A DNA stretch of 64,000 nucleotides from Spirochaetia bacterium (GTDB lineage Bacteria > Spirochaetota > Spirochaetia > WTKD01 > G963693115), in assembly GCA_965226055.1 (NCBI GenBank), contig CBDDCA010000005.1, positions 64,001-128,000 of the forward strand, written 5' to 3'. The notes beneath the pieces were generated by a model. That model was not told the DNA's origin. It saw nothing but the letters and a program-made list of their open reading frames with translations, and ran no database searches. Positions 1 through 64,000 of the stretch are shown in pieces (position 1 is the first letter of the stretch; every line of letters starts with the position of its first letter). The position numbers and the translations under genes are program-made.

Positions 1-1
1 A

Positions 2-832
2 TGCTCTAAACTCGCCTGACCATCCTAATTTTTTTCTTAATACCTCAAAATACGAGCGTTTACTTGATTGTATAATGCTTGCAACATACTCTGAGTTTGT
101 AATAGTAATATTACAATTGGGCAATACACTTAATACTACTTTACCATCTACAACCAATAAAGAATGAGTACGTTGCACTTGATCAAGTTTGATTCGTATT
201 GTTTCACTAGAAGATAACACTAAAGGTCTATTTGATAAAGTAAAAGGAGCTATAGGAATAAATATCATAGCCTGCAGTCCCGGAACAAGAATAGGTCCCC
301 CAATCGATAAAGAATGCGCAGTAGATCCTATCGGGGTAGATATAAGCAATCCATCTGATCGATATTGTGAGAGAAACTCATCGTTGATATATACCGAAGA
401 TCGTATAGTACCATACCCTGCAGTACACACGGAAATATCATTTGTAGCATATAGCGTATTATCTGCAACACACACTTTAAGTAAATGCAGCTTTGATATT
501 GTAGATGCATTCTCTAAATATATACGTAATTCATTTTTCCATTCATTTGCTTGAACATCATTGATGAATCCAAAATTTCCTACTTTTACTGGAAGTATCG
601 GTATATTGCGTTGTGCACAAATACGTGCTGCTTTTAGTACTGTGCCATCTCCTCCAATGGCAAATGCTATATCAATATCTTTATCAGGAAGAGGGGTATC
701 AAAAGGATAATCATAAGAACCAAAATAGTCTATGACTGTATATCGACATTGAATAAGAGTATTTTCTATTTCTTTTGCTACTTCTACCACTTTTGGCTGA
801 GTACTTGCTCTAATAAGAACAACAGTTTTCAT
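2..832 (-). CDS. nadK: NAD(+) kinase (3' end runs off the window)
   Basis: Not in the ORF track; translated by hand from ATG 832. Contains the NAD kinase motifs GGDGT, GNFGF, ND, DGLLISTPIGSTAHSLSIGGP and ...LRKKLGW. The 3' end reaches the window edge without a stop. Confidence 0.9.
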   Translation of the reverse strand, partial: MKTVVLIRASTQPKVVEVAKEIENTLIQCRYTVIDYFGSYDYPFDTPLPDKDIDIAFAIGGDGTVLKAARICAQRNIPILPVKVGNFGFINDVQANEWKNELRIYLENASTISKLHLLKVCVADNTLYATNDISVCTAGYGTIRSSVYINDEFLSQYRSDGLLISTPIGSTAHSLSIGGPILVPGLQAMIFIPIAPFTLSNRPLVLSSSETIRIKLDQVQRTHSLLVVDGKVVLSVLPNCNITITNSEYVASIIQSSKRSYFEVLRKKLGWSGEFRA

Positions 833-953
833 TCTACTACCCTATTAAAATCAATATATATTATCCCTACTACTATACCTCTACTACTATTATACGAAAT
901 ATAATTGAAAATAGTATATAACTATGAAAATAATAGCACACTATTCTATGTAT

Positions 954-2153
954 CTACAATACTGAGGCAATAGCCTTAGAGATATGCCCTACCTCATCAT
1001 TGGTAAGCGAAGCATATAAAGGCACATGTATCATATGATGTAATAACTCAATAGCGTTTGGATAGCGAGTGATATATGCTTCTTTTAGATGTGCCAATTT
1101 TGTTATACCATAATGTAAATAGGAATTTTCAAAAAACAATGCACATTCTATACCTTGTTTTCGAAAAAACTGTATGCTATTTTTAGTTCCTCCTTTAAGA
1201 ATAATAGGAAACGAGGACATAATGACATCTGTATCCACTACTATTTCTGGCAAAGAAAGAGCATTTTTATATGCTGATGCTTTATAATGATCTTTTATGG
1301 CAATACATTTTTGATTAAATCTTTCTAATTGTTTTAATTGAGAGTGAGCAAGAGCAGCATTAAAATCTGAAAGTAAATAATAGGAATCCTCTAGCTCTTT
1401 CAATGCTCCCTTATATTTTTTATGGTGTATGCTTACTACTGCCCCAGTAGCACTTGTAATGACATTATTCTGTTCCATGATAAGTACTGAAAAATCACTA
1501 TTTGACGTATAAAAATTCATAGGGTTTGTAGCTACTTCATCTGTCTTAGGGAGTACAGGAGAAGGTTCTTTTGTTGAAGTATCCGAATCGGTGCTTGCTT
1601 CTTTCTTAGCAGAAGGAATAGTATAGCTTAGTACTATTTTTGACATAGTATTGCATATAGGTGGCAATACTAAAGGAAAATGATTGCTAACACCAAAAGG
1701 ATAAAATAGTACAAGGCATTGAGGTAAATCTTTATATTGCTCTAAAAGAGTATTGACTACCTCTTCCTCAATGTTTGGAGTTATAGCATCTTCTGCAATA
1801 TCATAGAAGAACAAAGCAAAATTCATTCTTTGTAAAGATGCTGCTAGCACATGTGGTATAGTGACTGGCAATAGAAATAAAGCTCTGGGAGACATAGCTG
1901 TATGTTCTACCGTATTACTTTTAGCATGTATGTTCTTGTTTGAAGTGTCATTCTTATCAAGAAGATCTACTATACAAGAAAAAGAGTCAGGAATATTACC
2001 TACACTTATTCCTGAGATACCTCCCAGCATTATCGCAAGCTTAGTGGCAAAGTCTTGACCTAACTGTTTTCCACTAATGTTGTTTTCCACCATATTTTCC
2101 AATACGGTACTGAGATCAATGCGTGAAAGAGAGTTTTTACTTAACGGAATCAT
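954..2153 (-). CDS. DegT/DnrJ/EryC1/StrS aminotransferase-family protein, divergent
   Basis: Family-like segments LSDFNAALAHSQLKQLERF and YPNAIELLHHMIHVPLYASLTNDEV. The catalytic Lys motif is not recognisable. Confidence 0.7.
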   Translation of the reverse strand: MIPLSKNSLSRIDLSTVLENMVENNISGKQLGQDFATKLAIMLGGISGISVGNIPDSFSCIVDLLDKNDTSNKNIHAKSNTVEHTAMSPRALFLLPVTIPHVLAASLQRMNFALFFYDIAEDAITPNIEEEVVNTLLEQYKDLPQCLVLFYPFGVSNHFPLVLPPICNTMSKIVLSYTIPSAKKEASTDSDTSTKEPSPVLPKTDEVATNPMNFYTSNSDFSVLIMEQNNVITSATGAVVSIHHKKYKGALKELEDSYYLLSDFNAALAHSQLKQLERFNQKCIAIKDHYKASAYKNALSLPEIVVDTDVIMSSFPIILKGGTKNSIQFFRKQGIECALFFENSYLHYGITKLAHLKEAYITRYPNAIELLHHMIHVPLYASLTNDEVGHISKAIASVL

Positions 2154-2203
2154 ATACTTATATACAATATTGTAGCATCAAATGAAACAATAGAACATGA
2201 GTA

Positions 2204-2277
2204 TGGGCCAAACTAGACTTGAACTAGTGACCCCTTCCTTATCAGAGAAGTGCTCTAACCAACTGAGCTACTGGCCC
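2204..2277 (-). tRNA. tRNA-Ile(GAU)
   Basis: GGGCCAGTAGCTCAGTTGGTTAGAGCACTTCTCTGATAAGGAAGGGGTCACTAGTTCAAGTCTAGTTTGGCCCA folds as a cloverleaf with anticodon GAT. CCA is not encoded. Confidence 0.95.
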
Positions 2278-2289
2278 CATAATATGTAT

Positions 2290-2319
2290 ATTGTAATAAC
2301 TACTAGGCATATATGTCAA
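2290..2319 (-). promoter_or_regulatory. sigma70-type promoter of tRNA-Ile
   Basis: TTGACA (2319-2314), 18-nt spacer, TACAAT (2295-2290), just upstream of the tRNA. Confidence 0.6.
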
Positions 2320-2429
2320 GTCTTTTATGAGAGAAATTGGAAATTACTGGTATAAACAAGTGTTCTTACGTAAAAGGCAAAAAAATGCCTTTTTTAAACT
2401 TTTTTTGTATTGTTTATAGTACAGTTTTC

Positions 2430-3731
2430 TTAATGATTGTGTCCTGGAATATGTATACGATGTTTTGATTTTTGAATTTTTTGAGCAACATTTACCTCAT
2501 TACTGTGTTCTAGCTGTTCAGCAGAAAGATGTATTTCTTCAGGAGACATTCCTTCTAAATAGAGGTATGTTTCCCATGCTCTATGTTGTTCAATAATTTC
2601 TTGTGCTTTTCTATCACCTTCTTCACTTGTTATAAAACCATCCTGAGTACTGTATACTATGTATTTTTTATACCGCAACACGCGTATTGCAAGTATAATA
2701 CTCATTATCCCTAGTTTCCCTGCGACAAAAGATTGATTATGTATCCTCTTAAAATCTTTGATACGCCTATACATAGTATTCTTATTTATATACAATGTCT
2801 TTAATATATCATAAGATGCTACTATAACAGCATTTTTAATCTTATTGATACTAATAATAACAAACCCCATACGTGGAGAAAATAACGCTGCTATGAGAAG
2901 AAATACTCCTAGTATAGTCACTATAGAGCCTGTACTGCTTATATCATCAATGCCAAAAAATGGTGGAATATAAATAGCAATAACATGCCCTAAATAAGAC
3001 GAGAGTATTGCAGTAATAAGTGATATAAAAAACATACGTTTAATTGTTATTGAAAAGAGCCATCCCACTATTGGTGGAATAATCAAAAAAGCTATAATTA
3101 AAATACTGCCTACACTTTCAAATGCAGCAACACTTGTAACAGTAATTAAAAGAATTTGTATCATACGAACAAAACGGACAGGCATGCCTATAGAAGTTGC
3201 AAAATAAGAATCAAACGTAACAGTTGTTATTATACGAAATAGCAGCAGTAAAAATACTATATTAAATATCATAACTGATGCATTTGTAATAAATGCGTGA
3301 GGAATATCAAGTGATGCTATTTGTACTGTTTCCAATGGAGTAAGTTCAAGCGATCCAAACAGTACACAGGAAGGATCTAAATCTACTGTACTGGCAACAT
3401 TAGATATGAGCAGTAATCCTACTGCAAAAAAACCAGAAAACACTACTCCCATTGAAGTTGAGGGATCAATACGACTTTGCTTGATAATAAAATTGATAAG
3501 CATAGTAGCAAATAACCCTGCTATAATTGCACCAATAAACATAGGTAAAGGCAAGCGAAGACCTGTTATAATATACGCAATTGCAATGCCAGGAAGTACT
3601 GAATGACTTATGGCATCTGATATGAGACTTTCTCTATTAAGTACAAAATGCATTCCTATACAAGTTGATGACACCGCTATGCACAGTGCAATAAGCACCA
3701 TCCAAGTATCTATACTATTCCAAATTACCAT
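2430..3731 (-). CDS. troD: Mn/Zn/Fe ABC permease TroD-like, with C-terminal DtxR-like domain
   Basis: ABC-3 permease motifs DAISHSVLPG, DLDPSCVLFG and AAFESVG. C-terminus has HRAWETYL...IHLSAEQLEH. Confidence 0.88.
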   Translation of the reverse strand: MVIWNSIDTWMVLIALCIAVSSTCIGMHFVLNRESLISDAISHSVLPGIAIAYIITGLRLPLPMFIGAIIAGLFATMLINFIIKQSRIDPSTSMGVVFSGFFAVGLLLISNVASTVDLDPSCVLFGSLELTPLETVQIASLDIPHAFITNASVMIFNIVFLLLLFRIITTVTFDSYFATSIGMPVRFVRMIQILLITVTSVAAFESVGSILIIAFLIIPPIVGWLFSITIKRMFFISLITAILSSYLGHVIAIYIPPFFGIDDISSTGSIVTILGVFLLIAALFSPRMGFVIISINKIKNAVIVASYDILKTLYINKNTMYRRIKDFKRIHNQSFVAGKLGIMSIILAIRVLRYKKYIVYSTQDGFITSEEGDRKAQEIIEQHRAWETYLYLEGMSPEEIHLSAEQLEHSNEVNVAQKIQKSKHRIHIPGHNH

Positions 3732-3757
3732 AGTGTTCTCCTATATGTTTTGTAATC

Positions 3758-5128
3758 TTAATTATCAATTTTATGGGGCGTATACATATATGCATGCTGG
3801 TACTTATGAGTTTTCATCAGAGCTTGCTCTAACTCTTGTACTGTTTCTTCTCCTAATACATGCTCTACAGCATCAGCCGAAAAATCAATATCTTCAATAC
3901 TGGCCTGTGTATTCTTTAGTAAATACATTTCCCATAAACGATGATTACGCACAAACTTTGTAGCCTGTAAAAATCCTTTTTTTGTAAAAAGAATATCATC
4001 GTATACTTGTGTTACCAGTTTATATTTTTTTAATAAAAATATCACAGTAGTAAACGAAAAAGCACTAAGTGCTAACATATGCTTTAGTTCTTGTACTTTC
4101 ATTTTTCCATGTTGAATAACAGTTTCGTATACATTATGAATATCATTATTTTTACTACTTTGTATGTATTTTTCTTCAAAAAATTCATACATTTGTCTTA
4201 ATATATGCTGTGATATTATCTTTATTCTAAATAAAAGCGTATCTATAGCTTTACGAATTATTCCTTTATTACTCCCAAAAAGAACACTTATAATAAAAAA
4301 TACTTCTGCTACTAAAATAATAGTTGCTCCAGCAGGAAGAAATGTATATGTTGCACTTGCAATTCCTCCAATGACAACACTGCTTGTACAAAAAAATATT
4401 GAAATAATCATTATTTTACGAAGAGAGTAAGACCAAAAATGAGCACTCACAGGAGGAATAATTAAAATAGCACTCGCAAGGATTATTCCCATAGCTTGTA
4501 TTCCTACTATTGTCTGTACTAAAGTAATAGCTAACAAAAAAAAGTCCACATGTCTTGTGTTAATACCGATTGCCTGACCATACCGTGGATCAAAACAGCT
4601 TATAAGTAGCTTCCTACGATACACCATAACAAATACAATAATTATAATAGAACATATGAGAAAAAATATTGTGTCAATTTTCTGTAACGAAGTAGGGTTT
4701 CCATAAATATAAGACAGTAAGCCACTGGCACTTCCTGCGTTAATTTTACTTGCAATACTCATAAATACAATGCCTACTCCAAAAAAAACACTAATAATAA
4801 TACCAAAAATAGCATCATTTTTTAAGAATGTAAATTTATGAAAAAATTGAATAAGCAATAAAGCAGCAAATGTACTGAGCAAAGCACCAAACAACAATAA
4901 CCATATATTTTTATACTGATTGTTTCCTAATAAACTTGATATAAGAAAGGCTACTACAATACCAGGAAGGGTCGCGTGGCTAAACGCATCTGCAATCATA
5001 GAACGTTTGCTTAGCATCATATATACTCCTACCATACCGCTCCCAAGACCATAAATAAGCAAGGATACAATAACAATACGAGAATTATACTGTTGTAGCA
5101 ATAATATATTAGCAAAAAAATCTATCAT
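3758..5128 (-). CDS. troC: Mn/Zn/Fe ABC permease TroC-like, fused to a DtxR/MntR-like repressor domain
   Basis: Permease motifs ADAFSHATLPG and FDPRYGQAIG. C-terminus has an HTH-like segment and FTKKG...VRNHRLWEMYL...ADAVEHVL. Confidence 0.88.
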   Translation of the reverse strand: MIDFFANILLLQQYNSRIVIVSLLIYGLGSGMVGVYMMLSKRSMIADAFSHATLPGIVVAFLISSLLGNNQYKNIWLLLFGALLSTFAALLLIQFFHKFTFLKNDAIFGIIISVFFGVGIVFMSIASKINAGSASGLLSYIYGNPTSLQKIDTIFFLICSIIIIVFVMVYRRKLLISCFDPRYGQAIGINTRHVDFFLLAITLVQTIVGIQAMGIILASAILIIPPVSAHFWSYSLRKIMIISIFFCTSSVVIGGIASATYTFLPAGATIILVAEVFFIISVLFGSNKGIIRKAIDTLLFRIKIISQHILRQMYEFFEEKYIQSSKNNDIHNVYETVIQHGKMKVQELKHMLALSAFSFTTVIFLLKKYKLVTQVYDDILFTKKGFLQATKFVRNHRLWEMYLLKNTQASIEDIDFSADAVEHVLGEETVQELEQALMKTHKYQHAYMYTPHKIDN

Positions 5129-5970
5129 CTTTTTCGTATTACCTCACGTGCTGCAGTATCAAGAAGCGTAAGCCTTCCTCGATATGTTTTGATAAGATTT
5201 TTTTCAGTAAACACTTCTTTGACTTTTCCTGCAGCAACTAAATTAAGATTAAGCAAAATAGCATAATCAAAGTATTCACTCACTGTATTGAGATTATGAT
5301 GTACTACTATGATTGTCTTTTTTTGTTTTCGCAACTCTTTTAGAATAGTAAATATAGCTTTTTCAGTAGTTGCATCTACTCCAGCAAATGGTTCATCCAT
5401 ACAGTATACATCAGAGTCTTCTACAAGTGCACGTGCCATAAATACACGTTGCTGCTGTCCTCCTGATAACTGAGAAATTTGACGTTCAGCATACGCTACC
5501 ATTCCTACTTTTTCTAACGCTTGATAAATTTTATCTTTGTACGCTTTTGGTATTGAAGAAAACCATCCGACTTTTTTATATACTCCCATAGTCACTAACT
5601 CTATGACATTTATAGGAAAATCCCAATCTATATATTTTCTTTGTGGAATGTAGCTAATATTTTTTCTGTATTGCTTCAAAGTTGTCCCAAAAAAAGATAC
5701 ATTGCCTGAAATGCTTGGTACAATGTTAAGAATTGCCTGAAGAAAAGTGCTTTTCCCTGCACCATTAGGTCCTACAATAGCCACTAAATTCCCTCTGGGT
5801 ATTGTAACATCTATATCCCATAGCACTGGCCGTTTATTGTACGCTACAGTAAGATGCTGTACTATAATGTTTGCTTCGGGTTGTATTTTTGTATCAGTTC
5901 CTTTAGAAGAAACATCAGTATTTTGTGTAGTATCTTTTGGTGTTTTGTGAGTAATATTTTTTTTCTGCAT
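5125..5970 (-). CDS. troB: metal ABC transporter ATP-binding protein
   Basis: Walker A GPNGAGKST, signature LSGGQQQR, Walker B region MDEPFAGVD, and DWDFP motif. Confidence 0.92.
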   Translation of the reverse strand: MQKKNITHKTPKDTTQNTDVSSKGTDTKIQPEANIIVQHLTVAYNKRPVLWDIDVTIPRGNLVAIVGPNGAGKSTFLQAILNIVPSISGNVSFFGTTLKQYRKNISYIPQRKYIDWDFPINVIELVTMGVYKKVGWFSSIPKAYKDKIYQALEKVGMVAYAERQISQLSGGQQQRVFMARALVEDSDVYCMDEPFAGVDATTEKAIFTILKELRKQKKTIIVVHHNLNTVSEYFDYAILLNLNLVAAGKVKEVFTEKNLIKTYRGRLTLLDTAAREVIRKR

Positions 5971-5972
5971 AG

Positions 5973-7037
5973 TTAATTTTGCTCCATATACTCTAAAAAA
6001 GTAGTGTATAAAACAGTACCTCCTAAAGCTGCTGTTATTGTTCTTGCATTAGAATCCATCATTCCTATGTATGTTCCTTCATATGTATTTATGTTGCCCA
6101 TAGCATCTGCATACAATGAACCGCCATTCTTGACATTCTTTCCATTTGATTCAACTCCTTCAATAAGTACTTGAATATACTTAGAGGAAATACTTGTTTC
6201 TACAAACACTGCAGATACTTCCTTTTCTATGATAAGTGACACAAGAAAATTGATATAAAGCAAACTTGCTTCAGAAGTAGTGCTTATGCCTTGTATACCA
6301 TATACAGTAAACTGATACCCTTCGGAAAAATACTGAAAAGCATCATGAGAAGTAATAAGAATACGCGATTTTTCTGGAATAGTTTGTAACATATTGTAGA
6401 TATATGTATGCAATCGTGTGAGTTTGTACGAATACTCTCTTTGATTGCGTACATAAAAATCTTTATTCTTAGGATCAATAGTAGCAAAGATATCACCTAA
6501 ATGTTCTACTGCTTGATTCCAAATAAATACATTCATCCATATATGAGGATCGGTTTTCTTTTGTTTATCAACAAAAAAATCTACTCTCTCCAATAGTTCT
6601 GCCATTGAAATAATATTTTTTTTACCAGATAGGCGAGCAAGGGCATTATTAAGACTTCCTTCTAAATAAAGTCCGTTATACACTATGATATCAGCTTGAG
6701 ATATACGCACTATATCTGTTCTGCTTGGTATATAGGTATGAGGATCTAGCCCATTTGGAATAATTTGTGTTACTTCTGCTTTATCGCCTACGATATTTTT
6801 TACTACATCAGCTATCATGGCAGTGGTAGCTACAACTGAAAAAGGATACGAGAGAGATAATTGCGATAACTCTGTACTATGGACATCAGCCTTCTGTTTA
6901 TACTGTGGAATACAAGAGATCAATGATATGTATCCTATACAAAGTACTCCTACATATAAGAATACACGAAAAGAGACAGAGAAAATACTCTTATAGTATG
7001 TGTGCAAAGAAAACAAGCGGCCTATATATTTTAACAT
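5973..7037 (-). CDS. troA: metal ABC transporter substrate-binding lipoprotein
   Basis: TroA/PsaA-family motifs DPHTY, DPHIW, TSHDAFQYF and LYADAMG. Lipobox LISC. Confidence 0.9.
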   Translation of the reverse strand: MLKYIGRLFSLHTYYKSIFSVSFRVFLYVGVLCIGYISLISCIPQYKQKADVHSTELSQLSLSYPFSVVATTAMIADVVKNIVGDKAEVTQIIPNGLDPHTYIPSRTDIVRISQADIIVYNGLYLEGSLNNALARLSGKKNIISMAELLERVDFFVDKQKKTDPHIWMNVFIWNQAVEHLGDIFATIDPKNKDFYVRNQREYSYKLTRLHTYIYNMLQTIPEKSRILITSHDAFQYFSEGYQFTVYGIQGISTTSEASLLYINFLVSLIIEKEVSAVFVETSISSKYIQVLIEGVESNGKNVKNGGSLYADAMGNINTYEGTYIGMMDSNARTITAALGGTVLYTTFLEYMEQN

Positions 7038-7124
7038 TTCTAATCAAGTTTATTATATCAATTTAAGACTATTTGTGTATGAGTATTTTTAAAATGAAAG
7101 TATCTATTGATTATGAGAGCGATT

Positions 7125-7541
7125 TTATTCTGCTATATCACTTAACTTTCTTAAGATATTAATGATGTCTCTTTTATGCTTTTCTATATCTTTTTTATTA
7201 TCTCTTTTTACTTTTTTTGTTATAAGATATTCTTCAAATGATGGAGTTTGTAAACGATCATTTATTTGTTCAGGTATATCTCTGTATTCTTTTTCTTTCT
7301 TTTTGGTAACAATATCAATATTTTTCTTCAATGAATCTATTTTCATTGCTAAAAAGTACCCTTCAACTAATTCATTGCTCCTGATATACTCAATAATCGT
7401 ATCTGTAAGATCAACTATTCGTTTCTTAGTTCTATCTTTTTTATCTTTTTTTGCCTGAATAGAGAGATATATAATAAATATACAAGTTGGAATAATTGAT
7501 GTTAGAATTGGATATATATAACCCAAAAATACTATAATCAC
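7125..7541 (-). CDS. hypothetical protein with an N-terminal TM helix
   Basis: 138-aa ORF: hydrophobic N-terminus, then a Lys-rich soluble part. Lies directly downstream of the STAS-like gene. Confidence 0.55.
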   Translation of the reverse strand: MIIVFLGYIYPILTSIIPTCIFIIYLSIQAKKDKKDRTKKRIVDLTDTIIEYIRSNELVEGYFLAMKIDSLKKNIDIVTKKKEKEYRDIPEQINDRLQTPSFEEYLITKKVKRDNKKDIEKHKRDIINILRKLSDIAE

Positions 7542-7560
7542 TACTATTCCCTATCTAGTA

Positions 7561-7905
7561 CTATTCTAACTTATCAGACCTAAGAGCTCTTTCTGCCCTT
7601 TCAATATATGATTGTATTTCTTCCTTTTTGTACTCTATGCTATACACAATTTCTATATTCTTCACTTGATCTAGGTATCCTTTCCGTATGGCTCCTCCAA
7701 AGGTTTCTTCTAAGAATGAAGGAGGATAACCTACAGCCCCATTCAAATCGGCTATGAGCTTTGTATCAGTATCATTTTTATGCTCCTTTAACCAAGGAAT
7801 AAAATGTTCTTCTCGAAATTCTTCTCCTGAAAAATCTCCCCATTTCCTATATCGTGGGCCTGGAGTAGTAGTAAAATCAGCAATTTTTAATACAGAATCT
7901 TTCAT
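7561..7905 (-). CDS. STAS-like domain protein (DUF4325 type)
   Basis: DFTTTPGPRY...FSGEEFRE...DLNGAVGYPPSFLEETFGG is the typical DUF4325 pattern. Start moved to ATG 7905 (MKDSVLKI). Confidence 0.8.
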   Translation of the reverse strand: MKDSVLKIADFTTTPGPRYRKWGDFSGEEFREEHFIPWLKEHKNDTDTKLIADLNGAVGYPPSFLEETFGGAIRKGYLDQVKNIEIVYSIEYKKEEIQSYIERAERALRSDKLE

Positions 7906-8141
7906 ATTTTTATTATACACTATATCATTGATATATTGTAGTATTGAAAACTCCATGTAAATATATTACCTCACTTAATGTTATTTATTCAATATTATGA
8001 AAATCAATCTTTATATAAGTCTATAACTGTAGGAGCTTGTACTAGCATAATATTTTTTCCAGCACTCTCTTCTTCTTATAGATCATGTAAGTTAGTATAG
8101 AGCATTTATAAAATTCTTTTAACAAAGCATATACAGAAGTA

Positions 8142-8939
8142 CTAATCGATTCTTGCAAGGCTTAGCCCAATAATTGTAGGGTTGTTTTTCATCGTATAAG
8201 AATGAGAAGATTGCGTCTGTTCTCGTTGTTCCATACATGCTTTATATAACACTCTAAAAGCTGTTTGCATTGTTGTGCCAGTGGTAACAATATCATCTAA
8301 TAATATAATAGTATTGTGCATAGCTACTGTGCTGCACTTTTGAGTATTTTTTATCTGTAAGGCTTGTTTCATATTTTCATTACGCTCTTTTGCATTAAGA
8401 TTTTTTTGCTCTTTTGCTTTTCTCTTTCGATGAAATAGAGAAATATACTTGCTCTTTGTTGCTCTCGCTAGCATTTTGGCTAGCACTTTACTTTGATCAA
8501 AGCCTCTTTTTAATACCTTTTTAGGGTTAGCAGGAATAGGAACTATAGCAACATCATTCATAGTATGAGAAAGAACATGGGTAACAATATACCTGTACAA
8601 CTCAGAACAGAAAAAATACCGTAAAGCACGAAAAGTATTGTGTTTATACTCATAGATAAGTTTTCTTACCTCTTCAGTATAACTCCATAGGGAATACACA
8701 AAACAATCATGTACGACATCGTTGCTTTTATCTTTTGCATCTATACTTTCTCTACACGCTGTACAAAACTGTATTTCGCTTAACAAACGAATTCCACACT
8801 GACAACAAAAGAGGCCAGAACGTACAACAAAATTGCTCTTGCAATATTCACATACTACTCCTGCAAACGCACTTTTGCATATAAGACAACGTTGGAACGC
8901 AAACAAACGAGATAGTACTGTATTCTTCATCTCCATCAT
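8142..8939 (-). CDS. comF: ComF-family protein (double zinc ribbon plus PRTase domain)
   Basis: Four CxxC motifs, RGFDQS, and LLDDIVTTGTT. Confidence 0.88.
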   Translation of the reverse strand: MMEMKNTVLSRLFAFQRCLICKSAFAGVVCEYCKSNFVVRSGLFCCQCGIRLLSEIQFCTACRESIDAKDKSNDVVHDCFVYSLWSYTEEVRKLIYEYKHNTFRALRYFFCSELYRYIVTHVLSHTMNDVAIVPIPANPKKVLKRGFDQSKVLAKMLARATKSKYISLFHRKRKAKEQKNLNAKERNENMKQALQIKNTQKCSTVAMHNTIILLDDIVTTGTTMQTAFRVLYKACMEQREQTQSSHSYTMKNNPTIIGLSLARID

Positions 8940-9026
8940 ATAGGAAATACAATACGCGATGCAGTACTACTTGAGAAAAATAGTAACAAACAGTATATAG
9001 ATAGTATATGCTTACATATAGGATAA

Positions 9027-9476
9027 TTATTGCTGTGGCGGAACATCTACAATAATATTTACAGGACCAGCTGCCACTGCATCAATATACATAGAAGCTC
9101 CAAATACTCCAGAAAAACAAGGCATATGTGTAGCACAGTCTTCTATAAACATTTCAAATAGCTTTTTAGCATCATCAAACCCAATACCAGAAGAAAAACT
9201 AGGTCGTGTACCATTTTTAACTTCTGCGTAAAGAGTAAAATTAGGAATAATTAAAGCCGAACCATTACAGTCTTGAAGGCTTTCAGTAAATTTTCCATGC
9301 TGCTCATCACTAAAAATTCTCAGTTTCAATAGCTTTCGTGCCAACCACTGCCCTTCTTTTTGTGTATCACCCTGTGCAAAACATACATATACCACGATCC
9401 CTTTTTCTATAGAAGCTCGTACAGTATTGTCTATCATTAAATGAGCGTTTGATACCCTTTGAACTATTGCACGCAT
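9027..9476 (-). CDS. dtd: D-aminoacyl-tRNA deacylase
   Basis: MRAIVQRV, LRIF, NFTL, RPSF, FGASM, GPV. Confidence 0.92.
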   Translation of the reverse strand: MRAIVQRVSNAHLMIDNTVRASIEKGIVVYVCFAQGDTQKEGQWLARKLLKLRIFSDEQHGKFTESLQDCNGSALIIPNFTLYAEVKNGTRPSFSSGIGFDDAKKLFEMFIEDCATHMPCFSGVFGASMYIDAVAAGPVNIIVDVPPQQ

Positions 9477-10714
9477 TAATTAATGATATAACGAAAGCCC
9501 TGTACAAGTAAAGCTATATTGAGCTTTGCTTCTACCAGTGTAGATAATATATTTATACTGGGTTCATTATACTTGATTGTAGCAAGTAGTTCTACCTCAT
9601 CTCCGTTTTGTAATCGTATTGTAGGAAGAAAATAAATAGGAATAATTGCACTTATCTCTTTGTTCACTGTGGAAAAATTTACTAAAAAATTGGCTTGTAC
9701 AATCTGTTGATATCCTTTTATGGCATCAGAAAGTCTCATGAGCTGCGTATTATCTTCAGTTGCTACAGAGAGTATATTTGCTACTGTCCCTTGCCATTTT
9801 ACTGTTATATTATTATATTTCCACAACTCTGATTTTATATCCTCAAAACTAAACCACGTTACCTTTGATATATAACTAGGAACTACTATACTTTTTTGTA
9901 ACACATATACACGTTGTTTATCATTATTACTTGCATTAGAATACAACAGAGTATTGATAAGCATTTGTGCTTTATTATCTTGATATGTAACAAAAGCATG
10001 TTCAACATCAGAAAGAAGTGATGCAATCTTTCTTTTTGAAAAAGTTTCTTTTAATGGAAATTGCAGCATTTCTTGCAATGTATATACACTATGATTATCT
10101 ACTGTTGCATTATTATTTTCTAATGCTCCATCAGCCTCTAACTGTTGCAAATAATCACTTCGTTCATTTTGTGGCTGAAAAAAAGCAACTATACTTTTTG
10201 AAATAGTTTGATAAAAAGGAATAATGGCAAGAACAATACTTATGAGTATACTAACACTTACTATACGTCTCCTTTTTTTTCTTCGTACCCAGAGAGGAAT
10301 AAAACGTGGAAGGAGTTTGACTTTATAGACATTCTTTGCTATTTCACTGATAGCATCTTTATTTGCATTCCGAAAAATAGCAACTGCTTTTTTAGCAAAC
10401 ACATTTTCAGCATCATCTTGTAAGATACTAAGCCATTCAGACATAGCTATATCAATTTTGTGATTTTTAAGATGAATACAGGCAATATATAATCGACATG
10501 CAATATCACCATGTTCAAGTGTAAGAGCATGACGAAATTCTTTATAAGAAAAATCAGTTTTTCCTAAATTAAATAAAGCAACACCATATAAGAAATGAAA
10601 TGTATATACCTCTTTCGCATCAAAAGGCATGCCTTCAAGCATTTGTATTGCAGTATCAAAATTTTCATTATATATTTCATTTTCTATATCATAAAATGAA
10701 TTATTTTTTCTCAT
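9476..10714 (-). CDS. TPR-containing membrane protein
   Basis: N-terminal TPR-like helices, one TM segment after a KKRRR stretch, and a C-terminal soluble domain. Confidence 0.65.
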   Translation of the reverse strand: MRKNNSFYDIENEIYNENFDTAIQMLEGMPFDAKEVYTFHFLYGVALFNLGKTDFSYKEFRHALTLEHGDIACRLYIACIHLKNHKIDIAMSEWLSILQDDAENVFAKKAVAIFRNANKDAISEIAKNVYKVKLLPRFIPLWVRRKKRRRIVSVSILISIVLAIIPFYQTISKSIVAFFQPQNERSDYLQQLEADGALENNNATVDNHSVYTLQEMLQFPLKETFSKRKIASLLSDVEHAFVTYQDNKAQMLINTLLYSNASNNDKQRVYVLQKSIVVPSYISKVTWFSFEDIKSELWKYNNITVKWQGTVANILSVATEDNTQLMRLSDAIKGYQQIVQANFLVNFSTVNKEISAIIPIYFLPTIRLQNGDEVELLATIKYNEPSINILSTLVEAKLNIALLVQGFRYIIN

Positions 10715-10726
10715 GTCCGAATGCCA

Positions 10727-11401
10727 CTAAAATGTGTTACGCTCCTTTTTATCAGTTGACTTACTATAGAGCCTTTCCAAAAATCCCTTTTTATTTTCCT
10801 GAGAAAAAAAAGCAGAACCCATAACAAACCAATCTACTCCACAATGTTGTAATGTTACTATATTATTTTCATCAATACCACCATCAACTGATATAAGAAA
10901 AGAATAATCGAAAGAATTACGTAACTGATGTAACTCTTGTATTTTTTTTATCATAGGCTCTATAAATTTTTGACCACCAAAGCCTGGATCAACAGTCATA
11001 ATAAGAACAACATCTACTTGATCTAATATTGATTGTATAGTAGAAATAGGAGTTTGGGGATTAAGTGCTATTCCTACTTTTATTCCTTTACTGCGTATAG
11101 CTTGAATACAACGAAAAGAAAATTGCTCTGCTTCTATATGAAATGTCAGCATATCTGCCCCAGCTTGTACCATATCATCAATATACTTTTGAGGATTCTG
11201 TACCATGAGATGTACATCAATAAAAAGTTTCGTTTTATCACGAATGTCTTTGACAAACTTAGAACCAAAGGTAAGCACTGGAACAAAATGCCCATCCATC
11301 ACATCAAAATGTAGATGACTTGCTCCTGCATTTTCACACATTACTATATCTTTTTCAAAATTACTCCAATTTGCTGATAAAATAGAAGGAAGAATAAGCA
11401 T
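10727..11401 (-). CDS. rpe: ribulose-phosphate 3-epimerase
   Basis: PSILSA, HFDVMDGHFVP, DVHLMV, MTVDPGFGGQKF, VDGG. Start set at ATG 11401 (MLILPS). Confidence 0.95.
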   Translation of the reverse strand: MLILPSILSANWSNFEKDIVMCENAGASHLHFDVMDGHFVPVLTFGSKFVKDIRDKTKLFIDVHLMVQNPQKYIDDMVQAGADMLTFHIEAEQFSFRCIQAIRSKGIKVGIALNPQTPISTIQSILDQVDVVLIMTVDPGFGGQKFIEPMIKKIQELHQLRNSFDYSFLISVDGGIDENNIVTLQHCGVDWFVMGSAFFSQENKKGFLERLYSKSTDKKERNTF

Positions 11402-11513
11402 ATTATTATTGTAGTATGTTATTATACTACTGTAAATACTCATAACACAATAAATGAGTTACTTTCTATATTTCAAAAGATACTATACATAATTGCTCTT
11501 ATATATGCCTATA

Positions 11514-11540
11514 GCAAGAAAGGAATATTTCCTTTCTTGC
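11514..11540 (-). terminator. hairpin downstream of lipoprotein paralog 1
   Basis: Perfect 12-bp inverted repeat GCAAGAAAGGAA-tat-TTCCTTTCTTGC, 30 nt after the stop codon. Confidence 0.65.
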
Positions 11541-11570
11541 CTAAGCTTGTATTTTATGACAGAATATATG

Positions 11571-14500
11571 CTACGATGAAGAACACGCTGTTTTATCAGC
11601 ACTGTCCTTTGGGTACTGTGCTTTTTTCCTATGCATTGCTGAGCCTTGAAATTCATCATCTGTTAATTGGTGGACTGAAAGTTTACACAATTTCCATGAT
11701 GATAAATCTTGATTAAATGCACTAGCTCCAAAAAACATAAAAACTATAGAAATAGCATTCCCTACATCCCAATTTCCTATATCTTGATCAAAAGCACTTG
11801 CTTGAAAAAACATACTACTCATAGAAGTAACACTGCTCACATCCCAATCTCCTATATCTTGATTAAATTTACTTGCTCCATTAAACATACTATTCATAAG
11901 AATAACACTACTTACATCCCAATCTCCTATATCTTGATCAAAAGCACTTGCTTGAAAAAATAGACCTACCATATTCGTTACATTACTGGTATTCCACTGT
12001 GTTATGTCTCCATTAAAAGTACTGTCTTTATCAAACAATTGTCGCATATTATCAATAGCACTGGTATCTATCATATTGAGGTTAGGGCTAGGGTTACTAC
12101 TCTTCCCTCCTGTAGCTTGCCTTGTTTTTTCTTCTCTGATAATAGTTTGTAGTGCTGATTTTGTTGTTGGTCTGTAATAGGTAGCTGCTTTTCCTGATGG
12201 TGCTGTTCTTAGCTCTGTTTGTATAACAATAGTCGCTGGTACTTTTTTCTTTGAAGCGGTAAGGGTACACTGTGCTACATTATAGCTATACTCAGTAATA
12301 TTAGGGTCACGTATATTGGACTTATTTGCTATGCCTGTTATGGTAACTGTTTTGCTACTCTGTTCAAACGATACTGCTAGCCCTGTCTCTTTTTTGATTT
12401 TCTCTGCATCTGCCTCTTGTATATTGGCATCACAGGTAAAGGCATTGCCACTGGGTGTGCTTGCTAATACTCTTGTAGTATTTGATGCGAGTGCTGTGCC
12501 TACTGTTGCTGAAACTATGCTAGTGTTTCCTATAGATATTGCACTTACTTCAAATTCATGGCGTTCTCCTGTTGATGCTTTTGTAGGATCGGTGCTGTTT
12601 ACTGCTTGTACTACTATTTCGTAGGTCGTTCCGTTTGTCAATCCTGTCAGGGTAGTGTTGGTTGTTCCTGCTGCTACTGTTGTGGGGCTTGAGTCTGCTT
12701 GTTTTATTGCTGCTACATTTCTTGCACTGCCACCTTTGGCTACTTTGTATACTTTGTACGATACCTGTGCTACTGTTAGGGTATCGCCTGTATTTGCTTT
12801 GTGGCTTGCACTGAGGCTGGGGGCTGTCCATGATACTCTCATACCGCCTGTTTGGGCTACTCTTGTTTGTATGCTTGTTACTTCTGCAGGGGCAGTCGCT
12901 TGCGATGCGGTCGTTACGCTTGCCACTGACGATGCTACTTTTTTGCTTGGGTCTGTTTTTACTGCTACCTCTACCACAAAGTAATACTTTGTCGCTCCTT
13001 TTACTGCTACTACTGGTGCTGTGTCTGATGACAAACCTAAACTGGCAAGGGCTGGTACTGTGTACACTCCGCTTGTTGCACTGCCTATGTTTACCTTTCT
13101 GCCTGCAAGTACCTCTGCTACTGTAGGGTTAGTGTCTTTCTGTAAGCCATACACTGTGTATACTAGCTTGTCATTTGCTATTATGTTTGTACCATCGTAG
13201 TCTTTCGCTCCTGTAAATGTGCTTAGCTCGGTAAGTACCAGCTTTATTGTGCCTGTAGTATTTGTTGACGGTGATACTACCAGCTTTCCTGTGAGTAATG
13301 ACTGGCTGGGTGCTACTGCTTTGGAAGTATAGATTTCTTTTATTTCTGTTACATCGGTGTAAAAGCCTGCAGGAAAGAGCTTGTCGCTATTTGTTGCATC
13401 GTAATTGGGGGATGTCGTGTTTACTATCCTTACTCCTATGTAGTAATCTTTTGCTGTTTCTATGGGCGTTGCTCCTGCATTGCTTCCACTGGTGCTGTCT
13501 ACTATTGCTATGGATATTGTGTCTTGAGTTGTTCCTGTTGCTTTTGTGTATTTTGCTACTCTCGTACTGCTCTTTTCTGTTGCCCATAGTGCTGATACGC
13601 TGGCAGGCTTTCCTGTGGTATCTTCTTTCTTGAGATATAGCACATAGTACGCAAGGTCTGTCGCTTCAAGGGCATTGCCATTTGCTTTGCTCACTCCTGC
13701 TATTGCTGAGGCATTGAGCTGTGCTGTTATGACTTTTTTCCCTCTGTTGCTTCCTGTTGTAGGCACTGCAAATACCACTGCATTACTGTTAGTGTAGGTT
13801 GTTACTTTTGGTGTGCTTGGGGGAGCGGTAAGCGTTGCTTTCTTTATTGTTACTGATGCTCCTATGCTATAGGCAGGATTGAGGCTGTTTATTGCTTCTA
13901 CTCCTGCGGTATAGTCTGCTCCTTTTGTTCCTATAAATGTTGCTTTTAATGGAGTGCTGTTTCCTGCTAGCTCTCTTGTTTGTACTCCTGCAAGGGCTTT
14001 TATTTCGTCTAGTGTTTTTGTGCTGTGGTCTCCTGCTGCTATGTATACTTTGTATTGTATTTGTGCCTGTGTGAGTTTGCTTCCGCTGGGTGCTTTGTTG
14101 GTATCAGTAATGTCTCCTGCACTAAATGTATAGACTGCTTTTGCAGTTGTTTGGGTTACTGACTCTACGGAGAGCTTTGCATCTTTGGGAGCGGGCGGTG
14201 CTGTCGAGGTGCTATCGTATACTGCTACTGCATCACTCAGTGCGGTTACGGGACTTACTCTGTTATTTGCTATTTGCAGAAAATCAAAGCGATAATTCTT
14301 GGCATTTGCTTGGCTCTTAGGTACTTCTAAGCCATCTGCTATCCCAAAGCTAATGGTGATTGCTGTGTTTGTTATGCTTTTTTCTGCTACCAGTGTAGCT
14401 CCATCTTTCATACGCAGGGTGTAGTATCGCCCTATGCCAGGAGCATTCTTAAAAATTGCTTTTATCTGCACTGCTCCTGTTGTATCTAATGTAGGCTTGC

Positions 14501-16336
14501 TTTGAAAGAGATCTTCTGAGGGAGCTGTGAGTGAGTTGGGGGTGGTTATGTCTTTTGTTGCTTGGCTACTTTTGTTTTCTGAGTAATCAAGCGTGAGTAT
14601 TGTTATGGTATATGTTTTGCCTTGCACAAGTTCTTCTACAGAGAGTGCTATCGTGGGATAGGGTATTTTCTTCTCGCTCAGTACTGCAGTGCTTGTGCCT
14701 TTTTCTGCTATGCTTATGCTGTATTCTTTTATGTCTTTGTTGTTGGCTTTTGTTGTATCGGGGGCTGTCCATGTTATCTGTGTGCCTATCTTTGCTGCTG
14801 ATACAAAGGGATAGCTTGCTTGTATGTTTGTCACTGCATCGGGGGCGGTGCTGTCTGCTGATGTGCTGACTGTGGCTGTTGCTTCTGTTCCTTTGTTGCC
14901 TGCACTGTCTATTGATACGACTGCCACTGTATACTCGGTGGTTGCTTTGAGGCCTGGTATCTGTGTATTGCGTACTGTTCTCTCTGTTATTGTCACTGTC
15001 TTTGCTGGAGAACTGCTGTCTTTTTCTGTTGCTGTTATAGTCACTCCTGCGTAGTCTCTTACATCGGGGGCTTGCCAGCCTACTACTAGGCTTGTTGCTC
15101 CTCCTACGGCACTCACATTGCTTACAGGTTCTGTGCTTTTGTCTGTTGTTGCTTGTTCTTTTGACACTGCAGTGGAATACTTTCCGTTTTGAGAAACATA
15201 CACCTCTACTTTGTAAGTAAGCGTGCCATAGAGTTTTGTGAGTGCTATGCCATCTTTTGCCACATACACAGTGGCGTATTCTCTGTTGTCTGCACTTGCT
15301 CCGCTGACATTGGTTGCACTTGTATCTTTATCTATTGTCTCTTCTGCTACTACTGTATTTGTTGCGGTTGCTATCACTCGTACTTGCAGGCTTTTTTCTG
15401 TACTTCCTGTTCCAAAGTCAAAACTCCCCCACTTAATAAGCAGGCTTTCATCGGCTGGACTATTGCTTTTATCGTTTGCTGTTACTGTAAGATCTGCCTC
15501 TGGCAGTGGCGTTACTGTTTGTGAGAGTGCTGATGGCACTATGCCTCTGAGTGCTTGCTTTGCCGTGCTTTTGTTACCGTTGCTATCTTTGTACACTACT
15601 ACTATATCATAGCTGATGCCGTCTATAGTAGGGACTGCAATGCTTACCTCTCCTTGTGTTACATCTTGTACTGTTACTTCTGTCTTTACCCCAGTAGTTC
15701 TTTCTATCACCTGTATTGTGGCTTCTGCTATGTCTGTCTTACCTGACGAGAGCAGTACTTTGTCCCATGTTAGCTTTATGCCATTTGTTGCCTGTTCTAC
15801 CGCTACCTGTGTAAAGGTGTCCTGTGGTGCAGTTTCATCTGTCAGTGTTGTCACAGAGCGTGTTGTTTTTGGTGATACTTCTGAGTTTGATTTTTGTGCT
15901 TCTATCTCTACCGTATAATCGGTAGTAGCGTGCAAGCCTCTGAGTGTGTAGGGTCTGTTTTGTTGAAACAATGCACGATATTCTATTGCAGGAACACGCA
16001 CTTGTATGGACTGTGCTGGTGCGGTAGATGTAGCTTTTACGACTACATGCGTGGCATCACTGGGAGCTTGCCAGCGTAACGAGAGCGTCCCATCGTTGCT
16101 TGCTGGTTCTATCTGCACATTGGACACTGATGCGAGTGTCGGGGTTACTGGCGTTCCCCCTCCGCCTGAGGAACTGCTACTACCCTCTGCACATCCTACG
16201 AGTACGAGGATAGTTATTGCTAGCACTGCTAGTATAGTTAGGTTTTGCTTATATCGAGAGTGTACCCCCCCCCCCCCCCGATTTTCAGGCTCTGTAGCTC
16301 CTTGCTTTTGTAGCTATCATTCATCAATACTTTCAT
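11571..16336 (-). CDS. giant Fn3/Ig-like plus DUF285 surface lipoprotein, paralog 1; frameshifted in a G15 tract (phase OFF as assembled)
   Basis: RBS AAGGAG and ATG at 16336 give MKVLMNDSYKSKELQSLKI, homologous to the paralog 2 N-terminus, but this frame stops at 16238. The long frame carries lipobox LVGC, a Ser/Gly tether, Fn3-like repeats and 25-aa W-D/N-V/T-S DUF285 repeats. Confidence 0.8.
16265..16279 (-). repeat. poly-G15 homopolymer in signal-peptide coding region (contingency locus)
   Basis: C15 on the + strand. G13 or G16 would join ATG 16336 to the long ORF. Confidence 0.85.
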
Positions 16337-16425
16337 AAAGATCTCCTTTTATTTTATTATCGTGTACTTATCAGTATACACAATAGTATTATAGTACAAA
16401 ATAGTATTTTTATGTCTATAGAAAA

Positions 16426-16458
16426 ATGGCAAGAAAAGAGCTTTTCCTTTCTTACCAT
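16426..16458 (-). terminator. intrinsic terminator between paralogs 2 and 1
   Basis: Minus-strand RNA AUGGUAAGAAAGGA...UCUUUUCUUGCCAU followed by UUUU. Two stem mismatches are G-U pairs on the minus strand only. Homologous to the hairpin at 11514. Confidence 0.7.
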
Positions 16459-16481
16459 AAGCTTGTATTTCTATGTATCTA

Positions 16482-19400
16482 CTATGATGTACATGCTGGA
16501 TCACCTTTACCTTTTGGATACTTGCTTGTTTTTCCTGCCATAGCTGAATTGTCAAACATAATGCTACTTATTGTTCCTTTACACATTTTCCATGATGATA
16601 AATTTTGATCAAATTTAGAAGCATTATAAAACATAGCAAAATTACGTTCAACATTCCCTACATCCCAATTTCCTATATCTTGATTAAAAGCATCTGTGCC
16701 TTTAAACATAGTATTTGTATTCTTTACATTGCTCATATTCCAATTTCCTATGTCTTGATTAAAAGCAGTAGCACTATCAAACATTGAAAACATATTAGTA
16801 ACCTTGCCTACATCCCAATTTCCTATGTCTTGATTAAAATTATTTGTGCTTTTAAACATAGATTGCATATCCTCTACATTACTAGTATTCCACTGTGTTA
16901 TGTCTCCATTAAAAGTACTATCTCTATTAAATAAACTATTCATACTAGTAATAGCACTGGTATCTATCATATTGAGATCAGGGCTAGGGTTGTTGTTCCC
17001 TCCTGAACCTTGCCTTGTCTTTTCTTCACTGATAATAGTTTGGAGCTTTGCCTTTGTTATTGGTCTGTAATAGGCTTCCGCTTTTCCTGATGGTGCTGCT
17101 TTTAGCACTGTCTTTATAATGATAGTAGCTGGTATTTTTGAAGAACCAACTGAACACTGTACTACATTATAGCTATATTCAGTAATGGCAATGTCATGTA
17201 TATTAGATTTATTTGCTATGCCTGTTACGGTAACTGTGTTAGTATTTTTTGAAAACGATACTGCTAATCCTGTTTCTTCTTTGATTCTCTTTGCATCTGC
17301 TTCCAGTATGGTGGCATCACAGGTAAAGGAAACGCTACTGGTCAGTATTCTCGTAGTATTTATTGCTTGTTTATTGCCTACTTCTGCTGAAACTACCATA
17401 GTATTTTCTATAATCACTGTTCTTGCTTCAAACTCATGGCGTTGTCCTGCTGATATTTTTGTGTCATCGGTGCTGTTTACTGCTTGTACGACTATTTCAT
17501 AGATCTTTCTGTTAGTCAATCCTGTCAAAGTAGTACTTGTTGTTCCTACCGCTATTGTTGTAGGACTTGAGTCTGCATTTTTTATCTGTGTTACTGTCCT
17601 CTGTATATCACCACTCTTGGCTACTTTGTATATCTTGTACGATACCTGTGCTGCTGTTAAGGTGTCTCCTGTATCTGTTTTGCGGCTTGCACTGAGGCTG
17701 GGAACTGCCCAAAATACTTTCATGCCTGTTTGGGCTACTCTTGTTTGTATGCTCCTTACTTCTGTTGGAGCAGTTGCTTGAGATGCAGTTGTTACGCTTG
17801 CCACTGATGAAGATGCTACTTTTTTGCTTGGATCTGTTTTTATGGCTACTTTTACCACAAAGTGATACTTTGTCGCTCCTTTTATTGCTATTATTGGATC
17901 TGTATCTAAAGACAAACCTAAACTGGCAAGGGCTGGTACTGTGTACACTCCGCTTGTTGCACTGCCTATGTTTACCTTTCTGCCTGCAAGCACTTCTGCT
18001 ACTGTCGGAGTAGTGTCCTGCTGTAGTCCATACACTGTGTATACAAGCTGATTACTTGCTGTTATGTTTGTTCCATCGTAGTTCTTTGCTCCCGTAAATG
18101 TGCTTAGCTCGGTGAGTGCTAGCTTTATTGTTCCTGTTGTGCTTGTTGATTGTGATACTACTAGCTTTCCTGCTAGTAGTGACTGATCAGGGGCTACTGC
18201 GTTTGAAGTATACACTTCTTTTATTTCTGCTACATCGGTGTAAAAGCCTGTAGGAAAGAGCTTGTCGATATTTGATGCATCATAATTGGGGGATGTCGTG
18301 TTGACTACTCTCACTCCTATGTAGTAATCCTTTGCTGTTTCTATAGGGGTTGCTCCTGCATTGCCTGCACTGGTACTGTCTACTATTGGTATTTGTATGA
18401 TCGCTTGATTTGCCACTCCTGTTGCTTTTGTGTACTTTGCTACTTTTCCACAGCTCTTTCCTACTGCCCACAAAGCTGATACACCAGCAGGCTTTTGATT
18501 TATATACTCTTTCTTGAGATACAACACATAGTATGCAAGATCAGTTGCTTCAAGGGCATTGCCATCTACTTTGCTTACTCCTGCTATGGCTGAGGCATTT
18601 ACTTGTACTGTTATGACTTTTTTTCCACTATTGCTTCCTGCCGTAGGCACTGCAAATACTACTGCATTATTGCTAATGTATGTTAGTTCTTTTGGTGCTG
18701 TGGAGGGAGTGGTAAGTGTTACTGTTTTTATTGTTGCTGATGATCCTGCTATGCTATACGAGGGATTGAGGCTATTTATCGCTTCTACTCCTGCGGTATA
18801 GCTTGTATCCTTCTTGCCTATAAATCTTACTTGTAAGGCACTGTCTCCTGCTATGTCTCTTGTTTGTACTCCTGCAAGGGCTTTTATTGCATCTAGTGTC
18901 TTTTTGCTATGATCTCCCTCTGCTATGTATACTTTATATTGTATTTGTGTCTGTTTGAGTTTACTTCCATTGGGAGCTTTGTTAGTATCAGTAATGTCGC
19001 CTGCATTAAACATATAGATTGCTGTTGCGGTTGTCTTTTTTTCTGACTTTACAGAGAGTATTGCATCCTTGGGGGCTGGTGGTGCTGTTGAGGTACTATC
19101 GTATACTGCTACGGTATCAGCAAGAGTGGTTATAGGACTAACTATATTATTTGCTATTATCAAAAATGTAAAGCGATAATTCTTGGTATTTGCTTGGCTC
19201 TTGGGTACTTCTACACCATCTGCTATACCAAATATAATATCTTTTGTGCCTCCTGTTGTGCTCTTTTCTGATACCAGTGTTGTGCTATCGTACATACGCA
19301 GGATGTAATATCGTCCTATGCCAGGAGCAGTCTTAAAGGTTGCCTTTATTTGCACTGCTCCCGTTGTATCAAGAGCAGGCCTGTTTTGAAAGAGATCTTC

Positions 19401-21227
19401 TGAGGGAGCTGTAGGTTGCGGAGTAGTTATGTCTTGTGTGGCTTGGGTGCTTTTATTTCCTGCGTAATCAAGGGTGAGTATTGTTATGGTATAGCTCTTG
19501 CCTTGCTTGAGTTCTTCTACAGAGAGTAATGTTATAGGGAAAGCTACTTTTTTCTCATTTACCACTGTAGTGTCTATGCCTTTCTCTGCTATGCTTATAC
19601 TATATTCTTTTATGTCTTTGTTATTGACTTTTGTCCCATCAGGCTCTGTCCATGTTATCTGCACTCCTACTTTTGTTACCGATATAAAGAGATAGCTTAC
19701 TTGTATATTTGTTACTGCATCGGGAGCTGTGCTATCGTCTGCGGTGGCTACTGTGGCATTTTCTGCTGTTCCTTTGTTGCCTGCCCTGTCCATTGATACT
19801 ACTGCCACTGTGTACTCGGTGTTAGCTTTTAGCCCTGTTATCTGCGTATTTCTTAGTGCTCGATCTGTTATTGTTACTGTCTTTGCTGCCGTGCTACTGT
19901 TCTTTTCTGTTACAGCTATACTCACTCCTGCATAATCTCGTACATCGGGGGCTTGCCAGCCTACTACTATGCTTGTTGCTCCTCCTACGGCACTTACATT
20001 GCTTACAGGCTCTGTGCTTTTGTCTGTTGTTGCTTGTTCTTTTGACACTGCAGTGGAGTACTTTCCGTTTTGAGAGACATATACTTCTACTTTGTATGTA
20101 AGCGTGCCATAGAGTTTTGTGAGTGCTATGCCATCTTTTGCTACATACACAGTGGCGTATTCTTTGTTTTGTGCAGCTGCAGAGTCTAGTCCTGCAGTAC
20201 TGCCATTACTTATAATTTCCTCTGCTATGAGGGTATTTGTTGCAGTTGCTATGATGCGTACTTGTAGATTTTTTCCTGTACTAAAGTCAAATCTATTATT
20301 TCTATCATCCCACCTAATAAGCAGACTTTCATCGGCCGGGCTATTGCTTTTATCGTTTGCTGTTACTGTAAGGTCTGATGCAGAAAGTGGCGCTACTGTC
20401 TGTGAGAGTGCTGATGGCACTATGCCTCTGAGTGCTTGCTTTGCTGTACTTTTGTTACCGTTGCTATCTTTGTATACTACTGCGACATCATAGCTAATGC
20501 CGTCTATGGTGGGGACTGCAATACTCACCTCTCCTTGTGTTACATCTTGTACCGATACTTCTGTCACTCCACGAGTGGTACTTTCTATCACCTGTACTAT
20601 GGCTTCTGCTATGTCTGTCTTGCCTGACGAGAGCAATGCTTTGTCCCATGTTAGCTTTATGCCATTGCTTGCCTGTTCTACTGCTACCTGTGTAAAGGTG
20701 TCCTGCGGTGCAGTTTCATCGCTAAGTGTTGTTACAGAGCGTGTTATTTTTGGTGATACTTCTGTGTCTGAGCCTGAGTCTGATTTTTGGGCTTCTATCT
20801 CTACAGTATAATCAGTAGTAGCAAGCAAGCCTCTGAGTACATAAGGTCTGTTTTGTTGAAACAATGCACGATATTCTATTGCAGGAACATGCACTGATAT
20901 TGATTGCGATGGCACTGTTGATATAGCAGTTACGACTACATGCGTAGCATCACTGGGAGCTTGCCAGCGTAACGAGAGCATCCCGTCATCGCCTGCCGCT
21001 TGTATCTGCACATTGGACACTGATGCAAGTGTCGGTATTACTGGTGGAGTTATCTCTCCTGATGAGGAACTACTACTGCTTTCTGCACATCCTAGCATGA
21101 AGAAAGTAATTACTACTAGCATCCATGCTAGTGCAACTATAGTTATATTCTGCCTATATTGAGGTTTATCTCCCATACCCCGATTTTTTTTCACACTTTG
21201 TAATTCCTTATCCATCCATTTTTTCAT
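16482..21227 (-). CDS. giant Fn3/Ig-like plus DUF285 surface lipoprotein, paralog 2 (intact)
   Basis: RBS AAGGAGG and ATG 21227 (MKKWMDKELQ). Lipobox MLGC followed by a Ser run. Colinear with paralog 1, with C-terminal DUF285 repeats. Confidence 0.88.
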   Translation of the reverse strand: MKKWMDKELQSVKKNRGMGDKPQYRQNITIVALAWMLVVITFFMLGCAESSSSSSSGEITPPVIPTLASVSNVQIQAAGDDGMLSLRWQAPSDATHVVVTAISTVPSQSISVHVPAIEYRALFQQNRPYVLRGLLATTDYTVEIEAQKSDSGSDTEVSPKITRSVTTLSDETAPQDTFTQVAVEQASNGIKLTWDKALLSSGKTDIAEAIVQVIESTTRGVTEVSVQDVTQGEVSIAVPTIDGISYDVAVVYKDSNGNKSTAKQALRGIVPSALSQTVAPLSASDLTVTANDKSNSPADESLLIRWDDRNNRFDFSTGKNLQVRIIATATNTLIAEEIISNGSTAGLDSAAAQNKEYATVYVAKDGIALTKLYGTLTYKVEVYVSQNGKYSTAVSKEQATTDKSTEPVSNVSAVGGATSIVVGWQAPDVRDYAGVSIAVTEKNSSTAAKTVTITDRALRNTQITGLKANTEYTVAVVSMDRAGNKGTAENATVATADDSTAPDAVTNIQVSYLFISVTKVGVQITWTEPDGTKVNNKDIKEYSISIAEKGIDTTVVNEKKVAFPITLLSVEELKQGKSYTITILTLDYAGNKSTQATQDITTPQPTAPSEDLFQNRPALDTTGAVQIKATFKTAPGIGRYYILRMYDSTTLVSEKSTTGGTKDIIFGIADGVEVPKSQANTKNYRFTFLIIANNIVSPITTLADTVAVYDSTSTAPPAPKDAILSVKSEKKTTATAIYMFNAGDITDTNKAPNGSKLKQTQIQYKVYIAEGDHSKKTLDAIKALAGVQTRDIAGDSALQVRFIGKKDTSYTAGVEAINSLNPSYSIAGSSATIKTVTLTTPSTAPKELTYISNNAVVFAVPTAGSNSGKKVITVQVNASAIAGVSKVDGNALEATDLAYYVLYLKKEYINQKPAGVSALWAVGKSCGKVAKYTKATGVANQAIIQIPIVDSTSAGNAGATPIETAKDYYIGVRVVNTTSPNYDASNIDKLFPTGFYTDVAEIKEVYTSNAVAPDQSLLAGKLVVSQSTSTTGTIKLALTELSTFTGAKNYDGTNITASNQLVYTVYGLQQDTTPTVAEVLAGRKVNIGSATSGVYTVPALASLGLSLDTDPIIAIKGATKYHFVVKVAIKTDPSKKVASSSVASVTTASQATAPTEVRSIQTRVAQTGMKVFWAVPSLSASRKTDTGDTLTAAQVSYKIYKVAKSGDIQRTVTQIKNADSSPTTIAVGTTSTTLTGLTNRKIYEIVVQAVNSTDDTKISAGQRHEFEARTVIIENTMVVSAEVGNKQAINTTRILTSSVSFTCDATILEADAKRIKEETGLAVSFSKNTNTVTVTGIANKSNIHDIAITEYSYNVVQCSVGSSKIPATIIIKTVLKAAPSGKAEAYYRPITKAKLQTIISEEKTRQGSGGNNNPSPDLNMIDTSAITSMNSLFNRDSTFNGDITQWNTSNVEDMQSMFKSTNNFNQDIGNWDVGKVTNMFSMFDSATAFNQDIGNWNMSNVKNTNTMFKGTDAFNQDIGNWDVGNVERNFAMFYNASKFDQNLSSWKMCKGTISSIMFDNSAMAGKTSKYPKGKGDPACTS

Positions 21228-21438
21228 AGATGCCTCCTTGTTGGTTATTTTATTATGTGTATTATTATACATACGAATAGTAAAGATAATATTATTTTTA
21301 TGTTAAAATAGTATTATTTTTATTTTCTTTTTTATGTTTATTTCTTGAGGCTGATCCATTTAGGGTACTAGTGTGAATCATTCCCTCTATTATTTTCATT
21401 GAAGTAATGATACTATTTTTGATATAATAAAAGAAACT

Positions 21439-22563
21439 ATGGTTGATAAATTATTTTCCTCATCTCCAACAAATATAAAAAATGTAAATACTCTTAGTGA
21501 AAATTTTGCAAAACAGACACATGATGTACAAAATATGCTTTTAGATGCATATAACTCTTTATTTAATGGAGATATAACTACGGCATCTGCATATATAAAA
21601 AATGCACGATCAAAAGATGTAAATAATATTCAAGTAAAAGAAAGTGAAAAATTACTTACAAAATGGATAGATATTTTTAGACAACTTAATCAAAATGAAA
21701 AATACTCCTATGAAGATAAAGCTGATTACATTATAAAAGAGTGGTATGCATTTTTACAATCATATAACAATATAGACCCACGAATTACACGAAATCAAAA
21801 TACCATCATTCCTAAAAATGGAAAAGAAGCATTCCAAAAATATATCATTTCTTATGCAAAAGAACTATACTTGCAGTATATCAATGAACACCCCGATAAA
21901 AGAAATACTTCTGAGTTTAGAATAAAATTTTTTCATTGCTTAAAACTATTAGGAGAATATGAAAAAGCTATAAGTTTTTTAGAGTCCTGCTTTCCTCATC
22001 TCTCCATCAATAAAAAAGCATATATTCTTTCTCATTTAGCTGATTGCCATGAATACTTAAAATACAATGATAACGCAAAAGTATTTTTTAGAAAGGCGTT
22101 TGAACTCTCTCCTTCATCAATAAAAATAGAAGAAATTCAATCACAAATGCTTCATGATATCATGCTTGCAATAAAAGAAGGAAACAGATACATAGAAAAA
22201 TATTATCAGTACTGGATACCAGTCTATGGATATATAATGGGATTTTTTAATATCAAAGTAAAATTAAGTCCTATAGAAGTATCAAATATCACACAAGAAA
22301 TATATTCTTTAGAGATAAAATTACAAGATATAAAATCACTTGGAAACGATGATCCTGCAATCATCCTCCCTATTTTTTTATCAAGAATATTTTTACTATT
22401 TGATCATTATTCCTTATATCCAACATATAATAATTCATCTAAAGAATTACTACAAAGAATTGCTCGATATGATCCTTTTATATTTGAAAAATGGCAAGGG
22501 ATACTAAAAGTGCAGCAAGAATTAAAAACTGATACTAAATCTTTCAAAGTGATTGAACAATGA
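21439..22563 (+). CDS. TPR-like hypothetical protein
   Basis: 374-aa helical ORF with TPR-like LGEYEKAISFLE and AKVFFRKAFELSP. Overlaps the adk start (ATGA). Confidence 0.7.
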   Translation: MVDKLFSSSPTNIKNVNTLSENFAKQTHDVQNMLLDAYNSLFNGDITTASAYIKNARSKDVNNIQVKESEKLLTKWIDIFRQLNQNEKYSYEDKADYIIKEWYAFLQSYNNIDPRITRNQNTIIPKNGKEAFQKYIISYAKELYLQYINEHPDKRNTSEFRIKFFHCLKLLGEYEKAISFLESCFPHLSINKKAYILSHLADCHEYLKYNDNAKVFFRKAFELSPSSIKIEEIQSQMLHDIMLAIKEGNRYIEKYYQYWIPVYGYIMGFFNIKVKLSPIEVSNITQEIYSLEIKLQDIKSLGNDDPAIILPIFLSRIFLLFDHYSLYPTYNNSSKELLQRIARYDPFIFEKWQGILKVQQELKTDTKSFKVIEQ

Positions 22564-23213
22564 TAAAACTTGGAATATTAGGTCCTCCAGGATCAGGAAA
22601 AGGCACTCTGTGTGATGCACTTACCAAAAAGTATCATATGGTACACCTTGCTACAGGAAATATTTTTAGAAAAATTATTCAAGAAAATGATGTACTAGGA
22701 AAGAAAATACATGCGTTGATCACTGAAGGAAATTATGTCCCTGATTCAATAACGATTGAAGTAGTACAACAACATCTCGTACACACAGATACTCAAAATA
22801 AAGGATATGTACTTGATGGCTTTCCTCGAACACTTGAACAAACGAAATGGTTATTACAATATGCCTCCCTTGATTTTTTCATTATTTTAGATGTTGATTA
22901 TGATATCATCATGCACCGTATTACAGGAAGAAGAATACACCCTCGTTCTAATAGAGTATACCATGTCACCAATAATCCCCCTAAAGTTGCAGGAAGAGAT
23001 GATATAACAGGCGAAAGCCTCATACAAAGAGAAGATGATACTATTGAAAAAGTACAGCACCGACTAGAAATATATACACAAACTTCAAAAGAAATAGTCC
23101 CTCTTCTAAAATCACATGTTACCTGTATTCATATCAATGCCTCACAACAAAGAGAAAATATGATAGCAGAATGCTTACATATTCTTAACAAAAAATATAC
23201 AGCAACACCATAG
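22560..23213 (+). CDS. adk: adenylate kinase
   Basis: GPPGSGKGT, LDGFPRT, and LID domain RRIHPRSNRVYH...DDITGE.LIQREDD. Confidence 0.95.
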   Translation: MIKLGILGPPGSGKGTLCDALTKKYHMVHLATGNIFRKIIQENDVLGKKIHALITEGNYVPDSITIEVVQQHLVHTDTQNKGYVLDGFPRTLEQTKWLLQYASLDFFIILDVDYDIIMHRITGRRIHPRSNRVYHVTNNPPKVAGRDDITGESLIQREDDTIEKVQHRLEIYTQTSKEIVPLLKSHVTCIHINASQQRENMIAECLHILNKKYTATP

Positions 23214-23214
23214 C

Positions 23215-24570
23215 TTACTGCCCTATATCAATAGCATACCTATCGTATATCCGAAGTATACGAGTTCTCAGTACATCAGTAGGAACCCTATCAAGTAATA
23301 CTCTAAGAGTGTCCAATTCTCTTTGTGTAGCACCATACCCTGCTTCAAGTGCAGATTCAAGGTATTGGAGACCTCTTAAAAAACGCTGTGGTACTATAAT
23401 ATCATAATCACTATCAAATAGTATTTGAGCAAGTACAAAGAAAATCTCTGTTAATTCAGATCTTTTATTGCTATCATCATTATCAACTTCAGACACTAAT
23501 GGAGTGTCTGACTCAGAAAGTACCTCGCCACTTTCTCCGTCTCCACTTTCCGCTGGAGTTTCTTCAGCTACGCTCTCATCTCCACTTTCCGCTGGAGTTT
23601 CTTCAGCTACGCTCTCATCTCCACTTTCCGCTGGAGTTTCTTCAGCTATGCTCTCATCTCCACTTTCCGCTGGAGTTCCTTCGGCTATGCTCTCATCTTC
23701 ACTTTCCGCTGGAGTTCCTTCGGCTATGCTCCCGTCTATACTTTCCGCTGGAGTTTCATATTGATTATCTTGTATAGTATCACTCTCTACTTCTACAAAG
23801 GAGTCTTCGTTATTATCTGATACATCAGATGTATTTAATTCTTTCTCTATTTCTTGTACTAAAAAAATATAAAGAGAATACGCATACTGAGATAAACGAG
23901 ACTCAAGGAGCATGTTTGCAAAATGCCTTACTTCTTCAAATGAAATATTTTTTTGCCTATATTCTACTGCTACCCTTTCTATAACAAACTGTATATCCAA
24001 AACAACAGTAGCTTGTGTCTTTGTTGTATTACTTTGATCATTATATAACTCAAGCAATACACGAAAGTAACTTTCCAATACTTTAACATTAATATCTGCA
24101 ATTTGAATTGCTTGCTGAAAATAATCATATGAAGTACGAAAATTCCCTATCCGTGCATAGAGTACCCCTAAGTTACTCAATGCTCTTAGTTGATATTTTG
24201 TATCTTCTAATAGTGATATATATAATTCAATAGCTTTCTCATTTTCCTCTGTAAGTAAATAGTAATAGGCATTTAGTTCTTGTACTATTTCATTATCCTT
24301 ATCCTGTTGTAGAATACTATCAAGCATTGATCTGGCTTGTGAATACTCTTCTAAAAGAAGATATATATCAACAATTTTTATTTTAAGTTCAAGTGTGTTA
24401 TCAAAACGTAACGCTTCATTAAAATTTTCAAGAGCAGCATCATACTCTTTTGCTGTATAGTGTATATTACCCTGTTGAATATACTCATTGGCACGCTCTT
24501 TTTGTTGGCTAGCACAGGAGACATATAAAATAAATATAATAACACACAAAAAATATAATAAGCGAAACAT
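23215..24570 (-). CDS. TPR lipoprotein with an acidic tandem-repeat insert
   Basis: Lipobox YVSC, several TPR motifs, and (EETPAESGDESVA)n. Confidence 0.75.
   Translation of the reverse strand: MFRLLYFLCVIIFILYVSCASQQKERANEYIQQGNIHYTAKEYDAALENFNEALRFDNTLELKIKIVDIYLLLEEYSQARSMLDSILQQDKDNEIVQELNAYYYLLTEENEKAIELYISLLEDTKYQLRALSNLGVLYARIGNFRTSYDYFQQAIQIADINVKVLESYFRVLLELYNDQSNTTKTQATVVLDIQFVIERVAVEYRQKNISFEEVRHFANMLLESRLSQYAYSLYIFLVQEIEKELNTSDVSDNNEDSFVEVESDTIQDNQYETPAESIDGSIAEGTPAESEDESIAEGTPAESGDESIAEETPAESGDESVAEETPAESGDESVAEETPAESGDGESGEVLSESDTPLVSEVDNDDSNKRSELTEIFFVLAQILFDSDYDIIVPQRFLRGLQYLESALEAGYGATQRELDTLRVLLDRVPTDVLRTRILRIYDRYAIDIGQ
23541..23758. repeat. 39-bp coding tandem repeat, about 5.5 copies
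   Basis: Unit ctccactttccgctggagtttcttcagctacgctctcat at 23541, 23580, 23619, 23658, 23697, and a partial copy at 23736. Confidence 0.92.
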
Positions 24571-24667
24571 AAATTATGGTTTTCTTTATTATTATATTGA
24601 ATAGTAAGTATAATGACTATTATATATTAGGAAACAGTTAATACAATTACTGAATAATACAATATAT

Positions 24668-24740
24668 TGAGCCGCGCAGGATTTGAACCTGCGACCACCG
24701 CCTTAAAAGGGCGTTGCTCTACCAGCTGAGCTAGCGGCCC
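24668..24740 (-). tRNA. tRNA-Lys(UUU)
   Basis: GGGCCGCTAGCTCAGCTGGTAGAGCAACGCCCTTTTAAGGCGGTGGTCGCAGGTTCAAATCCTGCGCGGCTCA; anticodon TTT. Confidence 0.95.
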
Positions 24741-24743
24741 AAT

Positions 24744-24815
24744 CATCTCCTAGGGGAGTTGAACCCCTGTTGCAAGAATGAAAATCTTGAGTCCTAACCA
24801 CTAGACGAAGGAGAC
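24744..24815 (-). tRNA. tRNA-Glu(UUC)
   Basis: GTCTCCTTCGTCTAGTGGTTAGGACTCAAGATTTTCATTCTTGCAACAGGGGTTCAACTCCCCTAGGAGATG; anticodon TTC. Confidence 0.95.
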
Positions 24816-24826
24816 AATTTAATCTT

Positions 24827-24855
24827 ATTATAAAAAATGTAGAAGAAAAAATCAA
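24827..24855 (-). promoter_or_regulatory. promoter of the tRNA-Glu/tRNA-Lys pair
   Basis: TTGATT, 17-nt spacer, TATAAT, just upstream of tRNA-Glu. Confidence 0.55.
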
Positions 24856-24899
24856 GTCCTCTATAAAGAAAATTGCAGATTCAAGTATTAAATGCAACA

Positions 24900-25260
24900 A
24901 AGGAGCAAAAAAAAGAGTATAGATGGCTGGTAGCCCGAACAAATAGCAGGAAAGCTTCGCATTGATATGCCCATATTCTATAACCAGTATGCTCTTAGTC
25001 ATGAGACGATATATCAATTTATTTACCGTATCGCTCCTCATTTGACACACTCTCTGAGAAAACAGCACATAACAAAAGAAACACATCTCGCTCTTGCTCT
25101 GCTGCTCGTATCCCCATCGTGTCTCAGTACACAAACGAGACAATGTTTATGAGGAATATGGCTACTGGTAAGTAGATCTTGTTGGCTCTTCTTAAAAAGC
25201 TACTGTGCTTGCTTTAGGAGAAAAACATACTCGCTCTGTTCTCTTTCATAGGAGAGATAC
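24900..25260 (+). pseudogene. IS30-family transposase relic
   Basis: One frame reads GW*PEQIAGKL...LSHETIYQFIY. A shifted frame reads EEYGYW*VDLVG...LALGEKHTR. These match the IS30 motifs WSPEQI, SHETIY, GHWEgD and ERKSR, with stops at 24931 and 25169 and a frameshift. Boundaries approximate. Confidence 0.8.
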
Positions 25261-25391
25261 AAACTCTCATAATACTTTCGTATTGCAAGATTGTAAGTCT
25301 TGTGTGTCTACCATTTCCACCATACCTACAATATACAATAAGAGTGTTTCTTATAAGAAACACTCTTATTATTTATATCAAATAATATTGA

Positions 25392-28300
25392 TTATTGAAA
25401 GGTAGGGTATGTATTTCTTTTTCCTTCCATTGGAATACTTACAAAACTATTTTCTAAGAATTTAATATGTATATGACCATATAAAGGTTTATCAATTCCT
25501 GTATTCCAACTTACGTCTTTTCCATAACTTTTTTCAAATACTGTTTTATTGATTCTCCATTTACTAAGATCTTGATCAAATTTTTGAGAATTTTTGAACA
25601 TAAATTTCATAAATCTTATGGAAGAAATATTCCAACCTGATATATCTTGATTAAATTGTTCGGTATCTTCAAACATAGATGTCATATTGTAAACTTTAGA
25701 AGTATCCCAATTGGATATATCTTGATTAAAATTAGTAGCATTTTTAAACATCTGGTCCATATCATTTACTCTAGAAGTATCCCAATTGGATATATTTCCA
25801 TTAAAAGAACTTGCTTCTTCAAACATACCTCCCATATCATTTACTTTAGAAGTATCCCAATTGGATAAATCTCTATTGAATTTTGTTGAACGCATGAACA
25901 TAAACTTCATATTGGTTACTTTAGAGGTATTCCAATTAGATACATTAGGGTTATAATCTTTATTAACAAATAATTTAGACATATCAACTACTTCACTAGT
26001 ATCTACTAATCTTAAATTTTCTACTTCTTTATCTTTTTCTAATAATTCAATTACTCGTAATAATTCTTTATTACTAGTAGGCCTATAGAAGGTTGCACTT
26101 CTACCACCGACTTTTACTAGTTTAGTATTTACATTCACAGTCAAATCCTTTGTTACATTCCAATTTGGTATAGTAAATCTTATTTTACCATATTTCCTAT
26201 TAGTTATTTTAGAATCATAAAAATTACTTTTATTAACAATTCCTGTTATATGAACAGTATTATTACTAAAAGATGCTGTTAATCCTGTATCATGTTTTAA
26301 TCTATCTAAATCAGCTTTATCGAATGTAAATGATGAATTTAAGCTAACTCTCTTATTATTACTTCTTGTCCACTGTTGATTACCATTAACTATTCTTTTT
26401 TCTAAAACAGTAGCACCTATAATTAATTTTTTATTAACAGAATCTCCAACATTAAAATTAGCTCTTGCTATGTTGAGATCATAATCTATAACTAACTTCC
26501 AAGTTTCAAAATGTTGTGTTTTTCCATTTGAAACTTTTGTTTTATCAGTTTCATTAACTGAAGTTATTGCTATAGCATATGATGTTTCTGCATATACATC
26601 ATCTAAAAGATGTTTTTTAGTATTTGCAGGTATATTTATAGCTACTCCTTCATTTTTAATTCTGTCTAAATCATAATCATAACCGAATTCATCATCATCA
26701 AGTTTTTTAACATATAAAATATATGAAATTTCTGATATAGATAATATATCTCCGTCATTATTTTTATGAATTTCACTATCTATTGTTGGATAATCCCATA
26801 TCATATTGATACCACTAGATATGAATTTAAATGAAAAATTGCTTACTTCTGGAGGAATTTTTGTAGTGTTATCTATGGTACCACATATGGGGCTTCCTTT
26901 AAAATTAGGTCTCTTATTTTTTGGTATATATAAATCATCTGCATAAACATCTTTAATTCTCACATGAAAATCACTATCTGTAAGTGTTATTCTACACATA
27001 TTCCATGATGAAAAATCATGATCATAGAAATATAATCCACTGTATAGAATTCTATTTGCTTTTAAAACATTATTTGTATTCCAATTTTCAACACCATGTA
27101 TAAAAGCTCCACTTTGTAAATTTACTTGAGAAAATAGTTCTGTCATATCAGTTACATTAGAAGTATCCCAGTTTGATAAATCACTTTTAAACCTAGTTAC
27201 TCCATAAAATGTACTATTCATATTAGTAACATTTGAAGTATTCCATTTTGAAATATCTCCACTAAATTCATATATTTTATTAGTATTTTTATCTTTAAAA
27301 TCATATACATCTTTACTTAATTTTGAACTAAATAAATTACTAAAACTTTTTACATTACTTGTATCTATTATGTTTAAATCAGCAGATATTCCTTGAATGT
27401 CTATTTCTTGAGTAATATCAGCTATTAACTCACTGCTGTCAAGAGGAATATGTTTATATCCTATTATCAGATCTATAGTTTTACTAACTGTTCTGTTATC
27501 TTCTGATGTAAATCCTATGGTATATCTTCTGTTTCCCATTTTTGTAGCAATACCAGAAATAGAACCATCCAATTTATTAAATGTTAATCCAAATGTTTTA
27601 GATAAATCATCGGGACTAATAGAAAAAGTTCCTCTATCGGTATTAATACTTTCTGGTAATATTATGGATTCTATTTTAGTTATTTTCTCTTTTCCATAAT
27701 TACCTTGGGATACTAATCTTTTTTCAGTTATAAATATATCAGAATTTTCTTCTCTAAATTGTAATGAAATAGGTTCATCTGTATTAAATTCAAAAAGTTG
27801 ACTATTTGTAACCTTTGATACATCTGTATTATTTACAGATTGTAATACTATATTATAAGTTGTATTTGGCATTAAACCTGTTATAGTTATTCCTTCTTGT
27901 TGTGCTTTTAAAACTATCGGATTTCTATCAGATATTATAACTGCATCTACATCATTATTTTCTATCTTGTTTTCCTTTAATTTATATACTTTGTATATAA
28001 TATTTTGCTTAGTTAATTGGTTTTCTTCATTATCTAAATGAGTATCATCAAAAGGAAGCAATGCTCCTCTCCATTGTAATGATATAGATGTTTCAGTAGA
28101 GTTAGTTTTTAGTATTTTATTATTATTAAAACCAGGAGGATTAGTTGCTTTACTCCCTAAGGATATTGATTTAATATTACTATAAGTAATCTTACTCATA
28201 TCTGTTTTAATTTGAACTGAAAACATAAAATGATATGTTTTTTGTTCTTCAAAATTCACTCCATCTATTTCAGTTTCATTTATGTATTCTAATTTTCCAT

Positions 28301-28685
28301 TTTTAAAATTAATGATAGTATGTTTTTTTATCATTTCATTTAATTCTGGGACTATTGATGATTCTTTGACATATAATTTATATACCAATTGATCATTACT
28401 CGTTATATTTGTTCCATCTCTATTTTTCATATTAGTATATTTTTCTAAAGAATATACTGTTAGATTTATCGTTTCTATATTTACTCCTTTACCAAGAGAA
28501 ATTTTATTCAATAATAAAGAAGGATCAGCAGCTACCGATAGGGATATATCACCACCACCTCCATTCCCTCCCCCATTATTAGAAGATAGGTTGCTAGAAC
28601 TTTTATTTTTTTCACAATTAATTAAAGTCATACTTACTGGTGTTAATATTATTATTAACATTAAAAACATTACATTTTTTTTCAT
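25392..28685 (-). CDS. DUF285/Fn3 surface lipoprotein, paralog 3 (divergent, AT-rich, two DUF285 blocks)
   Basis: RBS AAGGAG and ATG 28685, lipobox LINC, S/G/N tether. Shares the stalk module (DGTNITSNDQLVY, IKTDMSK) and has two WDTS/WNTS repeat arrays. Confidence 0.85.
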   Translation of the reverse strand: MKKNVMFLMLIIILTPVSMTLINCEKNKSSSNLSSNNGGGNGGGGDISLSVAADPSLLLNKISLGKGVNIETINLTVYSLEKYTNMKNRDGTNITSNDQLVYKLYVKESSIVPELNEMIKKHTIINFKNGKLEYINETEIDGVNFEEQKTYHFMFSVQIKTDMSKITYSNIKSISLGSKATNPPGFNNNKILKTNSTETSISLQWRGALLPFDDTHLDNEENQLTKQNIIYKVYKLKENKIENNDVDAVIISDRNPIVLKAQQEGITITGLMPNTTYNIVLQSVNNTDVSKVTNSQLFEFNTDEPISLQFREENSDIFITEKRLVSQGNYGKEKITKIESIILPESINTDRGTFSISPDDLSKTFGLTFNKLDGSISGIATKMGNRRYTIGFTSEDNRTVSKTIDLIIGYKHIPLDSSELIADITQEIDIQGISADLNIIDTSNVKSFSNLFSSKLSKDVYDFKDKNTNKIYEFSGDISKWNTSNVTNMNSTFYGVTRFKSDLSNWDTSNVTDMTELFSQVNLQSGAFIHGVENWNTNNVLKANRILYSGLYFYDHDFSSWNMCRITLTDSDFHVRIKDVYADDLYIPKNKRPNFKGSPICGTIDNTTKIPPEVSNFSFKFISSGINMIWDYPTIDSEIHKNNDGDILSISEISYILYVKKLDDDEFGYDYDLDRIKNEGVAINIPANTKKHLLDDVYAETSYAIAITSVNETDKTKVSNGKTQHFETWKLVIDYDLNIARANFNVGDSVNKKLIIGATVLEKRIVNGNQQWTRSNNKRVSLNSSFTFDKADLDRLKHDTGLTASFSNNTVHITGIVNKSNFYDSKITNRKYGKIRFTIPNWNVTKDLTVNVNTKLVKVGGRSATFYRPTSNKELLRVIELLEKDKEVENLRLVDTSEVVDMSKLFVNKDYNPNVSNWNTSKVTNMKFMFMRSTKFNRDLSNWDTSKVNDMGGMFEEASSFNGNISNWDTSRVNDMDQMFKNATNFNQDISNWDTSKVYNMTSMFEDTEQFNQDISGWNISSIRFMKFMFKNSQKFDQDLSKWRINKTVFEKSYGKDVSWNTGIDKPLYGHIHIKFLENSFVSIPMEGKRNTYPTFQ

Positions 28686-28819
28686 ATTTTTCTCCTTTTT
28701 CAAAATTAATACTTGAATTTTGAATAAATATAGCTATATTATAAAATAAAAACACAAAAAAAGCAATATTAAAAACCCTATTTTGGAAAAAAATGTAACA
28801 ATACTCCATTTGTAATGTA

Positions 28820-29398
28820 TCAATACCTAATCAGCTCTTTTTGTTTTAGAATACTAAGAATAGTAGTAATAGTACTGTTACTATCTTTTCCATTGTTATG
28901 AATAATTGTATCTGCTACCGACTCATAATCATCTATATTAATATTGTAAATTCTCTTGTACCGCTCTGTATCCCTATGATCTCTTGCACTTGTTTCCTGT
29001 ATCACTTGCTCAATACTTTTGTTCTCTCTTTGCTGTATTCTTGCATAGCGAACTGCTTTTTTTACCTTAAGATATATTTTTATACTAGCATCATGTATAA
29101 ACCATATAGCAAGCCGAGAACCGATGACACAACGCTGGGCATTGGCTGCCAACTCTTTTTGACGTCTATCGACTAACCTATCCACATCATCACTTTTTTC
29201 AGATAAGCAAGCAATTTCTTGCATACTCATATTACGATCTTTAGCAAGACTACGAAAAGTATAGTTAATACATTCTATGCGTAATATATGAGCAAGCTCT
29301 TTACAAATAGTTGTGTTTCCACAACCACTTAGCCCTGATATAGCAATACGAAGATTCTTTTTTACTATTGTTATTGGCTTTTCCTGTAATGTACTCAT
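28820..29398 (-). CDS. cmk: cytidylate kinase (spirochaete/archaeal-like type)
   Basis: IAISGLSGCGNTT, NYTFR, GSRLAIW, RIQQRE, RYKRIYNI. Confidence 0.8.
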   Translation of the reverse strand: MSTLQEKPITIVKKNLRIAISGLSGCGNTTICKELAHILRIECINYTFRSLAKDRNMSMQEIACLSEKSDDVDRLVDRRQKELAANAQRCVIGSRLAIWFIHDASIKIYLKVKKAVRYARIQQRENKSIEQVIQETSARDHRDTERYKRIYNINIDDYESVADTIIHNNGKDSNSTITTILSILKQKELIRY

Positions 29399-29449
29399 AC
29401 TATTATACTTGTTCTTATCAATTTTATAAAAAAGTGAATATGTTTTTTA

Positions 29450-31063
29450 TTATACCTCTCTTTGTTTTAATATATCAATAAGCATAGTAGCAACTCTAAA
29501 ATTATCACCTGCTCCCATTGTAATACACAAATCACCTTCTTGTATTATACTAGAAATATAGCCTGCACTTTCCTCAAAACTTGGTATTGACATTACTCCT
29601 CTTTGATATTCTCCTATATGTCTTGCCAATGTCTCTCCACTTATAACAGGCATAGAGACATCTTTTTGTGCTTTATTATAGTACTCTTCTCTCTCCCTTG
29701 CTGATGAATATATATCGTTAATAATAAGTATATCTGCTTTTTGAAAACATGTTTGAAATTCGTTCCATAATGATTGAGTTCTCGTGTATGTATGAGACAT
29801 AAAATCAACAATACAGCGTCGTGGCGTATAGTGATCTACCAAACTTTGTAGTGTCGCTGCAACAGCGGTGGGATGATGTGCATAATCATCGACAATATAT
29901 ATTCCGTTCTTTTTATATAATAGCTCTGCTCTTCTGCTTACCGAAGAAAAATGTAACAAAGCATCGTACAATGAGTCACTATTTACATGAGGCACACAGT
30001 AAGGTATACACAATAATGCAGCCATAGCGTTTCCTACTAAAGGATACACAGGGTTCTGCATATTCCATGTACGATCACATAATGATTGCACATTACCATA
30101 TTGTACAATATCATTTTGATATTCTTTCTTTGTGTCTTTAGAGACAGAAACTGCAAGCTGAAACGATTGAACACGATTCTTTGCTACTATGTCACGCTTG
30201 TAATGATGCATAGTTACAATAGGCGTATCTTCCAAATAAGACATACATATATGAGTATTCTCTTCTTTCTGCTGCTCTCCATTAAAAGCATAAGGAATAA
30301 TACGTAAATCGTTACGCTTTTTTACAACTTTTTCAAGTGTACATTGCACTCCTCTATCACTCATACAGGCGATGACTGTCCCATTATATGGCAAGGTTTC
30401 TATAAATGTAGCAAAGGAGTTATAGACTGCTTCTTTATCCTTAAAATAATCAGTATGATCCCATTCTGCATTCAAAAAAATAACACCAGTAGCCCTAAAA
30501 TGCAAAAAATGGTCCCGATACTCACATACCTCTGCTATAAATACCTCATCTCCATCAGAAAAAAAAGTAGAGTTATTAAACTCTTTCACACGTGCCCCAG
30601 TAAGCACCGTAGCGAGACATGATTGTGAACGTAAAAGCACTCCTACCAATGCTGAGGTAGATGTTTTTCCATGCGTGCCTATCACCGCCCATGAAGATTT
30701 CACTCTTTGCGAAAAAGCACCTAAAGATTCAGGGTAACTATAACAAGGGTACTGTTGTAACGCATACGCTAACTCTTCATTGTTATTTGAGTTATATGCA
30801 GCAGAATAAATTACCGCTTTCGTATTAGAAGGAATATTATGACGAGAAAAACCAGTACATATCGGAATATTCTCCGCATGTAACAGAGAGTCAGTATAAA
30901 ATTCATCTGCAATATCAGATCCACTAATACTTACTCCTCTTTTATGCAATAACAACGCTAAAGCAGCCATCCCACTTCCCTTAATACCAATGAAATGTAA
31001 AGCATCTGGCAATGTGTTTGATAAAAACGTATTAGAGGACGATACAGTATCACACTTACTCAT
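29450..31063 (-). CDS. murC: UDP-N-acetylmuramate--L-alanine ligase
   Basis: HFIGIKGSGM, GTHGKTSTS, DHTDYF, DDYAHHPT, TMGAGD. Start set at ATG 31063. Confidence 0.92.
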   Translation of the reverse strand: MSKCDTVSSSNTFLSNTLPDALHFIGIKGSGMAALALLLHKRGVSISGSDIADEFYTDSLLHAENIPICTGFSRHNIPSNTKAVIYSAAYNSNNNEELAYALQQYPCYSYPESLGAFSQRVKSSWAVIGTHGKTSTSALVGVLLRSQSCLATVLTGARVKEFNNSTFFSDGDEVFIAEVCEYRDHFLHFRATGVIFLNAEWDHTDYFKDKEAVYNSFATFIETLPYNGTVIACMSDRGVQCTLEKVVKKRNDLRIIPYAFNGEQQKEENTHICMSYLEDTPIVTMHHYKRDIVAKNRVQSFQLAVSVSKDTKKEYQNDIVQYGNVQSLCDRTWNMQNPVYPLVGNAMAALLCIPYCVPHVNSDSLYDALLHFSSVSRRAELLYKKNGIYIVDDYAHHPTAVAATLQSLVDHYTPRRCIVDFMSHTYTRTQSLWNEFQTCFQKADILIINDIYSSAREREEYYNKAQKDVSMPVISGETLARHIGEYQRGVMSIPSFEESAGYISSIIQEGDLCITMGAGDNFRVATMLIDILKQREV

Positions 31064-31136
31064 ATAGTAAGTATACCATTGTTGCTTAATTAAAAAATAC
31101 AGTATAGTGTATTCAATACTCCATACTTTTCTTATG

Positions 31137-32087
31137 CTAAGGAAGAAAACGGTGTAGCAATTTTTTGAACAGCGAACGATAATTTGACACATACACTGGC
31201 ATATGAGGATTTATCGCTATAGTAGCTCCATATGTTACCCGAAGCTGTCTATGAAACGACACATGTTCACAATACGCAAAATTATCTTTTTCACAACTTG
31301 CAATATAACGAGTAGTACGAAGTAACGCTGCTTTGTATAACGCTAGCCCTGCAAACGCAGAATATACTGGTAATACTTGTTTCTCTGCTGATGCACGCTG
31401 TAATAGCTTTAATTTTTTTGTTACCACACGTTGTAAATTTGGTTGCCAACTAAACCCTTCATTTGCATGCTCTTGCATATCAAGTGCATAGCTATCGTAG
31501 TATAATGGCAAAAAATACGATTGGCGCGAAATAGACATGCCATTTGCAGTCAGTACATCCCAATTTTTAAGTAACTCTATACTACTGAGAATCCCTTTAA
31601 GACTACACTGGACAAGATCAAAATCTAACATCATGATATAATCTGCCACAAAATTGCTTGTACTAAGAGTGTCTAAATAACAATCGCGAGCAAGGGCAAT
31701 ACGCATGACACGCTCTTGCATATGATGTTTTTGTAGTGAACTATCATGTACCCTCTGAGCATTATACTGTATATGCCCTTCCTTACTGACAGTGTTTTCC
31801 TTTTCTTTTATATAGTGCGAAAAATTAGGCAACAAAATGTTCTGATTATTCTGCTGTGCTTGTTCCAATATAGTTCTGGTAGCATCTTTGCTATCGTTCT
31901 CTACAATACAAATACGATAATCTTTACACAGTGATCCTAATGTTTGCAATGTTTGTAACAACGATACCACTGTACCTTGACAATCTCTTGCACACCCTGC
32001 TATAAAAATCGAAGTATCCCTTAAAAGAGTGCTAGCAGTGGATGCCATTTTTCTTGTGTACATAGAGAACATATAAATGAGAATCAA
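31137..32087 (-). CDS. GT-A fold glycosyltransferase
   Basis: ENDSKDAT, RIALARD, a DxD motif (LDFD), YYDSYAL, SAFAGLALYK, CEHVSFH. Confidence 0.75.
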   Translation of the reverse strand: MILIYMFSMYTRKMASTASTLLRDTSIFIAGCARDCQGTVVSLLQTLQTLGSLCKDYRICIVENDSKDATRTILEQAQQNNQNILLPNFSHYIKEKENTVSKEGHIQYNAQRVHDSSLQKHHMQERVMRIALARDCYLDTLSTSNFVADYIMMLDFDLVQCSLKGILSSIELLKNWDVLTANGMSISRQSYFLPLYYDSYALDMQEHANEGFSWQPNLQRVVTKKLKLLQRASAEKQVLPVYSAFAGLALYKAALLRTTRYIASCEKDNFAYCEHVSFHRQLRVTYGATIAINPHMPVYVSNYRSLFKKLLHRFLP

Positions 32088-32683
32088 TAATCAATAGTGT
32101 TTATATGTGTAGTATGACTACCGTTCTTTTTCTGTAACATATCTATATAGTACTGTGGTTCTATAGCTTCTTTTTCTATGTGCAGTTCAGATAGTATATC
32201 AAGTAAAATACGCTTCACAGAAGAAGCATTTACTACTGGGCTTTGTGAAGAGAGTGCTTCGTTATACTCCATTTCAATAAAATACCCTAATCCTTGTACT
32301 TCTATTAGCTCTACAATAATAGAAACACCTTCTCTTTTCACTATATAAGAAAATCCTTTTTTTACTTTTTTAATGTATGTTTGAGGCCTAAGGTGAGTAA
32401 AGATAGTATCCATAACCTTTGCATCTTGTACCTGTGTTTCGTACTCTATATTTTTTTCTATACCATCTTCAATACATTTTTCTTTAAAACTTACAATGTA
32501 CAACTCATCATTACTCTCTCTCAAACGAATACTTACATCATGAGAAAACATATAGTATGTATCCTTTTTATGTACCAATTCTTTTTTAATACATATATGT
32601 TCAAGTATTTTCTGTAACTTAAAGAAATTTTGTTCACTCACATGAGCTTTACATTCTATTTCATGCTGTACCATACAGGACAC
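32084..32683 (-). CDS. cyaB: CYTH-domain protein (class IV adenylate cyclase-like)
   Basis: EIECK, DTYY, IRLR, EYET, GLGYFIEME. Confidence 0.8.
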   Translation of the reverse strand: MSCMVQHEIECKAHVSEQNFFKLQKILEHICIKKELVHKKDTYYMFSHDVSIRLRESNDELYIVSFKEKCIEDGIEKNIEYETQVQDAKVMDTIFTHLRPQTYIKKVKKGFSYIVKREGVSIIVELIEVQGLGYFIEMEYNEALSSQSPVVNASSVKRILLDILSELHIEKEAIEPQYYIDMLQKKNGSHTTHINTIDY

Positions 32684-32743
32684 TACAATTAAACAGTATA
32701 GAGCATTTCACAGTAAAAACAATACTACTCTGTACTATTATCA

Positions 32744-33490
32744 TTACTTTACTTTCCCTTGATTTGCTACTGATGCCATTGCAGCTTGTACTGCTTCCTC
32801 ATCACCTAAATAGTAATGGTTTACTGCTTGCAACTGCTCATCAAGCTCGTATACTAAGGGTACTCCTGTAGGTATGTTTACTGACAAAATTTCTTCATCA
32901 CTGAGGTTATCCAAATATTTCACTGCTGCTCGTAAACTATTGCCATGTGCAGCTATAATAACTTTCTTTCCTGACTGTATGGCAGGAGCAATAGTGTTTT
33001 TCCAATATGGCAAAAAACGATCAACCGTATCTTTCAAGCATTCACTCAGAGGAAGTTCTTGTTTAGACAACGATGCATACCGAATATCATTTCCTGGATA
33101 ACGAGCATCATCAGTACTCAATACAGGAGGAGGTACATCGTAGCTTCGCCTCCATATTTTTACTTGCTCTTCACTGTGCTTTTGTGCAGTTTCGGCTTTA
33201 TTCAATCCTTGTAAAGCTCCGTAATGTCTCTCGTTTAAGCGCCAGTTTTTCTCTACTGGTATCCAAAGGAGGTCCATTGTGTTTAATACACTTGTAAGCG
33301 TTAAAATCGCCCGCCTTAAGTAAGAGGTAAAGGCAACATCAAAACGATAGCCTTCTTTTCGTAAGGTCTCACCTGCCCGTACTGCTTCTTCCCTTCCTTT
33401 ATCTGATAAATCTACATCTTCCCATCCTGTAAATCTATTTTCTTTATTCCAGGTACTCTCACCATGTCTAATCATCACTACTTTATACAT
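32744..33490 (-). CDS. gpmA: 2,3-BPG-dependent phosphoglycerate mutase
   Basis: [43 protein letters not shown] before ATG 33490. Confidence 0.97.
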
Positions 33491-33556
33491 AGCATCCTCC
33501 TTTTTTGTTACTATATTATTCTTATGTATACCATACAAACACTAAGAGTATCACTA

Positions 33557-34060
33557 CTACAAAGACATAGTTTCTAACAACATTGCCATAGTTTTCCATG
33601 CTAATAAAAAACAATAGCTACGAGAAAGACTCATTTTTCTTTGTAACACTGACATTGCTACTTGTAAATAATCATTGTCTTGTAGTGCTTCCTGCTGAGT
33701 ATGAGTAGGTACTGTATTTAGTATATACTGAACTGTATATTTAAAGCTACAAGTATCAAGATAGACAAAACTCTCACATAATAGCTCTGCCGAAGCATGT
33801 GCAAGAGCACAGTAGCTTCCACGATGAAATAATATTGTATTATTGCTTGTTGTTTTTATATGCTGATTATTGTTATTCTCAATCTCTTTTTGTAGCACCA
33901 TAAGCTGCATAGTATCAGCACAATACGGATTACTGTTGTGTGCTGTATGCAACATAGATTCTTTACTATACTCAAACCTTTCATCTGATATATAGTATTC
34001 TTTTTTTCGTGAATACTCTAAAAATTGATTATAAAGGTGATCCATGCTGACATATATCAA
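33557..34060 (-). CDS. sufU: SufU/IscU-like Fe-S protein, divergent
   Basis: NPYCAD, CALAHASA and RSYCFLLAW give the three Cys plus Asp pattern. Lies downstream of sufS. Confidence 0.7.
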   Translation of the reverse strand: MIYVSMDHLYNQFLEYSRKKEYYISDERFEYSKESMLHTAHNSNPYCADTMQLMVLQKEIENNNNQHIKTTSNNTILFHRGSYCALAHASAELLCESFVYLDTCSFKYTVQYILNTVPTHTQQEALQDNDYLQVAMSVLQRKMSLSRSYCFLLAWKTMAMLLETMSL

Positions 34061-34078
34061 TCTATACTGATGTATTTT

Positions 34079-35308
34079 TTACATACTTTTATTAATTTCA
34101 TGTATTGTCTGTAACGCAGAAGTAAGTACCTGTATATCCTTAAGAGTATTGTAAAAATATGCTGAAATGCGTAAAATGTACTCTGTATGAAACACATGTA
34201 ATAAAGGTTGTGCGCATACATGTCCCGTTCTTACACAAATTTTCTTTGCATCAAGAATAAAACTCATATCTTGAGAGTGGATACTATCTGCTACTACTGC
34301 TATAGTTGCACTGGTAATCTGATCGTTGTTTCCAAGTATAGTAAAGCTATCAAGCGGAGCAAGCGCATCTAACATAGCTTTCCGAAGTACCTTATCGTGC
34401 TCTATGATATTTTCCATACCAACATGAGTAAGAAAATCAATGGCAGCAGCACATCCAATAGCACCTGCAATATGAGGAGTACCAGCCTCGTATCCTTCAG
34501 GACCATCTAAGAACTGTGTGTTATGCTCAGTTACTTTTACTATGGTCCCTCCTCCTGTTTTTACAAAAGGAAGCGTACGTAACCACTCTTTTCGAACACA
34601 CAACACTCCAATGCCTGTCGGGCCACACAGCTTATGAGCAGAAAAACACACTGCATCTACAGGCAGCTTTCGCAAAGAAATCTTACGATGTGCTGCTAAT
34701 TGTGCTGCATCAAGCAATACTTTTGCCCCATGTTTGTTACAAAGAGAAAGCAATTCTTTTACAGGAGGTTCATACCCAGTAACATTAGACATACCAGTAA
34801 TAGAAAGCACTGCTGCATCTTTTATTTTTTCTTCAGCACTGTTCATATCTAAACTGTTATCACGAGATACTCGTAAAACTCTAAACTCTTTTTGTAATCT
34901 CAAAGCACATTGTTGGAAAGGCACATATGAAGAGTGATGTTCAAAATCACTTACAAGAAACGCTTTTTTTTGTTGAGAAAGACTTGCATCAAACTGGTAC
35001 GCACTTGCAATAATATTTATGGCATCAGTAGTTCCTGCAGTAAAAATTATCTCATACTCATCATCAGCGTCTAAAAATAAACGCACAGTTTCACGTGCTT
35101 TTTCATATGCTTCGCTTGCACGTATACTTAACAAATAGTTTCCTCTATGAACATTAGCAGAGTAATCTTGATAGTATTCCTGTAATGCCTGTATTACAGA
35201 AATAGGCTTTAAGGCTGTTGCTGCGTTATCAAGATATACAAGAGGTACATCTTGATTAAGAATGGGAAAATACTTTCGTACTTGTTCTGGGAGAGCAAAA
35301 AAAGACAT
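34079..35308 (-). CDS. sufS: SufS-type cysteine desulfurase
   Basis: YLDNAAT, ANVHRG, FSAHKLCGPTGIG, EAGTP, RTGHVCAQP. Confidence 0.92.
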   Translation of the reverse strand: MSFFALPEQVRKYFPILNQDVPLVYLDNAATALKPISVIQALQEYYQDYSANVHRGNYLLSIRASEAYEKARETVRLFLDADDEYEIIFTAGTTDAINIIASAYQFDASLSQQKKAFLVSDFEHHSSYVPFQQCALRLQKEFRVLRVSRDNSLDMNSAEEKIKDAAVLSITGMSNVTGYEPPVKELLSLCNKHGAKVLLDAAQLAAHRKISLRKLPVDAVCFSAHKLCGPTGIGVLCVRKEWLRTLPFVKTGGGTIVKVTEHNTQFLDGPEGYEAGTPHIAGAIGCAAAIDFLTHVGMENIIEHDKVLRKAMLDALAPLDSFTILGNNDQITSATIAVVADSIHSQDMSFILDAKKICVRTGHVCAQPLLHVFHTEYILRISAYFYNTLKDIQVLTSALQTIHEINKSM

Positions 35309-35422
35309 TACGATACCTTACGAGAAAAAATTATACATAACAATATACTGCAATGCTATATGCTTTATAGCATTGCGTATACAATAGAAATAATTATTTC
35401 TTATTATAAACAATCTCTCACT

Positions 35423-36025
35423 CTATATGAGAGTGAGGAGTAATTCGTTTACTCTTTCCCAGTTTATAATAGAAAAGAATGCTTCTATATAATCAGGTCT
35501 TTTGTTTTGATACCGTAAGTAGTATGCATGTTCCCATACATCTAATCCTAAAATAGGAGTAGCTCCTTGCATATAAGGAGAATCTTGATTAGCAGTACTG
35601 GTAATCAAAAGATTAGCATCTTTAACAATGAGCCATGCCCACCCACTCCCAAATCGAGTTGCGGCAGCAGTAGAAAACTGAGACTTAAAGTCATCAAAGG
35701 ACCCAAAAGCTTCATTTATCTTATTTACTATCTGCCCCGACGGCTTTTGCTTATCGGGACTGAGAATAGTCCAAAAAAGAGAATGATTTGCATGTCCTCC
35801 ACCATTATTGATTACTGCAGAACGAATACCTTCATCTACACTATCTATATTTTTGAGGATATCCTCTATTGCTTCATTTTCCCACTTTGTTCCCTCCACT
35901 GCTGCGTTAAGTTTAGCAACATATCCAGCATGGTGTTTTCCATGATGAATCTCCATTGTCTTCGCATCAATATGAGGCTCTAAAGCATCAAAAGAATATG
36001 ATAAATTAGGTAACATAAATGGCAT
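35423..36025 (-). CDS. sodA: superoxide dismutase (Mn-type signature)
   Basis: [30 protein letters not shown]. Confidence 0.95.
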
Positions 36026-36128
36026 ATAACCCTCCTAAAGTTTATATTGTTTATTTCAATTATAGCAAAAATACACAATTTAGTAACGACATTTTATATA
36101 TTTTTTTTCATTATAAACTGTATAAAAA

Positions 36129-37244
36129 TTACACTACTATTCTTTCTATAGAGGAAGATATGGTACAAATAAGTTCGTAGGGAATACTCCCCGAAACTCT
36201 TGCTTGTTCTTCTATTCTTACTGTATCATCTCCCCAAAACACTACTTCGTCTCCTGCTTTTACAAGATCATCTCCTACATCAACCATACACATATCCATT
36301 GTGATATTTCCCACTATTGGATATAACGTGTTGTTGATGCACACCTTTGCTCTATTGCCTAATGCCTTTAACAAGCCTTTCCCATACCCTATATTTATTA
36401 CTGCTATATTTGTATCTTTTGTTGTTTTGTAAAGAGAACCATATGAAATGCCATGATTGGCAGGATATCGTGCCACTCTACTTATATAACTTACGAGCTT
36501 CATTGCAGGCTTAATATGTAACTGGTGTTTTATATCTCTCTCTGAAGCGTACGAGCCATATAACAAAATACCCGGACGAAGCATATCAAAATAGGATTGT
36601 GACTGCCACACTAATGCACCACTATTTGCTGTATGCTCAATAAGAGGAGCATGGAGAGGGAGGTGCTTATACATTATTTTCTTAAAATAGGCATATCGCT
36701 CTAATTGTTGTTGTGTAACATTATCATCTTCAGATTGCGAAAAATGGGTACTCAACCCAACAACACGAATATCGTTACTTGATTGTAATAGTAAACAAAA
36801 TGCTTGTATATCTTTTTCAAGTAAGCCTAGTCGCCCCATACCTGTATCCAGTTGTATGTGTATTGATACTTTTTTCTGAAATAGCGATGAATAATAGAGT
36901 ATGTCTTTTAAGTACTCTATATCACCAACCATAAGCTCACAGTTATGATTTATTGCCAACTGTATATCCTGTTTTATTTGTTGAGTATACAGCAATATTT
37001 TTGGAGTGTATTGCCATCCTTGTATCACTTGTTGTATAGCACTAGCTTCTTCAACTGAAGAAATACCAAAGTACTCTATATGTTGATCCTTGACTATATG
37101 TACTATATTTGCAATGCCATGCCCATATGCATCAGACTTTATAGTAAGACATAATTTTTTTGAAGTTCCTATGTACTGACGAATGGCACTGATATTATGA
37201 AGAATATTATTTTTGATTATATAAATCTTTGGAGCATAAAACAT
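36129..37244 (-). CDS. alr: alanine racemase
   Basis: IKSDAYGHG, DTGMGRLG, HTANSG, RPGILLYG, SYG, TMDM, IPYE. Confidence 0.93.
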   Translation of the reverse strand: MFYAPKIYIIKNNILHNISAIRQYIGTSKKLCLTIKSDAYGHGIANIVHIVKDQHIEYFGISSVEEASAIQQVIQGWQYTPKILLYTQQIKQDIQLAINHNCELMVGDIEYLKDILYYSSLFQKKVSIHIQLDTGMGRLGLLEKDIQAFCLLLQSSNDIRVVGLSTHFSQSEDDNVTQQQLERYAYFKKIMYKHLPLHAPLIEHTANSGALVWQSQSYFDMLRPGILLYGSYASERDIKHQLHIKPAMKLVSYISRVARYPANHGISYGSLYKTTKDTNIAVINIGYGKGLLKALGNRAKVCINNTLYPIVGNITMDMCMVDVGDDLVKAGDEVVFWGDDTVRIEEQARVSGSIPYELICTISSSIERIVV

Positions 37245-37341
37245 AACAATACATATATTGAAAATACATTAGTATTTTATATTATTATATAGCATTCTCT
37301 TATCTTATACAGAACATAGCCTTAAGCACATATCTTTGTTA

Positions 37342-38613
37342 CTACTTAAACAATACCCAAAAACGATGCCATAGCACTTTTAGTATATTTGCTTTTTCTA
37401 CTGCAGACTCAGTATACAGTTCTTTTTCCATAATGTTTATACTTCTTTCTTCATTATGTACCGAATACACTACAGAAGCCAATGCTGTATTTTTTTCTAT
37501 AGGAGCAAATATATGCTGTGTATCCGAATAATACTGCGTGTGTTTCTGTATGGTATTCACCCATAGAGCAGGAACACTGAGTAGAGTAGCATCAGCTCTC
37601 ATTTCTACTGTTTTCTTTTTTGCTCCCCATACTGGCATACTCTCCTTTATTGCAGGAAACTGTATCAATGAAAATACAACATAGGCAAAATCAATTAGTG
37701 CGATTGCTTCTTTACTACGTAATTGTATTCCTTTGCTAATACTCTCTGCTTGTATCCCTAACACTATAGCAAGCACCCTTCTCTTTTCTTTTTCTGCACT
37801 TGCTATCAAATTAAACCCTGCTGCACCAGTATACCCTGTTTTTAGTCCGTCCACATATGTATGTGTCTCAAGTAATCTATTAGTACTTTTACGATCTTGT
37901 TTCCAAAAAAAAGTACTTTGCGATGTATACGATACAATATCAAACTCCGAATGAGAGAGTATATATTGTGACAATAATGCGATATCTTCTGCTGTACTTT
38001 TATTTTTTTCTGATAATCCTGTAGGATCATCATAGTAAGTATTATGCAACCCTAATGCTTTTGCTTTAGCATTCATTGCTTGCACAAACCTTTCTACAGA
38101 GCCTGCTACTATATGTGCAAGGTATAGTGCAGCATCATTCCCTGAGATAACTAATAAGCCATGTAGTAGCTCTCTTCCTGAAGGAGTATCTCCTACTACT
38201 AAGCCCATACGTGAAGCATCGTATGGCAACGATGCAAACGATTCTGCACTTGTAACAGGATACTGCATATCCAAAGAAAACGCATGTTGCTTACTTCTTT
38301 CAAGTACTATCATAGCTGTCATCAATTTTGTCAATGAAGCTATACTCCGTACCTTTCTATGATTTTTTTTTAGTAATACTTGATTATTTTCACTTTCCAA
38401 TAACAAATAGCTTTCTGCAGTTATAACAGTAGAAAGTGCGGGATATTTAACACTATTACTCCATGTAGGATACACGAGGGCATCAATTTGTATATTATCA
38501 TCTGATTGTGCAGGGAGATTCCTTATATTCAAAAAAAATATAAGCATTATGATACCTACACCACACAATAGAGTTCTTTGCTTTACCCATGTAACAACAG
38601 AGAATACTTTCAT
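37342..38613 (-). CDS. dacA: D-alanyl-D-alanine carboxypeptidase (S11)
   Basis: SxxK (ASLTK), SGN and KTG motifs. Confidence 0.88.
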   Translation of the reverse strand: MKVFSVVTWVKQRTLLCGVGIIMLIFFLNIRNLPAQSDDNIQIDALVYPTWSNSVKYPALSTVITAESYLLLESENNQVLLKKNHRKVRSIASLTKLMTAMIVLERSKQHAFSLDMQYPVTSAESFASLPYDASRMGLVVGDTPSGRELLHGLLVISGNDAALYLAHIVAGSVERFVQAMNAKAKALGLHNTYYDDPTGLSEKNKSTAEDIALLSQYILSHSEFDIVSYTSQSTFFWKQDRKSTNRLLETHTYVDGLKTGYTGAAGFNLIASAEKEKRRVLAIVLGIQAESISKGIQLRSKEAIALIDFAYVVFSLIQFPAIKESMPVWGAKKKTVEMRADATLLSVPALWVNTIQKHTQYYSDTQHIFAPIEKNTALASVVYSVHNEERSINIMEKELYTESAVEKANILKVLWHRFWVLFK

Positions 38614-38670
38614 ATATACTTCCTTTATACTATTTTTAGACTATCATACTACTTATGCTATACTACAACA

Positions 38671-39981
38671 TCATTCCAGTATTGTTATTTCTACCCGCCT
38701 ATTTTTTCCACGCCCTTCTTTTGTATCATTACTTGCAACCGGTTTTTCCGAACCGTATCCTTGTAACTCAAAATAGCTATCGTCCCATCCCAACTCATTC
38801 TGTAAATACTCTTTTACTACCCTTGCTCTTTGTACACTTAATTTCTTTTGTGTCGAAATACTTCCTACATCAGCAGTATGTCCTTCAATCAAAAGGTTTC
38901 GTGGAGCATATTTTTTAAGCACAGATACAATAGAATTAAGCATAACAGCAAGCGAGTCTACAGGAATATCAGTATTAGGATAGAACAATATATCTTCAAA
39001 AGATACTTGTATTCCTTTCTCATTTCTTTGTACTAACGATGTTGTATCCTGTGTACGCTCCGATGTTTCAACAGTATCTTCTAATGCTTCTCTCAACTCA
39101 TTTTCTATACGAGGCAACACTGTTGTATCAGTAGATGTTGTAGAAACAACGGGAAATACCTTAGAGGTAACTGTACCTTCTACTTGTATATTTTGTGTAT
39201 CTTGCATGCCATTATATATAAAATACATGATATAGTCTTCTGTATAAAATTCTGGACGATGATACAGATCGTTCCACCACATAAAAATTTCAAAAGAAGC
39301 ATTTATACGAACAAAAGATGCATCTCTCCTTTGTTGCTCTGGAGGATAGACATAATCATCAATAGTATATTGTATAAAAAATACAGGCAACTCTATCCCT
39401 GTATCCTTACTATCAGAAAAATAGCTTTGAGGAAGACTGTCATATCCAGCATAGGAATAGTATATTTTAATTGGAATAGGAACTTTTTGGTTCATAATAG
39501 GAATACTAAGATATTCAACACTGTCTCCTTTCCATGTATCTCCTTTTTGTATTGTAGTCTCAAGAAATACTGGAACATCCTTTACAAAACTTATATTTTT
39601 ATCGCCATTGGTACTTACTCTAAACCCTTGCTTATTTATTGTATACTGGTACTCATAATTGGCAGTCTTTATTCCTTTTTCAAAAAATTCAGTGTTTCCA
39701 TGTATAGATACTGTATCTGCAAGTCGCTGAGTAATAGTAATAAAAATAGTATTCTGTAATACATTATCTACCAGTATCAAGGCACCGTTTTGATATACTG
39801 TTTGTGTATTTTTTGATTCTATACGATACATATCGCTATCAGAAAAATCAAAAAAGAACACTTGTTTTTTTTCTGAATTCTGACTATTATTTTGAAGAGG
39901 TTGCTGAGAATATAATAAAAAACCATTTATTAGTAATATGTATACAATAAAGAAAAAAAACGAATATTGACGATAACTCAT
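38671..39981 (-). CDS. OmpA-family protein
   Basis: Signal peptide; C-terminal IEGHTA, LSVQRA, GYGSEKP, NRRVEI. Confidence 0.88.
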   Translation of the reverse strand: MSYRQYSFFFFIVYILLINGFLLYSQQPLQNNSQNSEKKQVFFFDFSDSDMYRIESKNTQTVYQNGALILVDNVLQNTIFITITQRLADTVSIHGNTEFFEKGIKTANYEYQYTINKQGFRVSTNGDKNISFVKDVPVFLETTIQKGDTWKGDSVEYLSIPIMNQKVPIPIKIYYSYAGYDSLPQSYFSDSKDTGIELPVFFIQYTIDDYVYPPEQQRRDASFVRINASFEIFMWWNDLYHRPEFYTEDYIMYFIYNGMQDTQNIQVEGTVTSKVFPVVSTTSTDTTVLPRIENELREALEDTVETSERTQDTTSLVQRNEKGIQVSFEDILFYPNTDIPVDSLAVMLNSIVSVLKKYAPRNLLIEGHTADVGSISTQKKLSVQRARVVKEYLQNELGWDDSYFELQGYGSEKPVASNDTKEGRGKNRRVEITILE

Positions 39982-39996
39982 ATTATAAAGTATAAT
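39967..39996. promoter_or_regulatory. overlapping divergent promoters
   Basis: + strand: TTGACG, 18-nt spacer, TATAAT (39991-39996). - strand: TATACT (39994-39989), 7 nt before the ompA ATG. Confidence 0.45.
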
Positions 39997-40015
39997 AAAA
40001 AACTAAAGGAGTAGC

Positions 40016-40525
40016 ATGGGAAAATACAAACATATTGATAATGCAGAATTTTTAGAAAAACAACTAAAAAATATTGTCAAAGAAGTACAAGAGATAGAGG
40101 ATCCTCATATTATCACAGAATACAAGCAATTTTTTAAGGAACATGTTAGCTTGTTTAGACGTAATTTTGTTGCAGCATATATCATCAAAAAATTCTTACA
40201 TGACAATGCCACACATACTACAAAAAAACAGAGAAAATACATACCACCACCAGATCGTTCTTTCAATAAAAAATACAATAACACAGAGCCTCAACAGAAA
40301 CATAGAAAGGTAATATTAAAAAACATTTCACAACATCAATGTACAAAAGAAGAGCTTCTCACCTTTTTAAGCTCTATTGATGGCGTTGAAAAGAAAGATA
40401 TTACACATATTACACTACAAGAAACAAAAACATTGGTATCCATTGCCCAACCAGCATTGAAGGCATTGACTAAAGGAATAAAAAACAAACCTTTTAAGAA
40501 CAAAAAGATTTATTATAGCTACTAA
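40016..40525 (+). CDS. hypothetical protein, possible DbpA-type RNA-binding domain
   Basis: RBS AGGAG. N-terminus has EDP...FKEHVSLFRRNFVAAY. C-terminus resembles an RRM-like DbpA domain. Confidence 0.6.
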   Translation: MGKYKHIDNAEFLEKQLKNIVKEVQEIEDPHIITEYKQFFKEHVSLFRRNFVAAYIIKKFLHDNATHTTKKQRKYIPPPDRSFNKKYNNTEPQQKHRKVILKNISQHQCTKEELLTFLSSIDGVEKKDITHITLQETKTLVSIAQPALKALTKGIKNKPFKNKKIYYSY

Positions 40526-40556
40526 CATGTATCATAGCACAGAGATACAGACATAG

Positions 40557-40964
40557 CTACTGTTTTGTATCAATAACAATCCCTTTTAGCGATTCTTTAC
40601 TGAGGACAGATTGAGAATAAGATGTATCGCTGGATGTTGACATTGCTTTGAGAAGCGAGACTTTGTCTTGTACATCTCCTTGTTCCCCACTTACCATTTT
40701 CTGAATATGATTTCTCAATACATTCTGTTGCTGTGCATGAAGTGAAGCTATAAGAGAATTCATTGCTATTGCTTTTTGCATGCTCATGCCATTTTTAGAA
40801 TAACTTCCTTTGACATACCGCAAATTAAGATCTGTAAGTCCAGTACCTCGTATGTTTACTGTAATTTTCTTACTTGCTATTCCTTCATTCGTTTGCAGTA
40901 GATGTTTCAATTTATAATACCCAACATTGTTGGCATGTGATATATTTTGAAGTGATTGCAGCAT
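40557..40964 (-). CDS. hypothetical protein
   Basis: 135-aa ORF with RBS AGGAG. Confidence 0.6.
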   Translation of the reverse strand: MLQSLQNISHANNVGYYKLKHLLQTNEGIASKKITVNIRGTGLTDLNLRYVKGSYSKNGMSMQKAIAMNSLIASLHAQQQNVLRNHIQKMVSGEQGDVQDKVSLLKAMSTSSDTSYSQSVLSKESLKGIVIDTKQ

Positions 40965-41028
40965 ATACTACTCCTGCTTTAAGTGTCGACTATTGAAAAA
41001 AAAACTCAAGTAGTATATAATTCAAAAC

Positions 41029-41247
41029 ATGGCAAAAGAAGATGTAATAGAAACTGAAGGCGTGGTCAAAAAATCTCTCCCAAATACTATGTTTAAGGTT
41101 GAATTAAAAAATGGTCATGAAATTCTCGCACATTTAAGTGGAAAAATGAGAAATAATTATATACGTATTGTTCCCGGAGACACAGTAAAAGTGACCTTAT
41201 CCCCGTATGATCTCAGTAAAGGAAGAATTACATTTCGTGAAAGGTGA
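41029..41247 (+). CDS. infA: translation initiation factor IF-1
   Basis: MAKEDVIE...[13 protein letters not shown]...SGKMR.NYIRI...SPYDL.KGRI. Confidence 0.98.
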
Positions 41248-41299
41248 AAAATGAAAGATAAAAAATAATAGTATAAATATATATATAAACATTATATTG

Positions 41300-41372
41300 T
41301 ATAACATTTGTATAACATCATTTATATAACATCATGTTATATAACATTTGTATAACATCAGTTATATAACAT
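41300..41372. repeat. non-coding TATAACAT repeat cluster with palindromes
   Basis: Six TATAACAT copies. A 33-bp unit is repeated at 41300 and 41340. Perfect palindrome ATGTTATATAACAT at 41334-41347. Confidence 0.8.
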
Positions 41373-41410
41373 ATAGCGCAGATGTAATACGCTCTCTTCT
41401 TTTTGTGCTT

Positions 41411-42091
41411 CTACCATTGCGGTAACGATGGATTACGAATTTCATCTGATACCGTAAGAAAAAAAGTGTTGGTTTGTTTAATTGTTTCAAGATTTACAGG
41501 AACATCTTGTTCAATACCAGTTTCACTTTGAAGATTGCTCACTTCTTTGTCCTGTACTTGCTTAAAAATATCTGCATAGTTGCTCACTATTTCATAATTG
41601 ATACGATGAATATTGTTAGGATACAATATCAGCAGATCCCAAAAATAGGTAGCTGCCATACTGTACTCTTTTTCTAATAGATACAGTTCCCCTAACAAAG
41701 CTAATACTTTTTTTCGAAGCCCTTTACGTATGTTATTGTCCAATAAGCGTGTAAGCACATTCTTTGCTTGTTCACTATCATGTTCTGCTAGTTGTACGGC
41801 TCTATAGTAAGTGGTATAATTCTTAAAAATTGATAAAGGGAACAATTTCCTTTCCTCTTGTTTTTCTTGATCAATACCATATGTATCTGTATTGGCTTTT
41901 CCTGTTAATACAGTATATATAAACATATAATCAGGAGGAAAGAGTATAAATATACCTGTTAGTATTCCTATAAAGATATATAAAAAAAGATTTTTTTTCT
42001 TCTGATTTTTATGTTTCTGCACAGTCTTTTTCTTATTTATATGCTGTACAATAGTAGATCGTAGTTCCATCCTTTTCCTCATTAGTATCAT
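41411..42091 (-). CDS. TPR-like membrane protein (end of the MoxR/VWA operon)
   Basis: TM helix followed by TPR-like LLGELYLLEKEYSMAATYF. Confidence 0.6.
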   Translation of the reverse strand: MILMRKRMELRSTIVQHINKKKTVQKHKNQKKKNLFLYIFIGILTGIFILFPPDYMFIYTVLTGKANTDTYGIDQEKQEERKLFPLSIFKNYTTYYRAVQLAEHDSEQAKNVLTRLLDNNIRKGLRKKVLALLGELYLLEKEYSMAATYFWDLLILYPNNIHRINYEIVSNYADIFKQVQDKEVSNLQSETGIEQDVPVNLETIKQTNTFFLTVSDEIRNPSLPQW

Positions 42092-42095
42092 TATA

Positions 42096-43037
42096 TTAGT
42101 TTTCTAGTAATATATATCCTAGTAATATTATAGCAACACAAAAACTGATAAGCCATGATACAAAATCATACTGCACAGTAGCCTTCGATGCAGTACGCAT
42201 AGTAAGAGATTGCTGAGCCTCTACATATTCGGCATTAAGCGTTTGAGCAATTTCTTTTGCTACGGTTGGCTGAGCAGTGGAATATGCCACATTTCCCTCT
42301 GTATCCCTTATAGGTACACCTTCTACAGTACGTACTATCTGTGCTTTATCAGAACCAACAAATACACAGAATATTGCATCATAATATTCCCTCAGTGTTC
42401 TAAAACGTAGCGCATTTACTTTTGTATGACTTTCCCAATCGGATAGTATTACAACATTTCCACGTGCTGGAAATAGTCCCTTATCACTCCTTTGTTCCAT
42501 CTGATAAAAAAGCTGTGCTATATCACTAGAACCTTGTATGAGAGGAGCTTTTATTATGCTATCAAGCGTATTAAATAAAAAAGCAGTATCACTCGTAAAA
42601 GGAATTACTTGCACAAGCGTATCAGTAAAAACAGAGAGAGCAAATTGGGTATCGTTGTTTGCTGTATTTTCTACTGTATTTTTTATAAGGGCAATAGCTT
42701 TAGCAATCCTGGTATCATCTGTTTCATACACATACATGCTCAACGAGACATCTAGTACAAAATGAATATATGTATCTGTATTTTGTGCATCTTGTGTAAC
42801 AGCAGTATTATTTGCCTTTGCTGCAGGATATAAGATATAGAGTAAGATTCCCAGTGCCATACTATTTATGAGTATATACTTAAAAAGAAACCCTCTTTGT
42901 ATGTTGTAATGCTGTAAAAATTGCAAGGTATATATTTGTAATAAAAAAGCTCTTTTTCGTTTATACAAACTCCATGTATACAATAGCAAAGGCAACATAA
43001 GTAATAAAGAATAATTTTGCAAATAAAAAAATGTCAT
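42096..43037 (-). CDS. VWA-domain membrane protein (BatB-like)
   Basis: MIDAS DVSLS, PFTSD, LSDWE; flanking TM helices. Confidence 0.8.
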   Translation of the reverse strand: MTFFYLQNYSLLLMLPLLLYTWSLYKRKRAFLLQIYTLQFLQHYNIQRGFLFKYILINSMALGILLYILYPAAKANNTAVTQDAQNTDTYIHFVLDVSLSMYVYETDDTRIAKAIALIKNTVENTANNDTQFALSVFTDTLVQVIPFTSDTAFLFNTLDSIIKAPLIQGSSDIAQLFYQMEQRSDKGLFPARGNVVILSDWESHTKVNALRFRTLREYYDAIFCVFVGSDKAQIVRTVEGVPIRDTEGNVAYSTAQPTVAKEIAQTLNAEYVEAQQSLTMRTASKATVQYDFVSWLISFCVAIILLGYILLEN

Positions 43038-44035
43038 ATAGCCCTTAAAAATACAAGTTTAATAATAGCTGCTCCACATACCATAAATACAGCAATAAAA
43101 AATAATACGCGTGAGATATCCCTATAATCTGTTGTAGTAACATATGAGCTATTACTTACCACATTATAATAGATAGTGGAAAAAAATTCTCTCATATCTG
43201 CTTTTGATTCAGTCTGTTGATATTCTGCTTGTATTTTTTCTGAAAAAGGAAGCAATATATTAGTATTTACAGGCTCAATGTTTCCTATATGAGTGAGCTC
43301 ATCATTAGGAGAAGTATATACAAAATCAGATGCTTCGTTTGTACCAACATGTGCAATACTAAGCATAAGCGAACTATTGTTGATAACTTTTTCTGCACTT
43401 TGCATAGTGTTTATTCCACTGTTTTGAAGCCCGTCACTAATAATAACAAGGTGTCTTTTCTCAGATTGTATTACAGACAGTAGTTTCTGTGCGAAAATAA
43501 CTGCATCAGAAAAAGCAGTTCCTTCTCCCATTTGCCCTAGCCTAATAGAATGTATTGCCTCTTTAATAAAACGGTAATCGGTAGTAAAAGGAACAATAGT
43601 ACTCACATAATCAGAGAAAGCGACTACTGCAATATTAGCTTGTATATCTCTCTCTAAAAAAACTTGTAATTCCTCCTTTACTGCATCCCATCGCGATTGA
43701 TTATCTATATCTCTTACTGACATACTAGGAGAAATATCAAGTAAGAGCAAAATATGTACCGTAGTATCATCTTTTATTTTTCTTACATACGATAGCCTTG
43801 GTTGTAAAGAAGCAAATAGAAAGAACAAAAAAGCTAACAGCAATAAAGAAAAAAATAGTTTGTACAAAATTCGCAAATATAAGGGACTATTTAACGAGTA
43901 GTAATGTAGCTTTGTAATAAAACGAAGACGATATTGTTTACTATGCTTTCTAATGTAAATACATACTATACCTACAAAAAAAAGAGCAAGAGGCCATAAC
44001 CTCATCATTTCTATTTGAGTATTATAAAATTGCAT
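43034..44035 (-). CDS. VWA-domain membrane protein (BatA-like)
   Basis: MIDAS DISPS, PFTTD, GTAFSDA, ISDGLQN. Confidence 0.82.
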   Translation of the reverse strand: MQFYNTQIEMMRLWPLALFFVGIVCIYIRKHSKQYRLRFITKLHYYSLNSPLYLRILYKLFFSLLLLAFLFFLFASLQPRLSYVRKIKDDTTVHILLLLDISPSMSVRDIDNQSRWDAVKEELQVFLERDIQANIAVVAFSDYVSTIVPFTTDYRFIKEAIHSIRLGQMGEGTAFSDAVIFAQKLLSVIQSEKRHLVIISDGLQNSGINTMQSAEKVINNSSLMLSIAHVGTNEASDFVYTSPNDELTHIGNIEPVNTNILLPFSEKIQAEYQQTESKADMREFFSTIYYNVVSNSSYVTTTDYRDISRVLFFIAVFMVCGAAIIKLVFLRAI

Positions 44036-44036
44036 A

Positions 44037-45023
44037 CTATCTGGTACACTCTATACACATATTTGTTGATAAAGATTGTGCTATAAAAGAATGTTTACTT
44101 CTTATCTCATAAGAAAATTTTTTACACTTTTCTAATAATTGTAATAAAAATTGACAATGTCTTTTTCTTACCTCTAAGGGATAGTGGAGTGTTCCGTATT
44201 CTGCTTCATACATAACAAAGAAAAAATCATGTAACTGTGATATAAAATACTGCTCTGTAATCTGTAGCTTGTCTAATAGTAAGCTCTCTATTTCAGCGTA
44301 TGTCATAGAGTTGGCATACGAAACTCCTAATAAAAACTGTAATCTTTTCCGTAAGATAGTATCGAGTGTTCTGTACAATTCTTTTGTGGTACATGTTACT
44401 CTCATTTTTGGGCTTCCTATTCTATTAAGAATTTTGAGCATTTTCTTAGTCTCATACACACTGTACAGGTGACTTATATAATTACGAATATGTATCCCCC
44501 ATCTTTTCAATAAAAACGACATATTCCAGACAATGCGTATTAACAGTACTATAGCATATACAAACACAATAATACTCACTATCCCATATACTATTATTCC
44601 TACTGGTTTTCCTGCAAGGAAAGATGTATAGCTACTAGTATCTTCAATACTAGATACTACTGTAACAACTGGCAAGGGAATTTTATAGTTATTTTCATAA
44701 ATAACAGGAAGATGTATTGTTCCACTTTTTTTTATCCTAAGACTCACTTCAATGTATTGTTTTCTCTGAACAATACGTCTTTGAATATGTATAAACTCTA
44801 CTGTATTTGTATTTGTGTAAGAATAATCATGTTTTAATGCACGCAAGCTAAAGTCTTCGGTAATGGCAATACGGATAACAAGCGTTTCTCCTACCTTAGG
44901 CAACACAGGTTGCAAAGATTCAACAGAACTAGAGAGAATAGTGGCTTGTGCTACTGATATGTGCATTGTCAAAAATAATACAATCAAGTAATAGATCTGT
45001 TTCATGGTATATATCATTTTCAT
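44037..45023 (-). CDS. hypothetical membrane protein in the MoxR/VWA operon
   Basis: Signal peptide and a central TM helix; sits between the DUF58 and VWA genes. Confidence 0.6.
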   Translation of the reverse strand: MKMIYTMKQIYYLIVLFLTMHISVAQATILSSSVESLQPVLPKVGETLVIRIAITEDFSLRALKHDYSYTNTNTVEFIHIQRRIVQRKQYIEVSLRIKKSGTIHLPVIYENNYKIPLPVVTVVSSIEDTSSYTSFLAGKPVGIIVYGIVSIIVFVYAIVLLIRIVWNMSFLLKRWGIHIRNYISHLYSVYETKKMLKILNRIGSPKMRVTCTTKELYRTLDTILRKRLQFLLGVSYANSMTYAEIESLLLDKLQITEQYFISQLHDFFFVMYEAEYGTLHYPLEVRKRHCQFLLQLLEKCKKFSYEIRSKHSFIAQSLSTNMCIECTR

Positions 45024-45967
45024 ACTGTATGTTGATTTCTTAAAAAAGATGCAAGCGTATGTAACACAGAGTCGGTAGTTGATATATCAAAATACGAAGT
45101 TCCTTTTCTAAAATTAAAACGTTGCCAAAAAGACTTAAGCTGTGACTGATTTTCAATATATTGTTTTTTTACATAATTACTGGAAATAAGATGCTGTTTA
45201 GCGTTTTCAATATCGACTACATTCATAGAGATGCTATTGGGAAAATTGGCTTGCATATCAAAGAATACCCGTATAGCAAGCACATCATGAGAGTTTGCAA
45301 GAGTATTAAGCGTTTCAAAACAATTATCCATAAGAAAATCAGAAATAACAACAATTAAAGATCTTTGAAATAATATTTTCTTTGAAAAATACACAGCATG
45401 TTCTAAATCTGCAGTGCCTGAAGAAAAACGTGAGTGTTCCAGTACATAATACAAACGATGCACCAACGGTAATACATGGGCAGGAGGAATATACTGACGT
45501 ATATCTGAGTCAAAAATAACAGCTCCAATTTTATCTTTTTGTGAGAGTGCAAGAGAAGCTAATGTTAGCATTGTCTCCATAGCAATATCATATACTGATA
45601 CTGGAGCTCCTATATTCATAGAACTCGAACAATCAAACATAAACCATATAGTACGATTACGTTCTTCATGAAAATACTTTGTATGAAGTGCATTCATACG
45701 ACTACTAAGATTCCAATCTATATACCGAGAATCATCTCCATAATGATACGGGTTAGATTCAGCATATTCAATTCCTTGACTCTTAAATAAAGAATTATAT
45801 CGACCAGAACTAAGACCACGTATAAGCTTAGAAACATTAATTTGAGATCTTTTTAGTACTGGTGGAACGGAGGCAGAAAACTCTGTTGATGATCCTTTTA
45901 CCTTTTTTTCCATATACTTAGTGTTATTATGAGAAATATGGATAGCTTTATTTGGGAATTGAGACAT
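45020..45967 (-). CDS. DUF58 protein
   Basis: GIEYAESNPYHYGDDSRYIDWN, EER, DCSSSM, ISDF. Confidence 0.88.
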   Translation of the reverse strand: MSQFPNKAIHISHNNTKYMEKKVKGSSTEFSASVPPVLKRSQINVSKLIRGLSSGRYNSLFKSQGIEYAESNPYHYGDDSRYIDWNLSSRMNALHTKYFHEERNRTIWFMFDCSSSMNIGAPVSVYDIAMETMLTLASLALSQKDKIGAVIFDSDIRQYIPPAHVLPLVHRLYYVLEHSRFSSGTADLEHAVYFSKKILFQRSLIVVISDFLMDNCFETLNTLANSHDVLAIRVFFDMQANFPNSISMNVVDIENAKQHLISSNYVKKQYIENQSQLKSFWQRFNFRKGTSYFDISTTDSVLHTLASFLRNQHTV

Positions 45968-46910
45968 TATTTAATATGTTTTCTAATACATAGTCAGGAC
46001 TTTGTTCATTTGCTATTGCATCAAAATGTAAGATAATTCTATGACGTAACACATCATATGCTACCTCTTTAATATCCTCTGGTGTAACATAATCACGTTG
46101 ATTAAAAAGTGCTACTACCCTAGCACAACGTAGCAATGCAATACTTGCTCTAGGCGATGCTCCATATTTTATGCTGAGATTATGTAACTGATTTCCTGCA
46201 TACCTATTTCTTGTTGCATCAACTATATTTACGATATAGCGAAGTATACTTTCTTCTACTCGAATTTTTTCAGAAAGATGCCCAATAAGAATAAAATCTT
46301 CTAAAGAACACACTTTTTTTGCTGTATCAATATGGATAGATTCCAATTTTTCAAGCATAGAAATTTCTTCTTCTTGACTAGGATACTCTACAAGAAGTTT
46401 GCATAAAAATCTGTCAAGCTGTGCCTCAGGTAATTCATATGTGCCTTCATGTTCTATAGGGTTTTGTGTTGCCATTACAAAAAAAGGTGCAGGGAGAGCA
46501 TATATTTCTTTTCCTAATGTTACCGTTCTTTCTTCCATTGCCTGTAATAAAGCAGATTGTACTTTAGCTGGGGCACGATTTACCTCATCTGCTAACACTA
46601 AATTTGCAAATACTGGTCCGTAATGAGCTTTAAATTTTTCCTCTTTCTGATTATAAATAAGCGTTCCTGTAATATCAGCAGGCAATAAATCAGGAGTAAA
46701 CTGTACACGTGAAAACTCGCTTCCTGTTACTTTGGAAATAAGTTTTATGATAGATGTTTTGGCAAGTCCTGGCAAGCCTTCCACTAGTACATGCCCTTGC
46801 ACACAGATAGCAATAATAATTTTGCGAATCAAGGCTTGTTGTCCAATAATACATTTATTCATCTCATCGTGTACTAACGTGAGTATGTTCTGCACATAAT
46901 TTGTATCCAT
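45948..46910 (-). CDS. moxR: MoxR-family AAA+ ATPase
   Basis: GLPGLAKT, RVQFTPDLLPADITG, DEVNRAPAKVQSALL, ATQNPIE.EGTY.LPEAQLDRF. Confidence 0.95.
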   Translation of the reverse strand: MDTNYVQNILTLVHDEMNKCIIGQQALIRKIIIAICVQGHVLVEGLPGLAKTSIIKLISKVTGSEFSRVQFTPDLLPADITGTLIYNQKEEKFKAHYGPVFANLVLADEVNRAPAKVQSALLQAMEERTVTLGKEIYALPAPFFVMATQNPIEHEGTYELPEAQLDRFLCKLLVEYPSQEEEISMLEKLESIHIDTAKKVCSLEDFILIGHLSEKIRVEESILRYIVNIVDATRNRYAGNQLHNLSIKYGASPRASIALLRCARVVALFNQRDYVTPEDIKEVAYDVLRHRIILHFDAIANEQSPDYVLENILNNVSIPK

Positions 46911-47004
46911 ATATTTAATACTTTCCTTATTGCTTTTATTATATCACAAATAAAGGAGCATAGAATATCTAATATACAGCATGGCTATCATCATTTTTAT
47001 ATGT

Positions 47005-48228
47005 TTATGCGTCTTCGCATTTATATACTACCCCTCTCTTCATAACAAACGAAACATCAGACAGAGTATCAAGCTGTTGCAAAGGATTTTTTTTAGTAGC
47101 AATAATATTGGCGCTCACTCCTTTTTTAATAACTCCGCATTCATGGGATATGCCTAAATGCTTTGCTGCAACTGAGGTAATACCTTGTAGAGCAGTTTTT
47201 ATACTTGCTCCAAGCTGTTCAACTATAAGAGCTTCCTTATACACAAGACCATGGTACGCATCTGATCCTAAGGAAAAAGCGATACCACTATCAATAATAT
47301 ACTTCATAGATTGGGCAACGAAAGTTCTATGCTTACGAACTTTTGTAACTAAATCTTTATGACAGAAAGCCTCTCTGCTCTTATCAAGAAAAATTCCAGG
47401 AGTCAAGCAAAGTTTTATATCACTGTTCATCATTAAATCTACTTCTCTTCTTTCAACACAATATGCATGCTCTATCATATCAACACCATTTACAATACAT
47501 CTGTGCAATGCTTCACCGCCAATACAATGGGCAGTTACCATCTTACCTACTGCATGAGCTTCTGCTACAACGGCTTGTATCTCATCATGTGCCATAAAGC
47601 AAGGCACTATATTTCCTGACAAAGGTGGTATTCCAGGAGTAATAAATATCTTTAACCAATCTACCCCACATGCTAAATTTTCTCTGCTAGCTTTCCTATA
47701 TTCATAAGCACCAGTATAGCTTTTTCCAACATACCCATGTCCATGTATACTTTTCATACCAATACCAGACACTTTTAGATCTGGACCAATAACATCTCCT
47801 TTTTCCACTAAATCACGGAGAGCAACATCTAAATGATACCTATCCCCTAAAGAACGCACAGTAGTAATACCTGCCATAAGATCATCTTCAATATTTTTCA
47901 TAGCATAGACTGTTTGAACACATTCTTTTGTTTCCATCATAAACAAATGATTTTTGACACGAGCATCCAAAAAAAGATGAGAGTGGGTATCTATAAGACC
48001 AGGAAGCACAGTATATTTTTTAAGATCAATAGTGTGTATTGATGATACAGAACTATCTTTTAGTATCTTCTCACCATTATGAGCAATACGAAATATTCTA
48101 TCACTTGGCACAATATCAATAACAGTAGCATTTCTTATAATGATAGAGTGATCTTTAACAGGAATAAGCTCTTCTCCACAAAGAACAGTACTGGCACTTA
48201 TTACTGTATCACCTTTCAGTAATTTCAT
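47005..48228 (-). CDS. metal-dependent amidohydrolase (Xaa-Pro dipeptidase-like subtype)
   Basis: LPGLIDTHSH, GITTVR, DWLKIF, AH, IEH, GSD. Confidence 0.85.
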   Translation of the reverse strand: MKLLKGDTVISASTVLCGEELIPVKDHSIIIRNATVIDIVPSDRIFRIAHNGEKILKDSSVSSIHTIDLKKYTVLPGLIDTHSHLFLDARVKNHLFMMETKECVQTVYAMKNIEDDLMAGITTVRSLGDRYHLDVALRDLVEKGDVIGPDLKVSGIGMKSIHGHGYVGKSYTGAYEYRKASRENLACGVDWLKIFITPGIPPLSGNIVPCFMAHDEIQAVVAEAHAVGKMVTAHCIGGEALHRCIVNGVDMIEHAYCVERREVDLMMNSDIKLCLTPGIFLDKSREAFCHKDLVTKVRKHRTFVAQSMKYIIDSGIAFSLGSDAYHGLVYKEALIVEQLGASIKTALQGITSVAAKHLGISHECGVIKKGVSANIIATKKNPLQQLDTLSDVSFVMKRGVVYKCEDA

Positions 48229-49751
48229 ATACGCTTTTTGTTCCTTTTTTTGTTCAATCTGTCCCGTACAAAAGGAAATAATAAAGAAACAATAGTGAGA
48301 AGTAAAAAGAAAAAAGTAACGGGTCTCATAAATATATCCAGCCAGTTATTTCCATAAATAGTCTTAGTAAGCATAATAGATTCTTCTAAAAGAGGGCCAA
48401 GCAACAGTGCCAACGCTACTGGAGCAAGCGGATAATTGTATTTTACCATACAATATCCAACTATTCCTGCAATAAACATCATTACCACATCAAACATATT
48501 TTGTTGTATAGAGAAAGAACCAACAACTGCAAGTACCACAATGACAACCGCTAAAATAGCTTTTGGCACTCTTAAAATATAGTTGGAAAACTTACATAGC
48601 CACCATCCAATAAACAATATAAAAACATTGATAAGAGCAAAGCCTACCAATACTGTGTATACCTTTCCTGCATTTTGAGTAAAAAGTAAGGGACCTGGTC
48701 GTAAGCCATGAATAATCATAGCACCAAGAAATATTGCTGCAGGCGCACTACCTGGTATACCAAGCGTTAGCAACGGTATAAGCGAACCGCCAGTCACTCC
48801 ATTATTAGCACTTTCAGAAGCCATTATACCTTCTATAGATCCTTTTCCATACAACTGCGGATTCTTTGAAGATTTTTTTGCTTCATTATAAGCAAAAAAT
48901 GATGCTATGTCTGGGCCTGCTGCAGGAATAATACCTATCCCTATTCCTATAGCAGAAGAGCGTAAAACATTGATGATATTTTTTCGTATTTCTTTTACAG
49001 AGAGTACTAGCTTACTGGGCTTTATCTCTTTTCCGTACTGATGTTGCTCTGTACTATCACCATTCACTCCTTTCTTCTGAGCTGTATGTTCTAATAGCTT
49101 TAGTACTTCTGGAATTGAAAACAGACCAATAAGGATAGAAACTACTTCAAGTCCTCCTGATAACTGATAGAACCCAAATGTAAATCGTGGATATCCCATT
49201 ACTGGATCTTGTCCTATAGTAGCAATAAGAAGTGAAATACTGCCTACAAAAATTCCTTTTATCATATTCCCTTTCGAAAGAGTACATACCACACTTAAGC
49301 CAAAAATTGCAATCATCATTTGCTCGGGAGGACCTATCTTTGTTGTTACTGCTGCTAACAAAGGAGCAAATACCAGAAGAACAATGGAGCTTATAAACCC
49401 TCCAACAGAAGATGCATATGTAACTGCAGCTAAGGATCTTCCTGATTGACCACTTTGTGTAAGAGCTTTTCCTTCCATAGCAGTAGGAAGAGAAGCAGGT
49501 GTTCCCGGTATCCCTAACAAAATAGCAGGAATAGAACCACCATATATGGCACCACAATATATACCACTTAACAGTAACAATGCCGCCTCAGCTTCCATGA
49601 CATACGAAAAAGGGACAAAAACAGCTACTCCCATTGTTGCTGAAAAACCAGGAAGAGCACCAAACACAATCCCTACTACAAGTCCTACAATACAGAATAA
49701 AATATTATAAAACCCAAAAACTTCACTTATACCAAGTATTACATGTTCCAA
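48225..49751 (-). CDS. tctA: tripartite tricarboxylate transporter large permease
   Basis: GALPG, YGGSIPAILLGIPGTP, ESANNG, PLLTLGIPG, PGPLLF. Confidence 0.92.
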   Translation of the reverse strand: MEHVILGISEVFGFYNILFCIVGLVVGIVFGALPGFSATMGVAVFVPFSYVMEAEAALLLLSGIYCGAIYGGSIPAILLGIPGTPASLPTAMEGKALTQSGQSGRSLAAVTYASSVGGFISSIVLLVFAPLLAAVTTKIGPPEQMMIAIFGLSVVCTLSKGNMIKGIFVGSISLLIATIGQDPVMGYPRFTFGFYQLSGGLEVVSILIGLFSIPEVLKLLEHTAQKKGVNGDSTEQHQYGKEIKPSKLVLSVKEIRKNIINVLRSSAIGIGIGIIPAAGPDIASFFAYNEAKKSSKNPQLYGKGSIEGIMASESANNGVTGGSLIPLLTLGIPGSAPAAIFLGAMIIHGLRPGPLLFTQNAGKVYTVLVGFALINVFILFIGWWLCKFSNYILRVPKAILAVVIVVLAVVGSFSIQQNMFDVVMMFIAGIVGYCMVKYNYPLAPVALALLLGPLLEESIMLTKTIYGNNWLDIFMRPVTFFFLLLTIVSLLFPFVRDRLNKKRNKKRI

Positions 49752-49763
49752 CTACATAGCTCC

Positions 49764-50282
49764 TTAAAAATACATATATATCCATTCTCCCGTAGGAAGA
49801 ATAATATGCAATATTTTAGAAAAAAACACATATACAATAGAGGTAACAAGGACTGGTAATAGCAACAAGAGAGGTTTATTGCGTATACCTTGAATAAACA
49901 ATGCGAAAAACATGTATAACACCGTTGCTAGTACATAGCTAATCTTTATGATAAGAAAAATATAAAGAAGTACAAGCAAACAAAAGATAAAAATCCTAAA
50001 TGACTGTTTTATAGTAGCATCATTCTCTCTATATCGTGGAAAAGTTCGCAATATAGTATAAAAGTGATAAAAAGCATTTCCTTTCGTCTGATTTGATGTC
50101 AAAGAAGAGGAGGCTTGTATAGATCGAAATAATAGAAACAAAACAAGTCCTCCACACAAAACAAGTAACATAAAAGGGTATACTCTTGCTTCCTGTGGTA
50201 TTGCACTAAATTGCAATGCAAAACCAATGAGAAACAATATAACAAAAAAGAGTCCTACATGTTCTCCCCAATTTCTACTCAT
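49764..50282 (-). CDS. tctB: tripartite tricarboxylate transporter small permease
   Basis: Small multi-TM protein ending in LPTG, between tctC and tctA. Confidence 0.8.
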   Translation of the reverse strand: MSRNWGEHVGLFFVILFLIGFALQFSAIPQEARVYPFMLLVLCGGLVLFLLFRSIQASSSLTSNQTKGNAFYHFYTILRTFPRYRENDATIKQSFRIFIFCLLVLLYIFLIIKISYVLATVLYMFFALFIQGIRNKPLLLLLPVLVTSIVYVFFSKILHIILPTGEWIYMYF

Positions 50283-51238
50283 TATCTAGTGGCTTCTATT
50301 AACTTCTTATATGTTTCATGATTATCAAGATAAAATTGTGTAAACGCTTGATTATCTTTTAAGTCAATAAATATACCAGCTTTCTTTGCTTCTGCTTGAT
50401 ATTCTGTATTATTAAATGCTTTCTCAAATGCATCAGAAAGTGAAGCAACAACATCCGATGATACTCCAGATGGAGCAACAAGTCCTCTCCACATGGTATG
50501 AGTAAAATTAAAACCAGATTCTTGTACACTAGGAATATCAGATCGATTTTCAAAGCGATTAGCACTAGTAATAGCAATAGGAACAACATTGCCTGCCTCA
50601 ATTTGTGGCAATGCTTCTGCAACAAAGGGCACAGCAACCATACAATTATTTCCTGCCACAGCATTCACTGCTGCAGCCCCGCCTTGAAACACTAGCCGCT
50701 TAAATGTTATGCCTGCAGAATCTTCCAATGAAGCTCGTAAAAAATCATGACTTGTCCATGCTCCTCCAAGACCGAATGTAATTTCTCCAGGGTTTTCTTT
50801 TGCTTTTTGAATCAGAGCATCAATAGAAGTAATACCAGAATCTTTACTGGCAACAATAATATGAGGGTCTGCAGCATATTGAATCAATGGAGTAAATGAA
50901 TCTACAGTATACGAGATACCTTCAAAGAGTAAATTACCATTTGAATCAGGAGAAGAAAAATATCCAATAGTATATCCATCATTTTTAGAACGTGCTAATT
51001 TCGTATACCCAATAGTACCACTTCCACCAGTAACATTAGATACAACAATAGGTGAACCTAGTTCTTTTTCAGCATATTTAGCAAGCAGGCGAGTAGATAT
51101 ATCAGCTCCACCACCAGCCCCCCATGGAACTATCAATGTAATAGGTCTTGTTGGATAAGACGCTTCTTCATCCTGTGCACCAGCCCACACAGAATACGAT
51201 ATTAAAAAAACCAGAAAAAACAACAGTAATTTTTTCAT
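50282..51238 (-). CDS. tctC: tripartite tricarboxylate transporter substrate-binding protein
   Basis: YPTRPITLIVPWGAGGGAD, NVTGGSG, DGYT, WRGLVAP. Confidence 0.92.
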   Translation of the reverse strand: MKKLLLFFLVFLISYSVWAGAQDEEASYPTRPITLIVPWGAGGGADISTRLLAKYAEKELGSPIVVSNVTGGSGTIGYTKLARSKNDGYTIGYFSSPDSNGNLLFEGISYTVDSFTPLIQYAADPHIIVASKDSGITSIDALIQKAKENPGEITFGLGGAWTSHDFLRASLEDSAGITFKRLVFQGGAAAVNAVAGNNCMVAVPFVAEALPQIEAGNVVPIAITSANRFENRSDIPSVQESGFNFTHTMWRGLVAPSGVSSDVVASLSDAFEKAFNNTEYQAEAKKAGIFIDLKDNQAFTQFYLDNHETYKKLIEATR

Positions 51239-51385
51239 AATACACTCCTTTTATTTTTTATAAATATAGTAATAATAAACAAATGCTTACTCTATTTAAT
51301 AAATTTAATTATAAAGCATATGAGAATAAATATCAAGAGATTTGGAATTAATCTTGTAGATTCAAATATTATATGCAGAAAGAAG

Positions 51386-51420
51386 AAAAAGGAATACAAG
51401 ATATTCTTGTATTCCTTTTT
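51386..51420 (-). terminator. hairpin downstream of paralog 4
   Basis: Perfect 16-bp inverted repeat AAAAAGGAATACAAGA-tat-TCTTGTATTCCTTTTT. Confidence 0.75.
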
Positions 51421-51430
51421 TTAATAGATG

Positions 51431-54400
51431 CTATATTCGTCTACAAAGGGGGTTTGTACGTATATTTAATATTGTTGGATATTGATTTTTCTTATTATAC
51501 ATAGGACTATCCTTAAACATATCTTTATCATCAACAGTACTACCAGGTTCTAAACATAAATTCCATTTTGATAAATTTTGATCAAATGCCCTTGCTTCCT
51601 CAAACATACTAGTAAATTTTACTCTATTATATACTACCCAAGCCGATATATCTTGATTAAATTTTAGAGCACCATAGAACATGGTAGTCAAATTTTGAAC
51701 ATTATTCACTACCCAAGTCGATATATCTTGATTAAATGTTTCAGCAGACACAAACATAGATGACATATTTTGAACATTACTTACATCCCAATCCGATATA
51801 TCTTGATTAAATTTTAGAGCACCATAGAACATTTGTTGCATATCTGTCACTTTACTTACATTCCATTTCGATATATCCTTATCAAATACAAAAGCTCTAT
51901 TGAATAATAATGACATATCCGTAACTTTACCTGTATTCCAATTTGAAATATCACTATTAAACACCTCTAACTCATGAAACATACCAAACATATCCGTAAC
52001 TTCACTTGTATTCCAATTTGAAATATCCCCATTAAATGTCTTCTTTCTTAAATTTCTATATACAAACTTATCTCGTGTATCAAATAAATTTTCCATATTA
52101 GTAATAGCACTGGTATCTATCATGTTAAGATTAGGAGCATTTCCTTGTGCCTTTACCTCTGCATCTATAATATCTCTCAACGCATTCTTTGTCGTTGGCC
52201 TATAGTAATTAGCTGCTTTTCCTTGTACTGCTTGTAGCCCTGTTTGTATTGTAATGCTACGCCTTTGCTGTCCTGCATGAGATCCTGTTCCTGTACATAC
52301 TAAAGTGTATTTATACTCTCTAATAAAAGGATCATGCTCATTTGATTTGTTAGGCTTGCCAGTGATACCATCTCTTACAGAAAATTGCAAGCCTGTCTCT
52401 TTCGTTAGTGCATCAATAGTACAGCTAAACGTTGCATTGCTTGGATCTTTTGTTATCGTTATTGGCGTAATAGCAGTACCTACTGTATATGTACTATTAC
52501 TATTTTGCAACTCTATAGTAAAGGTTGCGGTGGTAACACTTTCTGCAGAAGTAGGGGCAGATCTATTGTTTATAATGCTATTTACTGCCTCTACGGTAAT
52601 AAAGTACTTCTGTCCTTTGTTGAGATTGCCTAGTACATATATTGCTTTCGATGTTACATCAGTTTTTACTCCTCCTACTTTTGCATCTTGATTGCTTCCT
52701 TTTGCTTGCTCTGCCTGTGCTTGTGTTTTTACCTGTGCTGCTGTCAAGGTACTTGTCGATGCATAGTAGTATAATGTATAGTTTAGCTCATCCTCTGTCA
52801 ATCCTGTACCATCTGTCTTTGTTCCTCTAAAACTCGGTGCAGTAACATCTACCTCTATTGTATTGCCATTTGCTTCTAGTGCTACAGTAGGGGTATTAGG
52901 CGCTGCTCCTTGTGCTGTCTTAAACTCTGCTCTCTTACCATCTGACATTTTTGTGGTATCGGTACTGTTTACTGCTTGTACTACTACTTCGTAATTTACT
53001 CCTGCTTTAAGGCTTGTCAATCCTGCTGTCTTTACATTTGCTCCTATTGTCATAGGACTACTATCTGCTGCTTTAATCTGTGCTACTGTTCTTGCTGTTG
53101 CTCCTTTTTCCGCATGATACACTTTATATGACACTTGACTGGCTTGCAATGCTGTCCCTGCCTTGTTCTTATAATTATTCCCTAATGTAGGCGCATCCCA
53201 TTGCACCGTTGCCGTGCCATTTGCTCCCCCTGAAATTGAAGTAAAAGTAATAGCATTTACCTCAGCAGGAACAAGGGTATCTACAAGAATACTTTCCACA
53301 TCTGACACTACCTTTACATCAAGATCTGTTTTTACTGCTATTTGAAATACAAAATGATATCGCTTTCCTTTAATAGAAGCTCCGCCTACTGTTGAAAGTG
53401 CATTTAGTGTATATTTTCCTCCTGTTATTGTAGATCCACTTAGTGTAGGAAGTGCTATTTCTGATCCCTTATCTATCACTTCTTGTGCAGCAGGCACTGT
53501 ATCCTGTTGAAGACCAAATACCCTATATACTAACTTATTATTATCGTATATATTACGTCCACCTCTTTCTTGTGTTTCTACTCTATCTAATCCAGAGCCA
53601 TAAGAAAATGTAGACAGTTGTGTCAATACTAGCTTTATCGCTCCTATTGGGGATGACTGTGATACTGCTAACTTATTTACAATCAATGCCTTATGGGGAG
53701 CTCGTGCCTGTGATACACTTTTTGTTGAGGTAGCCTCTTTTACATTGCTATATACTACTTTTGTTGCATCTGTTAGTATTGCTACTTCTACCACAAAATG
53801 ATACTTCGTTGCTGATTCCAAAGCAAAGGAGAAAGAATTAGCAAAAAGGGATATTCCTTGCTGAAGAGGCCTTAGGTTTATTTCTGTTCCCTGACGAACT
53901 TCTGTTGCTGTTGGCACACTTCCTGTATCTTTTAGCATATATACTTTGTATCCAAGATCTCCATTTGCAGTTACAGATGTTCCATCAAATTTCTTTGCAC
54001 CAGTAAATGCAGTAGCCAGAGTAACTTCGAGGCTAATACCACCTCCCCCTATACCAGCATTTGTTGTTAGTGTGAGGTTATCTGCTATCACTGATTGATT
54101 TAGAGGGGCTGCTTGAGACACTGTTATCCTTTGTACCGTACTGTATACTCTTTTTCCTGGTGCTCTTGCTATTGCTACCTCTGCCACAAAATGATACTTC
54201 TTGCCTCCATCTAGGTCTATTTGTGCTGCTGAATCGCTTGTTAGCCCTAGCTTATCCAACGCTTCCACTGTGTACTTGCCTCCACTTACTGTGCCTATGG
54301 CTATTTTTCTTCCATTGCTTACTATCTCTTGCACATTTGCTGGGTTCGTATCTTTCTGTAAGCCGTACACGGTATATACAAGATCACTGTTATCTGTTAT

Positions 54401-57400
54401 TGTTTGTCCTGTACTGTCTTTTGCATTCGTAAACTGTGTCAGTTGTGTGAGCTCTAGCTTTAATTTTTCTACTGTACTTGATTGTCCCAACGATAGTATA
54501 TTGTTCACTAAGGATTGTTCTGGCGGTACTGCTGGTGATACTGTAATGCTCTCTATAGTACTCAATACTTTTTTTGTCTTGTCTGTTGCCACTGCTACCT
54601 CTGCTACAAAATGATACTGCTTGCCTACTACAAGCGATACTTGTGCTGCTGAATCGCTTGTTAATCCTAGCTTATCCAATGCTTCTACTGTGTATACTCC
54701 TGCAGTGTTTGCTCCACTGGCACTGCCTATGGCTACTTTTCTTCCATTGCTTACTACTTCTTGTGCATTTGCTGGGTTCGTATCTTTCTGTAAGCCGTAC
54801 ACTGTGTAGCTCAGCCCTGTGTTATCGTTTATCGCTGCTCCTGTGTCTGCTTTGAGTCCCGTAAAACTTGTCAATCTTCGTAATGTGAGCTTTACGGCTC
54901 CTGTGCTACTTGATTGTTCCATAGAAAAATTACCAGACAATGCCCCTGCTGATGGTGCTACTGCTTCTGAATCTGTCGTCACACTTTCTACATTGCCTAC
55001 TACTTTCTTGGTCATATCTGTTGCTACTGCTACCTCTACTACAAAATGATATTGCTTATTGCCAAGTATCCCTACTTGTGCTGAAGAGTCTGTAGTAAGC
55101 CCTAACTTATCTAAGCTATTGACTGTATACTTGCCTGCACTTACTGTGCCTATGGCTACTTTCCTTCCTGCAAGTACTTCATTTTTCGTAGGTGTGGTAT
55201 CTTTCTGTAAGCCGTACACTGTGTAGCTCAGCCCTGTGTTATCGTTTATCGCTGCTCCTGTGTCTGCTTTGAGTCCTGTAAAGCTCGTGAGTACTGTTAC
55301 TTCTAGCTTTACTTCTCCTACTGTTGTCGATTTACTCACTGCTAATATATCGTTCACTGAGGACTGCTGAGGTGCTACTGCTTTTGACGCTGTCTTTACT
55401 GTCTCTACAGTACTGTACACTTTCTTTGTTGTATCTGTTTTTACTGCTACTTCTGCGACAAAATAGTAATCTCTGTTGCCTTGTATCGTTTCTACTGAGG
55501 GACTTGCTCCGAGTGTTGTGAGTGCATTGATTGTATACTTTCCGCCACTTACTGACCCTAATGCTACTTTCTTGTTATTGTTTACTATATCCTGTATACT
55601 TGGGGCTGTTCCTGTCTTTTGTAGTCCATATACTGTATAGATAAGTCCTGCATTGCTAGTAATATCTACTCCTACATCATCTTTTGCATTCGTAAATTGC
55701 GTCAATACTGTGAGATCTACTTTTACTGCTCCTACTGTTGTTGATTTACCTACCACTAATATATCGTTCACTAAGGACTGCGCAGGTGCTACTGCTTTTG
55801 ATGACAGTACTACCGTCTTTATTGTTCCTACTACTTTCTTTGCCACATCTGTCTTTATTGCTACTTCTACTACAAAATGATACTGCTTTCTCTCTACTAT
55901 ATCTATTTGTCCTCCTGCATCTGTGGTAAGCCCTAACTTACTCAAGCCAGAGACTGTATACTTACCACCTCTTGCACTTCCTATAGCTACTTTTCTCCCG
56001 TTTGTTATTACTTCTTGCCTATTTGCTGGGTTCGTATCTTTCTGTAAGCCATATACCGTATATACCAGTCCTGCATTACTGGTGATTGCTGTTCCTGTAT
56101 CGTCTTTTGCTTGTGCACTTGCAAAGTTTGTCAACTCTGTGAGTTCCAAGTCTATCGTGCCTGTTGGTATTGGGTTTGTTTCCTCTACTGTCAAGAGCGG
56201 GTTTATTGCAATTTGTAGCGGTGCTTTTGCTTGCGAGCCTGTTGTCACACTTTCTACTGCTCCGTATACTTTCTTGGTCGTATCTGTTTTTACTGCTACT
56301 TCTACCACAAAATGATATTGCGCTTTCCCTTTTATTGCTATTTGTACCTTTGGCGTTTCGCTTGTCAAGCCTAATTTATCTACTCCATCCTGGGTATACT
56401 TGCCTCCACTTGCACTTCCTATGGCTACTTTTCTTCCATTGCTTACTACTTCTTGTGCATTTGCTGGGTTCGTATCTTTTTGCAAGCCATATACGGTATA
56501 TACCAGCCCGTCATTATTGGTTATCGGATTTCCTGACGCATCTATTGCATTGGTAAATGCTGTCAACTCGGTCACTTCTATTTTTATTGTCCCTTCTCTT
56601 GTCAGTGACTTACTCACTGCTAAGATATCATTCACTAAGGACTGGGCTGGCGGTACTGCTTGTACTCCTTCCATTGTCAGCTTCTTTATTGTTCCTGCTG
56701 TTCCGCTTGCCACTTTTGTGCTATTGAGTGTATTTATCGCTGCTACTCCTACCGTATAGGTCTTTTTGTCTTCTCCTGCAAAGGTGATGCTGTGCTTGGT
56801 CGCACTATTGCTTCCTTGTACCACACGGCTTCTTACTCCGCTTTCTGCTTGTATTTCGTCTAGGGTGCTATGGTCTCCTTCTGCTATGTACACTCTATAC
56901 TCTACTTGTGATTGTGATAACTCCGTCCCTGCTGGTGTTTTATACGATGCTCCAAATGTTCCTATACTAAACTCATAGATCCCCTTAAATGATTGTGCTT
57001 CTTTCAAGGTTGCTGCACTGGGCATAGGTGGGGCTGTCGATACACTATCCCATACTTTGAGCTTTGTGCTTGCTATGTCTGTTGCGGGACTTACTTGCCC
57101 GCCTTTTATTTCTATTAGAAAAAACCCATACTCTTTTGCTGTTCCTTCTGTGCTTGCTACTTCTAGGCCATCTGCTATCCCAAAGTATACTTCTTTTGTA
57201 CTTCCTGTTATGCTCTTTTCTGCTATAACTGTTGCTCCTTCGTTCATCCTTACTCGATAATAAATACTACTTCCAGGGCCTGTCTTAAATGCTACCTTTG
57301 CTCTTATTGCTCCGCTCTTATCAAGCGTAATCCCTTCTACTCCATCCTTTGAGGGGGCCGCCAGTGCTGCTGGTACTGTCACCTCTGCTGTTTTTTCACT

Positions 57401-59110
57401 CTCGTTTCCTGCATAATCTTTACTCAATATCTTTACTTCGTAGGTCTTTCCTGATTCTAAACTTGCTATTTCTTTATAGAAACGGGTCGCTGGATACTTC
57501 ACTGCTGTCGATGGCAACACTTCGGTATTGGGGGCTTCTTTCTCTGCTACACTTACTAGATATTCTTTTATGTCTTGATTTTTCGCAAGTGTAGTATTTG
57601 GTGCTCCCCACTCTATACGCAACGCTTTCTTGCCTCCTGAAAGTACTACTTTACTGGTGATACTTCCTACGGCATCAGGTGCTTCTGTATCTGCATTTGT
57701 GAGCGTTGTCACTTCTTTTTCTGCTGCTGCTCCTTCGTTATCAGCACTATCAAGCGATACGACTTTCACCTTGTATTTTGTTGCTGCTTCCAAGCCTGTT
57801 ATTTCGGCATTCCTTACACTACTGCTCCTTATCGTCTCTGTCTTTACTACTGTTATCCCTTGCATTACTGTTATCTTTACTCCTGCATAATCTCCTACTT
57901 GCGGTGCTTGCCAGCTTACTATCACTCTAGTTTGCCCTGCTACTACTCCCACATTTGTTACTGTTTCTGTCTGCTTATCGGTGGTTGTTCCTTCTTTCTC
58001 TACTGCCGTATAGTATCTCCCGTTCTTATAGGGTCGCACTATCGCTTTGTAGCTCTGTACTCCATAGAGCTTGGTTACTGCTACGCCATTCTGCCCTACA
58101 TACAGCATCCCTTTTTCTTCTGTCGCATTTGCTACTTGGGCAACACTGTTTTTTGTCACACGGGCATCTGCTACTACTTGTCCCGTGCTTGTCTCTACCA
58201 CTACCAACAGTTCTACTTCACCGCTTACATCGTAATTCCCCCATGTAATAAGCAGACTCTCATCTGCTGCTGCTCCTGTTTTATCTTTTGCTTCTACTTT
58301 TACATTTGATGCTTGTAACGCAGGCACTGCTTCTCCGAGCTTTGAGGGATCTATATCTGTCAATTCTTCTTTTATGCTTGCTTTGTTGCCATTGATATCT
58401 TCATAGACTATCTTTACATCGTAGCGTACATTACTGCTTGTCGCTACCGAAAACGCAAGTTCTCCGCTCTCTATATTGGTTATTTCTTTTTTCGCTACTA
58501 CCTCTCCTGATGCATTTTCTATTTGCACTTCTGCTTTGCTTATATCGGTTTTGCCTTTCCCTAGCCTCTTTGTGTCCCATACTACTTTGAGCTGGTTGTC
58601 TCCTGCTTTCTCTACTCCTACATGAAAAAAGCCATCTTGCGGGGCAGTGGTATCCGCTGCGGTAATAATTTCTTGCGATACCTTTGACGACTTCTGACTT
58701 CCTGATTGCGCTTCTACCTCTATCGTATAGGCGGTATGCTCTTTCAAGCCTTTTAGCTCGTATTTTAGCCTTCCCAAAAAGAGTTCTTTATATTCCTGTG
58801 CGGGTACTGTTACGCTAAAAGACTGCCCTGTAGTGCCTACGGGACTTGCGGTGATGACCACACTGTCTGCTGCTACTGGTGCTTCCCAGCTGAGCTCTAG
58901 TGATCCATTATCTGATACTGATGTTATTGATAAATCTGATACTGACCCAAGTGTTGTCGGTGTCGGTGGAGTAGGATCAGACCCTCCTCCTGATGAACTG
59001 CTACTACTATCTGTACATGCTATGAGTATAGCAGCTATCACTATATATACGAGAAAAGAGAGTTTACCCCCCCCCCCCCACATTTTTTGTGTTATATTAT
59101 TTCTTATCAT
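51431..59110 (-). CDS. giant Fn3/Ig-like plus DUF285 surface lipoprotein, paralog 4 (2559 aa; G13 tract in frame)
   Basis: RBS AAGGAG; N-terminus MIRNNITQKMWGGGGK...ILIAC followed by a Ser/Gly tether. Eight stalk repeats of about 140 aa and C-terminal DUF285 repeats. Confidence 0.9.
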   Translation of the reverse strand: MIRNNITQKMWGGGGKLSFLVYIVIAAILIACTDSSSSSSGGGSDPTPPTPTTLGSVSDLSITSVSDNGSLELSWEAPVAADSVVITASPVGTTGQSFSVTVPAQEYKELFLGRLKYELKGLKEHTAYTIEVEAQSGSQKSSKVSQEIITAADTTAPQDGFFHVGVEKAGDNQLKVVWDTKRLGKGKTDISKAEVQIENASGEVVAKKEITNIESGELAFSVATSSNVRYDVKIVYEDINGNKASIKEELTDIDPSKLGEAVPALQASNVKVEAKDKTGAAADESLLITWGNYDVSGEVELLVVVETSTGQVVADARVTKNSVAQVANATEEKGMLYVGQNGVAVTKLYGVQSYKAIVRPYKNGRYYTAVEKEGTTTDKQTETVTNVGVVAGQTRVIVSWQAPQVGDYAGVKITVMQGITVVKTETIRSSSVRNAEITGLEAATKYKVKVVSLDSADNEGAAAEKEVTTLTNADTEAPDAVGSITSKVVLSGGKKALRIEWGAPNTTLAKNQDIKEYLVSVAEKEAPNTEVLPSTAVKYPATRFYKEIASLESGKTYEVKILSKDYAGNESEKTAEVTVPAALAAPSKDGVEGITLDKSGAIRAKVAFKTGPGSSIYYRVRMNEGATVIAEKSITGSTKEVYFGIADGLEVASTEGTAKEYGFFLIEIKGGQVSPATDIASTKLKVWDSVSTAPPMPSAATLKEAQSFKGIYEFSIGTFGASYKTPAGTELSQSQVEYRVYIAEGDHSTLDEIQAESGVRSRVVQGSNSATKHSITFAGEDKKTYTVGVAAINTLNSTKVASGTAGTIKKLTMEGVQAVPPAQSLVNDILAVSKSLTREGTIKIEVTELTAFTNAIDASGNPITNNDGLVYTVYGLQKDTNPANAQEVVSNGRKVAIGSASGGKYTQDGVDKLGLTSETPKVQIAIKGKAQYHFVVEVAVKTDTTKKVYGAVESVTTGSQAKAPLQIAINPLLTVEETNPIPTGTIDLELTELTNFASAQAKDDTGTAITSNAGLVYTVYGLQKDTNPANRQEVITNGRKVAIGSARGGKYTVSGLSKLGLTTDAGGQIDIVERKQYHFVVEVAIKTDVAKKVVGTIKTVVLSSKAVAPAQSLVNDILVVGKSTTVGAVKVDLTVLTQFTNAKDDVGVDITSNAGLIYTVYGLQKTGTAPSIQDIVNNNKKVALGSVSGGKYTINALTTLGASPSVETIQGNRDYYFVAEVAVKTDTTKKVYSTVETVKTASKAVAPQQSSVNDILAVSKSTTVGEVKLEVTVLTSFTGLKADTGAAINDNTGLSYTVYGLQKDTTPTKNEVLAGRKVAIGTVSAGKYTVNSLDKLGLTTDSSAQVGILGNKQYHFVVEVAVATDMTKKVVGNVESVTTDSEAVAPSAGALSGNFSMEQSSSTGAVKLTLRRLTSFTGLKADTGAAINDNTGLSYTVYGLQKDTNPANAQEVVSNGRKVAIGSASGANTAGVYTVEALDKLGLTSDSAAQVSLVVGKQYHFVAEVAVATDKTKKVLSTIESITVSPAVPPEQSLVNNILSLGQSSTVEKLKLELTQLTQFTNAKDSTGQTITDNSDLVYTVYGLQKDTNPANVQEIVSNGRKIAIGTVSGGKYTVEALDKLGLTSDSAAQIDLDGGKKYHFVAEVAIARAPGKRVYSTVQRITVSQAAPLNQSVIADNLTLTTNAGIGGGGISLEVTLATAFTGAKKFDGTSVTANGDLGYKVYMLKDTGSVPTATEVRQGTEINLRPLQQGISLFANSFSFALESATKYHFVVEVAILTDATKVVYSNVKEATSTKSVSQARAPHKALIVNKLAVSQSSPIGAIKLVLTQLSTFSYGSGLDRVETQERGGRNIYDNNKLVYRVFGLQQDTVPAAQEVIDKGSEIALPTLSGSTITGGKYTLNALSTVGGASIKGKRYHFVFQIAVKTDLDVKVVSDVESILVDTLVPAEVNAITFTSISGGANGTATVQWDAPTLGNNYKNKAGTALQASQVSYKVYHAEKGATARTVAQIKAADSSPMTIGANVKTAGLTSLKAGVNYEVVVQAVNSTDTTKMSDGKRAEFKTAQGAAPNTPTVALEANGNTIEVDVTAPSFRGTKTDGTGLTEDELNYTLYYYASTSTLTAAQVKTQAQAEQAKGSNQDAKVGGVKTDVTSKAIYVLGNLNKGQKYFITVEAVNSIINNRSAPTSAESVTTATFTIELQNSNSTYTVGTAITPITITKDPSNATFSCTIDALTKETGLQFSVRDGITGKPNKSNEHDPFIREYKYTLVCTGTGSHAGQQRRSITIQTGLQAVQGKAANYYRPTTKNALRDIIDAEVKAQGNAPNLNMIDTSAITNMENLFDTRDKFVYRNLRKKTFNGDISNWNTSEVTDMFGMFHELEVFNSDISNWNTGKVTDMSLLFNRAFVFDKDISKWNVSKVTDMQQMFYGALKFNQDISDWDVSNVQNMSSMFVSAETFNQDISTWVVNNVQNLTTMFYGALKFNQDISAWVVYNRVKFTSMFEEARAFDQNLSKWNLCLEPGSTVDDKDMFKDSPMYNKKNQYPTILNIRTNPLCRRI
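53280..56660 (-). repeat. 8 tandem coding repeats of about 410-430 bp
   Basis: Recurrent motif AP.QS....L.V..S...G..KL.LT.LT.FT...YTVYGLQKDT...RKVAIG...YHFVVEVA..TD..K. Boundaries approximate. Confidence 0.85.
59067..59079 (-). repeat. poly-G13 homopolymer in signal-peptide coding region
   Basis: C13 on the + strand, encoding WGGGG. In frame. Confidence 0.88.
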
Positions 59111-59150
59111 ACATCACTCCTTATGATATAATTTTATTTTTATCATTTAC

Positions 59151-59200
59151 ATTATACATATTATTTCCTATTTTGTCAATATAGATAAAAAAAAAAAAAA
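59151..59200 (-). promoter_or_regulatory. consensus sigma70 promoter with an upstream T14 tract
   Basis: TTGACA (59179-59174), 17-nt spacer, TATAAT (59156-59151). T14 at 59200-59187. Confidence 0.75.
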
Positions 59201-59400
59201 TACACTTTTTTTTATCGCGTTTAATATTTTTGAACCTGACTTCCTTCTTCAACAGAAAGATTAGTATTGTTACCATAGAAAAATTTCAAAAAAATGGAAT
59301 TTCCAAGTAAAAACACTATTTCCACTTTTGCCAATAAAATACAGTTATGCTATACTATAGAAATAACTATAATAATAGAAAATAATTATTAGGAGAATAT

Positions 59401-60804
59401 ATGGCACATAACACCTTATTAGATAAAGTATGGAATTTACATAAAGTGAATGAACTTCCAAGTGGAGAAGATCAGCTGTTTATTGGATTACATCTCATTC
59501 ATGAGGTTACTTCGCCTCAAGCGTTTCAAATGATACGAGAAAAGGGCTTACCAGTAAAATATCCTTCCCGTACCTTTGCTACAGTAGATCACATTGTCCC
59601 GACTAATACAGTAGCACGTCCCTTTTCTGATGCTATGGCCGAAAACATGATGAAAGAGCTGGAAAAAAACACGGTAGAGTTTGGCATTCCTTTTTTCAAT
59701 CATCAAACAAACAAACAGGGAATCGTACATGTTATTGGCCCTGAACTTGGACTTACACAGCCGGGCATGACCATTGCATGCGGAGACAGCCATACATCCA
59801 CCCACGGAGCATTTGGTTCTATTGGGCTTGGTATTGGTACATCTCAAGTACGCGATGTATTTGCCACACAATGTATTTCAATAAAAAAACCAAAAGTAAG
59901 AAAAATACAAGTCGATGGAACATTACAAGATGGCGTATATGCAAAAGATATTATTCTTGCTATTATTTCAAAACTAGGAGTAATGGGAGGACTTGGCTTT
60001 GCCTATGAGTATGCAGGAACAGCTATAGAAAAACTAAGCATGGAAGAGCGCATGACTATATGTAATATGAGCATTGAAGGAGGAGCGAGAGTTGGGTATG
60101 TAAATCCAGATGAAATAACATTTTCTTACATAGAAGGACGACAATATGCTCCTAAAGGAGAAGAGTTTGAGGCAGCAAAAAAATACTGGAAAGAGATAGC
60201 GTCTACAACAAACTCAGAATATGATGATATATTTTCCCTTGATGCAAATACACTGACTCCAATGCTCACATGGGGCATTACTCCTGGACAAGCTATGCCC
60301 ATCAATGAAACTACCCCTGCATTAGATACTCTTGACGAAGATACAAGACAGCTTACAGAAAAAGCCTTGCAACATATGAAATTCAAAGAAAAAGAAAGTC
60401 TTTTGGGGAAAAAAATTGATGTAGCGTTTATTGGTTCTTGTACAAATGGACGTTTAAGCGATCTTCGTGAAGCAGCAAAAATACTAAAAAATAAAAAAGT
60501 GCATAATACTGTGCATGCGTTTGTAGTTCCCGGTTCGCAGCAAGTAGCAAAAGCTGCTGAAGCCGAAGGCTTACATGAAATTTTTATGTCGTCAGGCTTT
60601 GAATGGAGAGGATCAGGCTGTTCTATTTGTTTAGGTATGAACACTGACAAATTAAAAGGAGACGAACTGTGTGTAAGCTCATCAAATAGAAATTTTATAG
60701 GAAGACAAGGTTCTCCCACAGGACGCACAGTACTTATGAGTCCTTCAATGGTAGCGACCGCAGCTATTTATGGAAAGATAGAAGATGTAAGAAACATACT
60801 TTAA
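59401..60804 (+). CDS. leuC: 3-isopropylmalate dehydratase large subunit
   Basis: [46 protein letters not shown]. Confidence 0.96.
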
Positions 60805-60832
60805 TACAGTAAACTATAGAAGGAGCGTTACA

Positions 60833-61444
60833 ATGAGTAAAATATTACATGTTAAGGGATATGGAATAGTAGTACGAGGAAATGATATTGATACTGACCA
60901 AATTATTCCTGCCCGATTTTTGAAAGCAATAACCTTTACAGGAATTGAAAAATATGCATTTTATGATCTACGATATAATGAAGATGGGAGCAAAAAAGAT
61001 CATCCCTTTAATGATGAAAAATATGCAAAAAGCAATATTATGATAGTGAACAATAACTTTGGTTGTGGTTCATCACGAGAACATGCCCCTCAAACATTAC
61101 AAAGGCATGGCATAGACGCTATTATTGGAGAATCATTTGCCGAAATCTTTGCTGGTAACTGTACCGCTCTTGGCGTTCCAATACTCATTCTTAGCCGAAA
61201 AGAAATACATGAAATCCAAGATATGATAGAAAATGATCCGTCTATTCCTATAGAGATTAGCATAGACAAGGCACACATTACTATTGGAAAAACGGTATAT
61301 ACTTCTTCTATAAAAAAGGAAATACAAACAACATTCTTACAAGGCACATGGGATAACACTACACTCATGCTATCATTCAATGAAAAAATTGAAGAAACAT
61401 ATAATCGTCTTCCTTATATTCAACATTTTAAGGGGTATAAATAG
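60833..61444 (+). CDS. leuD: 3-isopropylmalate dehydratase small subunit
   Basis: [31 protein letters not shown]. Confidence 0.96.
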
Positions 61445-61452
61445 GTATACAT

Positions 61453-63141
61453 ATGGCAGAGATGACAGGAAAAAATTCTTATAGTAAAACAATGACAGAA
61501 GGAGTAGCAAGAACTCCTAATCGTGCTATGCTTCGTGCTATTGGCATGAAAGATGAAGATTTTAAGAAGCCTCTTGTGGGTATTGCAAGCGCTGGAAGTG
61601 AAGTGAGTCCTTGTAATTTTCACCTTAATGCTATATCTGAAATATCAAAAGAAACACTAAAAACATTAGGGAGCTACCCTATGCTCTTTAATACTTTTGT
61701 GGTAACTGATGGTGAAGCTATGGGACACGAAGGAATGAAAGCGTCTCTTGTTTCACGAGATACTATTGCGGACGTTATAGAGCTTGTAGTGTACGGTCAT
61801 CAAATGGATGCTGTATTAGGCGTTGGAGGATGTGATAAAACTATTCCTGGCACAGTTATGGGCATAGCTCGTATGAACAGACCTTCTGTATTTGTATACG
61901 GAGGCACTATTCGTGCTGGCATATGGCATGGCAAAAAACTCGACATTGTTTCTGCCTTTGAAGCGGTAGGAGCGTACAGTGCAGGAAAAATTACCGAAGA
62001 AGAGCGTTACGAAATAGAATGCCATGCATGTCCTGCTGCAGGTGCTTGTGGAGGAATGTACACTGCCAATACTATGGCTTCTGCTATGGAAGCAATAGGC
62101 ATAAGCATTACAGGAAGTGCCTCAGTGCCTGCAATAAGTGATGAAAGAACACATATTATGCAAGCATCTGCTGAAGCCCTTGCCATTTGTATAGAAAAAA
62201 ATATTACCCCTAACAAAATTTTAACACGAAAAGCATTTGAAAATGCTATACGTACCACAATGGCATTAGGAGGATCTACAAACGCAGTACTGCATTTACT
62301 AGCTATTGCAAACGAAATGCAAATATGCCTTGATATTGATGATTTCAATACTTTTTATGATAGCACTCCTATACTTACTAATATGAAACCAGCAGGCAAG
62401 TATGTCATGGAAGATCTCCACAGCATTGGTGGTGTACCTATCGTTATGAAAATGCTTCTTGACAAAGGGTTGCTTCATGGTGATTGTCTCACGGTAAATG
62501 GAAAAACTATTGAAGAGAATTTAAGCTCTGTCACTGTTCCTCCAGTACAAGAAGATGGGGTAGTAACATCATTTAAGAAACCTGAACGAACAAAAGGCCC
62601 TATTGCTGTATTAAAAGGCAATCTTGCTCCTGAAGGAGCAGTACTAAAAATGTGTGGGTCTCACTCAGAAATTGATCATAATGGTCCTGCGAGAGTATTT
62701 GACAGTGAAGAAACTGCATTAGATGCAATATTGAACAATCGTATTACTAAAGGAGATGTTGTAGTCATACGCTACGAAGGACCAAAAGGTGGGCCGGGCA
62801 TGAGAGAAATGCTATCTCCTACTGCTGCAATAGCAGGGGCAGGTCTCCAAAAAGATGTAGCACTCATTACTGATGGTCGTTTTTCTGGAGGGAGTCATGG
62901 CATAGTAGTAGGCCATATTGCTCCTGAAGCTCAAAGCGGAGGTGTTATTGCACTGCTTAAAGATGGAGATATTATTCGTATTCAGTCATCAAATAAAACT
63001 ATAAGCGTAGATATCTCAGAAGAAGAACTCACACAAAGAAGAAGCAATTTGCAAACTCCAAAAGAACGCTTTACAAAAGGAGTTTTTAAGAAATACTATA
63101 ATTCGGTACAATCAGCAAGTAAAGGAGCTATCACAAGCTAG
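61453..63141 (+). CDS. ilvD: dihydroxy-acid dehydratase
   Basis: [46 protein letters not shown]. Confidence 0.96.
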
Positions 63142-63202
63142 CTCCTTCTTAAAAAAAAAGTTATTGTTCCTTTTTTATTTTTACATTTACTTCTCTTACT
63201 AC

Positions 63203-63907
63203 TTATACAGAAACAGTAGTACATAGTGTACACTGTGGATGTGTATGTATAACATGAGCTGCAGGATACAGTACTGTGGTATTGGGATCAAGCACATTTT
63301 TTATCATCTCACGTTTATCTTCTCCAGGTACATAAAAAAACGCGTGCTGAAATGCAGAAAGAGCATGAAAAGTAAGCGATACTCTTACATAGCCTACATG
63401 TGCGGTATCGCTCATAAAGACATAGTGTGATGAAGAAGGTGATACATGTTCTTTTGTTTGAGGAAAGATAGATGCAGTGTGACCATCCCCTCCCATCCCA
63501 AGTAACGCTATTGCTGCAACATATTGTTGCGGAGCATCTAATAATGATACCATAGTATGTTGATACTGCTCTGCAGCATCCGATGCTTGTACTGGAATAG
63601 GAAAAAAAGTAGCTCCATAAGACAGCAATCTTTCACAGCTCTGTTGGATCATGTTTTGGTTGCTATCTTTATGAGTAGGAGATACAACCCTATCATCCAC
63701 TTGTACTAACACAAGACGTTCTGCAAAAGAAATAACAGTATCGTTATGCGATAATGCTGTAAGTAATTTTTTAGGACTATTTCCTCCTGACAGAGCAATG
63801 AGCAATTTTTTATCAGTATGCTTGTCTGCTATTACCTGTAACAGCGTAGCAATGGTATCACTACAACGAGTGTCTACTGTTTGACTATCATATGTTAAGC
63901 GTTCCAT
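63203..63907 (-). CDS. pgl: 6-phosphogluconolactonase
   Basis: LSGGNSP, VDDRVV...DSN, LGMGGDGHTASIFP, RVSLT. Confidence 0.9.
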   Translation of the reverse strand: MERLTYDSQTVDTRCSDTIATLLQVIADKHTDKKLLIALSGGNSPKKLLTALSHNDTVISFAERLVLVQVDDRVVSPTHKDSNQNMIQQSCERLLSYGATFFPIPVQASDAAEQYQHTMVSLLDAPQQYVAAIALLGMGGDGHTASIFPQTKEHVSPSSSHYVFMSDTAHVGYVRVSLTFHALSAFQHAFFYVPGEDKREMIKNVLDPNTTVLYPAAHVIHTHPQCTLCTTVSV

Positions 63908-63999
63908 TGTCGTTTATCCTTTTCAAGCAACTGCAATGCTTCAACAGGTCCTGCAGAGCCTGTAGTATAGGTATATAAAGGAATTTTTCGTCTTGATTT
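63895..63999 (-). CDS. zwf: glucose-6-phosphate dehydrogenase, C-terminal end only
   Basis: Hand translation ...PLYTYTTGSAGPVEALQLLEKDKRQWNA* matches the G6PD C-terminal Y..GS.GP..A...W pattern. Overlaps the pgl start. Confidence 0.75.
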   Translation of the reverse strand, partial: KSRRKIPLYTYTTGSAGPVEALQLLEKDKRQWNA

Positions 64000-64000
64000 T

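Follow-up and report, generated by a model that had tools for sequence, protein, structure and literature searches.

A family of giant lipoproteins

The window, which is the whole 64-kb stretch of DNA that was analyzed, comes from an uncultured gut spirochaete with a small genome. It contains exactly four members of a family of giant lipoprotein genes, which we number as paralogs 1-4:

11571..16336, minus strand: paralog 1, class A, OFF as assembled (ATG at 16336, stop codon at 11571-11573)
16482..21227, minus strand: paralog 2, class A, decayed tract, in frame (ATG at 21227)
25392..28685, minus strand: paralog 3, shorter (1097 aa), different leader and no tract (ATG at 28685)
51431..59110, minus strand: paralog 4, class-B giant of 2559 aa, ON as assembled (ATG at 59110)

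The first-pass annotation had placed four lipoprotein genes here with a shared Fn3 stalk and a DUF285 head. All four open reading frames are present on the minus strand, and DUF285 (PF03382) scored above the Pfam gathering cut-off of 25 in each (171.7, 183.5, 237.1, and 292.8 bits). The shared stalk held for three of the paralogs, where Fn3 was above the Pfam cut-off, and fell short in paralog 3 (23.0 bits versus 25). The PARCEL repeat (TIGR02167) was also above its cut-off in three of the four, and in paralog 3 the DUF285/PARCEL repeats start at about residue 490. Members of the family begin with a lipobox Cys and a Ser/Gly tether, continue as a long Fn3/Ig-like stalk, and finish at the C terminus in an LRR-like DUF285/PARCEL head, the tip of which is hypervariable. 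The lipobox Cys was identified by direct reading and with a regular expression, and the family leaders have the hydrophobic stretch followed by a lipobox Cys that is expected of a lipoprotein signal peptide. In a comparison of 35 paralogs, identity is 72-94% in the stalk and falls to 58% and then 43% over the last ~130 residues. Seventy-six frames of this family make up 14.9% of the 2.25-Mb Spirochaetia genome to which the window belongs (G000). The giant lipoprotein family is genus-specific; DUF285 is widespread in Spirochaetia (32 of the 151 genomes sampled).

Structure prediction upheld both the Fn3 stalk and the LRR-like DUF285 head. The stalk domain matched Fn3 structures with a Z score of 12.1. 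Because Foldseek and VIA-align searches with a 442-residue model matched only its Fn3 part, the head was folded separately, which gave a model with a pLDDT of 90.2. The best 50 structural matches to this head model were all LRR proteins. The top match was 4fs7 (Z 12.0, rmsd 4.4 Å over 162 residues) and Treponema pallidum TpLRR was matched with a Z of 10.8, values to be read with the caveat that for repeat proteins a Z below about 13 may reflect a common arrangement alone. Foldseek with the head alone gave no match at E ≤ 0.001 (best E 0.2), a PDB sequence search with the head gave none at E ≤ 0.01, and no Pfam LRR family, including LRR_5, was found at E ≤ 0.01 in any of the four paralogs. Thus, the predicted likeness of the head to BspA-like LRR proteins is at the level of fold only.

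Poly-G tracts in the leaders and across the genome

The 5' ends of these genes, and the ends of paralogs 1 and 2, contain the following features, one of which was aligned with a gene of a congener (G001):

16265..16279, minus strand: G15 tract of paralog 1, in the stretch that encodes the signal peptide, between ATG and lipobox
16191..16193, minus strand: lipobox Cys codon of paralog 1 (LVGC), read directly, followed by the Ser/Gly-rich tether
21170..21182, minus strand: interrupted G run CGGGGTATGGGAG of paralog 2, homologous by alignment to the tract site of paralog 1 and to the G16 of the syntenic G001 gene
59067..59079, minus strand: G13 tract of paralog 4, between ATG and lipobox
59151..59179, minus strand: sigma-70-type promoter of paralog 4, TTGACA (59179-59174), 17 nt, TATAAT, matching 12 of 12 consensus positions
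59187..59200, minus strand: T14 tract of paralog 4, upstream of the -35 box with 7 nt in between
11514..11541, no strand assigned: terminator-like palindromic hairpin downstream of paralog 1, twin of the hairpin at 16428-16456
16428..16456, no strand assigned: palindromic hairpin downstream of paralog 2, near-identical to that of paralog 1

In paralog 1, the frame of the ATG runs into a TAA at 16240-16238 after 32 codons. The lipobox Cys codon lies in another frame, and the gene is therefore OFF as assembled, with a lipobox frame that stays open for 1563 aa downstream of the tract. A tract of G13 or G16 would join the ATG to this frame. In paralog 4, the Cys codon (59017-59015) is in the same frame as the ATG and the gene is therefore ON. 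Paralog 2 has an intact reading frame behind its interrupted tract and a promoter that lacks a long tract; judged from these features, it is locked on the coding side. The leader of paralog 3 has the lipobox LINC and no tract. This bears out the view in the first-pass annotation that the family has members that are ON, OFF, and locked, with an interrupted tract at the homologous spot in paralog 2 and none in paralog 3.

A second homopolymer is found at the promoters. Where paralog 4 has T14, the remaining two class-B genes carry T17 and T20, and in a further family gene (C5:621165 of G000) a T19 run lies directly before a TATAAT-like box. The T14 of paralog 4 is more likely to be a modulator of transcription than a switch because it is upstream of a perfect -35 box and not in the spacer, which is fixed at 17 nt, unlike in a Vlp-type spacer switch.

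The G15 and G13 tracts are the only G/C runs of at least 9 in the window, as had been claimed, and both are on the minus strand between an ATG and a lipobox; 100 shuffles of the window gave none. In the whole genome, there are 32 G/C runs of at least 9. Twenty-one of these sit between the ATG and lipobox of family genes and two more lie approximately 110-130 nt upstream of family gene frames, so that 23 of the 32 are at family genes. The proposed enrichment at the 5' ends of DUF285 lipoprotein genes is thus found (21 of 32 in a target of 0.68% of the genome, binomial P = 3e-38), although this P value overstates it because the paralogs are not independent. The tract occupies the same functional spot in three different leader types. 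The distribution of tract lengths is bimodal, and 31 runs of at least 11 were observed versus about 0.02 expected by extrapolation from the decay of short runs. Of the nine remaining runs, four are in genes for type I S subunits, one of which was confirmed as Methylase_S, and one is at the end of a gene for a type III mod methylase; two are in HtrL_YibB-like genes and two are upstream of a Big_5 lipoprotein gene. These are classic phase-variable gene categories. Long G runs are confined to a few gene classes and are not equally common in unrelated genes. Among long A/T runs, 22 of 29 are poly-T upstream of family promoters.

The sequence next to the tracts is also constrained. In the two genomes, TA comes directly after 73 of the 74 tracts of at least 11, and in G000 a pyrimidine precedes the tract in 32 of 32. 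This rule applies in some nine contexts that are unrelated to one another, whichever strand is coding. As a control, TA follows G runs of 3-8 in G000 in only 8-19% of cases (0 of 4 for G8), and in three other spirochaete genomes the next base after tracts of at least 10 is A, C, or T in 13, 9, and 6 of 28. It is conceivable, though unlikely, that long G tracts are more than accidents kept by selection and that this genus has a sequence-specific process of its own for making, placing, or maintaining them. The cause might be an enzyme dedicated to this task, a "switch cassette" that is mobile, or second-order selection in favor of flanks with maximal slippage, each of which would be new. The strict flank rule is a separate puzzle that could bear on the origin of hypermutable tracts.

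Frame states and tract lengths in two genomes

The congener G001 is 96-97% identical to G000 in housekeeping DNA. A search with the MurC locus gave a single close relative (94%), the other 79 loci being distant and uninformative. G001 has 36 leader tracts, at the same site as in G000 and ranging from G11 to G18. We calculated the frames of 56 leaders in silico. In these, the ATG and the lipobox share a frame in one of the three length classes, and in the other two translation would stop early. Five of 20 genes in G000 and 8 of 36 in G001 are ON. We considered an ON fraction below random and dropped this idea, since 13 of 56 is not significantly different from one-third (p = 0.12). All 15 OFF genes in G000 have open frames of 1526-2536 aa behind the tract, and OFF genes are not decaying. 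One "ON" gene of G000 (C5:412491) is truncated, at 505 aa.

Among paralogs and between the two genomes, the assembled tract lengths vary from G9 to G18, and are thus not invariant. We compared this variation with that of the flanks, using ungapped comparisons of 260 flank bases anchored at the tract. Two class-B genes of G001 have one flank difference in 260, yet their tracts are G15 and G18; two class-B genes of G000 have four, yet their tracts are G15 and G13. As evidence on the other side, one of the closest pairs has two flank differences in 260 and an identical G14. Overall, the length differs in 2 of 4 pairs with up to 8 flank differences and in 18 of 18 pairs with 16-26. By this clock, the tracts appear to change faster than their flanks, and the site of the tract is conserved in the assemblies while its length is not.

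We also looked at short-read contigs from four runs (three samples of one study), which hold about half of the sampled words. The flanks have no differences in these contigs. Within family genes the contigs collapse and shatter, with a summed depth of 100-430 versus 4-7 in the flanks, and no contig was reported to bridge the G15 tract and no indel was listed there. A joint on opposite strands between 11503 and 16469 occurs in all four runs; we rejected it as an inversion because the near-identical palindromic hairpins that end paralogs 1 and 2 account for it. Individual ON or OFF calls are soft because the tract lengths in an assembly are consensus values, which are error-prone at such lengths. 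Both genomes have intact MutS1 and MutL, so that slippage should be damped, and this counts against switching.

These data can be read in other ways. One is that slippage occurs at the level of RNA, where polymerase would stutter on the G run, each paralog would give a minority of in-frame transcripts, and the tract would be a permanent attenuator that keeps the giant proteins at low levels. The frame in the DNA does look unselected, given the ON fraction above, and intact OFF genes would be expected if this frame matters little. For A/T runs, slippage of transcription on long homopolymers is reported as established (PMC1088944). Nonetheless, lengths differ among near-identical paralogs and between the two genomes, and therefore the DNA itself slips. 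The other tracts of the genome sit in genes typical of DNA-level contingency, and with the G tract of Bifidobacterium breve it was the length in the DNA that decided expression (PMC9187656). We regard slippage in RNA alone as unlikely, and note that the two levels can coexist.

Another reading is that variation arises mainly by recombination or gene conversion, with OFF copies as a reservoir of sequence and the tracts as by-products. The close identity of the stalks over 35 paralogs suggests concerted evolution. At the syntenic locus, where the window has two genes and G001 has one, the head end of the G001 gene resembles paralog 1 (90%) and its 5' half and flank match paralog 2 (84%). A reservoir role was proposed for silent drp genes of Mycoplasma agalactiae by Nouvel et al. 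(2010, PMC2824730). Unlike promoterless cassettes, the tract-bearing copies here all start with a ribosome-binding site and an ATG of their own, encode a full signal peptide, and have a complete frame of 1526-2536 aa. The position of the tract is kept in 56 leaders of two genomes and its length is not, and decayed tracts are exceptional, with three counted in the family. A system of silent donors is thus even less likely than slippage in RNA, and recombination probably acts in addition to switching and not in place of it.

It is very improbable that sequencing or assembly produced the long G runs or their frames. No platform sizes homopolymers of 13-18 easily, and in B. breve the G11 of the annotation was in the minority in a one-colony culture (37% G11 and 60% G12; PMC9187656). 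However, two assemblies that were recorded separately have tracts of at least 11 (31 and 43) at the same sites, with conserved flanks, bimodal lengths, and a restriction to few gene classes. A length could be off by one through an artefact, but the tracts themselves could not arise in this way.

A proposed switch and its relation to known systems

Slipped-strand mispairing at poly-G drives phase variation in many host-associated bacteria. We think it likely that the genus-specific giant lipoproteins described here are encoded by contingency genes, where poly-G slippage flips many members ON or OFF and poly-T probably tunes transcription. The anatomy of the genes, the logic of the frames, the enrichment of tracts, and the conservation of site and not of length are established here. 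The first-pass proposal of a switchable repertoire gains support from the 21 of 32 tracts in leaders, the Fn3 and DUF285 domains, and the length differences between paralogs and genomes; of the four checks that it suggested, three had favorable outcomes. In the proposed mechanism, slipped-strand mispairing at replication would add or remove a G in the run that many members have within the signal-peptide coding region. One length class in three would connect the ATG to the lipobox frame, and the other two would lead to a stop within a few codons. Each gene would flip independently and heritably, so that any one cell line would display a small and shifting subset of tips. In a second set of members and in the class-B giants, the long poly-T just upstream of the promoter would probably tune transcription, and members where the tract has decayed (paralog 2) or was never present (paralog 3) would not be switched by poly-G.

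From the length differences among near-identical paralogs and between the two genomes, we infer that tract lengths change within populations and that the genes switch. The proteins are presumed to be surface-exposed and to bind host or microbial ligands, and the predicted fold of the head suggests a role as adhesin or antigen. Spirochaete lipoproteins can also face the periplasm. If switching is real, it would give an enormous number of combinations of LRR-tipped stalks in a gut spirochaete with a small genome. At least 20 genes would switch independently, in addition to about 20 more that have a promoter tract, and this would be among the largest single-family phase-variable gene sets seen, despite intact mismatch repair. 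It would also open a practical route to understanding how commensal spirochaetes that are uncultured cope with antibody from the host, with phage, or with changing attachment sites.

The head model is alike in fold to BspA-like LRR surface proteins (Bacteroides ovatus BACOVA_04585, which is PDB 4fs7; Tannerella BspA; Treponema denticola LrrA), which are cell-surface binding modules. By contrast with these, the heads here have no sequence-level match to Pfam LRR families or the PDB. In T. pallidum, poly-G lies upstream of tpr genes, TP0126, and TprL, and acts on transcription. The likeness is that of a spirochaete with G homopolymers and candidate outer-surface proteins; by contrast, the tract here is intragenic and predicted to act on the reading frame, and the proteins are unrelated. 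The M. mycoides cluster and M. hyorhinis Vlp resemble our proposal in the combinatorial ON/OFF expression of a lipoprotein family through simple 5' repeats, which there are homopolymer or dinucleotide repeats in promoters. In Vlp and Vmm, the repeat is in the spacer between -35 and -10, whereas the T14 of paralog 4 is upstream of a perfect -35 box. Such mycoplasma contingency genes include PARCEL genes, according to PMC2996958 (citing Wise et al. 2006).

The sortase-dependent pili of B. breve also offer a parallel, being a surface attachment structure of a gut commensal with G10-G11 in the first gene, where slippage restores the frame; there are two such loci per genome there, versus dozens here, and they encode pili and not lipoproteins (PMC9187656).

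The closest system is the PARCEL/drp lipoproteins of M. agalactiae, some of which have a poly-G in the N-terminal or 5' coding region that would switch the frame (PMC2996958). The two systems share a lipoprotein signal peptide, DUF285/PARCEL repeats, a 5' coding G tract, and a dispersed arrangement of the genes along the chromosome (PMC2996958, PMC2824730). In M. agalactiae only a few members are expressed at any one time, and the same is predicted here. They differ in that the proteins here are 1100-2800 aa with long Fn3 stalks, and that they form a family of 76 frames, which occupies 14.9% of the genome, versus 12-13 drp genes. There are 21 to 36 tract-bearing members per genome here, with tracts of G11-G18 versus G8-G13 reported for M. 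agalactiae, and they belong to a diderm spirochaete in which mismatch repair is intact. The paralogs scored 98.9, 92.9, 168, and 127.3 bits with NCBIfam NF045896 (Mbov_0838 family), far below its cut-off of 500, and are therefore outside that mycoplasma family. In literature outside subscription journals, we found no paper that describes DUF285/PARCEL proteins, or lipoproteins switched by poly-G within the coding region, in a spirochaete. The matches were papers on mycoplasmas (including M. bovis), the spirochaete papers among the matches listed were all on T. pallidum, and none in a further listing contained DUF285. Together, these comparisons indicate that the kind of switch is already known from M. 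agalactiae, with its PARCEL repeats and N-terminal poly-G, and that the clade and the scale are new. The pairing of a PARCEL head with a poly-G leader is extended from wall-less mycoplasmas to a diderm phylum, and its occurrence in both groups points either to convergence or to a design that was transferred as a whole.

Four lipoprotein genes and their 5′ ends

The first-pass annotation had described four long lipoprotein genes built on one plan (lipobox Cys, Ser/Gly tether, Fn3/Ig-like stalk and DUF285 head), two long G runs, an interrupted tract in paralog 2 and no tract in paralog 3. All four open reading frames are present on the minus strand (paralogs 1 and 2, class A, at 11571–16336 and 16482–21227; paralog 3 at 25392–28685; paralog 4, class B, at 51431–59110). 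The only G/C runs of 9 or more in the window are G15 (16265–16279) and G13 (59067–59079), and 100 shuffles of the window sequence gave zero such runs. The shared plan held for DUF285, which exceeded the cut-off in all four proteins, but Fn3 did so in only three; paralog 3, in which the PARCEL repeats start near residue 490, scored 23.0 versus 25 bits. The main features of the two tract-bearing leaders are:

16336, minus strand: ATG of paralog 1, with a ribosome-binding site in front, read from the sequence
16263–16264: TA directly after the paralog 1 tract
59110, minus strand: ATG of paralog 4, in frame through G13 with the Cys codon at 59017–59015
59065–59066: TA directly after the paralog 4 tract

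The paralog 1 ATG opens a frame of 32 codons that passes through G15 and ends at a TAA (16240–16238). Both the lipobox Cys (16193–16191) and the hydrophobic stretch lie in a different frame that is open for 1563 aa, so that the assembled gene is OFF; a tract of G13 or G16 would restore the frame (ON). In paralog 4, the ATG and lipobox Cys share one frame and the gene is thus ON. Paralog 2 (ATG 21227) is in frame with a broken G run at 21182–21170, which aligns exactly with the tract of paralog 1 and with that of the syntenic gene in G001, a congeneric sister genome. Paralog 3 (ATG 28685) has a different leader and, as annotated, no tract.

The neighboring genes have routine housekeeping functions (rpe, adk, murC, gpmA, sufS, sodA, alr, Bat-like genes, leuCD and ilvD), so the paralogs are not part of an island. 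At 42096–46910, between paralogs 3 and 4, a run of genes for VWA and MoxR-like proteins matches BatA/BatB weakly and resembles a Bat-like aerotolerance operon. Near-identical palindromic hairpins (11514–11541 and 16428–16456) stand 3′ of paralogs 1 and 2. An apparent joint of opposite strands in the short-read contigs of all four runs with window DNA was false and was produced by these two hairpins.

Long tracts in the two genomes

The genome holding the window (G000; 2,249,164 bases, 6 contigs, 35% GC) encodes three matches to FlaA, a hallmark of spirochaetes. Its closest public relative by MurC is at 94% (L025), and sequencing runs containing window DNA are labeled as gut or faecal samples of animals. 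G/C run lengths in G000 are bimodal, with an approximately six-fold drop per extra base up to 8 and then 32 longer runs (one of 9, 31 of 11–20). The genome scan proposed in the first-pass annotation placed 21 of the 32 between the ATG and lipobox of family genes, in three kinds of leader (15 class A, 3 class B and 3 class C). Two more are approximately 110–130 nt upstream of family frames. Four are poly-C runs near the 5′ ends of genes for type I specificity subunits (Methylase_S confirmed for one), and one is a G15 ending a type III mod gene (N6_N4_Mtase and TypeIII_RM_meth) that is followed by res (C6:564200–567800); these are candidate phase-variable methylation systems. Two runs are in the final codons of HtrL_YibB-like genes and two are upstream of a Big_5 lipoprotein gene. 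With the target set generously at 0.68% of the genome, 21/32 at the ATG–lipobox site gives P = 3e-38, a value that overstates the enrichment because paralogs are not independent. The stronger point is that tracts occupy the same functional position in three unlike leaders, with all remaining tracts in textbook contingency classes.

Tracts of 11 or more are also marked by their flanks. TA follows directly in 30/31 cases in G000 and 43/43 in G001 (73/74 overall), compared with 6/31 and 1/43 in the mirrored control. The preceding base in G000 is always a pyrimidine, giving the pattern pyrimidine-G(n)-TA. Short G runs (3–8) are followed by TA in 8–19% of cases (0/4 for G8), and the base directly after tracts of at least 10 in three other spirochaete genomes was A in 13, C in 9 and T in 6 (n = 28). 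The rule is not a codon effect, since it applies to tracts in about nine unrelated contexts and on both coding strands.

G001, with housekeeping DNA 96–97% identical to that of G000, carries 43 tracts of at least 11 bases: 34 in class-A-type leaders, 2 in class-B leaders, 1 upstream of a family gene, 4 upstream of a Big_5-type lipoprotein gene, 1 in an hsdS-like gene and 1 that is a G41. The G41 (G001 C1:1976600–1977200) is the longest by far, in a context unlike all other tracts. Across the genomes, leader tracts keep their site and vary in length (G11–G18). Called from assembled lengths, to which the caution of the Bifidobacterium breve authors that annotated tract lengths may mislead applies (PMC9187656), 5 genes are ON and 15 OFF in G000, plus one unscored at a contig end, and 8 are ON and 28 OFF in G001. 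The total of 13/56 ON shows no significant departure from one third (p = 0.12). The 15 OFF genes of G000 each retain a frame of 1526–2536 aa and so cannot be ordinary pseudogenes. One of the ON genes is cut short, to 505 aa.

Length differs between near-identical copies: G15 versus G18 in two G001 genes with 1/260 flank bases different, and G15 versus G13 in two G000 genes with 4/260 different. Both members of another pair (2/260) have G14. At the window locus, G001 (C1:1349500–1366600) has a single ON gene with G16 in place of paralogs 1 and 2. This gene is like paralog 1 at its head end (90%) and like paralog 2 in its 5′ half and flank (84%), so the family is also reshaped by unequal recombination. 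Comparison of this locus with window 10154–28768 and 59323–60899 also revealed an IS30-like transposase frame that separates leuC from the paralog 3 orthologue; the window segment at approximately 28.8–59.3 kb is located elsewhere in G001.

A/T runs in G000 are likewise bimodal, with 29 of 12 or more observed versus 0.11 expected. Twenty-two of these are poly-T runs (T14–T27) that precede family promoters at a conserved position, mostly at genes without a poly-G leader; the class-B genes (3/3) have both. In paralog 4, T14 (59187–59200) stops 7 nt short of a perfect TTGACA-17-TATAAT promoter. Poly-G and poly-T combined, at least 42 of the 76 family frames bear a long tract. A T30 run (C6:742767–742796) lies over 56 kb away from the nearest family frame start.

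Extent and predicted structure of the family

Blastp with the four heads as queries found 76 open frames of at least 200 aa in G000, summing to 334,422 nt (14.9% of the genome), and the genome has 249 DUF285 Pfam matches. We searched a 5.8-billion-protein collection, scoring the 8000 candidates sharing most words. Among those scored, full-length relatives (stalk plus DUF285) were solely on contigs of G000 and G001 (67 of 72 matches). The next three matches (P0069–P0071, on other contigs) have the same Fn3 stalk at approximately 45% identity over 63–80% of the query; Kelch repeats replace DUF285 in two, and the third shows Fn3 only. Kelch and DUF285 heads on related stalks suggest head swapping on a common stalk. 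The DUF285 domain is widespread in Spirochaetia (32/151 sampled genomes, 22/87 genera), and no copy of the family leader DNA was found in 39 other relatives searched.

Among 35 class-A-size paralogs, stalks are 72–94% identical pairwise, and the last ~130 residues fall to 58% and then 43%. Structure prediction, as proposed, for the last 442 residues (pLDDT 84.1) gave an Fn3 domain and further beta domains; the stalk Fn3 matched NCAM2 (Z 12.1, rmsd 2.8 Å, 97 residues). Modelled alone (pLDDT 90.2, pTM 0.85), the head is a predicted solenoid with one short strand per 25 residues, and its best 50 VIA-align matches are all LRR proteins. Z values of 12.0 for 4fs7 (rmsd 4.4 Å, 162 residues), 10.8 for TpLRR and 10.5 for a Leptospira LRR protein show class rather than kinship, these being repeat folds. 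For the head, the best Foldseek E was 0.2, and a PDB sequence search found no relative. The fold, together with DUF285/BspA precedents (PMC8707762), points to a probable binding role.

Proposed switching and its precedents

The best reading of these sequences is slipped-strand switching of translation, each gene separately: poly-G slippage in the leader would switch an individual family gene, and the promoter poly-T runs would add a second layer of control. The four runs with window DNA are stored as short-read contigs, which break inside family genes. Slippage at the RNA level is a rival explanation, as is a silent-cassette reservoir. The last rival is artefact. That this is a real contingency family, and an unusually large one, is well supported.

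Both genomes have intact MutS1 and MutL (in G000 at C3:70942–73497 and C6:113366–115081). To our knowledge, mycoplasmas, which also use such tracts, are without mismatch repair. Intact MutS1/MutL may be why tracts here are longer than the G8–G13 given for mycoplasmas in PMC2824730. Slipped-strand switching has a parallel in a B. breve G11 tract, for which PMC9187656 gives a mixture of 37% G11 and 60% G12 in a single-colony culture. The closest published case is that of the PARCEL lipoproteins of Mycoplasma agalactiae with N-terminal poly-G (Roske et al., PMC2996958); the drp family is set out by Nouvel et al. (2010; PMC2824730). The literature searched yielded no paper joining DUF285 with Spirochaetota, and the sole spirochaete tracts in it were the promoter tracts of T. 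pallidum. The kind of switch proposed here is known already, and the clade and scale are new.
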